A stretch of 64,000 nt of DNA from Podarcis bocagei (GCA_964188305.1 OZ076885.1), one strand, 5' to 3'; shown: positions 1 through 64,000, counted from the stretch's first letter. Made by a program: numbers and translations. The notes: generated by a model not told the origin, from the letters alone.

Positions 1-2281
1 CTGAAGAAAATACTAACAGACTTCATTATGTTAAGGTCTGGACACTTTTTGAACCACCAAACTGTGTCCTGTTCCTAAATTTCGATTTAGACTAAAGTAA
101 CACTACTTTTCTATAGTTAACTGTGCCCAAAGTGGTCATCAACCAGCAACTTGTCATGAAAATGCATAACAATTTGTTACAAAACGTATCAATAAACTCA
201 AATAAGACAACAATTCAAAAAACACAGGACAAGGTCAACATTATAGTAAAATAGTCTAGGCATGCAATTAGTAGGAGGGCTGTCCACTTGCCTCTAACCC
301 AGGAGTTGGAGCTGCACAGTTCTACCCAATATTTATCATGTATACAAGAACCAAAGGGTGTTTATTGTGATATCAGTGCTCCTCTGGCATGCAGTGGTTT
401 TTTGTCCATCCGTCCCCATCATTCACATGACTTTGTTGGCATAAAAAATGCCAGCCCATATTTTCCCTATTTAATCTGAATTTTCCAGGGAAACTTTGTA
501 ATCAATGACCTGTTTGCAGATTAAAGCCCAGCCTGGAAGCACCCTTTATCTCCTCAATCAAGCCTTCAAACTGGTAATGCTCCCACCCCCCCTTTTCAAA
601 TGTGAGAACAGAACAGAGAAGGAAAATGACAATATTATTTAGAGACAAGGGCTGTTTTGAATGCCACAATTCTGAGGTCTGTAATGTTCCTGGACCAAGA
701 GTGTATTGCTTTTACACGATTCAGCTTTCAAAATACATCACAGATTTTCAAGTCACACAAAGGCTCTGAAACAAAGTATAAAGGAATGTGTGTTCCTTTT
801 ATTTATTTCTAAATAGTTCTCACACATTATCCTGAATACACTCCCCCCCCCCTTTATGGTTTGTATATTTTTTTGAAATAGAACCAATCTTCCATTACTG
901 CTTTATCCCTGCAGCCTTGGTGTAAATTGAAACCCTGGTTAGATGGTTTGACTGTAATTGGATTAAGGCTAAAATCTTAATCCTTCTCAGAAAATATCAC
1001 ACTGCCCCCATCTGCTACTTTCTACCAGCATAAGACTTTTTTAAAAGTCTGCAGACAAGAAGGGCCAGGCTAATGCTGTACCTTGCACAGAAGCATCTCT
1101 CATTCATCCTTTTTGCTTTTACTTTTCTTGAACACTCAGCCTGAGGAAGAGTTTTGTTGCCCAAACTCACAAGTCATTTCTAGCAGGCATAATCTCACTT
1201 GTTTTTGCAACACCAACATGGACTCCATATTATGTTTCTTAGAGGAAACTCAGATGCATTTAAGCCCTACTGATATAGCTGAAGTGCCACTCAAAGCAGA
1301 GACATCTATTTTAGGACAGCAAAGCAGTCGAGTAAGTGGATCCCATTTCTGAAGACCATACATTGTGTGACATAAGGACCACATCCTAAAATGACTTGAA
1401 GTGGTGAAAGATTGAAAGTGCTAACTATTGCAGCCTCCATCTGTTATCCCTGAGCTTGAGTTGGCATGCCCAAGCAAAGAGGCGGACAATAGAGAAAGTC
1501 TTAAAATAACACTTACTTAAGATACTCAGCCAGCAAATAAGCAACAAACCTTACTGAGAATAATGTACTTCAGGAGGGTAGGAAGGGAAATAGAGATAAC
1601 TAGTGTCCAAGAAAGTAAACTAACCCAGGCTTAATAAAAGGCAGAAAATGTAACAGTCCAAAGAAAAAGAGCAAGCCAGAAATCAGCTTTCCTTTCCTAT
1701 GATCAAAGACAACCAGAGATTCACAACAATACAATTCAGAACATGGCCTTAAGTTTTAAGTACTGTCCTCCTTTGTGGGTACCCTGTTTTGAAGAGAATG
1801 GGATAGAATCCAGACAAAATATGGAGGATTTGCAGCCTAGTTGCTGCTAGAACATCCATTCCAAAACCCCAGAAGACCTAGAATGACATATTCTGTATAA
1901 ATTTCAGATAAAAGAGCAACATTTCAGGGGAAATAGTATTTTTTTAGGAGAAGGTCAAACTAACAAACTGCTAGTACTGTACTATTTAATTCACAATAGA
2001 CCAAAACTAGAATCTGAAACAAAATTCTGCTTCATAGCTATCTCAAGTTTTATTTTAAGAAAAATCAAGCTTGCAACCTTCACAGTTTTAGATAAAAAAA
2101 ATCTTTGAACGTATGTAGACAGAGTTAACTCCAAAGCAGGAGCAATATCTCAACTTTCTACACAGACTCTCTTTATATATGCTATGGCTTTTATTCCCTG
2201 AATCCATCTTGACAATCCATGGGTGAAGCCAGCGGGGGAGGCATCAGTAAAACTCAATAAAAATCAATACAAATCTGAAGT

Positions 2282-2302
2282 TCTCTCTCTCTCTCTCTCT
2301 CT
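2282..2302. repeat. (CT)n microsatellite
   Basis: Direct observation. Confidence 0.9.
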
Positions 2303-2654
2303 GAAGCTCCCAAACTGCCAATGGAATACATAATACAAACTGTTACAGAAAATTAAAAATTATACAAAATTATGCTGAGAGTATCATATGGAATGTATGC
2401 AGGTATAAAATATTTGCCAGCTTTGCTTATATTGTTAGCTATTGAATTAACAACGAAATCATTTCATATGGCTGATTTCTATCAAGCCTGCTTATTCCTC
2501 CCACTTGTGCAAGGAGAGTGCTCTTTTGGCTAGATAATGAGAACTATTAGTATATAAATATATAGGGCCTCCTCTGTCACATGTTTTGGCTTTATTTGAA
2601 ACTTAAATCACTAAATTTTAAACAGTAAGCAAAACTAATGTAGTTCAAACCACA

Positions 2655-4118
2655 AGAGTCAAGGTCGTTTAATGGTAGTTTATTTTCACATTCACACAAC
2701 TGTACACTTTTCTATAAATAGATGTGGGGCTGAAATATGTACATCTTCCCTCCCTCCCTGGAAACTCATTCATAATACACAGTCCATTCAACAGCCACAC
2801 AGACCAAGCTGAATGGAACAATCCCAATGATTTCTGGAGGCAGATTGCCAATAAACCCTGTGAACTCATATGGTACTCCAATATGAGTCAGAGAAGTCAG
2901 TCAGATGTTCTACAGTTTGTTACATACTGCTGATCCTCTCCTTCAAGTACCCTGGTGCATGTTTGCATTAGAGTCCAGTACAGTCCATGAAAAAATAAAA
3001 GGCATATTAAATATTCATTTTCCAGCTTACTTAGAAATAAAAAAATCAAATGATACTTTACCTGGGAGGGAGGCTTCATTGCACAGTAGCACGGTGTTTG
3101 CAAAATTATTTAATATACATGTACAATTTGACAGAAGCAATGGCTAAAAGGAGACTTGGAATGAGGATATACAGTGCTATGGACAAACATTTGCATCCTC
3201 ACAACCATTTTATGATTTGATGTGTTTCCAACAATATATAACAGAATTATAGGGTGCTCTAAATACTGAAGCTTTATGTGAGTATGTAATGATTTAACCA
3301 ATAGCACTGTGTTGATTTTGGTGGTGGTGGTGGTGGAGATTTGCCTTTCTTCACTTAATTCTAGACGTTTACCATGAAGAAGTCTATCACTATGAGCATG
3401 TACTACGGAACTGAACTGGAATGTCAGCAAAATGTTAGTCTCCTGTTTAAAAGAATATGTACAGTACATGCACACTGGACTGCATCATCCTTCCTGTGCC
3501 TTGATTTCCACCCATTCCTCTGAAGACACAATGACCAGACATGTGTGTAGTTTTGCTTCCACTCTCAAACAACCACGCCTTTCTGTGGAATGGGTTGGAG
3601 CAGCTTGCAGACAAAAAAGGGCCGCGTGAAAGTAATTCCATGCTGACAAAGTTAAGTCTGGAGAGCAAGGAACAAAATAATGTACAGTAAAGCACATTAG
3701 CAGCAGCAGCAGCAACAACAACAACGGGTGAGCCAGGCAAGACTGAGTTGCTTTCATTGCATACATAACAGAAAATATGAAAACAGAGGCTTGATTCTAT
3801 AAATAAAAAAAAAGTCAAACAATGGTATCACTGTAAAATAAAGAGAGCCGAACCTCATGTGAGCAAATCGTCTGGGACAGCTAATTCCAAGAGCATGGCC
3901 AGAGCAGACCACACTCAGTTCTAGAAAGGATGCCAAGAAGTGCTGGAGAAGAACAGCTTCAGCACACAAATGAATAGTTAAGTCTGACTTTTGTAAAGGG
4001 GACTTGCAGGGCCATAGATAAACAAACAAGTTTTCATAAGAGATGGTTATGTGAGCTCCAATAACAGCCATAGAAAAGGGAGTATTACAGGCCAATGAAT
4101 TTCCCGTGGTGGTGTTGA
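2655..4118 (-). other. MADD: MADD 3'UTR (3' end approximate)
   Basis: Follows the stop codon; U-rich, no recognisable transposon; ends at tandem poly(A) signals. Confidence 0.7.
2668..2684 (-). terminator. Poly(A) signals AATAAA (2679-2684) and ATTAAA (2668-2673)
   Basis: Upstream UGUA elements and downstream GU-rich ttgtggttt on the minus strand. Confidence 0.65.
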
Positions 4119-4226
4119 TCAGCTGGAGACTGGGCGAGGTGGCTTGCTTTTGCTTTCTGCTTCTTTCCCACGAACTGCAGCCACATAAGAGAAGAGACAC
4201 AATACCGAGTAGCAGATCTCATGAGC
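4119..4226 (-). CDS. MADD: MADD terminal coding exon (~ex36): [35 protein letters not shown]
   Basis: tag| acceptor; TGA at 4119-4121. Confidence 0.97.
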
Positions 4227-7200
4227 CTAGAAGACATTAGGAAAGACAACAGTGAAGGTTTGAGTAATTAAAGGTCTCCGGACTGTATTTATTGTATACC
4301 TTAGAGTTCCTTTACTTCGAGAACAATTATAGAAAGCTCCAATAGATGCCTTGAAATTGGTGATTCATCTATCTCATCCACACATATAAGGCTAAAGAAT
4401 GCCCACTGTTTCAGCCTCAAATAAATTAAGGCAATAACAGGTGTAATTTTTTCCACCTGTGGAACCTATCTGCAGTGCCCTTACTTGCATTTAAAATGGA
4501 GCACTCAAGTGAGAGGCCCAAGGGCCATATGTAGCCCTCAATGCATCTTTTAGCACCCCCACCCAGCCCTGGTGCTGTGTTCCCAGAGCCGGGTGAGGCT
4601 GGGCTTTGGGAAGGAGGCGTGAGGGCTCTGATAGAGTCCTAGAGTCCTCCTTCCTCATTCCCAAATCCTGGTTTGTGCTTTCCCAGTTTTGGGGAGGCAG
4701 TGTGAGGGCTGTGCCAGGGGGGAGGGCATGATATTATAGCCTTGCTCCCTTCGCCCCATCCAATAAGGAAGTGTGCAGCCTGAGCGTTCTGTGTCAAAGT
4801 ATTCTTGTGGCCCAGTTGATATGAAAAGTTGGACTGCCCTGATTTAAAACATACCTTTGCTCTTCAAGGTTGAATTCTATAAAGACTGGCTCTGCGTAAA
4901 CGGTTTATGCATGGAGCCTATTAAATTCTATGATAGGAAGGACGTCTAATTCGGAAGCCCTTTGCGAGCGTTCCTGAGGGATCCTGCCTTATGCCACTGA
5001 GATAAGGTTTGTCCGGAAATAACAGAAGCTCCGCCTCCTAGTTAACAGAATTGGATGTCAGACCTTGTCTGCTGCCAAAAGGAGGTGCATTCTCAGAAGT
5101 CAGACTGCCCTACTGTTACTATGGAGGCAAAGCAAAATCAAGAGATGAATCAGTGCTTAAATGAACAACCATGCAGTGCTTTACAAAAGATAAAAGGCAG
5201 GGAGGGAGCAGCTTGCTTGAAGCATTATGGAGGGGCAAGGTTGGCATTCCATTCACTGATATGCGCATATATCATTTCAGCTGCAAAACTAGTGCGTAAT
5301 TATTGTTGTTTGTTTGTTTGTGGTAAAAATTGCTTTTGTTTTTCCATCTTTCATGTACACATCTGTAAGATCACAGTTGAGTAGGTATGATGCCCTCCTG
5401 CATTTCTCATGCCTTTTGTGGTCACTTGTATCATAAATACCTATTAACTGTAAACTCAGTAAAAATATTGGAAGGGGCACTGCAAAACTAGGAGGAAGCT
5501 GGGTTTGCACTGCAATTGAGGTGCCTGACAAACATCATGTTTCCATATCAAATCTGTCTTCATCCTGAGTAGAGGACTTCACAAAGTGAAAGTAGAAGTT
5601 ACACAAGTGTGCAACCATTTTATGTGCCATCCAAACTCTGGCTGGCTGCAAAAGACTTTTATGCAATAATAAAAAAAAACTCGTTTGAGTTTGCAGCAAA
5701 GCATCAGGAGATCTATGGAGGTAATGTTTAAAGGAAATGATACCAAAATTCCACCTAAAGGTTCAATATTATACACAGAGTGAAAATGGTATGTGGAAGG
5801 TCTGTTTCTTATTCTAGGTCATAGCCCAAACATATTGTTAACCACTAGACTTTGTCATCTACACAAACATACTTATACAGTGTCTAAATATTTTTTTAAA
5901 TCCTCTGCTAACTGGTAGCATCAAATGTACCCCAAAAGGGGGGAAAAACTTTTCTGCCAGTCTTTTGTAACTGTCTATTAGATCCCACACACCATTCTTG
6001 TGGGTTTATATCCTATACAATGTATGATGTTATTGATCCCAATGATTTATTTGCAACTATATTGTTTTACTAAAAAAAAGGTGACTTTTCAATGAAGGTG
6101 TAATTTTGTAGATATGTACTTGCTCTCATGCTTAATACAATCTCACAGTTTTTTGTTTTAGTTTTCTTGGGGAAAAGTTGCCCTCATTTGGATATAATAA
6201 TTTTTTGTTGTTGCTGGAGGGTCAAATCAAACAGTTTTAAAACTCTTAAGATATCTGCTTCAATATACACCTGACGATTATAAAAATTTTGTTTTCAGAT
6301 TAATTCAAAAGATCTCAAGTGGTAATCATTAATATAGTTATGTTCTCAGTGATCGTAAGCCAGTATGTGTAGCATCTTAAATACAAGACTTTTAAGTTAA
6401 TTATAGAATTGAAGATTCCCATGTTTTATTAGCTCAAACCACAAATCCTCCTAGTTTCTGGAAAATGGGATGGAAAAGTAAACATTAATTAGTAGTTGTC
6501 CCATTTTCTAGATGCTGACTGAGGTCTTTAAAAAACCAATTATTTTATACTGTATAGTTGAAGTAATCAGATAAAATGCAAACCATCAAATTTTGCTAGT
6601 CTAGTTTGCTTCTGAAGCCCTAGTTTGCTTTCTGAAGTTCAACACAAAAATAAGCTGAAACCCATCATCAGAATACACACAAAAACCTGTAGGCTTATAC
6701 ATTCCTTCAGTCCTTATTTTTATTCTCTTCATTTTGAAACTGATCATAACCATACTTCCCCAGAAGCTTCCATTGAAGTGAAGTTGTCTAACTTGGGAAA
6801 ATTAGCAAGATGGAGAGCAGTCTGAATGCTGAAATGCCACAAGGTGGACATGATAAGAAAACTTTTGAGAAATAACCAGACGACATAGCAGATGACTCAC
6901 CATTGGCGTCTTGTACTTGTGGCTCACCACTTCTTTAGTTTCAGGAACTAAAACCGGACGGGCAAGAGACAAAACAAAGAGTTCAAAAAACGACAAGAAA
7001 AATTGAGGGGTATAGTACAATGTTCCCAAAGGCAAGAGGAAAGGAAATGTGCAATGAGCTGCAGGGGGAAAAAGCACTCAGAATCACAGAATTGTAGAGC
7101 TGGAAGGGACCCCAGGGTCATCTAGTCCAACCCCCTGCAATGTAGGAATCTCAACTAAACAATCCTTTTTTACTAATGCTAAACTTTACTCATTCTTTTT

Positions 7201-10200
7201 TCTTTCTACCGTTAAACATTGACCTATACCTGTGCTGGTGCCATTAGTTCTTGCTTTAGATAACGTTCCAAAGGAAGATTTGGCAGACACCATCTTAAGA
7301 GCCTAAATACTTCTGTTCAATCATTTGTCAATGTGACAGGCTTAGTTTCAGATTTCACCTGTACATCAGCAACAGCAGATACATATTCCACTCTTATATA
7401 AACTAGCAGAAATTTACTTATGGATATTAAAAATTAAATGCCAGGAAGTCCAACTTCTATTCCCTCTGCAATAAGGAAGCAGAAGTAACAACGAAGGAAA
7501 TACTGCTCTTCTTTTATCGCATTCAAATTGACCACATCAAAAGCTTGTGCATTAGTACAATTTCTGATCTGAATAACGTAATCAAACAACTACAGGCGTC
7601 CCTCCAACTTACGTGCGATTGACCACATATGTGAGCAGCATTGGGAAATAAATAGACTCAAACCAGGAAATGGCAGGATTGCACTAGAAAGTCCTCGTAA
7701 CTCATGAGGAGACACTTCCCAGAGTCTGAAGAGGACTTCAGTGAGGGCAGAGGAAGCCCCAAAGAGACCAGAGGCACAGCAGGGCTTTGCTTTGGCTGCT
7801 CAGCCTCCCCACCCAGCAACTGACATACATGGGAGCAAGTCACCACCTATTTTCTGTGCATCCTCTAGCCTCCAAGTGGCCCCAGAGCTTCAACTCTAGT
7901 TTCAGAGAGAGTTATATGCAGAGAGAGCTGGAGAGCATGTAAAAATGGGCATTCAGAGGCTTTTTAGAGAGTATTCCCCACTTATGTGATTTTTGCTTAT
8001 GCGAACGGGGCCCCCAAAATGTAACCCAAACATAAGTGTGCGGGAGGACGCCTGTATATTCTAAAGTCAAATTATTATGGAATGATTTTGAATCTTTTCT
8101 TTGCAAAACATCTCAGATTTTCTAGGTTAACATAAAACAACTGAAGAAAAGAGCCACTCTCCCCACCCCCCAAAAGGAATCCATGCATTTATCATGGGGA
8201 AAGATAGAGTAAGTATCTTATCATATAAACCCTGATATCACCTACTAAGACAGAATAAATGAATAGTCAATCTATGAACAAATGAATTCAGTATAAATGC
8301 TTATGTGGTGAAACAATATAGCTCAAACAAGCCCTTTCATACACGAGAACAAATGCTATCCAGGAGAAGGTCAATACAAAACGATAAAAAACTAACCAAT
8401 ATTACAATGAGTCATAACTCTAATACAAAACTATGTGCCAGCAGCTAGAACACAGGGCATTGCGGCATCAACATTTCTGGAAAGTTCTTAGGAAAATCCC
8501 ACATATTTAACATATGTACATCCCCAAAAGACACTATTCCATGCCACCAGGAACTAGATGAAGAGCAAGGTCTCACTCTAAACTACTTTAGTATCAAATA
8601 ATTCTGGTACCAACTCTGTATCCCCATAAAAATGATTTAAACAACTAAAACCTGCTATATCATCACAAAAGGAATAAAAAATGATTAACACATTTCTGAG
8701 CTTGGAGTTAGTATGATCATTTGAAAGGCAAGTATATTGGACAGAAGAAACTGAAGTCAAGAAGTCTGGACCAAACAGAAGAGGAGTTGCAAAGTTCCTG
8801 ACCCTTGAGAACTGGTTTTAGGAAGGGGACCATCACGCTCACTAAATCCCCCTGTTCCCCAACTCCAAAAATGAAAATAGGTTTTTAGAAAGGAAACTGG
8901 AAGAGAACCGGGGGGGGGGGGGTTACAAAGACCAAAAAAAGTTTGGTGGGGGGAGGGGGATAAAACATTACTACTGCATAGTATTAACAAACAAACCAAA
9001 AACAAGCTGAAAGGGGGCATCTGATTTCTGAAGCTTTTACAGTTAGAAGGATGAAAGAAATAAGTACACAAGTGCCATCCTGCTTCCTCTTGCCCTGTGA
9101 ATAAGAATACAGGTACAAAGTACTAACAAAGGATTGGGAGGAGGGGCAACACTTTACCTGCTGGAGAATGAAGGTTTTCATAGCAGCAACAGTGAAGGGG
9201 TCACCAAAAAGTTAAGCACAAATACATAGCAGTAACTCAAATCTCAGAGCCAAGGCCTGGTGCTTCCTACTTTCTCTAAGCAATTCTTTCCAGGAACACT
9301 TGCTTCCAGCTATACGCCCTAAGATCTCATCTCCAACTTCCACATTGTCCTTTGTAAAGTGGTCTTGGATAACATGAGAAACATAAAAACAACCAGTTGC
9401 AGATAGGTAGCCGTGCTGGTCTGCCATAGTCAAAATAAAAAAATTCCTTCCAGTAGCATCTTAAAGACCAACTAAGTTAGTTCTTGGTAATACCAAGAAC
9501 TAACTTGGTTGGTCTTTAAGGTGCTACTGGAAGGAATTTTTTTATTTTGATAAAAACAACCAAGCTGACAAAATGAAGATCAAGCAATGTGAAGTATAAT
9601 CAGTAAGACCTACAGAACAACCTTATTACTCATTGGTTAGCTAGTTATTTTGGATGGCGATTAAAAACTACAATTCTTCCTATTAGGAAAAAGCAGGAAA
9701 ATCTGCTTTAGCAATTGTGGATTCCATGCACTACCACTTTCATACTTTCATATGCAGCTGATAATGTCTTCTTTTGAAATTATCAAAACATGAGATAATT
9801 ATATATTATATACAAGGCTTGGGCCTATTGTCTATAGTCATTGAAATTTCGGTTTCAAGGTCTGTCAGACACAAACTGACTGAAACAAAGATGGAGACAA
9901 AGTGGCTCTTTGCTGGACCATAACTCTTAATAGTCTCTCACCCTTGGCCGCACTTATCAGGTTCTTCCTCGCAGGCTAAATTTGACAGGTGGGCAAAGCT
10001 GCCTGTCTGCTGATCACCTGATGTCACAAATGATATCAGGTGATTGGGTGCTTTGAAATCAGCCAAGTCCCACCCCTCCCTGCCCTGCAATTGACATCAG
10101 GTGTAGGCCGGGTGGGCATGATGTGCACAAAGCAGTTTGCAGGCCAAATAGGGAAGCCTGATGGGATGCATCTGGCCCATGGACCAGAGGCTTCCCACCC

Positions 10201-13200
10201 TGTTCTAGCTTAGTAAACTTAGTAAACAATCACATAGCACAGGGGTGCCTGATCCAGATCAGGGCCATATCAAAAGGAAGAAGGGATGAACCTTTCTTGG
10301 GACAGGCCAAGACTGCAACAACTTATTTCTTTCCAGGGGAGTTTCTAGATGGGAAGTTTATTGTGGAACTGGTGCTGATCACTAACACAAGTTTTTTAGA
10401 GTGTCCTCATGGCATTGTCATCAAACCGTCAGCCCATTTTTTTATATTTAATACAGATTTCCCCTTAACCTAGAAAATATACATAAAATTAACCTCCAAA
10501 TACATCTTCAGTCACTTCTGGTCTGAAAGCTCATTAGCTTTTGGTGGGTGGTTTATTATGTGATGGCATTTTAGTAGATAGTCTCTGTCACATCTCTAGT
10601 CATTTCACTTGCAGTGGTCCCCGGTACCACTGGAATATTGATCATTTCATGCTGAAGGCTTGCCTGTTTTGGAGAATCTAGTCTCTCAGTACCTTCACAC
10701 CATGTAGGGAGATTGCCTTTGAGACTAATTGGAGTACATACACCAGGGTTTTAAAAAATGTTTGATATGGAGGTCTTGCAGAAGACCTCTTTATCATTCT
10801 TGCCCAAGTCTTATGGTAAATCTCACTCTTGCACAAGACCTCAGTGCTAAAAATTAAAAATCAAGTGAACAAATGAAAATGAATATGGCCCTCACTACAG
10901 CAAAAAAGCACACTCCTCCATTTTACTCATTGTGAAACCAGATAAATGGCTGGATAAGACTGGTAATGTGTTCTTCTGGGTTTGTTTTTTTTTTAAAGAT
11001 ACACACATCGGTTCAGAAATACCTGTATACATGTATATTCAGACTAGAAAAAGGAGATTGGGGAAGGTGGGAGGAGTGGCACAAAACTCAGCTCAGATAC
11101 ATTCTGTCAAGCTCTGCCCATGGTGAATGGCAAGCGGCAGAACAGAATGAACATTGATGACTGCAAATGGAAATGTGTGGCTAATGTGTCAAATGGACAA
11201 CCAACCAAATCAGATCTGAAGGACCTATTCTGTGGTATAAGGCCACTCTCTGGAAGCACCCAAACAGTACTTTCACAGAAGAAAGGGTCTCCCAAAGCGA
11301 AGTGAACTGGAATATTGACCAGCAATTGCTCTCATCAGTCAGTCTGAGTATCAGTTGAGCATTTATGTGAATCCCATGCAATGACCTTTGGTGCAGTGCA
11401 GATGGCATGGACTGCTTACAAACTGCTATAGAGCTTCGGCGTAACTGACCTGCTGATTTGTACCAGTGTACATACTCTCAAAAGATGTCTTGGAGAACCA
11501 TCTACAGAAGATGGAATTCACTTTTACATTACATGCCCCCACATTTCAATGAATTTGAAAAGAAAAATGATTATTGATATATGGAACTTCATAAATTGGA
11601 ATAAATTTGGAACATCCATAAATATGGAAGTTTAAATTGCCCTGAGTTAAATTCTACACTCACTTCATGTAGCAGAAGTTCTTTACCTAGCTATCCCTTT
11701 CCCAGCTCTTCTTTTCCCATCAGAATAAGTTCCTTGTCAAAACAAAACAAATCACTATGCTGAATTTACCCCATTCAACGAAGTTTTCTTAAGCAGCAAA
11801 AAAGAAGTTAACTTGTTATCCTCATTTCACCTCAGATCAAATACAAATCAAAGAAGTGTAGACATTGTAGTCTGTTGCAGAACATACAACAAGAATCCTC
11901 TAACACATTGAAGTAGCAAATTATTGTGGCCTAAAATTCATGATCCAGAGCCCATTTCATTGAAACCAATGCAATGCATCAATACTATATCTAGTAACAG
12001 CCTAACTACTATAGAAAGATAGCCTAGTTAAAAAAAACAAAAAAAACACAAAGTACACTAATTGCTGGTCGCCATCCCCATCTGCACTGGACAACCTCAG
12101 AAAAGTCAGCTATGTCCTGCTGGTCTCTCTCTCTCTCTCTCTCTCTCTGACACCCACCCACACGTTTCTTCCTGATAGCAACAGGGAGCATTCCTCAGTA
12201 ACAGGAAAAATATACAAGGCAGTCACACCTCACTCATTCCACATACACTCACCACACACATACAAACCACAGGTGCACATGCAACACTCACTCTCTCTCG
12301 CTCTCGCTCACTCATACACAACACACTTCATACCTGCATTTCTCCCTGTCTCTCTGTCCAAGTGCATCTGTCACAGACATGGGTGTCCACAGGAATTTTT
12401 CCATTGGGGTAGGCAAAATAAAGCACTGAAAGGATGAAGCAGCCAATGTCTCCCCCAAAATGGGAAGAATAGTGCCTATAGGTTTTGCCTTATATCTCAG
12501 GTTCTAAAATTGTTAGAAATGTACATCCTGGGGACACTAAAAAGGCTTTCGCATATGCCATGGTGATGTATTATACTCAGACTCTTGGGCAAGTAACTTG
12601 CTCTTTTTGACCAGGCAGATCCCCATAGTAGCTGCTTTGTGGTGGTGCCCATAAGAGTTGCTCAAATTCCTAAATATGCCCACAGACCCAAAAGGTTGGT
12701 GACTCCAGCTCTAAAATCTTGTTATCTAAGCTTAACAATGCCTCAAGTTCACTCATGTCTTCTCCAGTTCTAATAACCTGTTTAGACACAATTTATGCTG
12801 CTTCCTTTGACCTTTCCCTGCCACCCCCCAAAAAAGAAAAATCTATCAAAACGATACAGTTCTGCCTCATGGAGAGGATCAGAAATTTGAGTTACTGCCA
12901 TGTGAGTACAAACCTAATATCAAAATAATGTAATTACCAAATTCTTCCAGGACAAAGACTCCTCGCACTGTATTGCACTTTTTAATGTGATTCAGCTCTA
13001 TGAAAACCTGAAAGAAAAGAGGAGGAAGACACATGATTAGAATAAAGAATGCAATGTCAAAATAAAACAAGAACAAAAAGCACACCACAGCAGTTATAAC
13101 TTGGAATGTTGTAGCATATACTACCAGTTCAACTATAGTTTACTACTTAAATCAAAAGAAAGAGAAATTGGAAAATAAAAATCAAAAAATTGCCACAATG

Positions 13201-15940
13201 CTAGAAATCAAGAAACAACTTAAAAGGCTAAGAAGCTAAGACAGCAGAAGATGGAGTACCTTCCGCTCCTTGCAGGAGGAGAAAGCATGGAAGAGAAACG
13301 AAAGAGTTAGTAACTCTTGACATATCCAACATTGCTACCCCCTTCAGGCACTCAACTGAGTTACAGCAAAAATAAAAACCAACACACTTTGAAATGAAAC
13401 AAAAGGAGGGACACAGACTGCTTCCAGATTTGGTCTGTCATTTGTGGTCTTGCCCCATCCCATTAAATGTCTGCCTCTCCATGCATCCTCCTCCGGCACA
13501 GAGGGCAGGCAAGAGGTGCCATGCTTCCCACCCAAACCAAGGGTTTTTCTTCTATGTTTCCACACGTGATGATGCTCAAGATTTACAGACTGCAGATTAC
13601 ACTAAGTGCTAAAACAAAGGGAGGTTGAGAAAAAAACGAAGCAGCAGGTTTTCACTTCTCTGACTCAGAAACAGAAAGTGTGTGAAAATAAATAAGCTAT
13701 CTTATTGTAGTAGTCCATTCAACACCCAAAGTAGCTTCTCAAACATCCATGCGCATCTTGGAAAGTGCAATCACACTGTTTCATTCAGGACGAGGGGTAA
13801 TATACGGCCTATGTGGAAAAGTACAGGAGGGAAATCATATCTCTATACTAAGATCTCTCCAAACAATGGCAAAATCCCAGGTGTTTTTCTATTAGCAATA
13901 TACTTACACTAGCATACATAAAATGTCAATATGCCATCCCCAAAGAATGGGAGGATAGTCTGTTTACAGGGATATGATGGGAGAGATAAGTAGGAGACTG
14001 CTTTATTAAAGGAAGATAGCCTGGTTTGTTTCTTTAAAAATGCATTTAAAAATCTAGCCATTTCTCATTTAAAAAAGTATAGTACTAAGTCCTAGGAAAA
14101 GATGCAACATCCCTGAAAAAGAAATGCTTCTGGAGGGAAAGATGTTCTCCAACTAACTGAATAACAACATGTTTATTACCGTATTTTTCGCTCTATAAGA
14201 CGCACCAGACCATAAGATGCACCTAGTTTTTGGAGGAGGAAAGCAAGAAAAAAAATATTCTGAATCTCAGAAGCCAGAACAGCAAGAGGGATCGCTGCGC
14301 AGCGAAAGCAGCAATCCCTCTTGCTGTTCTGACTTCTGGGATAGCTGCGCAGCCTGCATTCGCTCCATAAGACGCACACACATTCCCCCTTACTTTTTAG
14401 GAGGGAAAAAGTGAGTCTTATAGAGCAAAAAATACGGTATGTTGTATATTGCATAACTGACAAAGTCCTTAGAATCAATCATTTATAAAAATAAATAAAA
14501 AGCTTACAAGGGATGATTACACCTATCTCTATCCTTTTCTGTTTTACCAGAATCTACAATCTCAGTGTTTACCCAGTGCATGGCTGCAAAAAATAGGTTG
14601 TCAGTCTTCGAGCAATAAGTTTCCAAATCCGGACAATGCCACAACAAAGGGCTTGTTATTTGGGCAAAATACAGCAATACCTATCATGCTAGAGTCTATT
14701 TGGGTTTATAGTTTCGGGGTGCTTTGGGAATCTACTGCTGCATCTGGGACTACAGATTGCAACAGTGGACAAAATTATAGCCCCAGAGCATGGTTTAAGG
14801 ATACTGTACATGATTCTGCTACTTCGTTGGCAAACCATTGGGAACCCTGTGTAAATTATCTTGTTTCCATGATGGAATAAAGGCATGAAAGGTATGTACA
14901 ATTCAGTTGACACAATCCCCCAAACAGCTTAAATACACAGAGAAGTGTGAATTAGAATAAATGGTGAATTAGAATACACCTGAAAATTTATAAAGAATTG
15001 ACTTGCTTTATTCCAAGGTTCAAATGGCAAGTTATGAGGCAACTATAGGATTCCAAACTCTGTTGTTATAACATGGGTGTAGCCAAGGGGAGGGCAGGGG
15101 GGCAGCTGCCCACCTAAATCAATACCAACCAATACAAATTTGAGATTCTGCCCCATAACAAAAGCCTGCCCCTCCTAACAAAAACCCTGGCTACGCTCAT
15201 GCATTATTGTGTTTGAACAGGGTGCTAGGGAGATTTGCAAGGGAGAACCAACATGTAAGATTGAGATGTTAAATCCTTCCACTGCCCCTGTATTATCTCC
15301 TGAAAATTCCTGCCTTACTGTTGTTAACCAATTTTCCCCATATTGATTCCAAGACCAGAAGCCAGACCAACTGGGGGGAACAGCTAGTGGAGGGAGGCAT
15401 TTACAGGGGGAATCTATAGGTGCCAGAAGGTTCACACACGCCACTTCTGCCCACTGATTCTCCTCAAGAAAAGTCCCAATTCATGCAGTCATGTCACCCT
15501 GGCAAACACAGGTTTGGGTAGACACATTTGATGAGATAGCCCAAATGGTTAGAAATTCAAGGAAATCAGGCTTATACACAATGACTTCTGATCACCGCTT
15601 TCTGTGCTTCATTAGCTACACTCCCCCCGCCCATGTATTCAAAGTAGCAAATGCTCAATCATTGTTGAAAAGTGAGTGTGTAATCCCACAGAGCCATTTC
15701 TGCTGAAAAGCATCTTGCTTCTTGAGCAGTGCAAGTGGCTATACTGGAAAGTTAAAACAAAAACAAAAAACCTCCATCTGTATGTATATTTCTCCCCAGC
15801 ATATGTGAACAGCTTCACTGAATCTCAGCCTAGGGCTCCTAGGGACACCAGTAGAATTTAGGAAAAAAATTAGAAAAACAACAACAGAACACTGCACAAA
15901 AGACTGACTGACAAATTTAACTCTCTCCCCATCTCTCTCC

Positions 15941-16011
<71 letters not shown>

Positions 16012-19000
16012 ACCCAGCCCTAAAATTGATTCCACAGCATATGCAAAACAAACATGAACACCAAGCAAAAGTAAAACAATGATCAAGAGAAGCAAAAAAG
16101 AAAACACATCCAGAGAAAAGAACAGAGTGGCACACAAATCCATGTGTGTTTCCTCTATACCTAGAGATAATGACAGATTCAAAAGGGAATAAATAATTAC
16201 GTCTGTATCTTTATGAGAAAAATTGTTTCTGTCCGATTTATTGAACAGCCTCCGCTTTCAACCACAGATGAACAAGAGCACTGCCCTGCCCTGCCCCACC
16301 CATTTAGGGGGCGCAGCCATGTGACGCGTTTTGTGACACCAGGGGCAGGACTCATGGAGGGTGGCAATCTTTGCGCTTGCTCGTCGCAGCCCCCACCCAG
16401 CTCCTAGGCAAAGGCTGGCCAGTGGCAGCCCCCTCAATATTGGGGGGCACAGCACCTTTCCCCTGACTATTAGGGGGCAGGAGCCCCTTGCGCCCCATAT
16501 ACCTGGCGCCCCTGCAGATGAATTACACATGATGCAGGAGCGGCTACCTATCTTTTTACAAAAAGTTTGCTAATGCCAATTTTAGTTATTTTAGTTTATT
16601 TTTCCATACAACAATAGTTGTCATGAATTCACCAAAGTTAAATGGTGAGCAAATTGTTCCATAAGGCTGGAAAGTTATTTTTTTAAATATAAAAAAGCAG
16701 TGTTTTTTGCTACGTCCATACAATATACCTAAGTGTTCCAAGACTAAATGTTGTTGGAAATTGTTTTGGAAATCCAATGTAAGCAAACCTCACCATCACC
16801 TGAATTTCATTTTTTTCTTCAGCTTGAAAGAACAAAATACATCTATAGCATCATTAAGAAGATTGAATGAACAACCCCATATGCTGGTTGCAAAGAAACT
16901 AAAGCTCATTTAAAGAATTATTTGGATTAGGGCCATTATTTTTGTTGGTAGTTTGTGAATTCTGCGTACTAGTATATAGAGCTAATATTTCATTCTAAGA
17001 CAGATACTACATAATTTAAATACTAACACTGAGATTCTCTTAACTGTGGAGGAAAAGAATTGTCTTTCTCCTTCACCTCCCCAAGGGAAGAGGAAACACG
17101 TTTATTGGTGCACTTTAAGAAGCTCCATGCTCAAATACTCTTGTTCAAGGGTTCTTTCCTACCTGACTGTGCATGAATTTCAGGTTAATCCCTTCCAGTG
17201 TGACTTGGAGAAGCCCCCCTTCACCAGTTTTCATATCCTGCACTGGGAATTCCCCACCCAGTTCAGGGCCTGCAATGTAAAAAGAAAACAGAAAAAAGGA
17301 GGAAAATGCTTCCCAATACAAAGTGATTTACGTACACAGAAAAACATAGGACACTGCATTTAAAGGAGGATCCCAGAAGCAAACCCTTTCCTCAAAATGG
17401 TGCCATAGCACATCTTATTTCTATAGGATGGATAACAATAAGCAATATAGAGATGCTAACTAGATGTCTGTAAACACTGGGACTTTAGAGATCATGGTAT
17501 GTTTTGTCATTTATGCCTGTTAAATTCTTATGAAGGATAACCAAAGAGCTCTAGCCCTAAGCAGTAGCCTAGCATTTCATTATGTTACTATAATGCATGG
17601 GTAGGCAAACCAAGGCCCAGGGGCCGTATCCAGCCCAATCGCCTTCGAAATCTGGCCCACGGATGGGTGGGAATCAGTGTGTTTTTACATTAGCAGAATG
17701 TGCCCTTTTATTTAAAATGCATCTCTGGTTATTCGTGGGGCATAGGAATTCGTTCATTATTTTTTTCAAAATATAGTCTGGCCCCCCAAAAGGTCTGAGG
17801 GACAGTGGACCAGCCCCCTGCTGAAAAAGTTTGCTGACCCCTGCTATAATGCCTCACTGACTCACAAGCCTCACAACACAAGGGCCAATCTGTTGGTGTT
17901 CCTGCAACTTTGTACTGTTTTGTTCTGGCCTGATGGGCGACAATCTTGCTGTCTCTTGAACTGTTATTTTCAGCGTGGACAAATGATGTCCTAATGTCAC
18001 ACTTTAAATTGGGAGTGGTTTTAGTCTGCAGAATCATTTTGGCAATCTTTCTGAGCAGGAGAAAGGCTCTGTGGGCAGGAAATAAGTGACATTTCCTCCA
18101 TTTCCTTATAGGCTATCTGCACACCTACGAGTTGTTGAACATATATGGATTTTTAAAAAAATTCTGCAAATGTCTACATGTGTAGCTGTGTACAATTTTG
18201 CTAGTGGCGCTTAAGACTTCTGCAAAGGATCAGGTGTGTATCTTGGAGGTGCCGGGAGATTTTGGGTCTTTAGGACATTTGTGGGGCTTGGTGGAAGAGA
18301 AGATTTAAGAGCAACCATGTCCTAGTCATCTGGCTGCTAAGCTCAGTATCCCATTATTACTGCAGTATCAGGGGAAATAAATAATGTTTATTTCTCCCCC
18401 GGCAATTCCTTGGAGGAAAGTCAAATTCCTTTCTGGCATCAGCATTTCCAGAGTGAAAAGGAGGGGCAGTATTTTCAGATCCTTTAATATAAAGGACAAC
18501 ACACTCCCAAAAACTCTTTTAGAAAGTTGTGGCACTTGCCAAAGTTCATCTATGCCCGTTAAGGCTCTTACCAGGTTTTGTGCTTTGTTGTCTTGCCGCC
18601 GCTCTCTCCATACTGTCTTTTACACAATAATATAATTCCCGGCACTACAACGGATTAAAATAAAATAAATAAATAAATAGGTTTTCTGCAGATACATAAT
18701 GGAGATTTATAAAACACAGAGCTAATACAGTGGCGAGAACTTAATAGCGCAAAGAATAATAAAGCATACAAACAAACATTTCTGAGTACTTATTAATTAT
18801 CTGCCACATTTCCTCCAAGCAGCTCAACTTCTTGAAGGAAAGTTGGGATACAATGCACAGGAAATAACAGTAGTATTTTAGACCATACTTTTTAAATATT
18901 TGCTAAAAATAATAAAATACGGTTATCTCAAAATACGCCATTATTTTGAAATACGTTTGGGATGAAAGGATGGGGAACTTTAAAGGCAAGACATTTTTAT

Positions 19001-22000
19001 GATTATTCTGTTTTAATGGCATTTTATGCTTCTTGCATTTGTAAATTTTCTTGAACTGATATCTTATATGAGGGGCAATCTATATGTATTTTTTTAAACA
19101 AACAAACAAACAGTGGTGTTTGGTCCACATATATAGCTCTATTTTTTCTTTATTTTATTAAATTTATATCGCATCTTTCTTTAGTCATAGAATCTCATGT
19201 CATAACTGCTTCCCTTACAAACAATTTGCATCAGCTGAGTCTGAAATTCTCTATATGTATGTAAATGAATGCTATCCAAATGTGTTATTTTATTAAAACA
19301 ATGCACTATAACTTCCTCATGTTACAGGCAAAAATGTTACATAGCTCTCCAGATCCAAGATGCATCTATCCCATCATAAACCCAAGATTAGGATGTGAGC
19401 ATTTCAATAGCAATGTTCTACCCACATCTCTCCACTGGAAACTATGCTTAAAATTGCTGTTATGGGTGGAGAGTGATGCAACTCAAACCATGGAAACAAT
19501 ATCTGGAGACACCACTTAAGAAAAGCTTCTCGCATTGTATGTCAGCTACTGATCATCTCAGCATCAAAACCCTGCAGCAGATTCAAAGACAGATAAAATA
19601 TACAGTGGTGCCCCGCAAGACGAATGCCTCGCAAGACGGAAAACCCACTAGACAAAAGGGTTTTCCGTTTTTGAGCTGCTTCGCGAGACGATTTTCCCTA
19701 TGGGCTTGCTTTGCAAGACGAAAACGTCTTGCGAGTGTTCCGCTTTCCCCCCGCTTTCCCCCCTTTTCTAAGCCGCTAAGCCGCTAATAGCCTTTTAGCC
19801 GCTAAGCCTTTAATAGCCGCTAAGCCTTTAATAGCCGCTAAACCACTAATCCGCTAATAGGGTTGCTTCGCAAGACGAAAAAACCGCTAGACGAAGAGAC
19901 TCGCGGAACAGATTAATTTCGTCTTGCGAGGCACCACTGTAAATGGTCCAGTAAAATACTAAGTCATTGTAAACAGAACATTGTAGAAAATGTACCTTTT
20001 TGGTGTAGAACTTATTCAATTGTGTCTCCTGGCCATTCCTCCTCCAGAGACAAAGCACTTTTGTTTTGGGACAGTATGTCATGTTGATGAGCTTCTCATA
20101 CCACCAGCGTTCATACACCGTGCCAATGTTACTCCTCAGCACAATGCAATCATCGCATACCTGGAGACGTATATATTATTAGAGAGGAATTGCCATACAA
20201 CCCAATTAACAGCAATCATTTTGTTAACTTTTAACCTGGTCTCTACCTCCATGAAGAAGATGTCCCCGGTTGTGTCTGTGCCAGCATGCACAACAAATGT
20301 TTGCTTCTTGATATGTCTGCTGCCACTGGGTCGGATTTGGAGCTCCCTGACATTCTAAATAGAAGGAAAAATCCTATTAAAAACCTTCCACTTTAATCTT
20401 TACTTCAGCTTCAGCAAGTCAGATCTCACCCATCTCCTGTACAAAAGTAAAATTGGATTAAAACACTGAAAAGCACCAAGTATTTTTTCAGTACTAGGGA
20501 GCAGTTTTCAGCCCCATAAGGGGGAGGAATGGGGCAGGTTTATGAGTTTGTACATGCTCCACCGATGTGCACAATGACCCAGAACAAGACCCCTGTACAA
20601 ATGGGGAGTTGTCTATAACTCTACACCCAAAGTTTTCAGAGTCAGAGGAGAATCTGGCTAGCTTGCGCCCAATTATGTTTTTATAGCATACACTTAACAC
20701 AATGTATCTACACACCGACAAAAAAAATGTAGCATGCTCATGCAGCAACTATGCTTTCTAAAAACATGTGTATGGTGGGGAGGCACAGCAAGCAAAAAGA
20801 ACATGGGAAACCCATCAACTAATTTCTCTTTTAGTAGCACTATCAGAGAAGTAAAGATGGAATTCAGTGCTGTGCTCTTACAATTGTTCTGTCTGCACAA
20901 GCATTGCAGCTTGCCAGGTGGAATGATTCCCCCCTCTCCCCCACAGCTGTTCTGAGGGTTCTCACTGAATCTCAGGATATAGCATCTTCAAAAAGCCCCA
21001 AAGACACCCACCCTGGAGAAGCAGCCAGCAACTACAGCAATAAAAAGAGCTGGTTTTCCCCAGAAGCAGCTGGTTCAGTTCCTTACCCAGGCTTGTAACA
21101 AAACGACAAGAGATTAAGCCTAGAGAAGCTGCTTACCCATTCAGCTACTAAGGAGGAGTTTAGGAAGCAGCAGTTAGTGCCTCTAGTCCAGCAGGAAACT
21201 GGCAGACCCCAGCCCGGGCAACAGAGTGAGAAGGCAGCTTGTAGCAAGAATTTCATTCTACAGCTCTTGAGAGCAACACTATAAAAAGTTCAGAAAGATC
21301 TGACCTCTGTGTCTACTGTCTTGAATAAAACAGGTGAGGAGTCTGATTCTCTGTCAAGCAAGGTATTGCTGAGTAAATCTATACCATCCAAAGATCTGGG
21401 TCCCACTAGCCCTTGCCATTAAAAAGTACATGAAGAAGGCAAGATATCAGAATGTTTCTATCTGCAGTATTTTAATCTTGTACACAATTTGTGAAATACA
21501 TTATAAAAGAGGAACATAACTCTTTTCAGATTTGTAGCAATCAACACTGCCATCTGAACTGCAGTGAAAGATAATCCTCCTCTTCTATCGAAGGGACAGA
21601 GATATAGATACAGAGGTGGTCAAAGACTTACTATATTGGCAAGTTTGTCGAGTATTTCATTTATTTCTTGACTATGCACTAGGCCAATGTGAGATTTCCC
21701 CATCAAACGGCGCACTTTCTTCCTAATATCATTCTTGGACACCTACACAGCAAAATACAGCATTTGGTTACTGACATCTCCTTAGGCACTTGCATATATA
21801 TTTATATTTCAGTACATAGACAAGAACTCATTTACTGTGTTCCAAAGAGTTTAAACTACCATAGAAACAGGTCAACCAAGAGAAGACACTGTGTAATAAC
21901 AAGTAACTGCAGAAATCAAGTAACTGGGAAGAAAGAAGTGATCAAATACATCCCATTGACCTAAAAACAAAGCCAAAACAAAGTATGACATGGCATTATT

Positions 22001-23120
22001 TCTGCAATTAATATGGGTTTGCTCTTGCATGGGGGGGGGGTTAAAAATTTGTGGCCACAGGACACCCATATTTCTCCCATACCCTACCACAAATCTCACA
22101 AAAAAATGCGCAAAAATTAAATTAAAATATGAAAAAGTGGCACCTTCAACATAAGCATGTAGGCTATCATATTGTGAAGAAGCGTAGCCAATAAGCGGTC
22201 TTCATCATCTTCTAAACGCTTCCGGTCATGTTCTCCTAGAGACAAATACCTACAAAAGGAACACACATGTACTTGAGTCTCCGATGGACTAACTGCCACT
22301 AACTGCAAAGAAAGATGCAAAATGTTCTGCATCCTCTTCCTTCTTTTATCTTTTTTAACGGAATTAAATCTCTCCACAGACCCAGTACCAGATGATCAGA
22401 AATTAAACTTAGCCTTAAGTTACATTTCCTTTTATAGGCCCAACATTAAAAGACAAGCAAAGCTTCAGGGAGGTCCAAGGTGGTGGGAGGGTTTTTTATT
22501 GGTTTTTGGTTTTTGTTCTTGCTTTTATCATGTATTTTGCATTTTTATATTGCATTTTATGTTGATATCCATCCAGAGATGTACGGATGAAGGGTGGCAT
22601 ACAAATTTAACTAACTAACTAAATATTTCAAAAGACAGACTTTGTGTATAAAGAAAATTAAATTTGGAACAAAGTCTTAAATGTTTTATTTTTTTAAAAA
22701 AAGTTAGAAAAAAATTGTAATCTGCTTAATAAAAAAACTCTAAGCAGTATACAGTACATAAATTAATATAAAGTGATTATTTATTTCAACAAATTTACTC
22801 AGAATAAAATCACATCCTGAATTCCCAGAAAGTTGCTAAACTAAATAATGCAGAGGGAGAGAAAAATTGCAGAGAATTTCTAATTTACCTGTCAATCATC
22901 TCTTGAGGCCCCTGATCCATCCCCATTCCTTCTCTTTCCAACATCACAGCATCTAGGTAAGCATCTTCCCAGAACTGCATATGGTCCCACAGGGTTGATC
23001 GCTCTTTGCCTAGATAGCAGAGAATAAATTAATCCAGAAGACCAATAATTTTGCAAGGAAAAAACAGGAAAAAACCTTTTTCACCACAAGATGTGCCGAG
23101 TAATCAACACCACCACCACC

Positions 23121-23154
<34 letters not shown>

Positions 23155-26100
23155 TCATCATCGTACCGCCACAGCAAAATCAGTTCTGTTAAAAACACAA
23201 CTGAGATCAAAACAAGCCAGGAGATGCAAGGTTCCCTGTCCTAACTCACTGTATATATTGCAAACATTTATGGTCCCATCTTGCTACCTTGCCTAAAGCA
23301 GTGCACCAACTTTATTGCGTTCTGTGTTATTGTTTTCCTCTATCAGTATTCACCAAATGAAGAATGCAGGAACAAGAAAAGAAGAGAACAGTGGAGTGTA
23401 TAGGAATACATGTGAGAAATCTTTTTAATACACACAGAAAAGCAAAAAGAAGAATTATTACTCATAGAGAAGGTTTCCATGGCAGCATCCTCTAATTGGT
23501 CCCAGACAGATCCTTTATCCCTCCCTTTATAGTTCCAAGCAAGCAGCAACATGGCAGCAAAGAGGAGAAATGAGACATATAACAAGACTGAGCAACCTTT
23601 CTGGAATAATGAGACTCAGGAGAAAAAGTGCAGTGAAAAATATGCTACATATTGCAATTGTGGTCGAAGGCCATGCCTCTTCTAATCCATCAATATAGTC
23701 TGATCTTTAGCATACTGTGTTATGAAACAACTTCCCTGCTCAGGATACCATTTTAAATATATACTTGATTTGACAGCATGTACCTTATATGATAAATCTG
23801 TAGCCCACTGATTGAATGTGGCCCACACGGCCTTCCCATGCAGGCTTCTGGCCTGAACCCCACTCCCATCCTTGACCACATTTTCTTTGCTGCTGAGCTA
23901 TAATCTCTTAACAGCTAAGCAGGTGGCAGGAGGGAGAAATTCCTGCCACACAGCATAGAAGCATAGTGAGCTCCTTCTTCCCTGCTCCCGGGCTGTAACC
24001 TTTTATCAACTGGGCAACGAGGGGTCGGGACAGAACCACCATGGACTACATGTACCTCATGCTGGAAACTTTGAGGGTGATCGCACCCCCCACAAATCAA
24101 CAACTTTCCACCGCCACCACCAAATGTCTGGATTTTCATTTCTATTTTAGAGTTTTGTTTTCTTAATTTGGGGTTCAAAAAAATAGGGGTCGTCTTATAC
24201 ATGGGGGCGTCTTATACACAGAAAAATATGGTATACTAATGACAAGCACTTCTTATGAAATGTTTTGAAGAAAACCATGAGTTTTTAGCTGATGATTTGT
24301 CTATGGTATGTTAGAGAATTCAAAACTCATCTATGGAGGTTTCACTTTAGTAGATCAGATTGTTGTTCTTTAATTTCTTTTTGTTTAGAAAATACTACGA
24401 AGAAGATTAGCATGTTAAATGCTATTTCACTAAAATGCCTATGCTTTGAACAAATTTGCTTCAAACAAAATAAATGTCAACACGTACCCAGAAGACCCTC
24501 ATAGAGATAAACTCGTAGGCTTGTATCTTCTGGTGCTCTCCCAGGACTGCTGCATTTATCGTCTTTCATGGTCTGCTTCAAGCTATGAGATTTACCCTTT
24601 TTAAAAAAATAAAAATTAAATGCCAGTTTAATCAGGCATGCTCTATTGCTCTGTATTATGTATTCAACTACCAAGATTATTCTGCAAGCAATATATATTC
24701 CTTGTAAACAGAAAGATAATTCAGAAGGTAAAAAGTGGGCAGCAGAAAAAGCTTAAGCCTCCTCTCAAATTCAACTCAGTTCAAAGATACTTCATTCTCA
24801 TGATATGACATTTGAGGCCTTTAAGATTTCCAAAGGTCTTTAAGAGGTCTATCACTCTAAGCCAATTTACACTTACAAGGTCAGTGTGCTTGCCACATAT
24901 ATAATTGAGTTTGCAGTGCATGCACACCCTGGAATATATATGCTGGCTCAGAATTGCTGGTACTTCTTCACTAAGGATGGACCGTTTCTAATGTGATCGC
25001 TTTCCATAAAGTAATAGGTCTTTTACACTACCCACCATCACTACAATAATTCCTAAGCAAAACCAAAGCATGTTCTTACAAAGATAGTGCTAGTTGCTGA
25101 ATTTGTCTCAATCTCACTGTCTGACACGGTGCCTCGTGATCCTGTCAGATTTCCACCGCTTTCTCCACCAAGGCCATCACCAGCATTGCTGCTCAAATCA
25201 CTATCTGCTCCTAATGTCTCCCCAGAGCTGTTGCTCACCTGAAGAGGAAAACAAACTGTTTAAATGGTCAGTCCTTTACTCAATACGAGTAGTTAATGTG
25301 GAGACAAAGATTTATTCAGAGTGCCACTCCAGAGAAAGCTAAATCTCAATAATTCCTGCATCCCAACCAAACGTAAAGGGGCAGGTTTCTGCTAACTCAC
25401 GTTACATTGGGACCCAGCACAGTATACTTTAGAATGCAAAGTGACTATTTGCAGGGCACTGTGTTTAATGTTTTAATGCTTTTTTTTTCTTTTTTAGAGC
25501 TTCAGTCATTAAAAATAAAAGGCTGGGCCTCAACTTTTAAATTAACATTAGGATGAAGTCAGATTCACTTTTTTTAAAGAAAAAGAACACTAATAAATGT
25601 CTATTCTTTGGCCCAACAGGACAATTTAAGATAACTGTAGACATTGCCACAATCATTAATTTACAACAACTATTTTCCGAAAACAAATGTCACAATTTAA
25701 CAATATAAACACAAATAAAATATGTAAGATTACAAAACTGTAGCAGTGGATAGGATCCCCATACCTACCAGAGCATTTTATGTACAATTGGGGGACATGA
25801 TTAAATGTAAAACTGGAGAAGGATGGAGAGTGTATGCCCTAGAGATGCACTCGGCGCTTGCAATTTACACAGGTGTTGAGTAAGAAAGTGTGTGCAAATG
25901 ATCAAGCCTGAAAAACACCACTAAAGCAAAGCACAAACATTCCACTTCAGCCATGCCCTACCACTGTGCTAACTTCAGAGTCTTGGCTGGTGCTTCGGAT
26001 CATAACAGCAGGTCCCACACTTGCCACAGAATCCAAATCACTCTTCTGAAATCATGAACAAAGAAGAAGAAAAATAATGCACATTAGTCATTACTATTTC

Positions 26101-29100
26101 TGCTTGGAGACTTGGACCACACATCTTATTTGGGCCCAGACTACTAAGGAACTGCAAATCTCATGCCTCATGTTTCTAGCTTCCCAGAATCAACAACACT
26201 GGAACATGTGTTGCTTTCACATAATTATCAATGCTTCCCCAAAGTGAGTACATGCCCCCCCCATGAAAACCAGAATCTATGGACAAAGACACAAGGAATT
26301 CTCACTACCTTCTACCCCCATGTCAATCTCCTTGAGGCATTTCTCAAATAATAAACAAAATGTTCAAGACACTCACATGAGAGCTGGAAGTTAAGCTCAA
26401 CCCACTATCTGCACTGATCTGGGATTTCTTCTCATCTGTCTCCCCGAGATCATGAGAGTGTTTTTTACCTTCTGACCCTAAAGAGAGGGAAAGTGATATT
26501 TCATTACTGTGAACAAGAAAATGAAAGAACCAGAAGGCAAATGATCGCTTTGGTGCATGAGAAGTACCAAGAGGGGGAACCAGAGGATCTTCTCCTGTAC
26601 TCTTGAAATAGCATCCACCAGAAATATAGCCTGGCTGGTTGCAGCCACCATTCTGTCCAATACATAAATGCACCTGAGAAGCAGACCAACTGCCTTAAAC
26701 AGTCACCCATTGGAGAAAGGAAAAGGGGAAAAGAGACAAAGCAGGCACCAGACAGATTCCAGTTAATACAAGGCATGCCAAACGGTCGACACATGACTCT
26801 GGAAAGCCACTTCCTTATGTCACAGATACAAGATTGCTTTTGTTGCTGTTTGCTTTTTGGAGAGGGGCAGATCTTATTGTTGGACACTTGGTACTTAATC
26901 TAATATGCTACCATCTACAGCCAAAGTTATTATTTTTCTCATGTTCACCAAGTGACTCATGGTGTGACCATCCAAACAGTCAGCAATAATAATCTGCATA
27001 CCAGAAATGAGAGCTTCAAATGGGACATTTTGGGGCAAAATAGCAATATTATACAGTCACTGTAGGGATGTATTACATGGCTCTCCAGAGTTTGTAACAA
27101 CAAAGGTGAAGCAGTGAGTTTCAGCTGCTACGAAGACATGCATTCATCATCCCACCCTATCCATCTAGAAAACAAATGGTGAAGGGATTTATGCCATGAT
27201 CATGCAGCTTAATGTTTTTTTACCCTCCCGTGATGAGATGAAAGACAGAAAGAAAATGGATGAGAGGAGAGACAGAATTGAGAAGGGTTTGGAAGCTGTG
27301 TGCAATGGAAGTAAGGAGGCAGGAGAAGAATACACTGCAGACTACACAGGTCACCATTAAGAGCTCGAAGGGAGAAGAGACTGAATACAACCCTTCTGCC
27401 ATAGCCATATCTGCCAACCGTTCCTTAACAGGGACACATGACCAGCAGCTGGAGGATTTTATTTTATTTTATTGCAGATCTAGGATGTGTACAAATAATG
27501 GTGTGTGGCAACTCTATGTACACAATACAGCAGTACCTTACATACCACTAAATATGATGAACTAAGAGTTAGGAGTGCAAGTGGGATGTATGATGTCTAT
27601 CACTAGATACTGCCAACATCAGAAAAAGTGAAACAATGTGCAAGAAAGAAAGAAAAATTATATATATGGTGTGCGTGAAAAAAAGACTATTGGTGTGCAT
27701 TTTTGAGATGACCATATTATTCATGAAGGTAGAATTGTCAAAAAGATGGGCAGCTTATCCCAAAGGTTGTATGTACTAGCCATGGAGTATATTTAAAGAG
27801 AGAGTATCATATATAGAACATTCAAAAAAATCAACTGGCATTGGTTTATAAACCTGACTTTAACATACATTTCTAGACTATGTTAGTACTTAGATGCCTC
27901 TAACTATGATGCTAGAAGTAAATAGAAAGTGGAATCATGAAATTCATTGGACTTGTTTTCAGATTCTGTTCACAACTTAGGTACATTAGCAACAGATTCT
28001 TTTTTTAATAAATACCTTTAATCAGTCAAAAGCATGATTTAAAAAGGTGTTATGAAAACACTGGGACGCGGGTGGCGCTGTGGGTAAAACCTCAGCGCCT
28101 AGAGCTTGCCCATCGCATGGTCGGCGGTTCGAATCCCCGCGGCGGGGTGAGCTCCCATCTTTCAGTCCCAGTTCCTGCCCACCTCACAGTTCAAAAGCAC
28201 CCCTAAGTGCAAGTAGATAAATAGGTACCGCTTTATAGCGGGAAGGTAAACGGCGTTTCCGTGTGCTGCGCTGGTGCCAGCTCGCCAGAGCAGCTTCGTC
28301 ACGCTGGCCACGTGACCCGGAAGTGTCTCCGGACAGCGCTGGCCCCTTAAGTGAGATGGGCGCACAACCCTAGAGTCAGACACGACTGGCCCGTACGGGC
28401 AGGGGTACCTTTACCTTTATGAAAACACTAACTGGTTAATTTACGTATTATTCCAATCAATTTAATAAGCACAGAATTTAACTGTGGATTTTTAAACATA
28501 CTAAAGATTATGACTGACTGTTATTTACAGTTAAGGACTGTGAATGAATATTCACGGTTCAGGGCACTGATGGAAACAAAGTTATACATACAGAGAAGGC
28601 AATTCCTTCAAGATGACTTATCTGTAGGGATTGGCCAAAAATATACCTTTGTCAATCATACTCAGAAGTTCCTTTGTATTTCAGTTAATTGATCACACAA
28701 CAGAGAGAGTTAGTTAAGTGAGGAGGGGGGGAAACAAACCTTTAATACTTGGTCAGCCTAAGTCAAAAGTCCATAAAGATGGAAAATAGCTATTTCTTTA
28801 AATAAAAAACCCTACACAAAGTTATATTTGACTTGAATGACTACATTTCAAAGATTAAGTGACTAAAAGGGCATAAGGACCATATTCCAGAGAACAGGGA
28901 ACACTTAAATTTCACAGAAATCAAGGGGAGTTAAAGTTCAATTCTATACCCATTTGTCTGGAAGTAACTCCTGTGAGACTAATGCTTGAGTTGATATGCA
29001 TTGGATTACACCGCACAGCATTCAAATAACACGATTAAATTATTTGACTTCTCAGCAATCACTGGCCCAATTAATACGTTATTTTTGCTGAGCAAGGGTC

Positions 29101-32100
29101 ACTTTTACAGAGTCTAGTTTTAAAACATTCTGCTGTCAGAATGAGGCAAAGGCTTCTCCAAGTCTCTTCTACTTCTTCAGTTAAGTATGGAAGTAACTTT
29201 TCCACCTAAATACGGAAGTTCTCGAAAAACATGGGCACAGACTTCAGAGATCCCCAGTCTATTAGAATAATTGTCTATTACTTATAAGATGGGATACGGC
29301 CTAATAAAAGCATCCTTGAAAGTTTCCCTACTAGCCTGTCTTTTAAAAGGAATATTCTTTAAAAGAACCTAGGACCAGCAATGACTAAATCTGGCCAGCT
29401 TACTTTATGAAGCAAACAGGCGTCTTGGTTACATACTTCTATAATGTGAATTAATATCTTCTCTATACAATCCAACGAACTTTATATTCACAGTATTTAA
29501 GTAGTGATACTCTTTTTTGCGTATTCTCAGTGTGTTCTCTAAAGCATTATAGAATAAGATTTCTATAGATGCTATAAAATAAGATACTATAGTGGACATT
29601 GGGGTTGCGAACATGATCCGTGTGGGAGGCACGTTCGCAACCCGCAACGCTGTGTCTGCGCACGCGCGGATCGTGATTTGGTGTGTCTGCGCATGCGCTG
29701 AAATCCAGAAGTAACCCGTTCCGGTACTTCCGGGTTCGGTGCGGTGCGCAACCCGAAAACGAGCAACCTGAAGCATCTGTAACCCAAGTTATGACTGTGT
29801 ACATAAGTTCTTAACCCGTGGTACCACTGTATAGTAGAAACAGATAGAAATACTATACAATGTTGCTTCTGTAGTTAAGTCAGCAATATTTTTTTCAAAT
29901 ATTCAATAAGCGGCATACTATAGGATAAACTATATGTTACACTGCAGAAATTCAACTGCCTCTCCTTCTTTACAAAGAGCCTGTAGGCACTTTAAAGTGG
30001 AGGAGAAGGAACATGGGAAGGCTGGTGGGAGAGTTTCAACCCTTCCCCAACAGCCTATTTTCACCCAAAACTGAAGGGAACAATCTACTATCACTTTCTA
30101 CTTTATTCAGGTGCTACTGAAAAGGAATCAGACATATATATCAATATATTTTTTAAAATCACACACCGTATATTGAAGATACAGTCTGTAAATTTAAGAA
30201 GTTGCAATTTAAGAATGTAAGAAAATTTGAGAAGGATATTGACAAGCTGAAATGTGTGCAGAGGAGAGGGAGAGGGGCCAAGATGATTAAGGGTCTGGAA
30301 ATCAAAGCTTATGAGGAACTGTTGAGGGAGTTGGGTATGTTTAGCCTTGAAAAGAGAAGACTGAGAGGAGACAATAGCCATCTTCAAATATTTAAAGGAC
30401 TGTCACACAGAAGCTGGAGCAAGCTTGTTTATGCCTGCTCTGGGGAGTAGAACCTGAACCAATGGGTTCAAGTAAGAAGAAAGAAGATGCCAACTAAACA
30501 TCAGGAAGAACTTTCCAGCAGTAAGAGATGTTCAACAATGGAACGGTCTCTCTTGTTGGAGGTTTTTAACCAGTGGCTGGATGGCCATCTCTCATGCATG
30601 CTTTAGCTGAGATTCCTTCACTGCAGGGGTGGGAACAGATGATCCTTGGGGTCACTTCCAAGTCTACAATTCTATGACTCTGTTATTCTAACTATGTGCA
30701 TTATTAAGCACTATCAGTTTTATGCATTTGACAACAACAACAAAAGCAGAATGTTGAAGTGGGGCTTAGCTGGACATTCCACTCTTTTGTCCCAAGGGTG
30801 GGAATCAAAGAACTACAACCTAGAAAACAATACATCATCCCTGTGGATGGAGAACTTCACATTCCATTTCCAGTCAACCACCATTCTTCATATTATTCCC
30901 CAAGGTTACTCCCAACCTCATACAAAATAATGAATCATCAAACAATAATTGTGGACCTTTCACATTGGACTTGAACTTTACACTTTATATCTGCTATTGG
31001 TTAAGAATTCAGGACGAACATTTCTTTACACAGAACACTCCATGATGCATATATTGCAGAAAACGTTGGTTTACCACCAAAGAAGGATTACAATTTCATG
31101 GGGGAAAGACTGTCCAAAATTTAATTTATAATTCAGTGGTAAGGAAGGATTTGAAACTTGGCTGGAAGAGACTGTATTTCCCCCCTCTCCTCTCCTGATA
31201 CAAAAAGGGCTATTCAGTGAACCCCAACACTAGATTTCTTTAAGAAATAGTGACCTCCTTTGTCTGCCCTATGGCTCATGTGGCATGGGTGTTCAATCAA
31301 AGGCTTAGAGAGTTGGCAGTTATGGGGAGGCTTGGAGGAGTGTCAAGTTTCTGTCCTTTTATCATATTCTTACTCAGTTTTTCCAAAGCTTTTTGCTTTG
31401 ACACTTCGTTGTGCTTGTTCCACAATTCTACTCAAGATGCAATGTAAGCAGGAGAGAAAGACAGAAAAAATGTCAGATGCTGATCAGAGGCGGAAATGGA
31501 AAATAAAAATAAAAAATAAGCCACCCAATCCTGCCCTACCAAAGCAGAAATTAATGATAACTGGCATGTGAATAAATTAATCACATCTTCAGTCAGATCA
31601 GGGTAGAGACTTCCATCGCTTTCATTCACAAGATTTCAAAAATAATACCTATATATAATTAACTGGCTGAGACTCACCTACCTGATCTCATTTGCCTTCA
31701 CAGAAATGACAGATTAAAGAGAGACAGAGTCAGGTTCTTTATGTCCAACATTTAAAGTTTCTTATCAGTGGGTTACACAAAGAATACAGTATGTATTTTA
31801 TGTATCAATGCGCCCCAAACCACCAAATATATTTCAATTCAAAGTGTAATAAGCGATAAGAAAAACTATTTCTATAAACACTAAAAAAAAACTATGTAAA
31901 AAAACAATTAGTTTGGGTCTGAATATGCCTGTAATAACCACTTGGCTTCTTCTAGCTTTACGTATGTTAACTATATCAGACTACAAATCATTTTCATCAG
32001 GGCAAAAAGAATAGCAAAAAATGGGGAGGGGATCTAAAAAAGGAATACACACCATTCTGTTCAAATGGTACCCTAAATTTTCATCCCTGTGGCAGAAAAC

Positions 32101-32257
32101 TTCAGATAATTCCAGATGCTGGCCCAATGCCAGTGGCAGAACCATAATAGGCATAATGGAAATTCAAGTTGGAAATGCATTACTGTATTTTAATATTTTG
32201 TTGGAAGCCACCCAGAGTGGCTGGGGAAGCCCAGCCGGATGGGCGGGGTATAAATAA

Positions 32258-32313
<56 letters not shown>

Positions 32314-35300
32314 CATCATCATCATCAAGTACTAGTAGTGCACTTCATTTCCCCTCCCCAAATAGGAAGGAAGAAGCTGGGAATGCTACAAAGTAAGAAG
32401 CAAACTCAGCTCTTACAAGAGCAGAGAAAGATAAGTGCAGAAAGTTTCTTCTGCTATGGAAACAGGGCATGGGAAAGCACAGATAGAAATGGGAGAGGAA
32501 ACAGGCTCAGAACACTTGAGAGCAATTCAGGATTTGTCTGCAGTAGGAGAAAGACAGCTAATTATAATTTATCCAGAAAACCTAATCAATTTCCCCATGC
32601 TTTATTTGATGGAGCAACACCAAATAAACAAACAGCGATAAGTACATTCAAACTGAAAATGAGATTTCTGGAGGCTCCCTCGATTCCCTGGTGCTATTAT
32701 TTATTAAAGGTATAAACACCATGGCTGCCCTTCTTTCCCCATCCATCACAATTCTGCTTGCTCCCTATGCACATTGGTACAGAAGGTTACTGTATCCATT
32801 AAAGGGAATTCATCTCAAACTATGGGAGGGGAGTCATGCTTCAGAAACCCATCTGACAAATATGTTTGCAATTATATAGTTGTCTTTGCACAATCTCTTG
32901 AGACTGGGTAGGCTCTTTTTTTCTACATATGCACGGCATTATCTGCTAGAAACCCTCAAAACTATATTTACTTCTGTCCTTTGGATGGTGAGTGAACGTA
33001 GCAAAAAGTATTATATTTGTTCTTGTAGGTTTTGCTTTGGTGGAAAATAGAAGATTATACATTATACAGAAACACCCACAGCACAAGGGCTAGAATTGAA
33101 GATGAATGAACATGAAGTCCAAAGCTGCAATCCTGCACACTTGTACTTGGGAGCAGATCCCCAGAAATCAATGGCATAGTACTGGGCCATTTTCCTCTCA
33201 ATAGTAATTTGTTTTTGTGGCAACTAGTCCCTGGTGCACACACTCCCAAGAAACTGTTTCCATTACAGACCAGACTATTCTGCCTGTAAGACTATGTGAA
33301 CAATGATTAAAGTTCCCTATGCCAGCATCATACGGCTATCTCCACTAGCCTAGCCATAAAATTCCAAAAAGCATAGAAACACCAGAAATGCTTAGCCAAT
33401 ATTTCTCCAAGCTGTGAGAAGAGCATATATGAATAGTCTTTGCAGTCCAAGTGAGAGTGAAGCACATTACTGCAGCAATGATAAGGCAAATGTTTCAATG
33501 GGAAAGATGCAATCAGATTCTAATGCAGTGCACACTTTCCTGCATTCCATATACACATAAATACACACCAATAGAAGCTACAAAATTTTCCTCCTTTAGA
33601 CTCCTTGTGTCAAACTCCCTCGGCCCTTTCCCTGCAGGGCTTGGGGCCCTTGGCATGAGCTGGGGTACTGGCAGTTGCACCTTGGGTTTCGGTTCAACCC
33701 TCGTGGCTAACATAGGGTCCTTGCCAACCGGAGTGTATGCTCCATCTGTTGGGCTTCGTTTTCTTTTTTCTGGCTCTTTAAAAGAAAGGAGGAGAGAGAA
33801 ATCAGCAGCCAAAAAAGGGGGGAAATGGAAAACACATACCAGCAATGGTAAAAATAGAAGGATTAAGAAAAAAATGGGAGAAGAGTACAGAAGAAAAAGA
33901 TTGTTCAGATGGCGTTAATCATTTGTTTACAGATAATGAAAAAGCAGCTCTCACATTTAGATCTTAAAATCAATGTTCAAAAGCAGTGCTCAAAACACAG
34001 GGTCTGAAGGCTTCGTACCCAGTACCTCAGAGTACATTTCTCACACAAGATTGACTGGCTAAAATTTGCTTCAGAAGACTTTCTGCAGGAAAGTCTAAGA
34101 TCCAGTAAGTAGTACTATGTTATGGATTTAAACAAATTTAATACTGGGCAATATCAAACTACATCTCATAAGGGAATCCCTTTGCTCTGTCCCAGCTTCT
34201 GCCAACCTAGCAGTTTGAAAGCATACCAGTGCAAGTAGATAAATAGGTATCGCTGCTGTGGGAAGGTAAACGGAATTTCCATGTGCTCTGGTTTCCATCA
34301 AGGTGTTCTGTTGTGCCAGAAGCGGTTTAGTGATGCTGGCCACATGGCCCGGAAAGCTGTCTGTGGACAAATACCAACTCCCACGGCCTGAAGCACAATG
34401 AGCACCACACCCCATAGTTGCCTTTGACTGGACTTAACTGTCCAGGGGTCCTTTATCTTTAGCTTACTAATAATTATTAATAATTCCAGCTCCCCATCTT
34501 TCTAGTTCTCATGGCAAGTTTCAAAATGTAAAGAAAAACCAATTGTGCTGGGGTACAACATGGATACTAGATTTAGATAATACTGCATACTGCTCTTTGC
34601 AACCCTCTCACCTCCCACACTCCACCAACAGGATGTACTCTTTTAAATTTCTCAGCCTCCAGTAAAATTTGAATGGGTGCCAGAAGCTCCCTGTATATAA
34701 TGTTTCCTCTTCCCCCCCCCCCATCATAAGCTTGGTAAGGCAAGATGCTGGGTAACAGGAGCGGGGAATGGCTGGCCCTCCATATGTTGCTGAATTACAA
34801 CTCCCAGCAAGCCTGGTCAGTGATGATGGGAGCTGTAGTTCTCATCAAGCACAAGCTCTGTATGCAAAATATTATACATTGGAGGGCCAATGGTTCCCCA
34901 CACCTGCTATTTATATACACACCATTGCCCTTATATACAACTGTATCATCCCCACTGTGCTTAATAAATAAGTGCTATTGGGGCATGGGCCTTTTCCTTA
35001 AGCAGCTAAATATTTGCACTTTTTCTCATGGCTGAACTGCTGAAATGAAATTAATTCAGACAAACATTTGCGTGTGCCAATGAAAACAAAGTAACGGCAT
35101 TCTGTACTGGAGTTGACTGAAAATACATTAATCATTTTCGCCATGAAACTATTTGTACTTATAGAATTATAGATGCAATTCAAAATACTTATTCCAATAA
35201 ATTTCTTTTACATGGTTCAGTAATTACTCAAAATCTAAAGCTGTGATAAAATAAATGTGATTATTGGTTATGCCAGAAAGTCAGACTAGCTCAGATCTAC

Positions 35301-38300
35301 AACAAGTAGGGCATTTCACAGATTTACATTCATTTATTTTATATATTTCATTAGTTTATCTTATTCTCTTACCTTTGTTATAGTAGTGAGTATGAGCTAT
35401 TTCCAGCAGACCAAAGACACTTGCCATTCCCCCAAGTCCAGCATTTGCATATGACTGCTCAAGGCTTGACACAGTACATTTCAGCAAATCCAACATCCCT
35501 TTATAAACCTTGCGGCTGATCTCCTACAATGGAAACATTCATACGGGTAAGGATGCGTCATTTATTAGGAACCTGGTTCAGCTGATTAATTTCCACTAAA
35601 GTAAGCCATAATTCCCTTGCATTCTAATTAATTTTCTGTAGCTTAACTACGCCTCCTTCAGCTTAGGACCATAGAAAGCTGCTTTGTAGCAAGTCAGGCC
35701 AATAGTTCCTCTAGCTTAGTATTCTCTATGCAACTCACCAATGTTTCAGACGCCACACCTCAAGATACCAGAGACTGAACCTGGGACCTTTTGCATACAA
35801 ACATGTGCTCTACTACAGATCTATTTCTGTACCTAAAAGAGAATTTATCTTTATAGAATTACCTCTGTTAACTAACTCTGTGCAAATGCTCTTTCTAGTA
35901 GGTGGAGGTTCTGACAGCACTTAAGCAAACTGTTGTGAAGCCTCCCCTAGAAAAACCATTACTCAATCTCACTCAATCCCACTGATCTCAGTAGCTTTCA
36001 TCAGTTTTTAATTTGGCTTTTTTCAGTAAGTTACTTCAGTGTAATCAGTTCTAGGTCTTCTTGGTTTCCCTCAACCCTCCACAGCAGATCTAGGGGTCAC
36101 ACAGGTGCATGGGGAGAAGAGAGAAAAGGAAGTTCCATTACACAGCCAAAAGTCCTTGTGCTACTAGAACTGTTTGGTTGGATACCCTTCTGATTGTTAG
36201 GATCCTTTCTAATCTGGTTTCTGACCTGGTATTTGGAACAAAAATGGCCTTGGTCACTTTGGTAGATGATCTGTACCAAAAGATGGGCATGAGGCATCTG
36301 ACCCAGTTGATTCTCCTAGATATCTCAGCAGCTTTTAGTATTGTCAGCCATGGCACCCATCTGGGCCACTGAGAAAGGATGGAGTTGGGAGGCACAGCTC
36401 TGTAGTGGTTCTGGTCTCCCTCACCAGCACCAGCACCCCACCTCTCAAGGGTCTCAGAAGGTCTACTACTCAGCCCCATGACCTCTGGCTTATGGAGTGC
36501 TTCAATGGCCCATCTTATCCTCCATGCTGCTTAACATGTCTGGTTGAAGTCACCCTGAGCTTTTGGCTTGGGTATCATCAGTATCCAGATGACACTAAGC
36601 TCTACCTCTTGTCTGCATTTCCTGATCCCAATGAGGCAGTATACCCACTCCCATTAAGGGAGACGAGAATGAATCATAGAATCATAGAGTTGGAAGAGAC
36701 CACAAGGGCCATCGAGTCCAACCCCCTGCCAAGCAGGAAACACCATCAGAGCACTCCTGACATATGGTTGTCAAGCCTCTGCTTAAAGACCTCCAAAGAA
36801 GGAGACTCCACCACACTCCTTGGCAGCAAATTCCACTGTCGAACAGCTCTTACTGTCAGGAAGTTCTTCCTAATGTTTAGGTGGAATCTTCTTTCTTGTA
36901 GTTTGGATCCATTGCTCCGTGTCCGCATATCACCCTGGTCTTTCATCAACTGCCCTGATTATCAATTGGTTTCCTGGCTCAATTCTCTGCCTTGCTCTAA
37001 AGCCCTATATGGCAAGGTAACAAGACTGTTTCAGAATTACTTCTTCCCATTTTACCCAGGAACTCTACTGCACTTCAAAGGCCCTCTCCACGTTCTCTTC
37101 CCATCCTTTGTATGGGCATGAGAGAAATAGGTTTCTCTATTGTGACACCTAGATTTAGAAACAGCTTGCCTAGGGGGATGCACCTTTCCCATTGCAGCAT
37201 GCTTGCCTTTTGGGAGGTGATGAAGGTATGTTTATTCTAGACACCATTCATCTAACTGGGCCTCTGATATTCTAAGTACTGGGTTTTTAACTTATTGTTG
37301 TTTTGTAATCTATGATTTATTAGTTATGGTTTTACTGTGAGCGCTGCAGCAGAAAGACGAAATAAAACCATTTAAAAGAAAAGAGGAACAGAGAACTGAC
37401 CACATCCTGGACAACATCCTGCCGTGCATCTTCCTCCGATTGGATGGTGCGATTAAGCTTGCTTAATACAAAGACACGGAGCTGCTCACTCTCCAGGAGA
37501 CGGCGGACTCTCTTCATGTGAAACCAACCAACTCCTTGTCCATCTAGGACATTGTGCACCACCTCTTTCAAGAACTGCTGGTTCTCACTATATTATATGG
37601 ATACACAAGCAATAGGGGGCATAACCCTCCAGGACACTTCCATAGGTATATTAGACTTTACAATAGGAGGATACTGACACAACATAAATCTACCTGTATT
37701 TAGCCATGCTGACTTCAACTCTAACCATAATATGCTAGGTATCCTTGATGCAACCTGCATCGGATCCTGCTATATATCTCTATCACTGACTCAAGTGGAG
37801 CAGGTGGAATAACTAGGCTGGGGTAAGAATTGTGGCTATCACACTTCCCCAGCCCTTTCTGCCATGTGGAGCGCCACTGCAGAAAGGAAGAGATGGGGCT
37901 GTGCCTAGATCTGTGGCTCAGCAAAGCAGAAACAGCCTGTAACTATCATTTTGGGTCAAAGTATCCTGCTGCCCATCAAAACTAGACTCTTGTAACCTAG
38001 CATCACACTGTTGATGTGTTCCATTTGTTATGAATTACAATCTCTATACTTTTCTCAGTAATATGTCTAACCATTAATACCTCCTTTTATTTCTGCATTT
38101 GGCTGTTTCTTATTTGTGCAAACAGAAGACGTTTTGTGAAAGTGGGTTTCCTAGTCTCTCCTCACCATATTGTCCCTCCTACCCTCCCTAAAAAGCAGCT
38201 TTCAAGAGTCACAATATATACTGGAATAGGGTTGGATGTGGTGCAAGATCTACTGGGACAGAAACAGCCAAAACTAAGTGGAGACAACTTGCATGAGCTG

Positions 38301-41300
38301 ATCAATTGTGTAATCCATTACAGTGATTCAAAGATAAAGTGTAGGTCACCTTCTTTAATTTTTCCTTTTAGAAGTATCACCAGATCTTCTTATACTCAGA
38401 GCAGACGTGCCCAGGGCATGCCACATAAAGCTCATTTTGCATTGTACAGAAACTCTAAGCAAATGCTTTTACCTGGAATTACTGCTTCGTCCCTGTGGTG
38501 AAGGAGTCTCTCTTTTCACTGTCGGGCTGTGCTTTATAACAGAAGACTTTTGATCCACAAGTGCTCGTCTATTTCCTGAATAAGAGAGGAAGCAGAACAA
38601 GAAAACAGTTACTGAAAAGGATGCCCAAGTCCAAGAACGGTACCAATGAGACACACAAAAGTCAGCTAACACTTAATTAAATGGACATACAAAGAAACTT
38701 GGAAAAGCAGCAGCATATTTTGTATTATTGCATCATACATCGGCAGAAAACAGTAATGGGAATGAGACAGAGACAAAAGAGAAGATGGTAACAAGAGCAG
38801 AAGGTGAAAGGCAGGAGTTTGGCTGCTCTGCATGCATTTCTGCCACAAGAACCATCTTCTGATTAGGCAACATATGGAAAAGCAATGTGTTACGGGAGTG
38901 TGACTAGTAGAAATCACATGATACTGGCTTCCAGTGGAAAAATTGCCCAAAAGACAGGCACAAGAATGCTGGCTGGGAGTTGGTATGTCATGCACAGTTC
39001 ATAATGCAAGGAACCCACCTTCATTGCTTACTGGCCCAGCTTCAGTAATAATCTCCATTATAGTATTTAGCCCAAATACTGGGACACAAAATAAACAATT
39101 AGTAGTGCACTGCAAAATCACCACCATTTTTATATTTGATTAGTTAATTGATTAATCCCCTCTCTTTCAGAAACAGCCCTAGATTAATGTTGGGGAACAT
39201 CTACATTGGGGTGGTCCATATAACAGCTTCCCCCATGGCTAAATAGGAATAAACTAAACGTGGAAGGAAAACTTAAGGAAGAGGTATTAACTAGCCAGTG
39301 TAGCAGGGGAGGTTTCCTACATTCCCTGTTCTATCGGCCCACCTGTAATGGTGCTTGTTCTTGATTTGGTCCTGGGATTAGCACTGCCCTTGTATGCCTT
39401 GTGAGCATTAGCTCGGCTCATTCAGTATGGTAGAGAGACTCAAAACAATCATCTCTGTAGAAGCACATTTTGAAACAAATTTCCCAACCCTAATGGCTTC
39501 GAAACACAAAATCACAAGCTCTAATTTCTACTGTAGATGTGTCCTAACCTGATTTAAGGTCACTTGAAGGCTCAAAAGTTACTCTGAACCCCATTCAATT
39601 CAGGAATAATGCTTCTATTTTAGGAATTATTGTCATCTTTTATTTCACAGGAACTGCAAAAAATAAAGCTTATCTCCCTTCAGAACATGAAGGTAAATAA
39701 AACTAAACATTAATGAATAGTTGAAAAGGGTAATGAAACAATGGCAATGAATGAAATGAAAAAATATCTAGCCATCTTGTATCTCAAAGAATTCAAACAT
39801 TAAGAAAATTGATATTTACCTGGCATACACAAATCATTAAAATGTAGAGTTGGAATGGTCCCCCAAGGGTCATCTCGCCTAAATATCTACTATCATGCCA
39901 TCCCCACCACCCAACTAGTATGATACCTGTCAGGTCAGTCAGGTTATAATTTTTCTTTATATATGAAACTGACTAAATTACTGACAATTTTATCCTATAG
40001 AAAATTGGAGATGCCACATGGAACAAGAGTCATCAAGAAATGGCAATAAACTGCAGAAGATGAGACACAAAGCATGGAAAGACACAGAAAAACCCATCAC
40101 TGTTTTCTTCCAATGTGTGTTATCAATAATAGGTTTAGCTAACAGAAGATCTCTGCACAAACAAATGTAGGAATATGACTAAATGGAAATATCCCCAGAG
40201 ACCATGCAGAGTCTTCACCAAACTACTCACAGTCCTTCTGCGTTGGTTTCTGGTTTTTCTACACACACACACACACCCCTAAGAAAATGTTAACTCTTAT
40301 CCAAAGCAAAGTCCAATGCAGCAACACAAAACTAACTTTTGGCCTTTATTACTAAAAGGTCAAAGGTCAGCAAACATCATACCAACCTTCATCCACATCC
40401 CTTCCCACTTCCAGATTAAAGTAATCTTTACCGATGAAAATGGAGAGGGGGAAGAAATAAATAAAATCAACTTATTAAAAACAACTTATTAAAAATAAAG
40501 CATTCTTCCAGCTGAGCAACCAAAAAAATTCAATGCAAAATCAAACAATGGTAAATTAGATTATCTTTCCTTTAACAACAGCAATGACAAAAACCAACTG
40601 TAGTACAGATAACATGGAGTAATTTCTACAGATTCTACTCCATATTTTTCAAGATTTAAGAAGTCTACCTTAGGCTAAGTCCTATTGCTCCAAATGAATG
40701 GCTTTCAATAATTTTCCTCTTAAGGTAAGTTTTAGCCCTTTAGATAAGGGACAATTAAAATGTGATAGCCTTTCCCATGAAAGTGTTTCACGTAACTGGT
40801 GAAAAGTTGAAAAGGTTGGTCTCCCTCTATCTGGGCTGACAGTGTCCATGTGCCAGGAGAGCCAACAGCAGTGATATGCAGCTGTATACATCTGAGGCAA
40901 CACACACACACACACACACTAAGGATATGCTTGCCACATAGACTGTTGCCAGGGAAAGGGCTTTTAAGCTGCCTCCATGTGGGGTTTGTGAAATTAAATC
41001 AGTCCAGAGGATTAAGACTTTGCATTCACTTTATGCAAAATCTCTTTCCACCAAATTGCATCTCATACAGCCGGTGCATTAAAATAAAGACAGACCAAAA
41101 ATAATACTCTCTTCCATACAAAAAAGTGTAATTAATAGTCACTTAAAGAATTCTGCTTAAGAAATCTGAAGCATCACTCAAAATGAATTCCTAATTCTAG
41201 ACTGCCTGGTTTCCCAAAATGATTTTTTTAAGGGTTGGGTGTAATTCTGTGACTGCTTGGCAATCAAAGGGATTCTGAGAGCAGTAAAAGGCAAGGAAAA

Positions 41301-44300
41301 GTGATTACCTTTCAGGCTAGGAAATGGAGTGTTTTTGTCTCTCCCAGCTTTGGTTGGAAGGGCTAAATTGGACAGACTAAAGCTTGTGCTGTGGTTCTTG
41401 TATAGGCTACCTATAACAAAAATAAAATAAATCAAGTGATCTAATCATCCCCTTATCTCATTCAGAAATTTACTGTGCAGTTTACATCTGAACAGCTTTC
41501 TGCACTCTGGGATAAACTAGACATGACCTTAAATGCAGCATAAAGGTTTTTAAACATGAAGGTAGCATCAGCTGGTTGGCACTAATGAGAAATTCCCCCA
41601 CCCCAAGAACTTCCAGTTTCAGAAGTGGGGTTTCATCAGGACCACAGCAGAAAAGATAGGCCTGACGGGCTGCCCTTCATGGCCCCTTCAGCACTTACTG
41701 GGCCCTTCCCAGTGCCTGTCATCACTTGGGTCTTCCAATGGCATTGCTACTGCAGAAGACAGCATTGTCATCCTCCTTGTGCTTTTCCATGGGCATATTC
41801 ATAGTGGAAGCAGCCCTGTAACAGGCCACAAGTTGGGCAGCTACTTGGCTTCCAGGTCACTATGTACTTTTGGCTATAAAGTAAGCTTTCACGTGAAGGG
41901 CAGGGGAAGTTGCTAGTAGCCTCCTCCTTCCTCTTATGTATGGCACCACAAACACCCAAAGGGAAGGGATGCAACAGCCTGCCAGCCTCCCCTTCCCTTG
42001 TGAAAATAACAACAACATTTATACCCCACCCATCTAGCTGGGCTTCCCCAGCCACTCTGGGCGGCTCCCAACAGAATATTAAAAACACGATAAAACATCA
42101 AACATTAAAAACATCCCTAAACAGGGATGCCTTTAGATGTCTTCTAAAAGTCAGATAGTTGTTTATTTCCTTGACATCTGATGGAAGGGCATTCCTCAGG
42201 GCGGGCGCCACCACTTTGCAAGAGCTCCAGGGGAAGGCTGTGGCCATAGGAGCACCACTACCAGGTAGGCAAAGGATGGCAGGTACAGGGGTGGAACTAG
42301 GGCATGAGTCCCAGTGAGCTTTGCTGGGGCATGTGGGTCCCAGCAAATGACAGGTCTGAGGAGGAGGAAGGAGGTTTGATCCCCAAAATTAGCAGCCCAT
42401 CAACTGATACCATTTCAATTTCAAAAATCTGCATGTTACCACATTTAGCATCATGTGTAGTTTTGCCCTCAACAGCAGGCTCTCTCTCCCTCTATGAGAA
42501 ATGGAATAGTTCCTTACTTCTGCTACAACTCATGAAGATATTTTTGAAATGAGACAAGGGGAGGAGGAGGCAGAATAAACACTTTACTTGTTTATCCTGT
42601 TCCTCTACTTCTCCATTTAATTTATTCAATGAAATGAATGTATTTAATTCAAAATCTTGACATTCCATCATTTACATTCCACTATCTCATTCTTAAAATG
42701 TGCAAGGCAGTTAACATTCAAATCATTTAAAACATCAAATCGACACAGCAGATAAAATTCAGCTTTAAAAAAGACTGGGAACTAACACAATGGTTAGGTA
42801 GGATCAAGAGCATGTGAGACCACAGACCTGCTGGAACAAAAATTATTTTAGCTGATGTCTAAATGTCACTAGAGAGGCAGCCACCCAGGTCACCCCAGCC
42901 TGGGTGCTATTGTGGAAAAAATGACAACTGGTAACCAGAGTAGCACATTCAAGTTTATTGGCCCAAGGCTTTAGGTAACCAGCTCTTTAAACTGGGCTCT
43001 GAAACAGACCAGAAGCCAGTTAAATTGATAGAGTAAGAGCTCATCCAGACTTCCTTTGTGCCATATTTCTAGGCAGAGCTTTGCACTTCAAGGCACTGTG
43101 TCCAAGCACTCTTTTTTTTTTTTATCCCAGCCTTTTCCCACTCTTTATCGTTGAATTGGAGCAAACGGCAAATCGGAATTGCCGTTTGTTCAAATTCAGT
43201 ATTAAAGAGTGGGTTTTCCTGGGGAAAGCTCTGGAGGAAAAAAAAGTGTTCAGACATGGAGCTTTAAAGCACACACCTGTGATTAGAAAGTGCGGAGCCA
43301 AACGCAAGTGTGGATGAGCTCTCACTCTCCCCCAAAATCTGAGTCATGCCGAAATTTTGTTTGCTGGTTTTTGCACTAGTTGTAGCTTCTGTACATTTTC
43401 CCCAGACAATCCACTTAAGGCACATTATAATACTTCAAACTTGATGTAACCAGTGCATACACAACTTCGGCTATTATCTGCCTTCTCCAGGAACAGGTAC
43501 AATTGGTGCACTACCTGATTGTTCAAAGGGAGCGGGACCCCACACAAAACACAGGTGAACCACTATTTTTGAGACAGCAGTACTATTGAACAGGAGAATT
43601 AGTAGCTCTATGACAATGTTGCTCACCTGACGTGATTGGATACAAATGAGGGTAGACCTGAGCTAGCTCTCTCCCTTCCACTGCATTCTCATCTCCTGCC
43701 CCTCCATTGTTGGTGTTTTGGAGGGCAAATATCTGCAAGCAGGGAACTTTAAGTGCATGGAGATCTAGGACGAATACAGTAGGCTGCACACTGCAGTTGT
43801 TTGCCATACAAGGACAACAGTGGGGCTGTGAAAAGTTAACTAGCACATCCCAGCTACAGTGATTCCTCTATTGCATGAGGACACCACCTGAATAGGGTTT
43901 GTGCCCTATCTGAACTAATTTCAAAAAGGAGCTAGCAACACCAACCTTGTAGAAAAGAGCACTACATAACTAGGGCCCATCACCAAACATGTCTTGTTGC
44001 TAGTTTCTGTCAACCTCACTCACCCCAGTTGGAGAAAGCTCATGGAACAGGTCCCACCAGAAGATCTCAACGCCCAAAGCTGATTCCAAAGCTATGAAGG
44101 GCTTAACTTTTCAGGATGTCATGAAATGAGTGTGGGGCTTCTGCTCAATTCCATGGCACTATGTCCTGTGGAATCCATAAAAGTTCCATCTCCACCCACC
44201 CCCTTGCTGTTTAATGTCTATATGAAACCACTAGAACAACTCGTCCTGGAATTTAGGGCTCAGTGCCATCAATGTGCTTAAGACACTCAGCTCACTCATT

Positions 44301-47300
44301 CTCTATTCCATCTGAATCAGGAGAGGCTGTGCAGGACTGGTGCCTAGGGGCAGTGACGGACTCAGTGAGAGCCATTAATCTGAAGGTGATTAATGTAAAA
44401 TGTACGATGGAAGTGCTATAGGTGGGTGGTCCAAGTCCAGGAATTAGGGAGACTCCCTATGAAGGAACAAGCACATAGCATGGGTGTTCTTGATTCAAAC
44501 CTGCCATTGGAGACACAGGTGGCCTCAGGGATCAACTATGACTGGTTAACCATCTAAAGACGCTGTTTGACCAGGATAGCCTGAAATCAATAATTCATGT
44601 ACAAATAACCTCACAAATGTAGGGGAGGGATAAGGGAGCAATTTGATTCAATTCACATTTAAAGCTGAAAATATCAAATCTGCACTTTTCAAAACAATAT
44701 GGGAAACGGTCTTCCCTCAAAATTTGCGCTTATCTGAATTTTGTGATGCAGTTCTCCAACCCACATTTACAAAAATGCATACCGTATTTTTCGCTCTATA
44801 ACACGCACCAGACCATAACACACACGTAGTTTTTAGAGGAGGAAAACAAGAAAAAAATATTCTAAATGAAACAGTGGATGTATGATTTTTGTGGTTCATG
44901 CTGTGGCCACAGACATGTGATCTGACAGTGAGTTTGGAGTAGCCCAATACAAAAATCCCTGAGGATCCATGTGGATCCATGCTTTGTAACCACGTTTTTG
45001 CACCACTGCGACCCCAGGCAACAGTGGATGCGTGATTTTTTTGGTGCAAGATGTAGCCATGGACATGCTATGTGATCTGATGGTGAATTTGGGGTGACCC
45101 AGTGCAAAAATCCTGAGGATCCATGTGGATCCGTGCTTTGTAACCACGTTTTAAGTGGGGAGGGAAGGAAAAGCACCCAAGGGACAAGGAGCACGCATGG
45201 GGTGTGTGGAGAAGGATGCTGCTAATAATGCTATTTAGCGAGCTGAGTGGGGAGGAGAGAGGGACAGAGAGCCTGCTTGCTTTAAAGGAGCCAATCGGAC
45301 AGGAGCTGCTTACACTCATGTAAGCAGCTCCTCTTCTCTCCCGCTTTGCTCCTTTAAAGCAAGCAGGCTCTCTGTCCCTCTCTCCTCCCCACTCAGCGGC
45401 TCTTCTCCCACTTTGCTGTTTCAAAGCAAGCCACGGAGGAGGGAAGGAAGGGGAACCATGGATCCTCTGCTCACGACTGCAGCAGATCCCCCCGCCACCC
45501 GTAGGCATTCGCTCCATAACACGCATAGACATTTCCCCTTACTTTCTAGGAGGAAAAAAGTGAGTGTTATGGTGCAAAAAATACGGTATATGAAATTGCA
45601 TAGAAATGACTATACTGGTGAAAATAACATACAAAATGCATCATATTAGGAGAATTTGCTTGCAGAAATGTGGGCATCAATCAAAAGTATATACAAATAT
45701 GTGTTTATGAGGAGAAATTCAGGCTAAAATCGTGAAGCATTTTCACAAGGCTTTTTTCTTAATTTATTGCAAATTGCTTCAGAAATGTGGGGAAGTGAAG
45801 AGAAGATTGGTAAAATGAACAACTGAGAGAACCAAAACTGATAGATTCTTCCATACCTAACCTGGGGTTACCCTTGAAGACAGCCCAGAAGCAGCAGCAA
45901 CTGAAGAATGTAACAGCAAGGCTGTTAAATAGGGGAAGTAGATGGGATCATTTTACAGCAATCATCAGAGCTCTGCACTGACTGCCTGTGAGCTACTAGG
46001 GCAAATTCCAGGTGTTTGTACTGATGTAATTAAGCCCCAAATAGCTTGAGGCCAAAGCAAATTGAAAAGCACCTCCCTCATAGAGCCATCTCGGTGGCAG
46101 ATCCACAACTGACAAACTCCCTCCCCATGGAATTTGTGTTGTTTCCCACATAGTTACTATTTAGACAATAATAAAACATATTTTGCCACTTTGTCATTTT
46201 GGCCATAAATTGGTCCTGAGATTGAACAGTACAATGTTATCATGCTGCTTTGTTATACTATTTTTAATTATCCACTGTATTTTTTATGTTGTGCACCACC
46301 CTGAGCTCCTTTAGAAGGAAGGGCAAGATGTAAATGAAAATCATCATCATCATCATCATCTTCACACCAGTTCCTGCTATAGCCTTTGCATATGGTTTAT
46401 TATACCTGCAAACCTCAGCAATTGTGAAAGAGGAAGCAAAATGTAAATATTAAGGGTCACAGAGGACATAGCATACTATTAGTACTGAGTAAGTGACTAT
46501 TAGTACTGATTAGTACACTTCCTTCATTCAATTTGGCACCAAGCACACCAACGTTGCTCTCTGAGCTACCCAGACTAATTTCCAGCTCCCAGTTCCAAGG
46601 TCTGCTCCCTAGTGCTAAAATTTAACCAAACCCAGTTCCTATTCTTCTCTACTAAGCCAAGACTCCTGTTGCTTCCCTTTCCTTCTGCTTTTGCAAAAGA
46701 TGCAAGCAGTAGATGAATGTCATGTATTAAGCAATAGCCAATGACTTTCACAGGGCTGGTGCCTTTGGGTCAAATACTTTATTTCAATTAAGTATTCTTC
46801 TTTCTGTGGGTCTCTTCCCCACTTTCTTCCCACCTGCTGTTCAAATTTGCAAATAAGAAACAATTATACATACTGGCAAAGGACATAATGCCCCCAAAAC
46901 CTTCACTGCTGTTGTTGGATATTGTAGAATTTGGGGAACTGGCATGGGAATCCGATTCCGCATCAGACTCGTTGCCTAGCTTTAAGCTGTTGGGGCGCAG
47001 AGGCTGCAGAGGCCTATAAAAGAAAAGACAACGGTTACATTGTTGGCATCGTTATGTATCCTGCAACTCAAAGTTTGTTGGGACCCATCTCATATCAGTA
47101 ACACAAACAGCTGATTTAGCTGTGGTGTCAGTTTGGCAGTTGCCATGTCAACTGATGCCTATTTTAGAATAGAGCAAGTATGAAAACAAAGGCAACAGAG
47201 AAGTAATCTTCTGCAGATTCCAAGTACCAGCCATCTACCAAAACAGAAAACATATTGGAATACTTCCAGGAGAATAATTACAGGCCTCTTCTCCAAGTAA

Positions 47301-50300
47301 TTATATGTTCCACTCAATACAGGGACTCATCAAAGTGCTGTGGTCCCAAGCTGCTACATATGTGGTTGTGAATACTGTAACAATGTGGCCAAATCATGAG
47401 ACTTTTCCCTCCAAGTTGTCATTGTCCATACCAGCTGGCTGTCACATGGGGAAAACCCACATAGATCCTTCCTTCATGTGTTCCCCCAAGTGGTGCAGGA
47501 CTGCACCAGAGAAAAGATGCTTCCTTGATACTGTGGGTCCTGAAATGCTGATGTGTTTAATATATATCCCTCTAGGTCTGAGGGAATATGATAAAGACCT
47601 AAGAAAATCATTAGAAGATATCTGAACTGCAGGGGGATTTTCGGAGGATAATGCATGGTACTAAGCACAAATTAACAAGATTAGTAAAATTCCAGTGTGG
47701 CCTTCATGGAGTCCTGAATATAGTGATATCTCACCGATTGCCATTGAGGTTCTGATTGAACTTCGGTGTATAGCTTTCTTCCTGTTCATCCTCTTCTTCC
47801 TCTGCTGGAAACCCATACTGTGGCTCAAAGTATGGGTTATCATACTCTCTTTTCTTCACCATTCCATCCACGGAACTCAAACTGTTTGCTGGATTCTCAC
47901 TATCACGACGTTCAACACTCATTTTGGGAAAACTTGGTTGTAAAGGCAAACTGGGGAGGTGATTTGAAAATCCAGCTACCATCTTCTCCTCCATCTCTGC
48001 TGAATCAGCAGACTCCTTTGTAAAACAAACAAAAATCCAATTTGTCTACAAATACATATCCACCTAACACCTGGTGTCAGGCCCAAGAGGGCCCTAAGAT
48101 TCTGAAGGCCAATTGTTATCTTTATTTCTAACATTGCCTATACTAAATGAGCTTACATCATCTCCCTGCAATTTTGTCTCCCATGTCTAACATTTCACAA
48201 TTTATTTGCCGCATTAGACCAACTGTTTTCTATATAATAAACTGTATTAATATTAAATGTTCATCCATTTTCTAACACTTCTTAAATTGTCTCAAATATT
48301 GTCTCATGATTTCATCACTGTACTAGCTCATCACTACCTCTAAAGAAACATGGCTGCTCACTTGAAAAATTCCATCCAAGGTACAGTGTTGTTCACAGGG
48401 CTTCCATACAGATCTATGTATAATACTTATTTCACAAAAAATCCAATAATTATATATCATAACCAGTCTACTTCTCCACTCTCAGATTTTAATTGTTTTA
48501 AGCATTCCTGTATTTTATTGGTGAGGAATGAACCATATGACTGCAGTTCACCATAGTTTTATATCAAATACGTAATTGTGACATATCTCAAATACATAAT
48601 AGTGACATAAATTCACTGTCATCTACTTTTCTCTAGTCACATTGGTCATGTTTTCACATCACGGTAAGTCATAAACCATGGCTTCCCATCCATGAGCCAA
48701 TCATGCCCAGTTTGCTTCTCCCCACAAGAGCTAAGAAGGGGGATGAGCACAATCCTTGGCTTAGTGTTATGGATCATAGTTTGTTTCCTCCATGTACTAC
48801 CAGGGAGAACAAAAGAGCCCAGAGAGGTCCATTCATTGTAAACTAATAACCATGGTTTACTGTGATGTGCATACCAGACCAATAAATATTAAGAACACAA
48901 AATGACAAGAGTTTTTTTAATTATTCATTCTCCATGCATCTTCCAAAAAGAAGTCCAAAGCAGCTAAGAAATCCTTTCCATCTCAAAGCTTCAAGGAGCT
49001 TTATGCCTCAGTCTTTGCCTCAGGCTGATAAGAAGTGGTTCATGAGGGAACAAATGCCCCAAACAAATCCAGCCTTTGATGAAGACCAAAGTAGTAAAAC
49101 TCCAATCATCTTCAGGGTCCTTCCTATCATTCCTGTATCTCTTGCCTCCCTTACTTATACAATAAGCCCCATTACACACATGATTCACTCCATGGATGAC
49201 AGTGCTGGGGCTGCTGCTGGCTGTAGTGCTTGAACTTGACCGAGGCTGATTGTTGTCTTGGGAGTTTTCACTATCAGGGGCTTGTTCATCCATATCACCC
49301 GAGTACTCCTGGAAGTCATCAAATTCCACTTCACTTGCATCACCCAGAGCTGCATGGGTTAGAGGATCCACATCTGTAAATAGATATTATACACATAAGT
49401 TCATAGGGTCAACAAAAATCACAAAGGCCCAGTCTGCATGTAACACTAAGGCAAACCATGGCTTAGCATGTCCTCCTCCCTGATCCTGCTGCCGCCATGC
49501 TGCCTAGGCTAAGTGATGGTACGGCTTAACATTACATCTGAATCTAGGCTCATGGTTCGTCTCCTTCAGACAAACCATGAGCAGTAGACCAATACCAAAC
49601 TTTAGTTACAGGTTGTGGTTTGTCTGGAGCAAGAAAAGCCATGGTCCCAGATAAGGTGTAACTCTATGCCAAACCATGACTTAGCCTACAAAGCAAGGTG
49701 GCAGTAAGACCAGTGGTGGGGAGCAGCTGGGAACTTTCATATTTGCGAATTTGCCATTTGAAAACTGGATCAAAATCTAACTCTAAACAGCAAAATATGC
49801 AAGCTATTCAAAATGTAGCTTTATAATTCTTTACTATAGGGGTAGCTAACAATTTTTTTTGCCTGTAGGCAGCATTCACCCTTGTCCAACTCTCTAGGGG
49901 CCATATGCCAATGGTGAAAGCGGCCAGATGTGGATGTGGCCACCTACACTCTCATACACAGGCCCTCCTTGCTTATCATATGATTGATCTGATGAGTGCG
50001 AAGGGAGCTATTTGCATCCACATTAGGGCAGTGGCCACAGGGCATCCCAGCACTATGTTCTACTTTTTTGCCACCCTTGCAAAAAACTAGTGGGGTCTGA
50101 GTTGGGGGACGGGAAAAAATGCTCGGGGACCACATCATCATGTGCCTGGGTCATGAGTCAACCACTCCAGCTTTAAAATGTAAAAAATAAAGGGAAGTAG
50201 TGTCCACGTCCATTTACTTGATGAGAAAATATGAAATTTACAATGTAAGTACTGACCAGAAACCTCAATAAAACAAAAGCCAGATTTTCTCCAGTATGGC

Positions 50301-53300
50301 TTTTAAAAAATATTTCTATACTGCCCTTCACACTGCCTGTCACAAAGCTGTTTACAATATAAAAATACAAAAATGCATAACATAGTAAAAAACAATACCA
50401 CCAGCACCCCACTGTTTAAAAGGCCATAGATTGTACAATTAGCCAAAAGCCTGGGAGAAGAGGAATGTTTTTGCCTGGTGCCTAAAGATATGCAATGAAG
50501 ATGCCAGACGAGCCTACTTGAAGAGATCATACCAAAAGCAGAGAGCCACCACTGAAAAAGCCCATTCTAGCTGCAAATGACATTCTAGTCACAACGCTGC
50601 TGGTCTATGACTGTAATAAACTGATTGAAATTCTAGTCACAACTGAAGATGCCTGACCAGGCAAGAATATGTATATTTAACCAAAAAAAGCAGCCAATCA
50701 GCTTTTACCTATACTGTACTGAATACTCTCTTCTACAGTCTTCTAGAGTGATATGATTATAGTAAACAGTAAAACTTTTGGCTGGGTGGCACAAGATGTG
50801 AAAAGTAAATATACCTGTTTACCTAAACACAACATATCTTCCCAAGTCATTCACAATTATCTTAGGTTCTTTCTCTCTCAAAGCAATTAAATCAGACCAA
50901 AGCATGCACGTGGAGCTAATTAAATTATTAACTCAAAGTTACTCACTTGGAGTGTCACCGTTGATGTCACACTTCATCATTTCACTAACAAAATCACCAA
51001 GGGATGAATATGAAGAGCTGGAGTCATCATAATCCACACTGTCACTGCCACTATTTTAAGGGGGAAAGGGTGAGAAAGAATTAGAAGTGGCAAAAAAGGA
51101 AAGAAAAATATAAAGCAATAGAGAATGAGAACAGACCAGCAATAGAAAGAGAAGCAACTAAATGGAATATTTTATACTGCAAGGCTATGGTGGCATAGGT
51201 TTTGTTAAATGAACAGCTTCTCTTAAGTAGTAGGTCATCATATATACTGTATAACTCTGTGTTTGGAAATATAATTTTTAAAAAGAAAGGGGACAACTGA
51301 TTTTTACTCTACCAGAAGCATTTTTAAAGGGTGCAGAAGATGGAAGGTTAATAAGAAGGTGTTACGAGTAGCATACTGCAGCAACAGAGACTGGCGCCTA
51401 CATGTTATATTTTCAACACTAGCCAAAACCCTTTTTCTTCTGCCAGTCTTTTAAAAATGCTTTTCAGAACCTTTAGATTTGGATTATATGATACCCTGAA
51501 CTTCTGATTTGACTGTATTTTTTTTATCTTGCATTGTTAATGTTTTGTCAGATTATCTGTTAAACTGCTTTGGAAACGAGTGCTGGAAGCAGTATTGAAA
51601 TTTTTCAGGGGGAAATGGAAAAAAACCAGAAAGACAAAGGCCACTTAGAACCAGCTACATAAAGTTGCTCTACCCACTAACCTATCATCAGTCGGTTCAG
51701 AATCTGTTTCTCTCTCTATTGGGACACTCAGTGCTTCAGCTAGTTGAGAATTGCTGTCATAGACACGGTAATGAATTGGCTGCAACTGATGAGCATACCA
51801 CTTTGGCTTATCACCAATCAGAGCAGGGTCAAACATGTCTGTAGAAATAGTAAGAAAAATGAAGTTATTTCCATGATGTCATCCCCCAAAATCTCAATCA
51901 AGTGGGGCTGAAACTGCCCTACAGAAATTATATTGTAAATGGTAGGCAAAACATCAGTCCATAGAAAGATATTTGCTTAATGGGGTTTGAAATTAAACTG
52001 AATGTAGAACTGTCCCTCCATAGAACAGATACATGCATAATTTTATTTGTATGCCAACTTTCCACAGTTCAAACCAAAAAGGTGGCTTACAGCATGAAAA
52101 AATACATAACTACAACACAACAAAAGCAGTCATGAGCAATAAATAAAACAATAAAAAATACACAACCAAATATAAACCACAACAATTCTACACATCTGAA
52201 TTAAGATACAAAAAACAGCAACAGTCCCCAACCCAAACACACCAGCCCAAGAATCAGTTCAGCAGCCTCAGCCTTTTGTAGCTGGAGTCAGTTAGGGCCC
52301 TACCCTTCTAGGTCAGGTGAAAAAAGGCCTGCAAGGCAAGGGGTAAGTCTTCCAGGTCTCACAGCCAAGATGGTCAGATAGGATGCAGGAGACACTATTT
52401 CCTGACACTACTTTTGTATTAGAAGATTCAGCATTAATCAAGAGGTAACAGTAAACACAAGGCCAAGACTTACTGTTGTGGATTCTTTGGAAAGCATAAT
52501 TAGTTGGGTTGAGTGACCATTCCCCAAAGTATTCCACTGCCTGTGTCTTCGACAATTTATCTGCAAAAGGTGTCTGTTTTGGTCTTGAGGCTAAGAACGA
52601 ATTGGCCTGAAATGCAACCACAGGCCGGGGGAAGAGGCGAAGTGTGCGAGTATGCATCTGGAATCCTTGTAAAACATTTGGTGAATTGAAGAATCTCACC
52701 ATGGCAACCCTAAAAAAATCCAAAAGGTTGGTAATATATTCAACATGACAAGTCTGAAGGACACAGTACATTCACATATCATGAAAATTCTACATTTGCC
52801 TCTAGTAAGGGAAGGACAGCGGAATAAGGTCACCCATTCATAACTAATATCAACTGCGGCCTCAAGACAAAATATGCCCTATGGAAATAAAAGAAACACC
52901 AGTGCCCCTATTGTGCTGTGACCAAAGAAAAATATATTTGGCTTCTATTCTCACTTTCTTTCCAGTAAGCCTAGGGTACAAAGATGATATTGAGTTCCAT
53001 TATCAATTCTGAAGGCAAATAATCTCTTTTACAGTAGTTGGGCCAAACAGCCTAAGCCAATAGAAGGCACTCCACACCACCGAAGTCTCAAGTGGCAGAA
53101 GTAATGGAACCAGGAGAAGTCCCAAACTATGATCCCACTCTTTCAGAGGTAGTGTGACCCCTTCTAGAGCAGGCTGGACATTGAAGCTGGATAGAAGAAC
53201 CATCCACTAACCGTATCTCAGTCTTGTTGGATTATGTTTCAACTTCACACAATTGAAATCTGGCTGGTTGAAATCCCGCAAATTGATTGCTCACAAGGCA

Positions 53301-56300
53301 GAGAGCTTCAAAGTTCCTTTTGCTTTGGGTTTTCCCAACATGAAAAGAACTTTTAAGCTCTCAGACCTGCTAACTGTGCTCTGGAACACTCTTGAGAGAT
53401 CTTGTGGAAACTTGGATAGTCCCACAATATGTCACGGGAGCATCCCAGAGCCCAGTAAGCAAGTCTGAGAGCTTAAAAGCTCTCTGCCTCCCTTGAAAAG
53501 AAAGACAACCACACAGGTGTGATTCCAAGGGTATATGCATTTTTACATGTACATGTCATTTCTGGAACGTAACCCCCCACAGAAGATTCAATCATACAAT
53601 ACTACAATCTAACAGTGACTCGGTACATTCACTGTCTCGCCTGCAGAAGAAGAAAAGGAGAAATGAAGCTGCTTGTCATCAGCATAAAGAGGACAATGAG
53701 CTATAGAACTCTGTATGAACCTACTTAATGGTTACCTCTACATTCTTTTTTCTATTTTAAATTTTCAATTAGAAAACATAGTCAGATTTAACAGAATATA
53801 TATCTCAAAACAAAAGACTAGGAATGGCCAACAGGATGCTCTCCAAATGGTGTAAACCACAACTTTCATAATCCATGACCCACTGATCGTGCTGGGCTTG
53901 GGCCAATGTTAGTCGTTGTCCAAAATATATCTGGAGGGCATCACACTGGCTGACCGCTGTAATGGACTGTGTGGAATCTGTATATACACAAGAGAATCTC
54001 ATCCTCTAGTCTTATGCAGCCTAAGCAGTAGAAAATATTGTTAAAAACTGATGGTAGCTCACATAGAGTGTGTTCTAGTTTATAACAATAAATGTTCATG
54101 AAAAAGTCAATGAAAAAGCATTTGCTTTTTTACTGGAAAGCCACAGCATTTCAGCTAACATTTTCTGCAGGACAGAGCAGAGACCTTCCACTGTATTTGG
54201 AAATTTAACAAAAATACATTGCTCAGACTCACCGAGTGGCCACATCCACAGAGTCTACATCATTGCCATAGATCAGGGGGTTGAACTCTGTAGAAGGTGT
54301 GGACTGCATGTCATTCTGAGATTTCCCCGTAAGCAGTGGGATCTCCTGGCTTTCATGAAACTTCTCTAGGTTAAGAATAGGCTGGGTATTCAAGCTCATG
54401 CTAGCCAAAGCCTGAAGGGCAATAGGTCACAAGAGTAATAAATAAGAACGGCATTGTCAAAACTGCTTAAACTCATGGACAAACACAACCCAAGTGAAAT
54501 GTTCTAGTTCCCCAGAATCAAAATACACCTCTTTCAGCAGATCAGTAAACTTTTAAGCACTCTTTGACTAACCTTTGGCTGCTCCAAGCAGAGAAAAAGA
54601 GAGGACCTTACAACCATTTTACATAACAAATTTAGAATGCTGAATGGTAAATCTAATGACTTATTGGTTGACTAATTTAGTCACTTTATCATGCCCAAAG
54701 CAACCCAAAGCAACTTAAAATCCCCCAGGCTAACTAGTATTAGGAGGAGGGCAGGTGAGTAAAACAAGATTTATAAATATATCCCCCCCCCCAAATATAC
54801 TGGAAACTAACATGAGGAAGGTGAAATCCACCCTTTCAGTAGCTCAACTGTATAAAACCAGAGGATGGGTGTGTTAAAAATTAATAAACTGAGGCACTCC
54901 ACAGAGTACCCCAAACACCAGAGATAAGGCAGATAGTGGCACAAAAAAGGACTTTTTTCCACCTGTAGTATTCCAGTTGTAAAACACCTTTCCTGAAAGA
55001 AGGCACCTGGAGTTCACTTTGTTATCCTGTAGGCACAGGGTTATGCCCCAAGGTATATTTCATATTTGTTAAGTACTGGTTGTTTTACAAATATCCACTG
55101 CTGTTTTTTAATGATTAATGCCTTTGTGCATATTTTATTACTTTTTTGGATTTTTAATTGCATTGTAAACCACCCTGTGATAATTTTATTTATTTAAGGT
55201 ATTTGTATGCCACCCTTCATACCAATCCACTCAGTATTATTCTCTGCACTGAGATCCCAACTCCATCAATTTAAAAACTATCTTTTCAATCCAAATAAAG
55301 GTGCAGGGTCACTGTCCCCTTTCTCATAACTGCTAGTCAGGGAAGCTCAGGTTTCTAGGACAGTGCACTGTTTTAAACCCTACAGTCTTCTGCAGCTCAC
55401 ATGGCAAAGCTAGTATTTTCACAGAACTAACATCTCATGGTCTGACAACATCACCCAGAACATGAAGCATATAAGAGTTAAAGTTTTCACTTCCGCACGT
55501 AGTACACAATCTCATCAATCTAATTTTGCCTCGTCCTCCACTTCTTAACAGTTGTGGCCATCCTACAAACCTTGTGCCTTTCCCCTCGGCCTGAAAAGTG
55601 AGATGAGTGCCACATCCCATAGTTGCCTTTGACTGGACTTAACTATCCAGGGGTCCTTTACCTTACCTTTTTTTTTTAACCTAATCCTCCCCGTTTTTCT
55701 CAATGTCTGCCTCTCTCTCTCAACCTCCTTGTCCTTCCGTAAAGTTCATTTTCCCACCCCCCAAAGCAAATAAATCAAAACAGGTTAAAAAATAATCCAA
55801 TGGAAACTTGAGGCAGAAAAGAGTAAAATAAAGACACCTTTTTGTCAGGCGTGAGCAGCTGTTTCTGAGTGATTGCAGTCATGCTAACCAGACACTGGAG
55901 GCAAGATGGAAGATCACATGACAACACCAGCGGACAATCAGAGGCAAGACGAACACATGATCACAGAGAGACAGATGGAGAAAAAACTATTACTACTAAT
56001 ACCACAGATGAGAAAGGAAATAAAAAGGGATCATAAACAGTCACAGTTCCTGAGCAAGGCCAGACTGCTTTCACCCCACACATCTGCTTGCATACACCTT
56101 TTTAAACGGACTACTAGCCAGCTGTTTTCAGTATAAATATTTATAATGACACTGATCTGAAAGGGCAATAATAAGCCCGTATATATTTGTTAAGTATTTA
56201 TGCATGCATAATACTGTTGCGCCAATATTTCCCACTACCATAACTATGTTTTGTCACAAGGCAGTCACCTTCACAATGTCACCCACATTTCCTTTGCTTT

Positions 56301-59300
56301 ACCCTGTGGATAGTAAGGTTTTGTGTCTTGCATCATAGAATGAAAGGAATGGTTATTATTCTTTTGTTAATTCACTTCACACTGCTCAAATGTGTGGGAG
56401 TTTTGCTGAATAGCCCCTAAACTGTGGAGAGAGAAAAGCAAACAGATTCTGAATGAGCGGCTGGGGATTCTACTGTAAGGGTCAATGGCTGTTCACTGCA
56501 ACAGGTTACACAGGAAATCACAAACGGTTAAATGTGTAGTTCTGCTCTTCTATGGGAGCCAGAAACAGCAGCTTTTGTACTGCTAGTCTTAACACTTTAC
56601 CTTTAAATACTGCATGCAGCATGCAAGGAGGTGTGGGGGAAAGAACAGAAATAAAATCATAAAACCTATTTTGACAGACTCATTCAATCTGACTAAAACC
56701 AATAAATAGCTTCACAGGATTAGAGAAAGAGAACAAATATGGGCCTCATAGGCAGCAATATGAAAATGGAGAAAATGATCATTAAGAAAGGGGAAGGCAA
56801 GACAACTGAAAGCCCAGAGATTCTAAAGGGTGTATCATGCGGGAAAGCAGATTTGTTTGTAGATATTAAGTACTGGTTTAGATGACCATTTTAAATGTAA
56901 TGATGAATTGTTTTATGTAGTGCACAATATGCCATGAAGCTCTGATGTGTATGATTATCTTACAATACCGCAGGTTTTAAATGGGGGTTGATTAAGGATG
57001 AGATAAACCACAGCCTACCACAGCTTCAAATACACGAAAATGAGTTAACAATACACAGTAATAACACCTGCTGATTTCAATGTTTCATGACCACACCAAA
57101 ATGCTCATATGAAAACACACTGGTGGTTTTTTGTCCGGGGGGTGTGTGTCTCCCAATCCCTCAGAGCCAACTGGGGGAAGCCCTGTTGTGCAAGCAGAGG
57201 TCCTTGCACAGGGCTTCTGCTGACAGAAGCAATTAGTTGACTCTCACCCAGGATCCCAAAACATAACAAAGTGACCTGGTTTGGATGTAACACTAAATCA
57301 TAGTTCGGTGTTAGACTCACATGTTCCCCCTTTTCCTTCTGTCAGGGCTTCAAGGAGTTCAGAAGCTTTCCCTTCCATGTTAGATTAACTGCGGCTTACT
57401 GTGCCATTCAAACCTGGAGAATGTGTGGCTCATTTTAACTATGATCAGCTGAAACAAGCCAAATTCATACCTGTTTAGGAAGCTGGCTTGTTTCAATTAA
57501 TTGTAGTTACAATGAACCATAGTTTAGGGATTGGACAACCCACTAAACTCTGGTGGATCTACAACAGAAGCAGAACCTTCAGTTTTCCGCCTGAAAGTCA
57601 CACCAGAGGAGAGGCCACAAGCCTGAGGCTTGATTTCATAATTCTAAACTACATACTTGCCTAGGAGTAAATCCTACTATTAAATATAGCAGGACTTACT
57701 TCTGCATAAACATGTGTAGCATAGGATTGTAAAGAATCTGAACAGGTAGAAAGGCAAATCTAACAGAATTTTGGAACAAATTCAAAAATGTTACTAGATC
57801 AGAACTTTTTTTTTTTAACAAGCTTGACTGTTCACAATGTGGCACAACGGCATCCTGAAAGATGGGACTCAACAGTATTTCAGCTTAATATACAGTTGTT
57901 CCTTGTGCCAAGTGTTAAGGCCAGTGCTTTTTTCAGGGGGTATGCAGGGGTACGGATAACCCTAAACATTTTGTGAATCTAAGTTTGGCCTCATTGAGGG
58001 GCAGAATTTCAATATAAGTAGGAAAATGAGAGCACCCCTAAACATTTTTTTAGAAAAAAGCACTGGTTAAGGCTTTTAGCTATTTACAAATCTGATCCAA
58101 AGCCTTTCTTACTTTTCTATCTCTAGAGGCTCCTAGGCATTTTTATGTGAGCTTCTCTAAAGTAGAAACAGAGGACAGAAAAGTAAGAAAGGCTTTGGAT
58201 CAAATTGTAAATAGCATGCCAAGAGAAGATTATTGTTCAAGAAAAACGGCTGAAAAATGTAAATGGAAGGTCCTGCAGTTTCACAAGCCAAGTCAAATTA
58301 GAAAATAAGTGAACCTTAAATTAATATAGAAAGGCAATTTTTTGTTATTAGGGGAAATTTACAATGTGCTTTGAAAACAAGACTACAACTTCTACTTTGT
58401 GCCACTTAAAAGAGAATGAACTGGGGGGGGGGGTCAAAGTGTCTCCTCAAGGGAAAGGATACTTACTGGACCTTTGTTCAATAGTATAATTGGACAGAAT
58501 CTGCATCTAAACACACACCGGCTTTCCCTAGTCATCCTCTAACCAAGACCGACTGTGTTCCAAAGGAGCCATTGCAAAGATATATTTTTATTCATGGCAC
58601 AGAGCTACAGAAGTCCCATTGGACAGCAGAATTTCCTGCATTGAATGAAGTATCACTAATGTACCCACTATCAGCTACCTGATATAACTCTCTTTAACCA
58701 CATTTCTCATAATTTAGAAATGTTTCTTCATAGAAGTTGAAATAGTCATATTTATTTTAGAGAGTCCACTTTGAGTCTGAACTTTAGTAATAAGTTGTCC
58801 CATTATGATGCTGCAAACTGTGACAGCATCCTTAGTTATCTAATATACTAGTAGTGGAAATTCTCCCAGCCACATTCACTAGAATCCTTACATACCTGCT
58901 TTAAGTGCTTTTTCAATTCTAAAGATTCTGGTTCCGGCAAAACAGGTAATGACTCAGCATTTGTAGGAACAATCACCTGGAATAAAAATTTATAGAGAAA
59001 ATTGCGTTTACAAAAACTCTTGGAGTGGACAATCTTTTATGACTTCTTGGAAACAAGACAGAAATAGGGGCAGGAACCTTGAAGTGGATCTAATTTTTCC
59101 TATTGCTTATGCATTATTGGCTGTGCTCTAAGATGAATTCAGAACTGTCAAGCAGATGATTTGGTTTTCTAATCTGTCAACAAATTAAAATGTGACCTAA
59201 TTATGTCACTTTGCTCCTTGGTAACAGTTGTTTTAGAAAACTTTTCCTTGCCCTTTCAATGCAATATTTTTTTAAGTGTCAAAAACAATCACCATTTAAT

Positions 59301-62300
59301 TATAATTTTAAATTGTTCTTTTAAATATTGTTTTAACATAAAAGCCCTATAAATATATTAAACCAATAAACATATTTCAATTTGTCTTGCACATCAAGAA
59401 ACATTTAACAAAGGCTCTATGGGTGTGGCTATCCGAAATGTGTATTTGCTAAATTATAAATGTGTTTTTAAGCTGTCTTTTAGGGTCTTGCATGTCCAAT
59501 GTGGCCAACATAACACAATATAAAATATATTAAAAATCAGTAATCAAACAGTTACAAAGGACAGTGACTTAAAAGCCTAACCAGAACCATTTCAGTAGGT
59601 TATTACAAAACAACTTCAAGCAAATCTGCAATTTAAAAAACGAGCAGCTGTTAAAACCCTTTAATACATAAACAAACAAGGCAACATCTCTTTTGTGTTA
59701 ATTAAGAGAAGGAGGTGGGATTAGGAAATAAAATCAAAACACCCACACAGTCCCCTTCAAGAGGAATTATATATAAATGCTGTTTTATGAATAGGAGTTA
59801 CCTACCTTATTAGTATCCAGATCAACTAGCCATACATCATCTGGCATTTTAAAGTCTAGTTTGTAAAGAAAGAAGCTGGCTGGGACTCCAATGAGATAGG
59901 GTGTTGGGGCCAGAAGCAGCTGTAGCAGGCAGAAAATATTAATAAGGAAAAAATCTGAATCCTTACAGCTTTTCTGCTAACAATCCACCCACAATCACTA
60001 AAAGCAAACTACTGGAGAGATGACGACACTTAAAAGCATAAGCAAATGTTGCTACAAGAATTCATTAAACTTTGGGCTCAGTAAATTACTGTGAAAACAA
60101 TAGATGCTATAGCATTACTGAGGTAAAACAGGTGCACATCTGAATAGCAATCTGGATAGGAGACCACTGTGCATGTAAGAGCAATATATTCACATAGATA
60201 AGTATTTTTTAAAAGAATTTATCAAACACTGAGGACAGCAGAAGCTGACAAAACATCTAAATTTGGGAAGGCCTCCTTGCACAGGTAGAAAATGAGCTTT
60301 TCATCAAAGGACCAGATTATAAATGGAAGAAAACTGGTGCTTGAAAAGGCAGCCTGTGGTAAAAATGGCAATCAAAATGATATTGTGTTTGGAACAGCAC
60401 AAAAAAAAAACTGCAGGGGAAATAAGTTTTGTGGAGACCAGCAAAAGAAAACATTTGACAAAATAGGCCTTGCTAAGAAATACGTCCTTTGCAAACATTC
60501 TACGTTCTTGTAAAAGGTAAAAGAATAAGCCTAAAGCTTTAACAGCAGCAAGTAATGTTGCTGGAAATTGTTTTCCCTGTTTTACAATTATTGGCTCTTA
60601 CAGGAACTACACTTCTAGAATCACAGGTTTCCTGCAGGAGTAACATGACCCTTCAATCTTCTAAAGTAACTGTGGACCAAATTGCCTATATGGCATCAAC
60701 AGCTTTGGAAAAAAATATACCATATAACCACAGATATAATATGGAACATCTCAAAGTAAAGTTTACTCTTTTCTACACTGTCTGCCATTTCTATTCCTAT
60801 CACTAAGCTTTACTGTGATTTGTAGGAACATCTCAGTAGTTGCCAGGCACATTGAAAAATATGCATTTTAATTTAGACAGGACAAAACCCAGGAAGAATT
60901 CGACTATTCTCCTGATAAAAGGTTTCAGCAGTGTCACAGCGGTACATCCTTCACTGAAACGATGGCATACCTGCTCTGCAGAAGCCATACAGGTAGGAAG
61001 GAGAGGAATCACTGGGAACATGTACTCCAGTGGGTAGATCATAGCCACAAATGCCATGACAGACATAGAGAGCGCATTATAGTCCCGGGACTGCAACACC
61101 ACCTGCAACCAAGGAAACTCTTGTCAATACATCCACACAATTATTTTCTCATGATAATAAGCTCTTACTTAGGCTTCTTCCCATGGACCTTCATGTGATA
61201 AGTATTCTAATACTGCAAAAAGTTTTCCCTAATCAAATACTATTTCATGCAGAAGCCTCAGAATCTTTATTGCTTCTGTTAATAGGAAATTGAACGTTGT
61301 GATAAAAACATACATTCGTCCTTTCACATGGTCTTTGTTAAGTTTCTGTTGAAATGTTGAGGAACAGACATTGCAGCCTCTACGTCTGAAATGTCTACAA
61401 GTATATTGACACATGTCCCTCTCACCTTATGTTCCAGAAGAATGCAGGATAGCACCTGCAAACATGCATCCACACCTAAGAGCTCCAAGGGCAGGTGCAG
61501 GGGGAAATCCACCAGAGAGAAGCGGGATGGGTCAGGAAGGGCAAACGTCAAGGCTGGCTGCAATTCATGGGGTAAGACTTCCACATCCACGCGCTTCTGG
61601 CCAGCAACAGGCACAGGTGAGCGAAGCAGCCGGTAAATCCACGCCTCAATTTCACGCAAATCATGTAGCAATGCACTGGATTTCTCCTCCACTAGAAGTG
61701 AACCTGTGAAAATCCGCCATATTGTGTCCCTGTGTAAAAGCAACAAGATTAACCCCAAACACATATACTTGGTAGTTCTACTAAGAAACCTGCCAAAATA
61801 CTCAGGCTATGTGAATTCTTCCGTAAGAAGTCAGACTAGGGGGTATACGCATGTCCTATTATTTTATTTTGTTAACAAAACGCATATACCATTTGACTGT
61901 AGTATAACCTTTGAGCTATTGTACAACGCAGACCTAGGTGAAAAGAAGTATGGCAGAGCTTTAATTGCATCTTGTTGGAAGTATAAAATTCCTTGCAATG
62001 TATGGATCTATCTTTGCACTTATGTCACTACTAGAGACTCTAGCCCTGCTCAGTTTGCTCGACAATCCCATCTACCCATGCTTGCCAAAGTCGCCCACTC
62101 TCTCCCTTACAGAGCTTTGGGCTGCCACACCCTGCAGTGGATGTCTCTCCACAGATTTCCTGACCTGCCAACCCACTGCTTCTTGTCACACTATAAAACC
62201 ACCTGTTGCCCACCAAGTAACCTGCAGAATGATGACATTCTTACATTTATATTGTATTGTATTGTATTGTATTGTATTGTATTGTATTGTATTGTATTGT

Positions 62301-63861
62301 ATTGTATTGTATTGTAAGATAAGAAAGCAATCAAACTCCAAATAAATCAGATGCTTCTTTGACTCCGAACAAGTACCCCAGGAATTGTTATTCTGTTGTG
62401 CAAAACAGAAGAGTCAGGTTGATAGTCCCCAAAGATATTTAAAGTGTTTTATATAGCATATAATTCCTCCACTGTATCACACATATAGTCAATCTATAAT
62501 GTATATTTTTAGAAGGCTCTAGCAGTTTTAACAGCATAAAACGAGGGGTGTAGAGTTACCGAGAACAGAAATTGTTTTTTTAAAAAGGAATCACAAATTC
62601 GCTTTCCTGTGTAGTTTTGTATTAGAATGCTACAACTACATGTACCTAGTTCTCTTTTTATGATATATTTGTGCACAGAACATGAGACAAAGCAACAATG
62701 CTCCTGGCAGAGCCTACCAACTAACTAAAGCTGATCCAACCATGCAGATATAAGAGCCGGGGAAGTAGTCACTTTCAAAACCACAAAGTAACTAGAACAT
62801 AGGGAACAACTACAAAACTGAGCTGATTACAGACATTATTGGTTCAACTTAAGGCACAAATGCAAACTGGGAACTTGGCCCACTAAGAGGTATATGACAT
62901 CCTAGGCTGGCTAAAATATGTAAGCACATAGTACATATCTTCTGCAACAGGTGTCAAGTTCTGGCACACTATCAGAAGTAAGGAAAGCAGTACCACTAGG
63001 TAGGGTGTGTGTGGAAAAGGACAGCATGGTATGATACATTCATGCCTGCAGTGACTATTCCTTTGCACTAACTCTGTGGCCTGTGTACAGCCTGCAAGTC
63101 CTCTCATGTGCCTTATGAAAAAACAGTGATTCTGTGTCTACTCCCTTTTTCTTGGAAAATAAGCACGCTTCATCAAACCACAGCAGAAAATGAACTGCAT
63201 CATCTAGATATGGTATTAAAAGGGACGTTTGCATCCCTTCATGTACCTCTGCACGCCTCGAGGGATCCCAAGCTTCTTGCCCAAGAGTCTCTCGCTGCAG
63301 CAGTCCACCAATTTCTTCAGGGTATACAGACATTCACGAAAAGTAGAGAAAAAGGGATAGTGACTAATGATGCAAAGTGAGGTCAGGGTGCTGTTACGAG
63401 AACGGTGGGTGCCTTTTGCAGAACGTTTACTACGAGGTGATCGAGTAACATCTGGCGCAGACTCTGTGCTCGGTGGTTGCAGAGAACCACCGCTCTCTGA
63501 ACTCTCATTACCCCTCTCTTCTTGGGTAGTGGATGTATCCCCAGACTTGGGTGCTTTCTGCCCATCTTGGGAACGATGTCTGCCACCGCCTTCTCCCTTC
63601 TCCTTGGGCACACGCTTTTGGAAAGAACGGTAGAAGTTGACGCATATCCCATAGCGAGTGAGACCAGAATCTTTATCAGTGAGTGTAAAGACAAAAGAAT
63701 TATCATCTCGCAGGCTCATCCGTTTCTGTCGCACACTTAAACATCCCTCTGGCTGGCAGAAGAACACTACATCAGGAGGAAGTGGAAAATCAGTGTGATC
63801 TTCTAATGGGTAGCAGCGCAGTAGTTCAGGTGTCTGTGCCACACTATCACTGCTTGGTTGC
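4119..63861 (-). CDS. MADD: MADD multi-exon CDS (5'-partial; start-codon exon outside window)
   Basis: Spliced translation matches MADD as I recall it, from [14 protein letters not shown] (uDENN) through DENN/dDENN, Ser-rich middle and death-domain region to the C-terminus PPRPVSS*. All 34 exons have AG/GT ends and compatible phases. Confidence 0.99.
6901..6947 (-). CDS. MADD: MADD exon (~ex35): [16 protein letters not shown]; alternative frame FLKLKKW*
   Basis: 47 nt, tag|...ATG|gtgagt. Confidence 0.96.
7080..7160 (-). mobile_element. CR1 3' tail fragment
   Basis: agaatcacagaattgtagagctggaagggacccc...tccaacccc. Confidence 0.75.
7593..8054. mobile_element. Tc1/mariner (Tigger-like) non-autonomous element
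   Basis: TA|CAGGCGTCC...GGACGCCTG|TA terminal inverted repeats. Confidence 0.75.
9158..9160 (-). other. Candidate 3-nt microexon (CAG) or recursive splice point
   Basis: ttgctgct...ttcattctccag|CAG|gtaaag. Confidence 0.35.
9396..9549. mobile_element. Palindromic Penelope-like retroelement remnant
   Basis: 60-bp arms with a 1-nt spacer; flanked by direct repeat ataaaaacaacca; family assignment from recall of squamate Penelope termini. Confidence 0.6.
12124..12148. repeat. (CT)n microsatellite
   Basis: Direct observation. Confidence 0.9.
12938..13007 (-). CDS. MADD: MADD 70-nt cassette exon (~ex34): [23 protein letters not shown]
   Basis: cag|...G|gtaatt; frameshifting if skipped. Confidence 0.96.
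13260..13268 (-). CDS. MADD: 9-nt alternative microexon (ERK)
   Basis: Perfect TACTAAC branch point (13306-13312), pyrimidine tract with UGC, aag|GAGCGGAAG|gtactc; I recall QERKVFIEL isoforms in mammalian MADD. Confidence 0.85.
14179..14437. mobile_element. Tc1/mariner-type MITE
   Basis: TIR CCGTATTTTTCGCTCTATAAGAC / GTCTTATAGAGCAAAAAATACGG, TA TSD, internal hairpin ~14268-14338. Confidence 0.9.
15072..15201. mobile_element. Small MITE (hAT-like TIR)
   Basis: CATGGGTGTAGCCAAGG / CCTGGCTACGCTCATG; TSD not clear. Confidence 0.6.
15921..16013. repeat. Compound (CT)n(CA)n microsatellite
   Basis: Direct observation. Confidence 0.95.
16014..16019 (-). CDS. MADD: Candidate 6-nt microexon (GW)
   Basis: ~130-nt AG-free U-rich tract with UGC motifs, tttag|GGCTGG|gtgtgt, phase 0-0. 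Confidence 0.35.
17163..17269 (-). CDS. MADD: MADD exon (~ex33): [36 protein letters not shown]
   Basis: 107 nt, cag|...CAG|gtagga. Confidence 0.97.
17596..17843. mobile_element. hAT-type MITE
   Basis: TIR CATGGGTAGGCAAAC / GTTTGCTGACCCCTG; perfect 8-bp TSD ctataatg. Confidence 0.88.
18572..18644 (-). CDS. MADD: MADD exon (~ex32): [24 protein letters not shown]
   Basis: 73 nt, tag|...G|gtaaga. Confidence 0.96.
19603..19939. mobile_element. Tigger/pogo-like MITE
   Basis: TIR CAGTGGTGCCCCGCAAGACGAA / TTCGTCTTGCGAGGCACCACTG, TA TSD, internal (taatagccgctaagcctt) repeats, CpG-rich. Confidence 0.9.
19996..20160 (-). CDS. MADD: MADD exon (~ex31): [24 protein letters not shown]...FYTKK
   Basis: 165 nt, cag|...AAG|gtacat. 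Confidence 0.97.
20247..20354 (-). CDS. MADD: MADD exon (~ex30): [20 protein letters not shown]...DIFFME
   Basis: 108 nt, tag|...GAG|gtagag; followed by an 86-nt intron. Confidence 0.96.
21632..21742 (-). CDS. MADD: MADD exon (~ex29): [20 protein letters not shown]...DKLANI
   Basis: 111 nt, tag|...ATA|gtaagt. Confidence 0.96.
22144..22249 (-). CDS. MADD: MADD exon (~ex28): [35 protein letters not shown]
   Basis: 106 nt, tag|...AAG|gtgcca; death-domain region. Confidence 0.97.
22889..23009 (-). CDS. MADD: MADD exon (~ex27): [21 protein letters not shown]...QEMIDR
   Basis: 121 nt, tag|...AG|gtaaat. Confidence 0.97.
23106..23162. repeat. Compound (CAC)n(CAT)n microsatellite
   Basis: Direct observation; intronic. 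Confidence 0.95.
23462..23524 (-). CDS. MADD: MADD 63-nt cassette exon (~ex26): [21 protein letters not shown]
   Basis: aag|...A|gtaata, phase 1-1, several upstream UGC motifs. Confidence 0.94.
24150..24231. mobile_element. Mariner-type MITE terminal fragment
   Basis: gtcgtcttatacatgggggcgtcttatacacagaaaaatatgg|ta resembles the right TIR of the 14179 family. Confidence 0.55.
24488..24596 (-). CDS. MADD: MADD exon (~ex25): GKSHSLKQ...RVYLYEGLL
   Basis: 109 nt, aag|...G|gtacgt. Confidence 0.95.
25080..25238 (-). CDS. MADD: MADD exon (~ex24): [17 protein letters not shown]...ATSTIF
   Basis: 159 nt, cag|...TTT|gtaaga. Confidence 0.96.
25962..26045 (-). CDS. MADD: MADD exon (~ex23): [24 protein letters not shown](VSTV)
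   Basis: 84 nt using GTG|gtaggg; alternative in-frame donor GAA|gttagc gives 72 nt (ends at 25974). Confidence 0.92.
26377..26477 (-). CDS. MADD: MADD exon (~ex22): [33 protein letters not shown]
   Basis: 101 nt, tag|...CAT|gtgagt. Confidence 0.95.
27224..27295 (-). CDS. MADD: Candidate 72-nt alternative exon encoding hydrophobic [23 protein letters not shown]
   Basis: Pyrimidine tract + cacag|...AGG|gtaaaa; phase 1-1; two downstream UGCAUG motifs; not homology-supported. Confidence 0.4.
28063..28418 (+). mobile_element. Full-length young Sauria SINE
   Basis: tRNA-like head (GGTGGCGCTGTGG A box, GGTTCGAATCC B box), core gcaagtagataaataggtaccgc, (ACCTTT)n tail, TSD ttatgaaaacact at 28050-28062 and 28417-28429, CpGs retained. 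Confidence 0.92.
29590..29829. mobile_element. Tigger/pogo-like MITE
   Basis: Degenerate TIR (t/c)agtgga..ggggttgcgaac / gttcttaacccgtggtaccactg, TA flanks, CpG-rich. Confidence 0.75.
30205..30690 (+). mobile_element. CR1 LINE 3' fragment
   Basis: Degenerate ORF2 end ([21 protein letters not shown]) and (ATTCTRTG)-type tail. Confidence 0.9.
31374..31427 (-). CDS. MADD: MADD 54-nt cassette exon (~ex21): [18 protein letters not shown]
   Basis: tag|...A|gtaaga, phase 1-1; similar to human ELWNKHQEVKKQKALEKQ as recalled. Confidence 0.93.
   Translation of the reverse strand, partial: NCGTSTTKCQSKKLWKN
32185..32325 (+). mobile_element. L2-like LINE 3' end with (ATT)n(ATC)n tail
   Basis: gaagccacccagagtggctggggaagcccagccggatgggcggggtataaataaa + microsatellite tail. 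Confidence 0.75.
33569..33775 (-). CDS. MADD: MADD exon (~ex20): [10 protein letters not shown]...EENFVASI
   Basis: 207 nt, aag|...G|gtgtgt. Confidence 0.95.
34175..34461 (+). mobile_element. 5'-truncated older Sauria SINE
   Basis: Shares core gcaagtagataaatagg...ggaaggtaaacgg with the 28063 copy; degenerate tail. Confidence 0.85.
35373..35523 (-). CDS. MADD: MADD exon (~ex19): [16 protein letters not shown]...THYYNK
   Basis: 151 nt, tag|...G|gtaaga. Confidence 0.96.
35930..37330 (+). mobile_element. Degraded L2-like LINE (boundaries approximate)
   Basis: RT remnants [15 protein letters not shown] (LLDLSAAFDTVDH-like) and [10 protein letters not shown] (YADD-like). Confidence 0.75.
36666..36925 (-). 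mobile_element. CR1 LINE 3' fragment nested in an L2-like LINE
   Basis: [31 protein letters not shown]...[10 protein letters not shown]; tail gattctatgattc. Confidence 0.92.
37401..37587 (-). CDS. MADD: MADD exon (~ex18): [21 protein letters not shown]...VVQDV
   Basis: 187 nt, tag|...GTG|gtcagt. Confidence 0.96.
38473..38575 (-). CDS. MADD: MADD exon (~ex17): [21 protein letters not shown]...SSNS
   Basis: 103 nt, cag|...AG|gtaaaa. Confidence 0.96.
39019..39078 (-). CDS. MADD: MADD 60-nt cassette exon (~ex16): [20 protein letters not shown]
   Basis: Matches the human IG20 exon 16 peptide as recalled (VFGLNTLMEIVTEAGP); cag|...G|gtgggt. Confidence 0.93.
40387..40425 (-). CDS. MADD: Candidate 39-nt alternative exon ([13 protein letters not shown])
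   Basis: Pyrimidine tract + aag|ATTAC...GAAG|gttggt; symmetric phase 1-1, open frame. Confidence 0.7.
41309..41410 (-). CDS. MADD: MADD exon (~ex15): [15 protein letters not shown]...PFPSLK
   Basis: 102 nt, tag|...G|gtaatc. Confidence 0.96.
42005..42215 (-). mobile_element. L2-like LINE 3' end (same family as 32185, opposite strand)
   Basis: Reverse complement matches 32191-32255 at roughly 90%. Confidence 0.75.
44040..46360 (+). mobile_element. Degraded L2-like LINE interrupted by nested DNA elements
   Basis: RT-like remnant (gccatcaatgtgct..gacactcagctc), resumes after ~45860, ends caccctgagctcc...(CAT)n tail. Confidence 0.65.
44782..45586. mobile_element. Longer non-autonomous Tc1/mariner element, same TIR family as 14179
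   Basis: TA-flanked CCGTATTTTTCGC...GCAAAAAATACGG; internal ~150-bp tandem duplication and 50-bp perfect inverted repeat. Confidence 0.9.
46874..47013 (-). CDS. MADD: MADD exon (~ex14): [12 protein letters not shown]...GFGGIMSFA
   Basis: 140 nt, tag|...A|gtatgt. Confidence 0.96.
47735..48015 (-). CDS. MADD: MADD exon (~ex13 long form): [11 protein letters not shown]...[12 protein letters not shown]...NGNR
   Basis: 281 nt, aag|...CG|gtgaga. Confidence 0.94.
49180..49373 (-). CDS. MADD: MADD exon (~ex12): [16 protein letters not shown]...TVIHGVNH
   Basis: 194 nt, cag|...CAT|gtgtgt. Confidence 0.93.
50947..51050 (-). CDS. MADD: MADD exon (~ex11): [34 protein letters not shown]
   Basis: 104 nt, tag|...A|gtgagt. 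Confidence 0.96.
51682..51838 (-). CDS. MADD: MADD exon (~ex10): [14 protein letters not shown]...EPTDDS
   Basis: 157 nt, cag|...AG|gttagt. Confidence 0.96.
52474..52709 (-). CDS. MADD: MADD exon (~ex9), dDENN: VAMVRFFNS...AFQRIHN
   Basis: 236 nt, tag|...A|gtaagt. Confidence 0.97.
53350..53480. repeat. Degenerate inverted repeat, ~60-bp arms (probable old MITE)
   Basis: cttttaagctctcagacctgct... / ...agcaagtctgagagcttaaaag. Confidence 0.7.
54233..54411 (-). CDS. MADD: MADD exon (~ex8): [13 protein letters not shown]...[10 protein letters not shown]
   Basis: 179 nt, cag|...CG|gtgagt. Confidence 0.96.
55583..55670 (+). mobile_element. Sauria SINE 3' fragment
   Basis: Near-identical to 34385-34460 (cccatagttgcctttgactggacttaact..ccaggggtccttta). 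Confidence 0.8.
55838..55894 (-). CDS. MADD: Candidate 57-nt alternative exon ([19 protein letters not shown])
   Basis: Long AG-free pyrimidine tract ending ctccag|, AAG|gtgtct donor, open frame, phase 0-0; resembles the start of the next exon ([13 protein letters not shown]). Confidence 0.75.
56601..56609 (-). CDS. MADD: Candidate 9-nt alternative microexon (YLK)
   Basis: Pyrimidine tract + tgcatgctgcatgcag|TATTTAAAG|gtaaag; phase 0-0 in a phase-0 intron. Confidence 0.6.
57922..58065. mobile_element. hAT-type MITE (144 bp)
   Basis: TIR CAGTGCTTTTTT / AAAAAAGCACTG; perfect 8-bp TSD gttaaggc. Confidence 0.88.
58079..58215. repeat. Inverted repeat, ~39-bp arms
   Basis: gctatttacaaatctgatccaaagcctttcttacttttct ... 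agaaaagtaagaaaggctttggatcaaattgtaaatagc. Confidence 0.85.
58896..58976 (-). CDS. MADD: MADD exon (~ex7): [27 protein letters not shown]
   Basis: 81 nt, cag|...CAG|gtatgt. Confidence 0.96.
59806..59919 (-). CDS. MADD: MADD exon (~ex6): [13 protein letters not shown]...VDLDTNK
   Basis: 114 nt, cag|...AAG|gtaggt; DENN core motif APTPYLIGV. Confidence 0.96.
60971..61102 (-). CDS. MADD: MADD exon (~ex5): [11 protein letters not shown]...MASAEQ
   Basis: 132 nt, cag|...CAG|gtatgc. Confidence 0.97.
61426..61729 (-). CDS. MADD: MADD exon (~ex4): [12 protein letters not shown]...CILLEHK
   Basis: 304 nt, cag|...AAG|gtgaga. Confidence 0.97.
62251..62316. repeat. (ATTGT)n pentanucleotide microsatellite
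   Basis: About 13 perfect units. Confidence 0.95.
63247..63861 (-). CDS. MADD: MADD exon (~human exon 3), uDENN: [14 protein letters not shown]...GIPRGVQR
   Basis: 615 nt, tag| acceptor, AG|gtacat donor, phase 2-2; overlaps ORF 63216..63842. Confidence 0.97.
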
Positions 63862-64000
63862 CTACAAGCAAAGCAAATGCAAAATTACTTGATACTGAAA
63901 CGCCACACTGGTTACACATTTGAACAGTGGAAATACGAGAGGGCCTATTTCTGTAAGTGGGAGCTGCAAGCACCATGACTCTGGGTTGCAATGTAATTAG

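Follow-up and report, generated by a model that had tools for sequence, protein, structure and literature searches.

The MADD gene of the lizard Podarcis bocagei probably carries small, old alternative exons, maintained by selection, beyond the five classical alternative regions (13L, 16, 21, 26 and 34). Cross-species comparison shows five of seven candidates to be conserved elements: cassette exons of 57 and 39 nt, 9-nt microexons encoding Glu-Arg-Lys (ERK) and Tyr-Leu-Lys (YLK), and a 3-nt element, CAG. YLK and CAG occur in almost no inspected gene model. The evidence consists of sequence conservation, annotation in other species and, for the 57-nt exon, splicing in transcript contigs.

The MADD locus and the candidate exons

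In regulated secretion, MADD acts as a Rab3/Rab27 exchange factor; different isoforms have opposing effects on cell survival. Use of the small exons may be tissue-specific and may affect the Rab3/Rab27 exchange activity. The window, that is, the whole 64,000-nt stretch of P. bocagei DNA analyzed (GCA_964188305.1 OZ076885.1), contains no N bases and harbors a minus-strand gene that an earlier note on this sequence had named MADD. This identity is borne out by uDENN and dDENN matches and by tblastn mapping, and the phases of the 34-exon MADD map are consistent throughout. Thirty-two bird models show a frameshift to FLKLKKW, which skipping of the 70-nt exon explains. Matches to C. elegans madd-4 concern an unrelated gene. 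An Rfam search of the window returned no match, and a search of the PDB by sequence found no MADD structure.

Splice sites were chosen from junction-spanning windows with at most about 40 residues translated, and the exons were handled singly. The earlier note gave coordinates only for its two ends; the 3-nt, ERK and 39-nt sites were re-derived. Comparison loci were taken from penguin, cassowary, catshark, slow loris (a non-human primate) and mouse, and a metagenome-derived fragment cluster (P0003) was left out. Among the matches listed, the word-index searches of protein models returned mammals or birds only, and no squamate, turtle, amphibian or teleost. The RNA evidence comprises four contig sets of guessed RNA type and unspecified tissues, mostly from organisms other than the best DNA match; assembled contigs lose rare splice forms.

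The earlier note had proposed seven small frame-preserving exons of 3, 6, 9, 9, 39, 57 and 72 nt. Five were placed and are conserved, whereas the positions given here for the 6-nt and 72-nt exons are best guesses without conservation. All five placed candidates do have AG/GT ends and a pyrimidine tract and, given the phase of the intron each lies in, preserve the reading frame, as had been stated. Of the splicing motifs that the note ascribed to several candidates, UGC occurs no more than 40 nt from the acceptor at four of the five placed sites; three have UGCAUG within 300 nt, and only YLK has it at the acceptor itself. The (U)GCAUG within about 300 nt downstream that characterizes RBFOX-activated exons is lacking at YLK, the 57-nt exon, ERK and CAG; the 39-nt exon has a single downstream UGCAUG, at +179.

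Table 1. Positions of the MADD features in the window, counted from its first nucleotide; slashes in sequences mark splice sites.
Feature	Position	Strand	Description	Basis
Exon 7	58896..58976	-	constitutive, ends ..KKHLKQ, phase 0	tblastn map, phase table, contig joints
YLK acceptor region	56610..56650	-	pyrimidine tract followed by UUGCAUGCUGCAUGCAG; four UGC and two UGCAUG	sequence
YLK microexon (putative)	56601..56609	-	TATTTAAAG (Tyr-Leu-Lys), phase 0; would join exon 7 to exon 8 or to the 57-nt exon	conserved AG/9 nt/GTAAA
57-nt cassette exon	55838..55894	-	19 residues, phase 0	contig joints, models, conservation
6-nt candidate (possible)	54573..54578	-	CCAAAG (guess), unsupported	scan
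Exon 8	54233..54411	-	constitutive	tblastn map, phase table, contig joints
39-nt cassette exon	40387..40425	-	13 residues, phase 1, directly upstream of exon 16	conservation, bird models
72-nt candidate (probable)	27224..27295	-	pyrimidine-rich, UGCAUG at +18 and +82, unsupported	only 72-nt match of the scan
ERK microexon	13260..13268	-	GAGCGGAAG (Glu-Arg-Lys), phase 0; exon 34 follows after 252 nt	conservation, models
70-nt exon	12938..13007	-	'exon 34' in human numbering	exon map and bird models
Stretch upstream of CAG	9161..9258	-	conserved, non-coding	alignment
CAG element	9158..9160	-	3 nt, ccag/CAG/gtaaag, intron 34, phase 1	cross-species identity

Two cassette exons and the ERK microexon

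The proposed 57-nt exon proved to be a real cassette exon, spliced in lizard transcript contigs from unspecified tissues. In contig sets X1, X2 and X4, position 58896 is joined to 55894 and 55838 to 54411, and in set X5 position 58896 is joined both to 55894 (inclusion) and to 54411 (skipping). The exon and its flanks are 86% identical to penguin over 249 nt, and no counterpart was found in intron 7 of mouse or loris. Its inclusion would add 19 residues to the linker behind the core DENN domain. The zebrafish madd 57-nt event DreEX0044314 is a different exon; judging by its position, 7 kb ahead of exon 26 (63 nt), it corresponds to exon 21.

The 39-nt exon encodes a peptide identical in penguin and cassowary, with flanks 88% identical over 200 nt, and was not found in mouse or loris. 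It would add 13 residues just before exon 16. At the junctions used in the lizard, MADD models of birds and shark (for example, isoforms of Gallus gallus and Lagopus muta; Scyliorhinus torazame GCB80473.1) carry inserts of 19 and 13 residues, to which the lizard peptides are identical at 17 of 19 (chicken-type) and 12–13 of 13 positions. These inserts are known from gene models, whereas the lizard 57-nt exon is additionally spliced in contigs. A 17-residue insert of birds and a 32-residue insert of cuckoo have no lizard counterpart. The 57-nt and 39-nt exons fall outside the human 36-exon numbering and are missing from the mouse and loris introns; both are common to lizard and birds, the 57-nt exon also to shark, with no counterpart of either in the two placental mammals examined.

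The suggestion that some of the exons might already be annotated elsewhere was correct for the 57-nt, 39-nt and ERK exons, all present in gene models of other animals. Matching inserts occur in 129 of 383 protein models (birds) and in the catshark protein P0006 for the 57-nt exon, in 11 of 254 bird models for the 39-nt exon, in 70 of 308 protein models for ERK and, as an additional Ala, in one model for CAG. A YLK/FLK insert was found in none of the 383 protein models, even though ERK, which is just as short, is annotated.

The nine nucleotides of ERK are identical in penguin, cassowary, mouse and loris, and the surrounding 672 nt are 82% identical between lizard and penguin in blastn. ERK combines a length of 9 nt (the class spans 3–27 nt), phase 0, UGC in the acceptor region (at -19 and -6) and conservation, as do SRRM3/4-type microexons. 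A 9-nt MADD microexon has been published as neural and srrm3/4-regulated (zebrafish DreEX0044304 in VastDB, with a human orthologue), its inclusion being lost upon removal of SRRM3/4 (PMC12626424), and has been described as ancestral to bilaterians (bioRxiv 10.64898/2026.09.05.749416). Judged by the RT-PCR primers in exons 33 and 34, ERK is the same exon: it occupies the same exon 33/34 junction, has the same length and is identical in sequence among amniotes. ERK is the published neural, SRRM3/4-dependent MADD microexon. In the wasp Venturia, an alternative DFE is found at the ERK site. An AlphaFold model (local pLDDT 73–75) places the site in a loop of the C-terminal PH-like domain, and ERK would lengthen this loop.

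The YLK and CAG elements

The YLK site has counterparts in penguin (TATCTGAAG), cassowary (TATCTAAAG), catshark (TATCTCAAG), slow loris (TACTTGAAG) and mouse (TTCCTGAAG, encoding FLK). The pattern CAG/T..YT.AAG/GTAAA is invariant in the six species, which represent five lineages, and the changes within the 9 nt are either synonymous (Leu as TTA, CTG, CTA, CTC or TTG; Tyr as TAT or TAC) or conservative (Tyr to Phe in mouse). The comparison shows what appears to be protein-level selection on a 9-nt exon beside the catalytic module, at the junction that also harbors the 57-nt exon. An AlphaFold prediction for the first 625 residues, including the 19-residue insert, had a mean pLDDT of 34 and was unusable; the YLK/57-nt site was placed by Pfam and PDB-sequence boundaries.

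The YLK acceptor carries UGC at -16, -12, -9 and -5. It also carries two UGCAUG motifs, at -16 and -9, that lie upstream and overlap the acceptor, with none downstream. The sequence UGCAUGCUG at the acceptor is common to birds, loris and mouse, while in catshark the UGC motifs alone remain. Since catshark keeps the YLK exon without UGCAUG, the conserved core is the exon and not the RBFOX motif. By the published RBFOX position rule, the tandem UGCAUG upstream of YLK would predict repression of the exon and not its activation. YLK shares with SRRM3/4-regulated microexons the 9-nt length in phase 0, UGC by the acceptor and conservation from shark to mammal, and the YLK/FLK site has a typical SRRM3/4-responsive build, with a pyrimidine tract, UGC repeats, AG, 9 nt and a strong GTAAA donor. 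SRRM3/4 (eMIC)-dependent microexons of other GTPase regulators, such as DOCK7 and ITSN1, are likewise tiny and frame-preserving; in them a UGC motif follows the pyrimidine tract before the AG, the donor is strong and the flanks are conserved. YLK and CAG resemble this class in sequence, and YLK differs in the two UGCAUG that also overlap its acceptor. The published 9-nt MADD microexon resembles YLK in length, frame, UGC-bearing acceptor and deep conservation. YLK, in contrast, lies about 1,100 residues upstream, in the linker of the DENN module and not in the PH-like domain, and is found neither in the gene models inspected nor in the literature retrieved.

Spliced in, CAG would change EEF-VPE to EEF-A-VPE. 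Lizard, penguin, cassowary and loris share the sequence CCAGCAGGTAAAGTG, and mouse has CCGGCAGGTAACGTG, without the upstream AG; this second AG, 3 nt upstream, is kept in four of five species. No tandem AG was found at the exon-35 acceptor in any species compared. One gibbon isoform, P0209, contains an extra Ala that matches CAG. In its 3-nt length, its phase 1 and its conservation among amniotes CAG resembles SRRM3/4 microexons, but its UGC motifs are confined to -28 and -25. The conserved island around CAG was also considered as a larger exon, coding or poison, starting at TTTGAG/TT; as a coding exon it was rejected, because its lizard frame contains a stop codon, it measures 78 nt in sauropsids but 71 nt in mouse, and mammals have 2-nt and 5-nt deletions. 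CAG may belong to the smallest class of microexons, adding one Ala within the PH-like domain, or may be a recursive splice site.

We hold it possible, although rather doubtful, that YLK/FLK is a genuine uncatalogued microexon as old as jawed vertebrates, which would insert three residues at a hinge after the catalytic core DENN, and that CAG is a genuine 3-nt microexon that would add one Ala to the C-terminal PH-like domain. Both may be used in RNA, YLK/FLK presumably in a minority of transcripts or only in certain cell types.

Alternative explanations and what they leave

It may be that nothing here is hidden: all five elements, YLK and CAG included, could already have human, mouse or chicken entries in splicing databases such as VastDB and be missing only from protein models, a reading we consider evenly balanced. 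YLK/FLK and CAG have conserved counterparts in mouse, in a primate or in both, species for which microexon-aware catalogues exist. ERK is catalogued, and the extra Ala appears in one RefSeq model. Against this, the papers that list neural madd/MADD events name a single 9-nt exon, at the ERK site, and otherwise three longer exons, two of them of 57 and 63 nt; no second MADD microexon was found in the literature retrieved.

Alternatively, the YLK and CAG islands could be conserved intronic control elements and not exons of the mRNA. YLK would then be an RBFOX/SRRM binding cluster or a decoy pair of splice sites that tunes the use of exon 8 or of the 57-nt exon, and CAG a recursive, zero-length site. 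Consistent with this, a YLK joint was found in none of the four RNA-type contig sets (tissues unspecified), in which 56462-56744 is covered by unspliced low-depth contigs only; YLK is also absent from the protein models, and the tandem UGCAUG is conserved in amniotes. However, only synonymous or Tyr/Phe changes are seen within the 9 nt, with invariant splice dinucleotides, and an RNA element that does no more than bind protein would not be expected to keep a reading frame. In addition, YLK is kept in mammals that have no 57-nt exon and in a shark that has no UGCAUG.

For CAG, the control-element reading draws on the shape of recursive splice sites (polypyrimidine-CAG/GTAAGT), in which a pyrimidine tract and AG abut a GTAAG-like donor. 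The lizard has CCUUCAUUCUCCAGCAG/GUAAAG, birds and loris share CAG/GTAAAG, and mouse retains just CAG/GTAACG, a classic recursive form. About 85 nt of non-coding sequence upstream of CAG are conserved in lizard, birds, loris and mouse, and the conservation stops directly after GTAA.GTG. Yet recursive splicing is unusual in short introns, and intron 34, with 1,804 nt in mouse and 5,993 nt in lizard, is short for this class. The upstream AG, too, sets CAG apart from recursive sites, and the gibbon model contains exactly the Ala that CAG would encode. On balance, we regard a purely regulatory role for the two islands as unlikely.

The splicing motifs listed in the earlier note do not by themselves tell real exons from chance matches. 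A generic scan of the introns (pyrimidine tract, AG/GT, length divisible by three) gave 44 sense and 41 antisense matches, against 34.3 in shuffled introns, and such sites as a class are not above chance. The cross-species alignment proposed as a check separated the candidates: across 54.8 kb of intron, lizard-versus-penguin blastn aligned only eight non-exonic islands, which make up some 3% of that sequence, and five of them hold the five placed candidates. The acceptor and donor of the 72-nt candidate are both unconserved in penguin, and the candidate is missing from the list of conserved cassettes; the region of the 6-nt candidate aligns to neither penguin nor cassowary. A second 57-nt exon (27448-27392, in island 27467-27340) was rejected as coding; its splice sites are conserved, but it shows six replacement versus two silent changes and occurs in no bird model.

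That all candidates are chance AG...GT matches is very improbable, even though introns of this size hold dozens of frame-preserving pseudo-exons and the scan counts and the unconserved 72-nt and 6-nt guesses fit such a view, because the five placed candidates sit within the conserved islands, three of them are in gene models of other species and one is spliced in lizard contigs. The chance explanation is refuted for these five and stands for the 6-nt and 72-nt candidates, whose coordinates are guesses. The proposal of the earlier note that MADD contains conserved, frame-preserving small alternative exons outside the classical set is upheld, and its choice of candidates was far better than chance. 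The coordinated neural or endocrine splicing code that the note inferred may exist; for ERK, neural regulation is published.

Real exons in this gene are marked by conservation and not by motifs: splice motifs and frame give as many matches on the wrong strand, and conservation of both splice sites across species, combined with synonymous change, picks out the real exons. The catalogue of MADD isoforms rests on the human 36-exon scheme, which misses two cassette exons found in sharks (57-nt), lizards and birds and absent in at least two placental mammals. In CAG, the gene contains an element that behaves like the smallest possible exon. Should YLK/FLK and CAG be genuine, the independently switchable regions of MADD would number at least ten once ERK and, for non-mammals, the exons of 57 and 39 nt are counted, and current gene annotation would have missed two of them.

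Exon map and candidate elements of MADD

The uDENN/DENN and dDENN matches came from ORFs 63216–63842 and 52313–52771, both on the minus strand, so MADD is placed on that strand, and full-length MADD proteins were retrieved when the uDENN exon served as query in a profile-free search. The window contains no N. In tblastn maps made with a mole-rat isoform (P0002) and isoform X3 of chicken (P0541), coding exons extend from 63884 to the stop codon at 4122. Exon ends were picked per junction, with one acceptor set by eye; phases agree across all exons, and human exon numbering was recovered by counting lizard exons.

The MADD models listed, 120 from mammals and 254 from birds, were surveyed for annotated small variants. 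These hold a 19-residue insert between KKHLKQ and ALASM, a 13-residue insert ahead of exon 16, Glu-Arg-Lys (ERK) between KFMHSQ and VFIELNH and, in one gibbon model (P0209), an extra Ala between VLEEF and VPE. The 57-nt and 39-nt exons and ERK (GAGCGGAAG) were found by searching the corresponding lizard introns.

Coordinates of MADD alternative exons and candidate elements in the window
Feature	Coordinates	Strand	Basis or remark
Exon 13L	48015-47735	-	exon count
Exon 16	39078-39019	-	exon count
Exon 21	31427-31374	-	exon count
Exon 26	23524-23462	-	exon count
Exon 34	13007-12938	-	exon count; 70 nt
YLK, 9-nt candidate	56609-56601	-	between exons 7 and 8
57-nt exon	55894-55838	-	intron search
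39-nt exon	40425-40387	-	intron search
ERK, 9-nt microexon	13268-13260	-	intron search
3-nt CAG	9160-9158	-	ccag/CAG/gtaaag; low end of the earlier note's range
Probable 72-nt candidate	27295-27224	-	top-scoring site; identification a guess
Possible 6-nt candidate	54578-54573	-	top-scoring site; identification a guess

The earlier note had described its candidates by a pyrimidine tract, AG/GT ends and a length divisible by three. A scan of 54.8 kb of intron for such sites (tract with 70% pyrimidines or more, AG, 3n nucleotides open in the intron's phase, GT donor matching at 6/9 or better) gave 44 sense sites, compared with 41 antisense and 34.3 shuffled, and these features, as a class, are therefore no more frequent than chance.

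The MADD loci of penguin (L001), mouse (L002), catshark (L003), cassowary (L004) and slow loris (L005) were compared with that of the lizard. Between lizard and penguin, blastn aligned every exon and just eight other islands, five of which hold the located candidates. When AG and GT were required to align, lengths to be equal modulo 3 and the frame to be open in both species, the survivors with decent splice signals were YLK, the 57-nt and 39-nt exons, ERK and CAG, the remainder being their sub-segments and weak sites. The earlier note's observation of small frame-preserving candidates is thus partly confirmed, these five being conserved elements. The other two, at the sites guessed for them, are probably chance matches: neither the acceptor nor the donor of the 72-nt site is conserved in penguin, and the sequence surrounding the 6-nt site cannot be aligned.

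The ERK microexon and the candidate elements YLK and CAG

The lizard YLK candidate, TATTTAAAG, lies between cag and gtaaag, and its counterparts are TATCTGAAG in penguin, TATCTAAAG in cassowary, TATCTCAAG in catshark, TACTTGAAG in loris and TTCCTGAAG in mouse. The splice dinucleotides and GTAAA are unchanged in 6/6 species, while the codons include five different ones for Leu and both for Tyr, the sole amino-acid replacement being Tyr to Phe. This combination argues that the putative peptide is under selection over roughly all jawed vertebrates. The lizard acceptor carries four UGC and two UGCAUG motifs, the latter retained in amniotes and gone in shark; by the position rules of RBFOX, the UGCAUG motifs are on the repressing side of the exon. 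The insert occurs in 0/383 MADD models covering the exon 7/8 junction, and no YLK joints were seen in RNA-type contigs, a source unable to show absence, whose cover there consists of unspliced low-depth pieces.

ERK does not differ among the 5/5 amniotes sampled and is present in 70/308 models. Its site lies within Pfam PH_MADD, in a loop linking two strands of a structure predicted with moderate confidence; wasp isoforms have an alternative DFE there. In zebrafish, madd has a 9-nt microexon, DreEX0044304, which is neural and srrm3/4-sensitive (PMC12626424); we equate it with ERK because the RT-PCR primers used for it are placed in exons 33 and 34 (PMC12626424). A 9-nt MADD microexon is also described as one of just two bilaterian-ancestral neural exons (2026 preprint, bioRxiv 10.64898/2026.09.05.749416). 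Evidence of regulation exists only for ERK, from this literature.

The ERK acceptor is a tandem (caAG/GAG/CGGAAG), both AGs of which are kept in penguin, and a 6-nt form encoding Arg-Lys is thus possible. The stretch 12882–13533 (minus strand), which begins ahead of ERK and takes in exon 34 and the 252-nt intron between the two, is the gene's longest conserved block between lizard and penguin (82% over 672 nt). Exon 34 itself is skipped in 32/254 bird models, giving the frameshifted tail FLKLKKW, and GNYIILIL in two quail models is read-through into the intron past exon 34 (ggtaattacattattttga in lizard).

The CAG element in intron 34 follows about 85 conserved non-coding bases, and its region, CCAGCAGGTAAAGTG, is the same in lizard, both birds and loris. 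Inserted in phase 1, it would yield EEF-A-VPE, exactly as in the gibbon model. Since none of the species compared has a tandem AG at the exon-35 acceptor (ccggttttag/TTCCTGA), the gibbon alanine is best explained by CAG. Also in play is a recursive splice site at this position, for which the mouse state (CCGGCAGGTAACGTG) and the adjoining AG/GT speak.

The 57-nt and 39-nt cassette exons

In one organism, contigs of three runs carry the joints 58896–55894 and 55838–54411; in a second organism, one run has both the inclusion joint and the direct 58896–54411 joint. All of these are GT..AG on the gene strand, so lizards splice the 57-nt exon and use it alternatively. Among MADD models 129 carry it, the catshark model holds its counterpart as CLVSLSVIMQQELVTAEKK, and no trace was found within intron 7 of mouse or loris. 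Its likeness to the start of exon 8 (54354–54411, minus strand), in peptide and in DNA (GGTTAGCATGAC versus GGCTAGCATGAG), suggests an old partial tandem duplication. In the wasp Venturia canescens, too, an alternative exon of 11 residues (AMQLMDQTGSG) sits at the equivalent of the exon 7/8 junction and resembles the start of the next exon (AMSSAG..).

At 55544–55735 and 57848–58231, RNA-type contig depths sum to thousands with many loose ends. The probable cause is transcription of interspersed repeats at many loci; the two stretches are not copies of one another.

The 13-residue peptide of the 39-nt exon is the same in lizard, penguin and cassowary, with flanks 88% identical; the exon occurs in 11 bird models and was not found in mouse or loris. 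About 270 nt downstream lies an 83-nt island (40033–40115, minus strand; CATTGGAAGAAAACAGTGATGGG ... CTCATCTTCTGCA), 80% identical to penguin, which may serve to control splicing of the 39-nt exon or of exon 16.

Other islands and extent of MADD splicing

Between exons 21 and 22, the lizard–penguin island 27340–27467 (minus strand) has a core of about 85% identity (GGTTGGCAGATATGGCTATGGCAGAAGG..) and was not found in mouse; its replacement-to-silent pattern argues that it is non-coding. At 15962–16168 (minus strand) lies a T-rich element with a (TG)n(AG)n microsatellite after it, and penguin has the pair at the orthologous intron position.

The earlier note's interpretation is partly supported. 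Alternative splicing of MADD does exceed the classical exon list, with five conserved elements located, and the note's suspicion that some were already annotated in other vertebrates was borne out by three, annotated or published. Apparently new in this comparison are the lack of the 57-nt and 39-nt exons in mouse and loris, both placental mammals, a conserved 3-nt CAG element and an unannotated candidate [Y/F]LK microexon of pan-gnathostome distribution.
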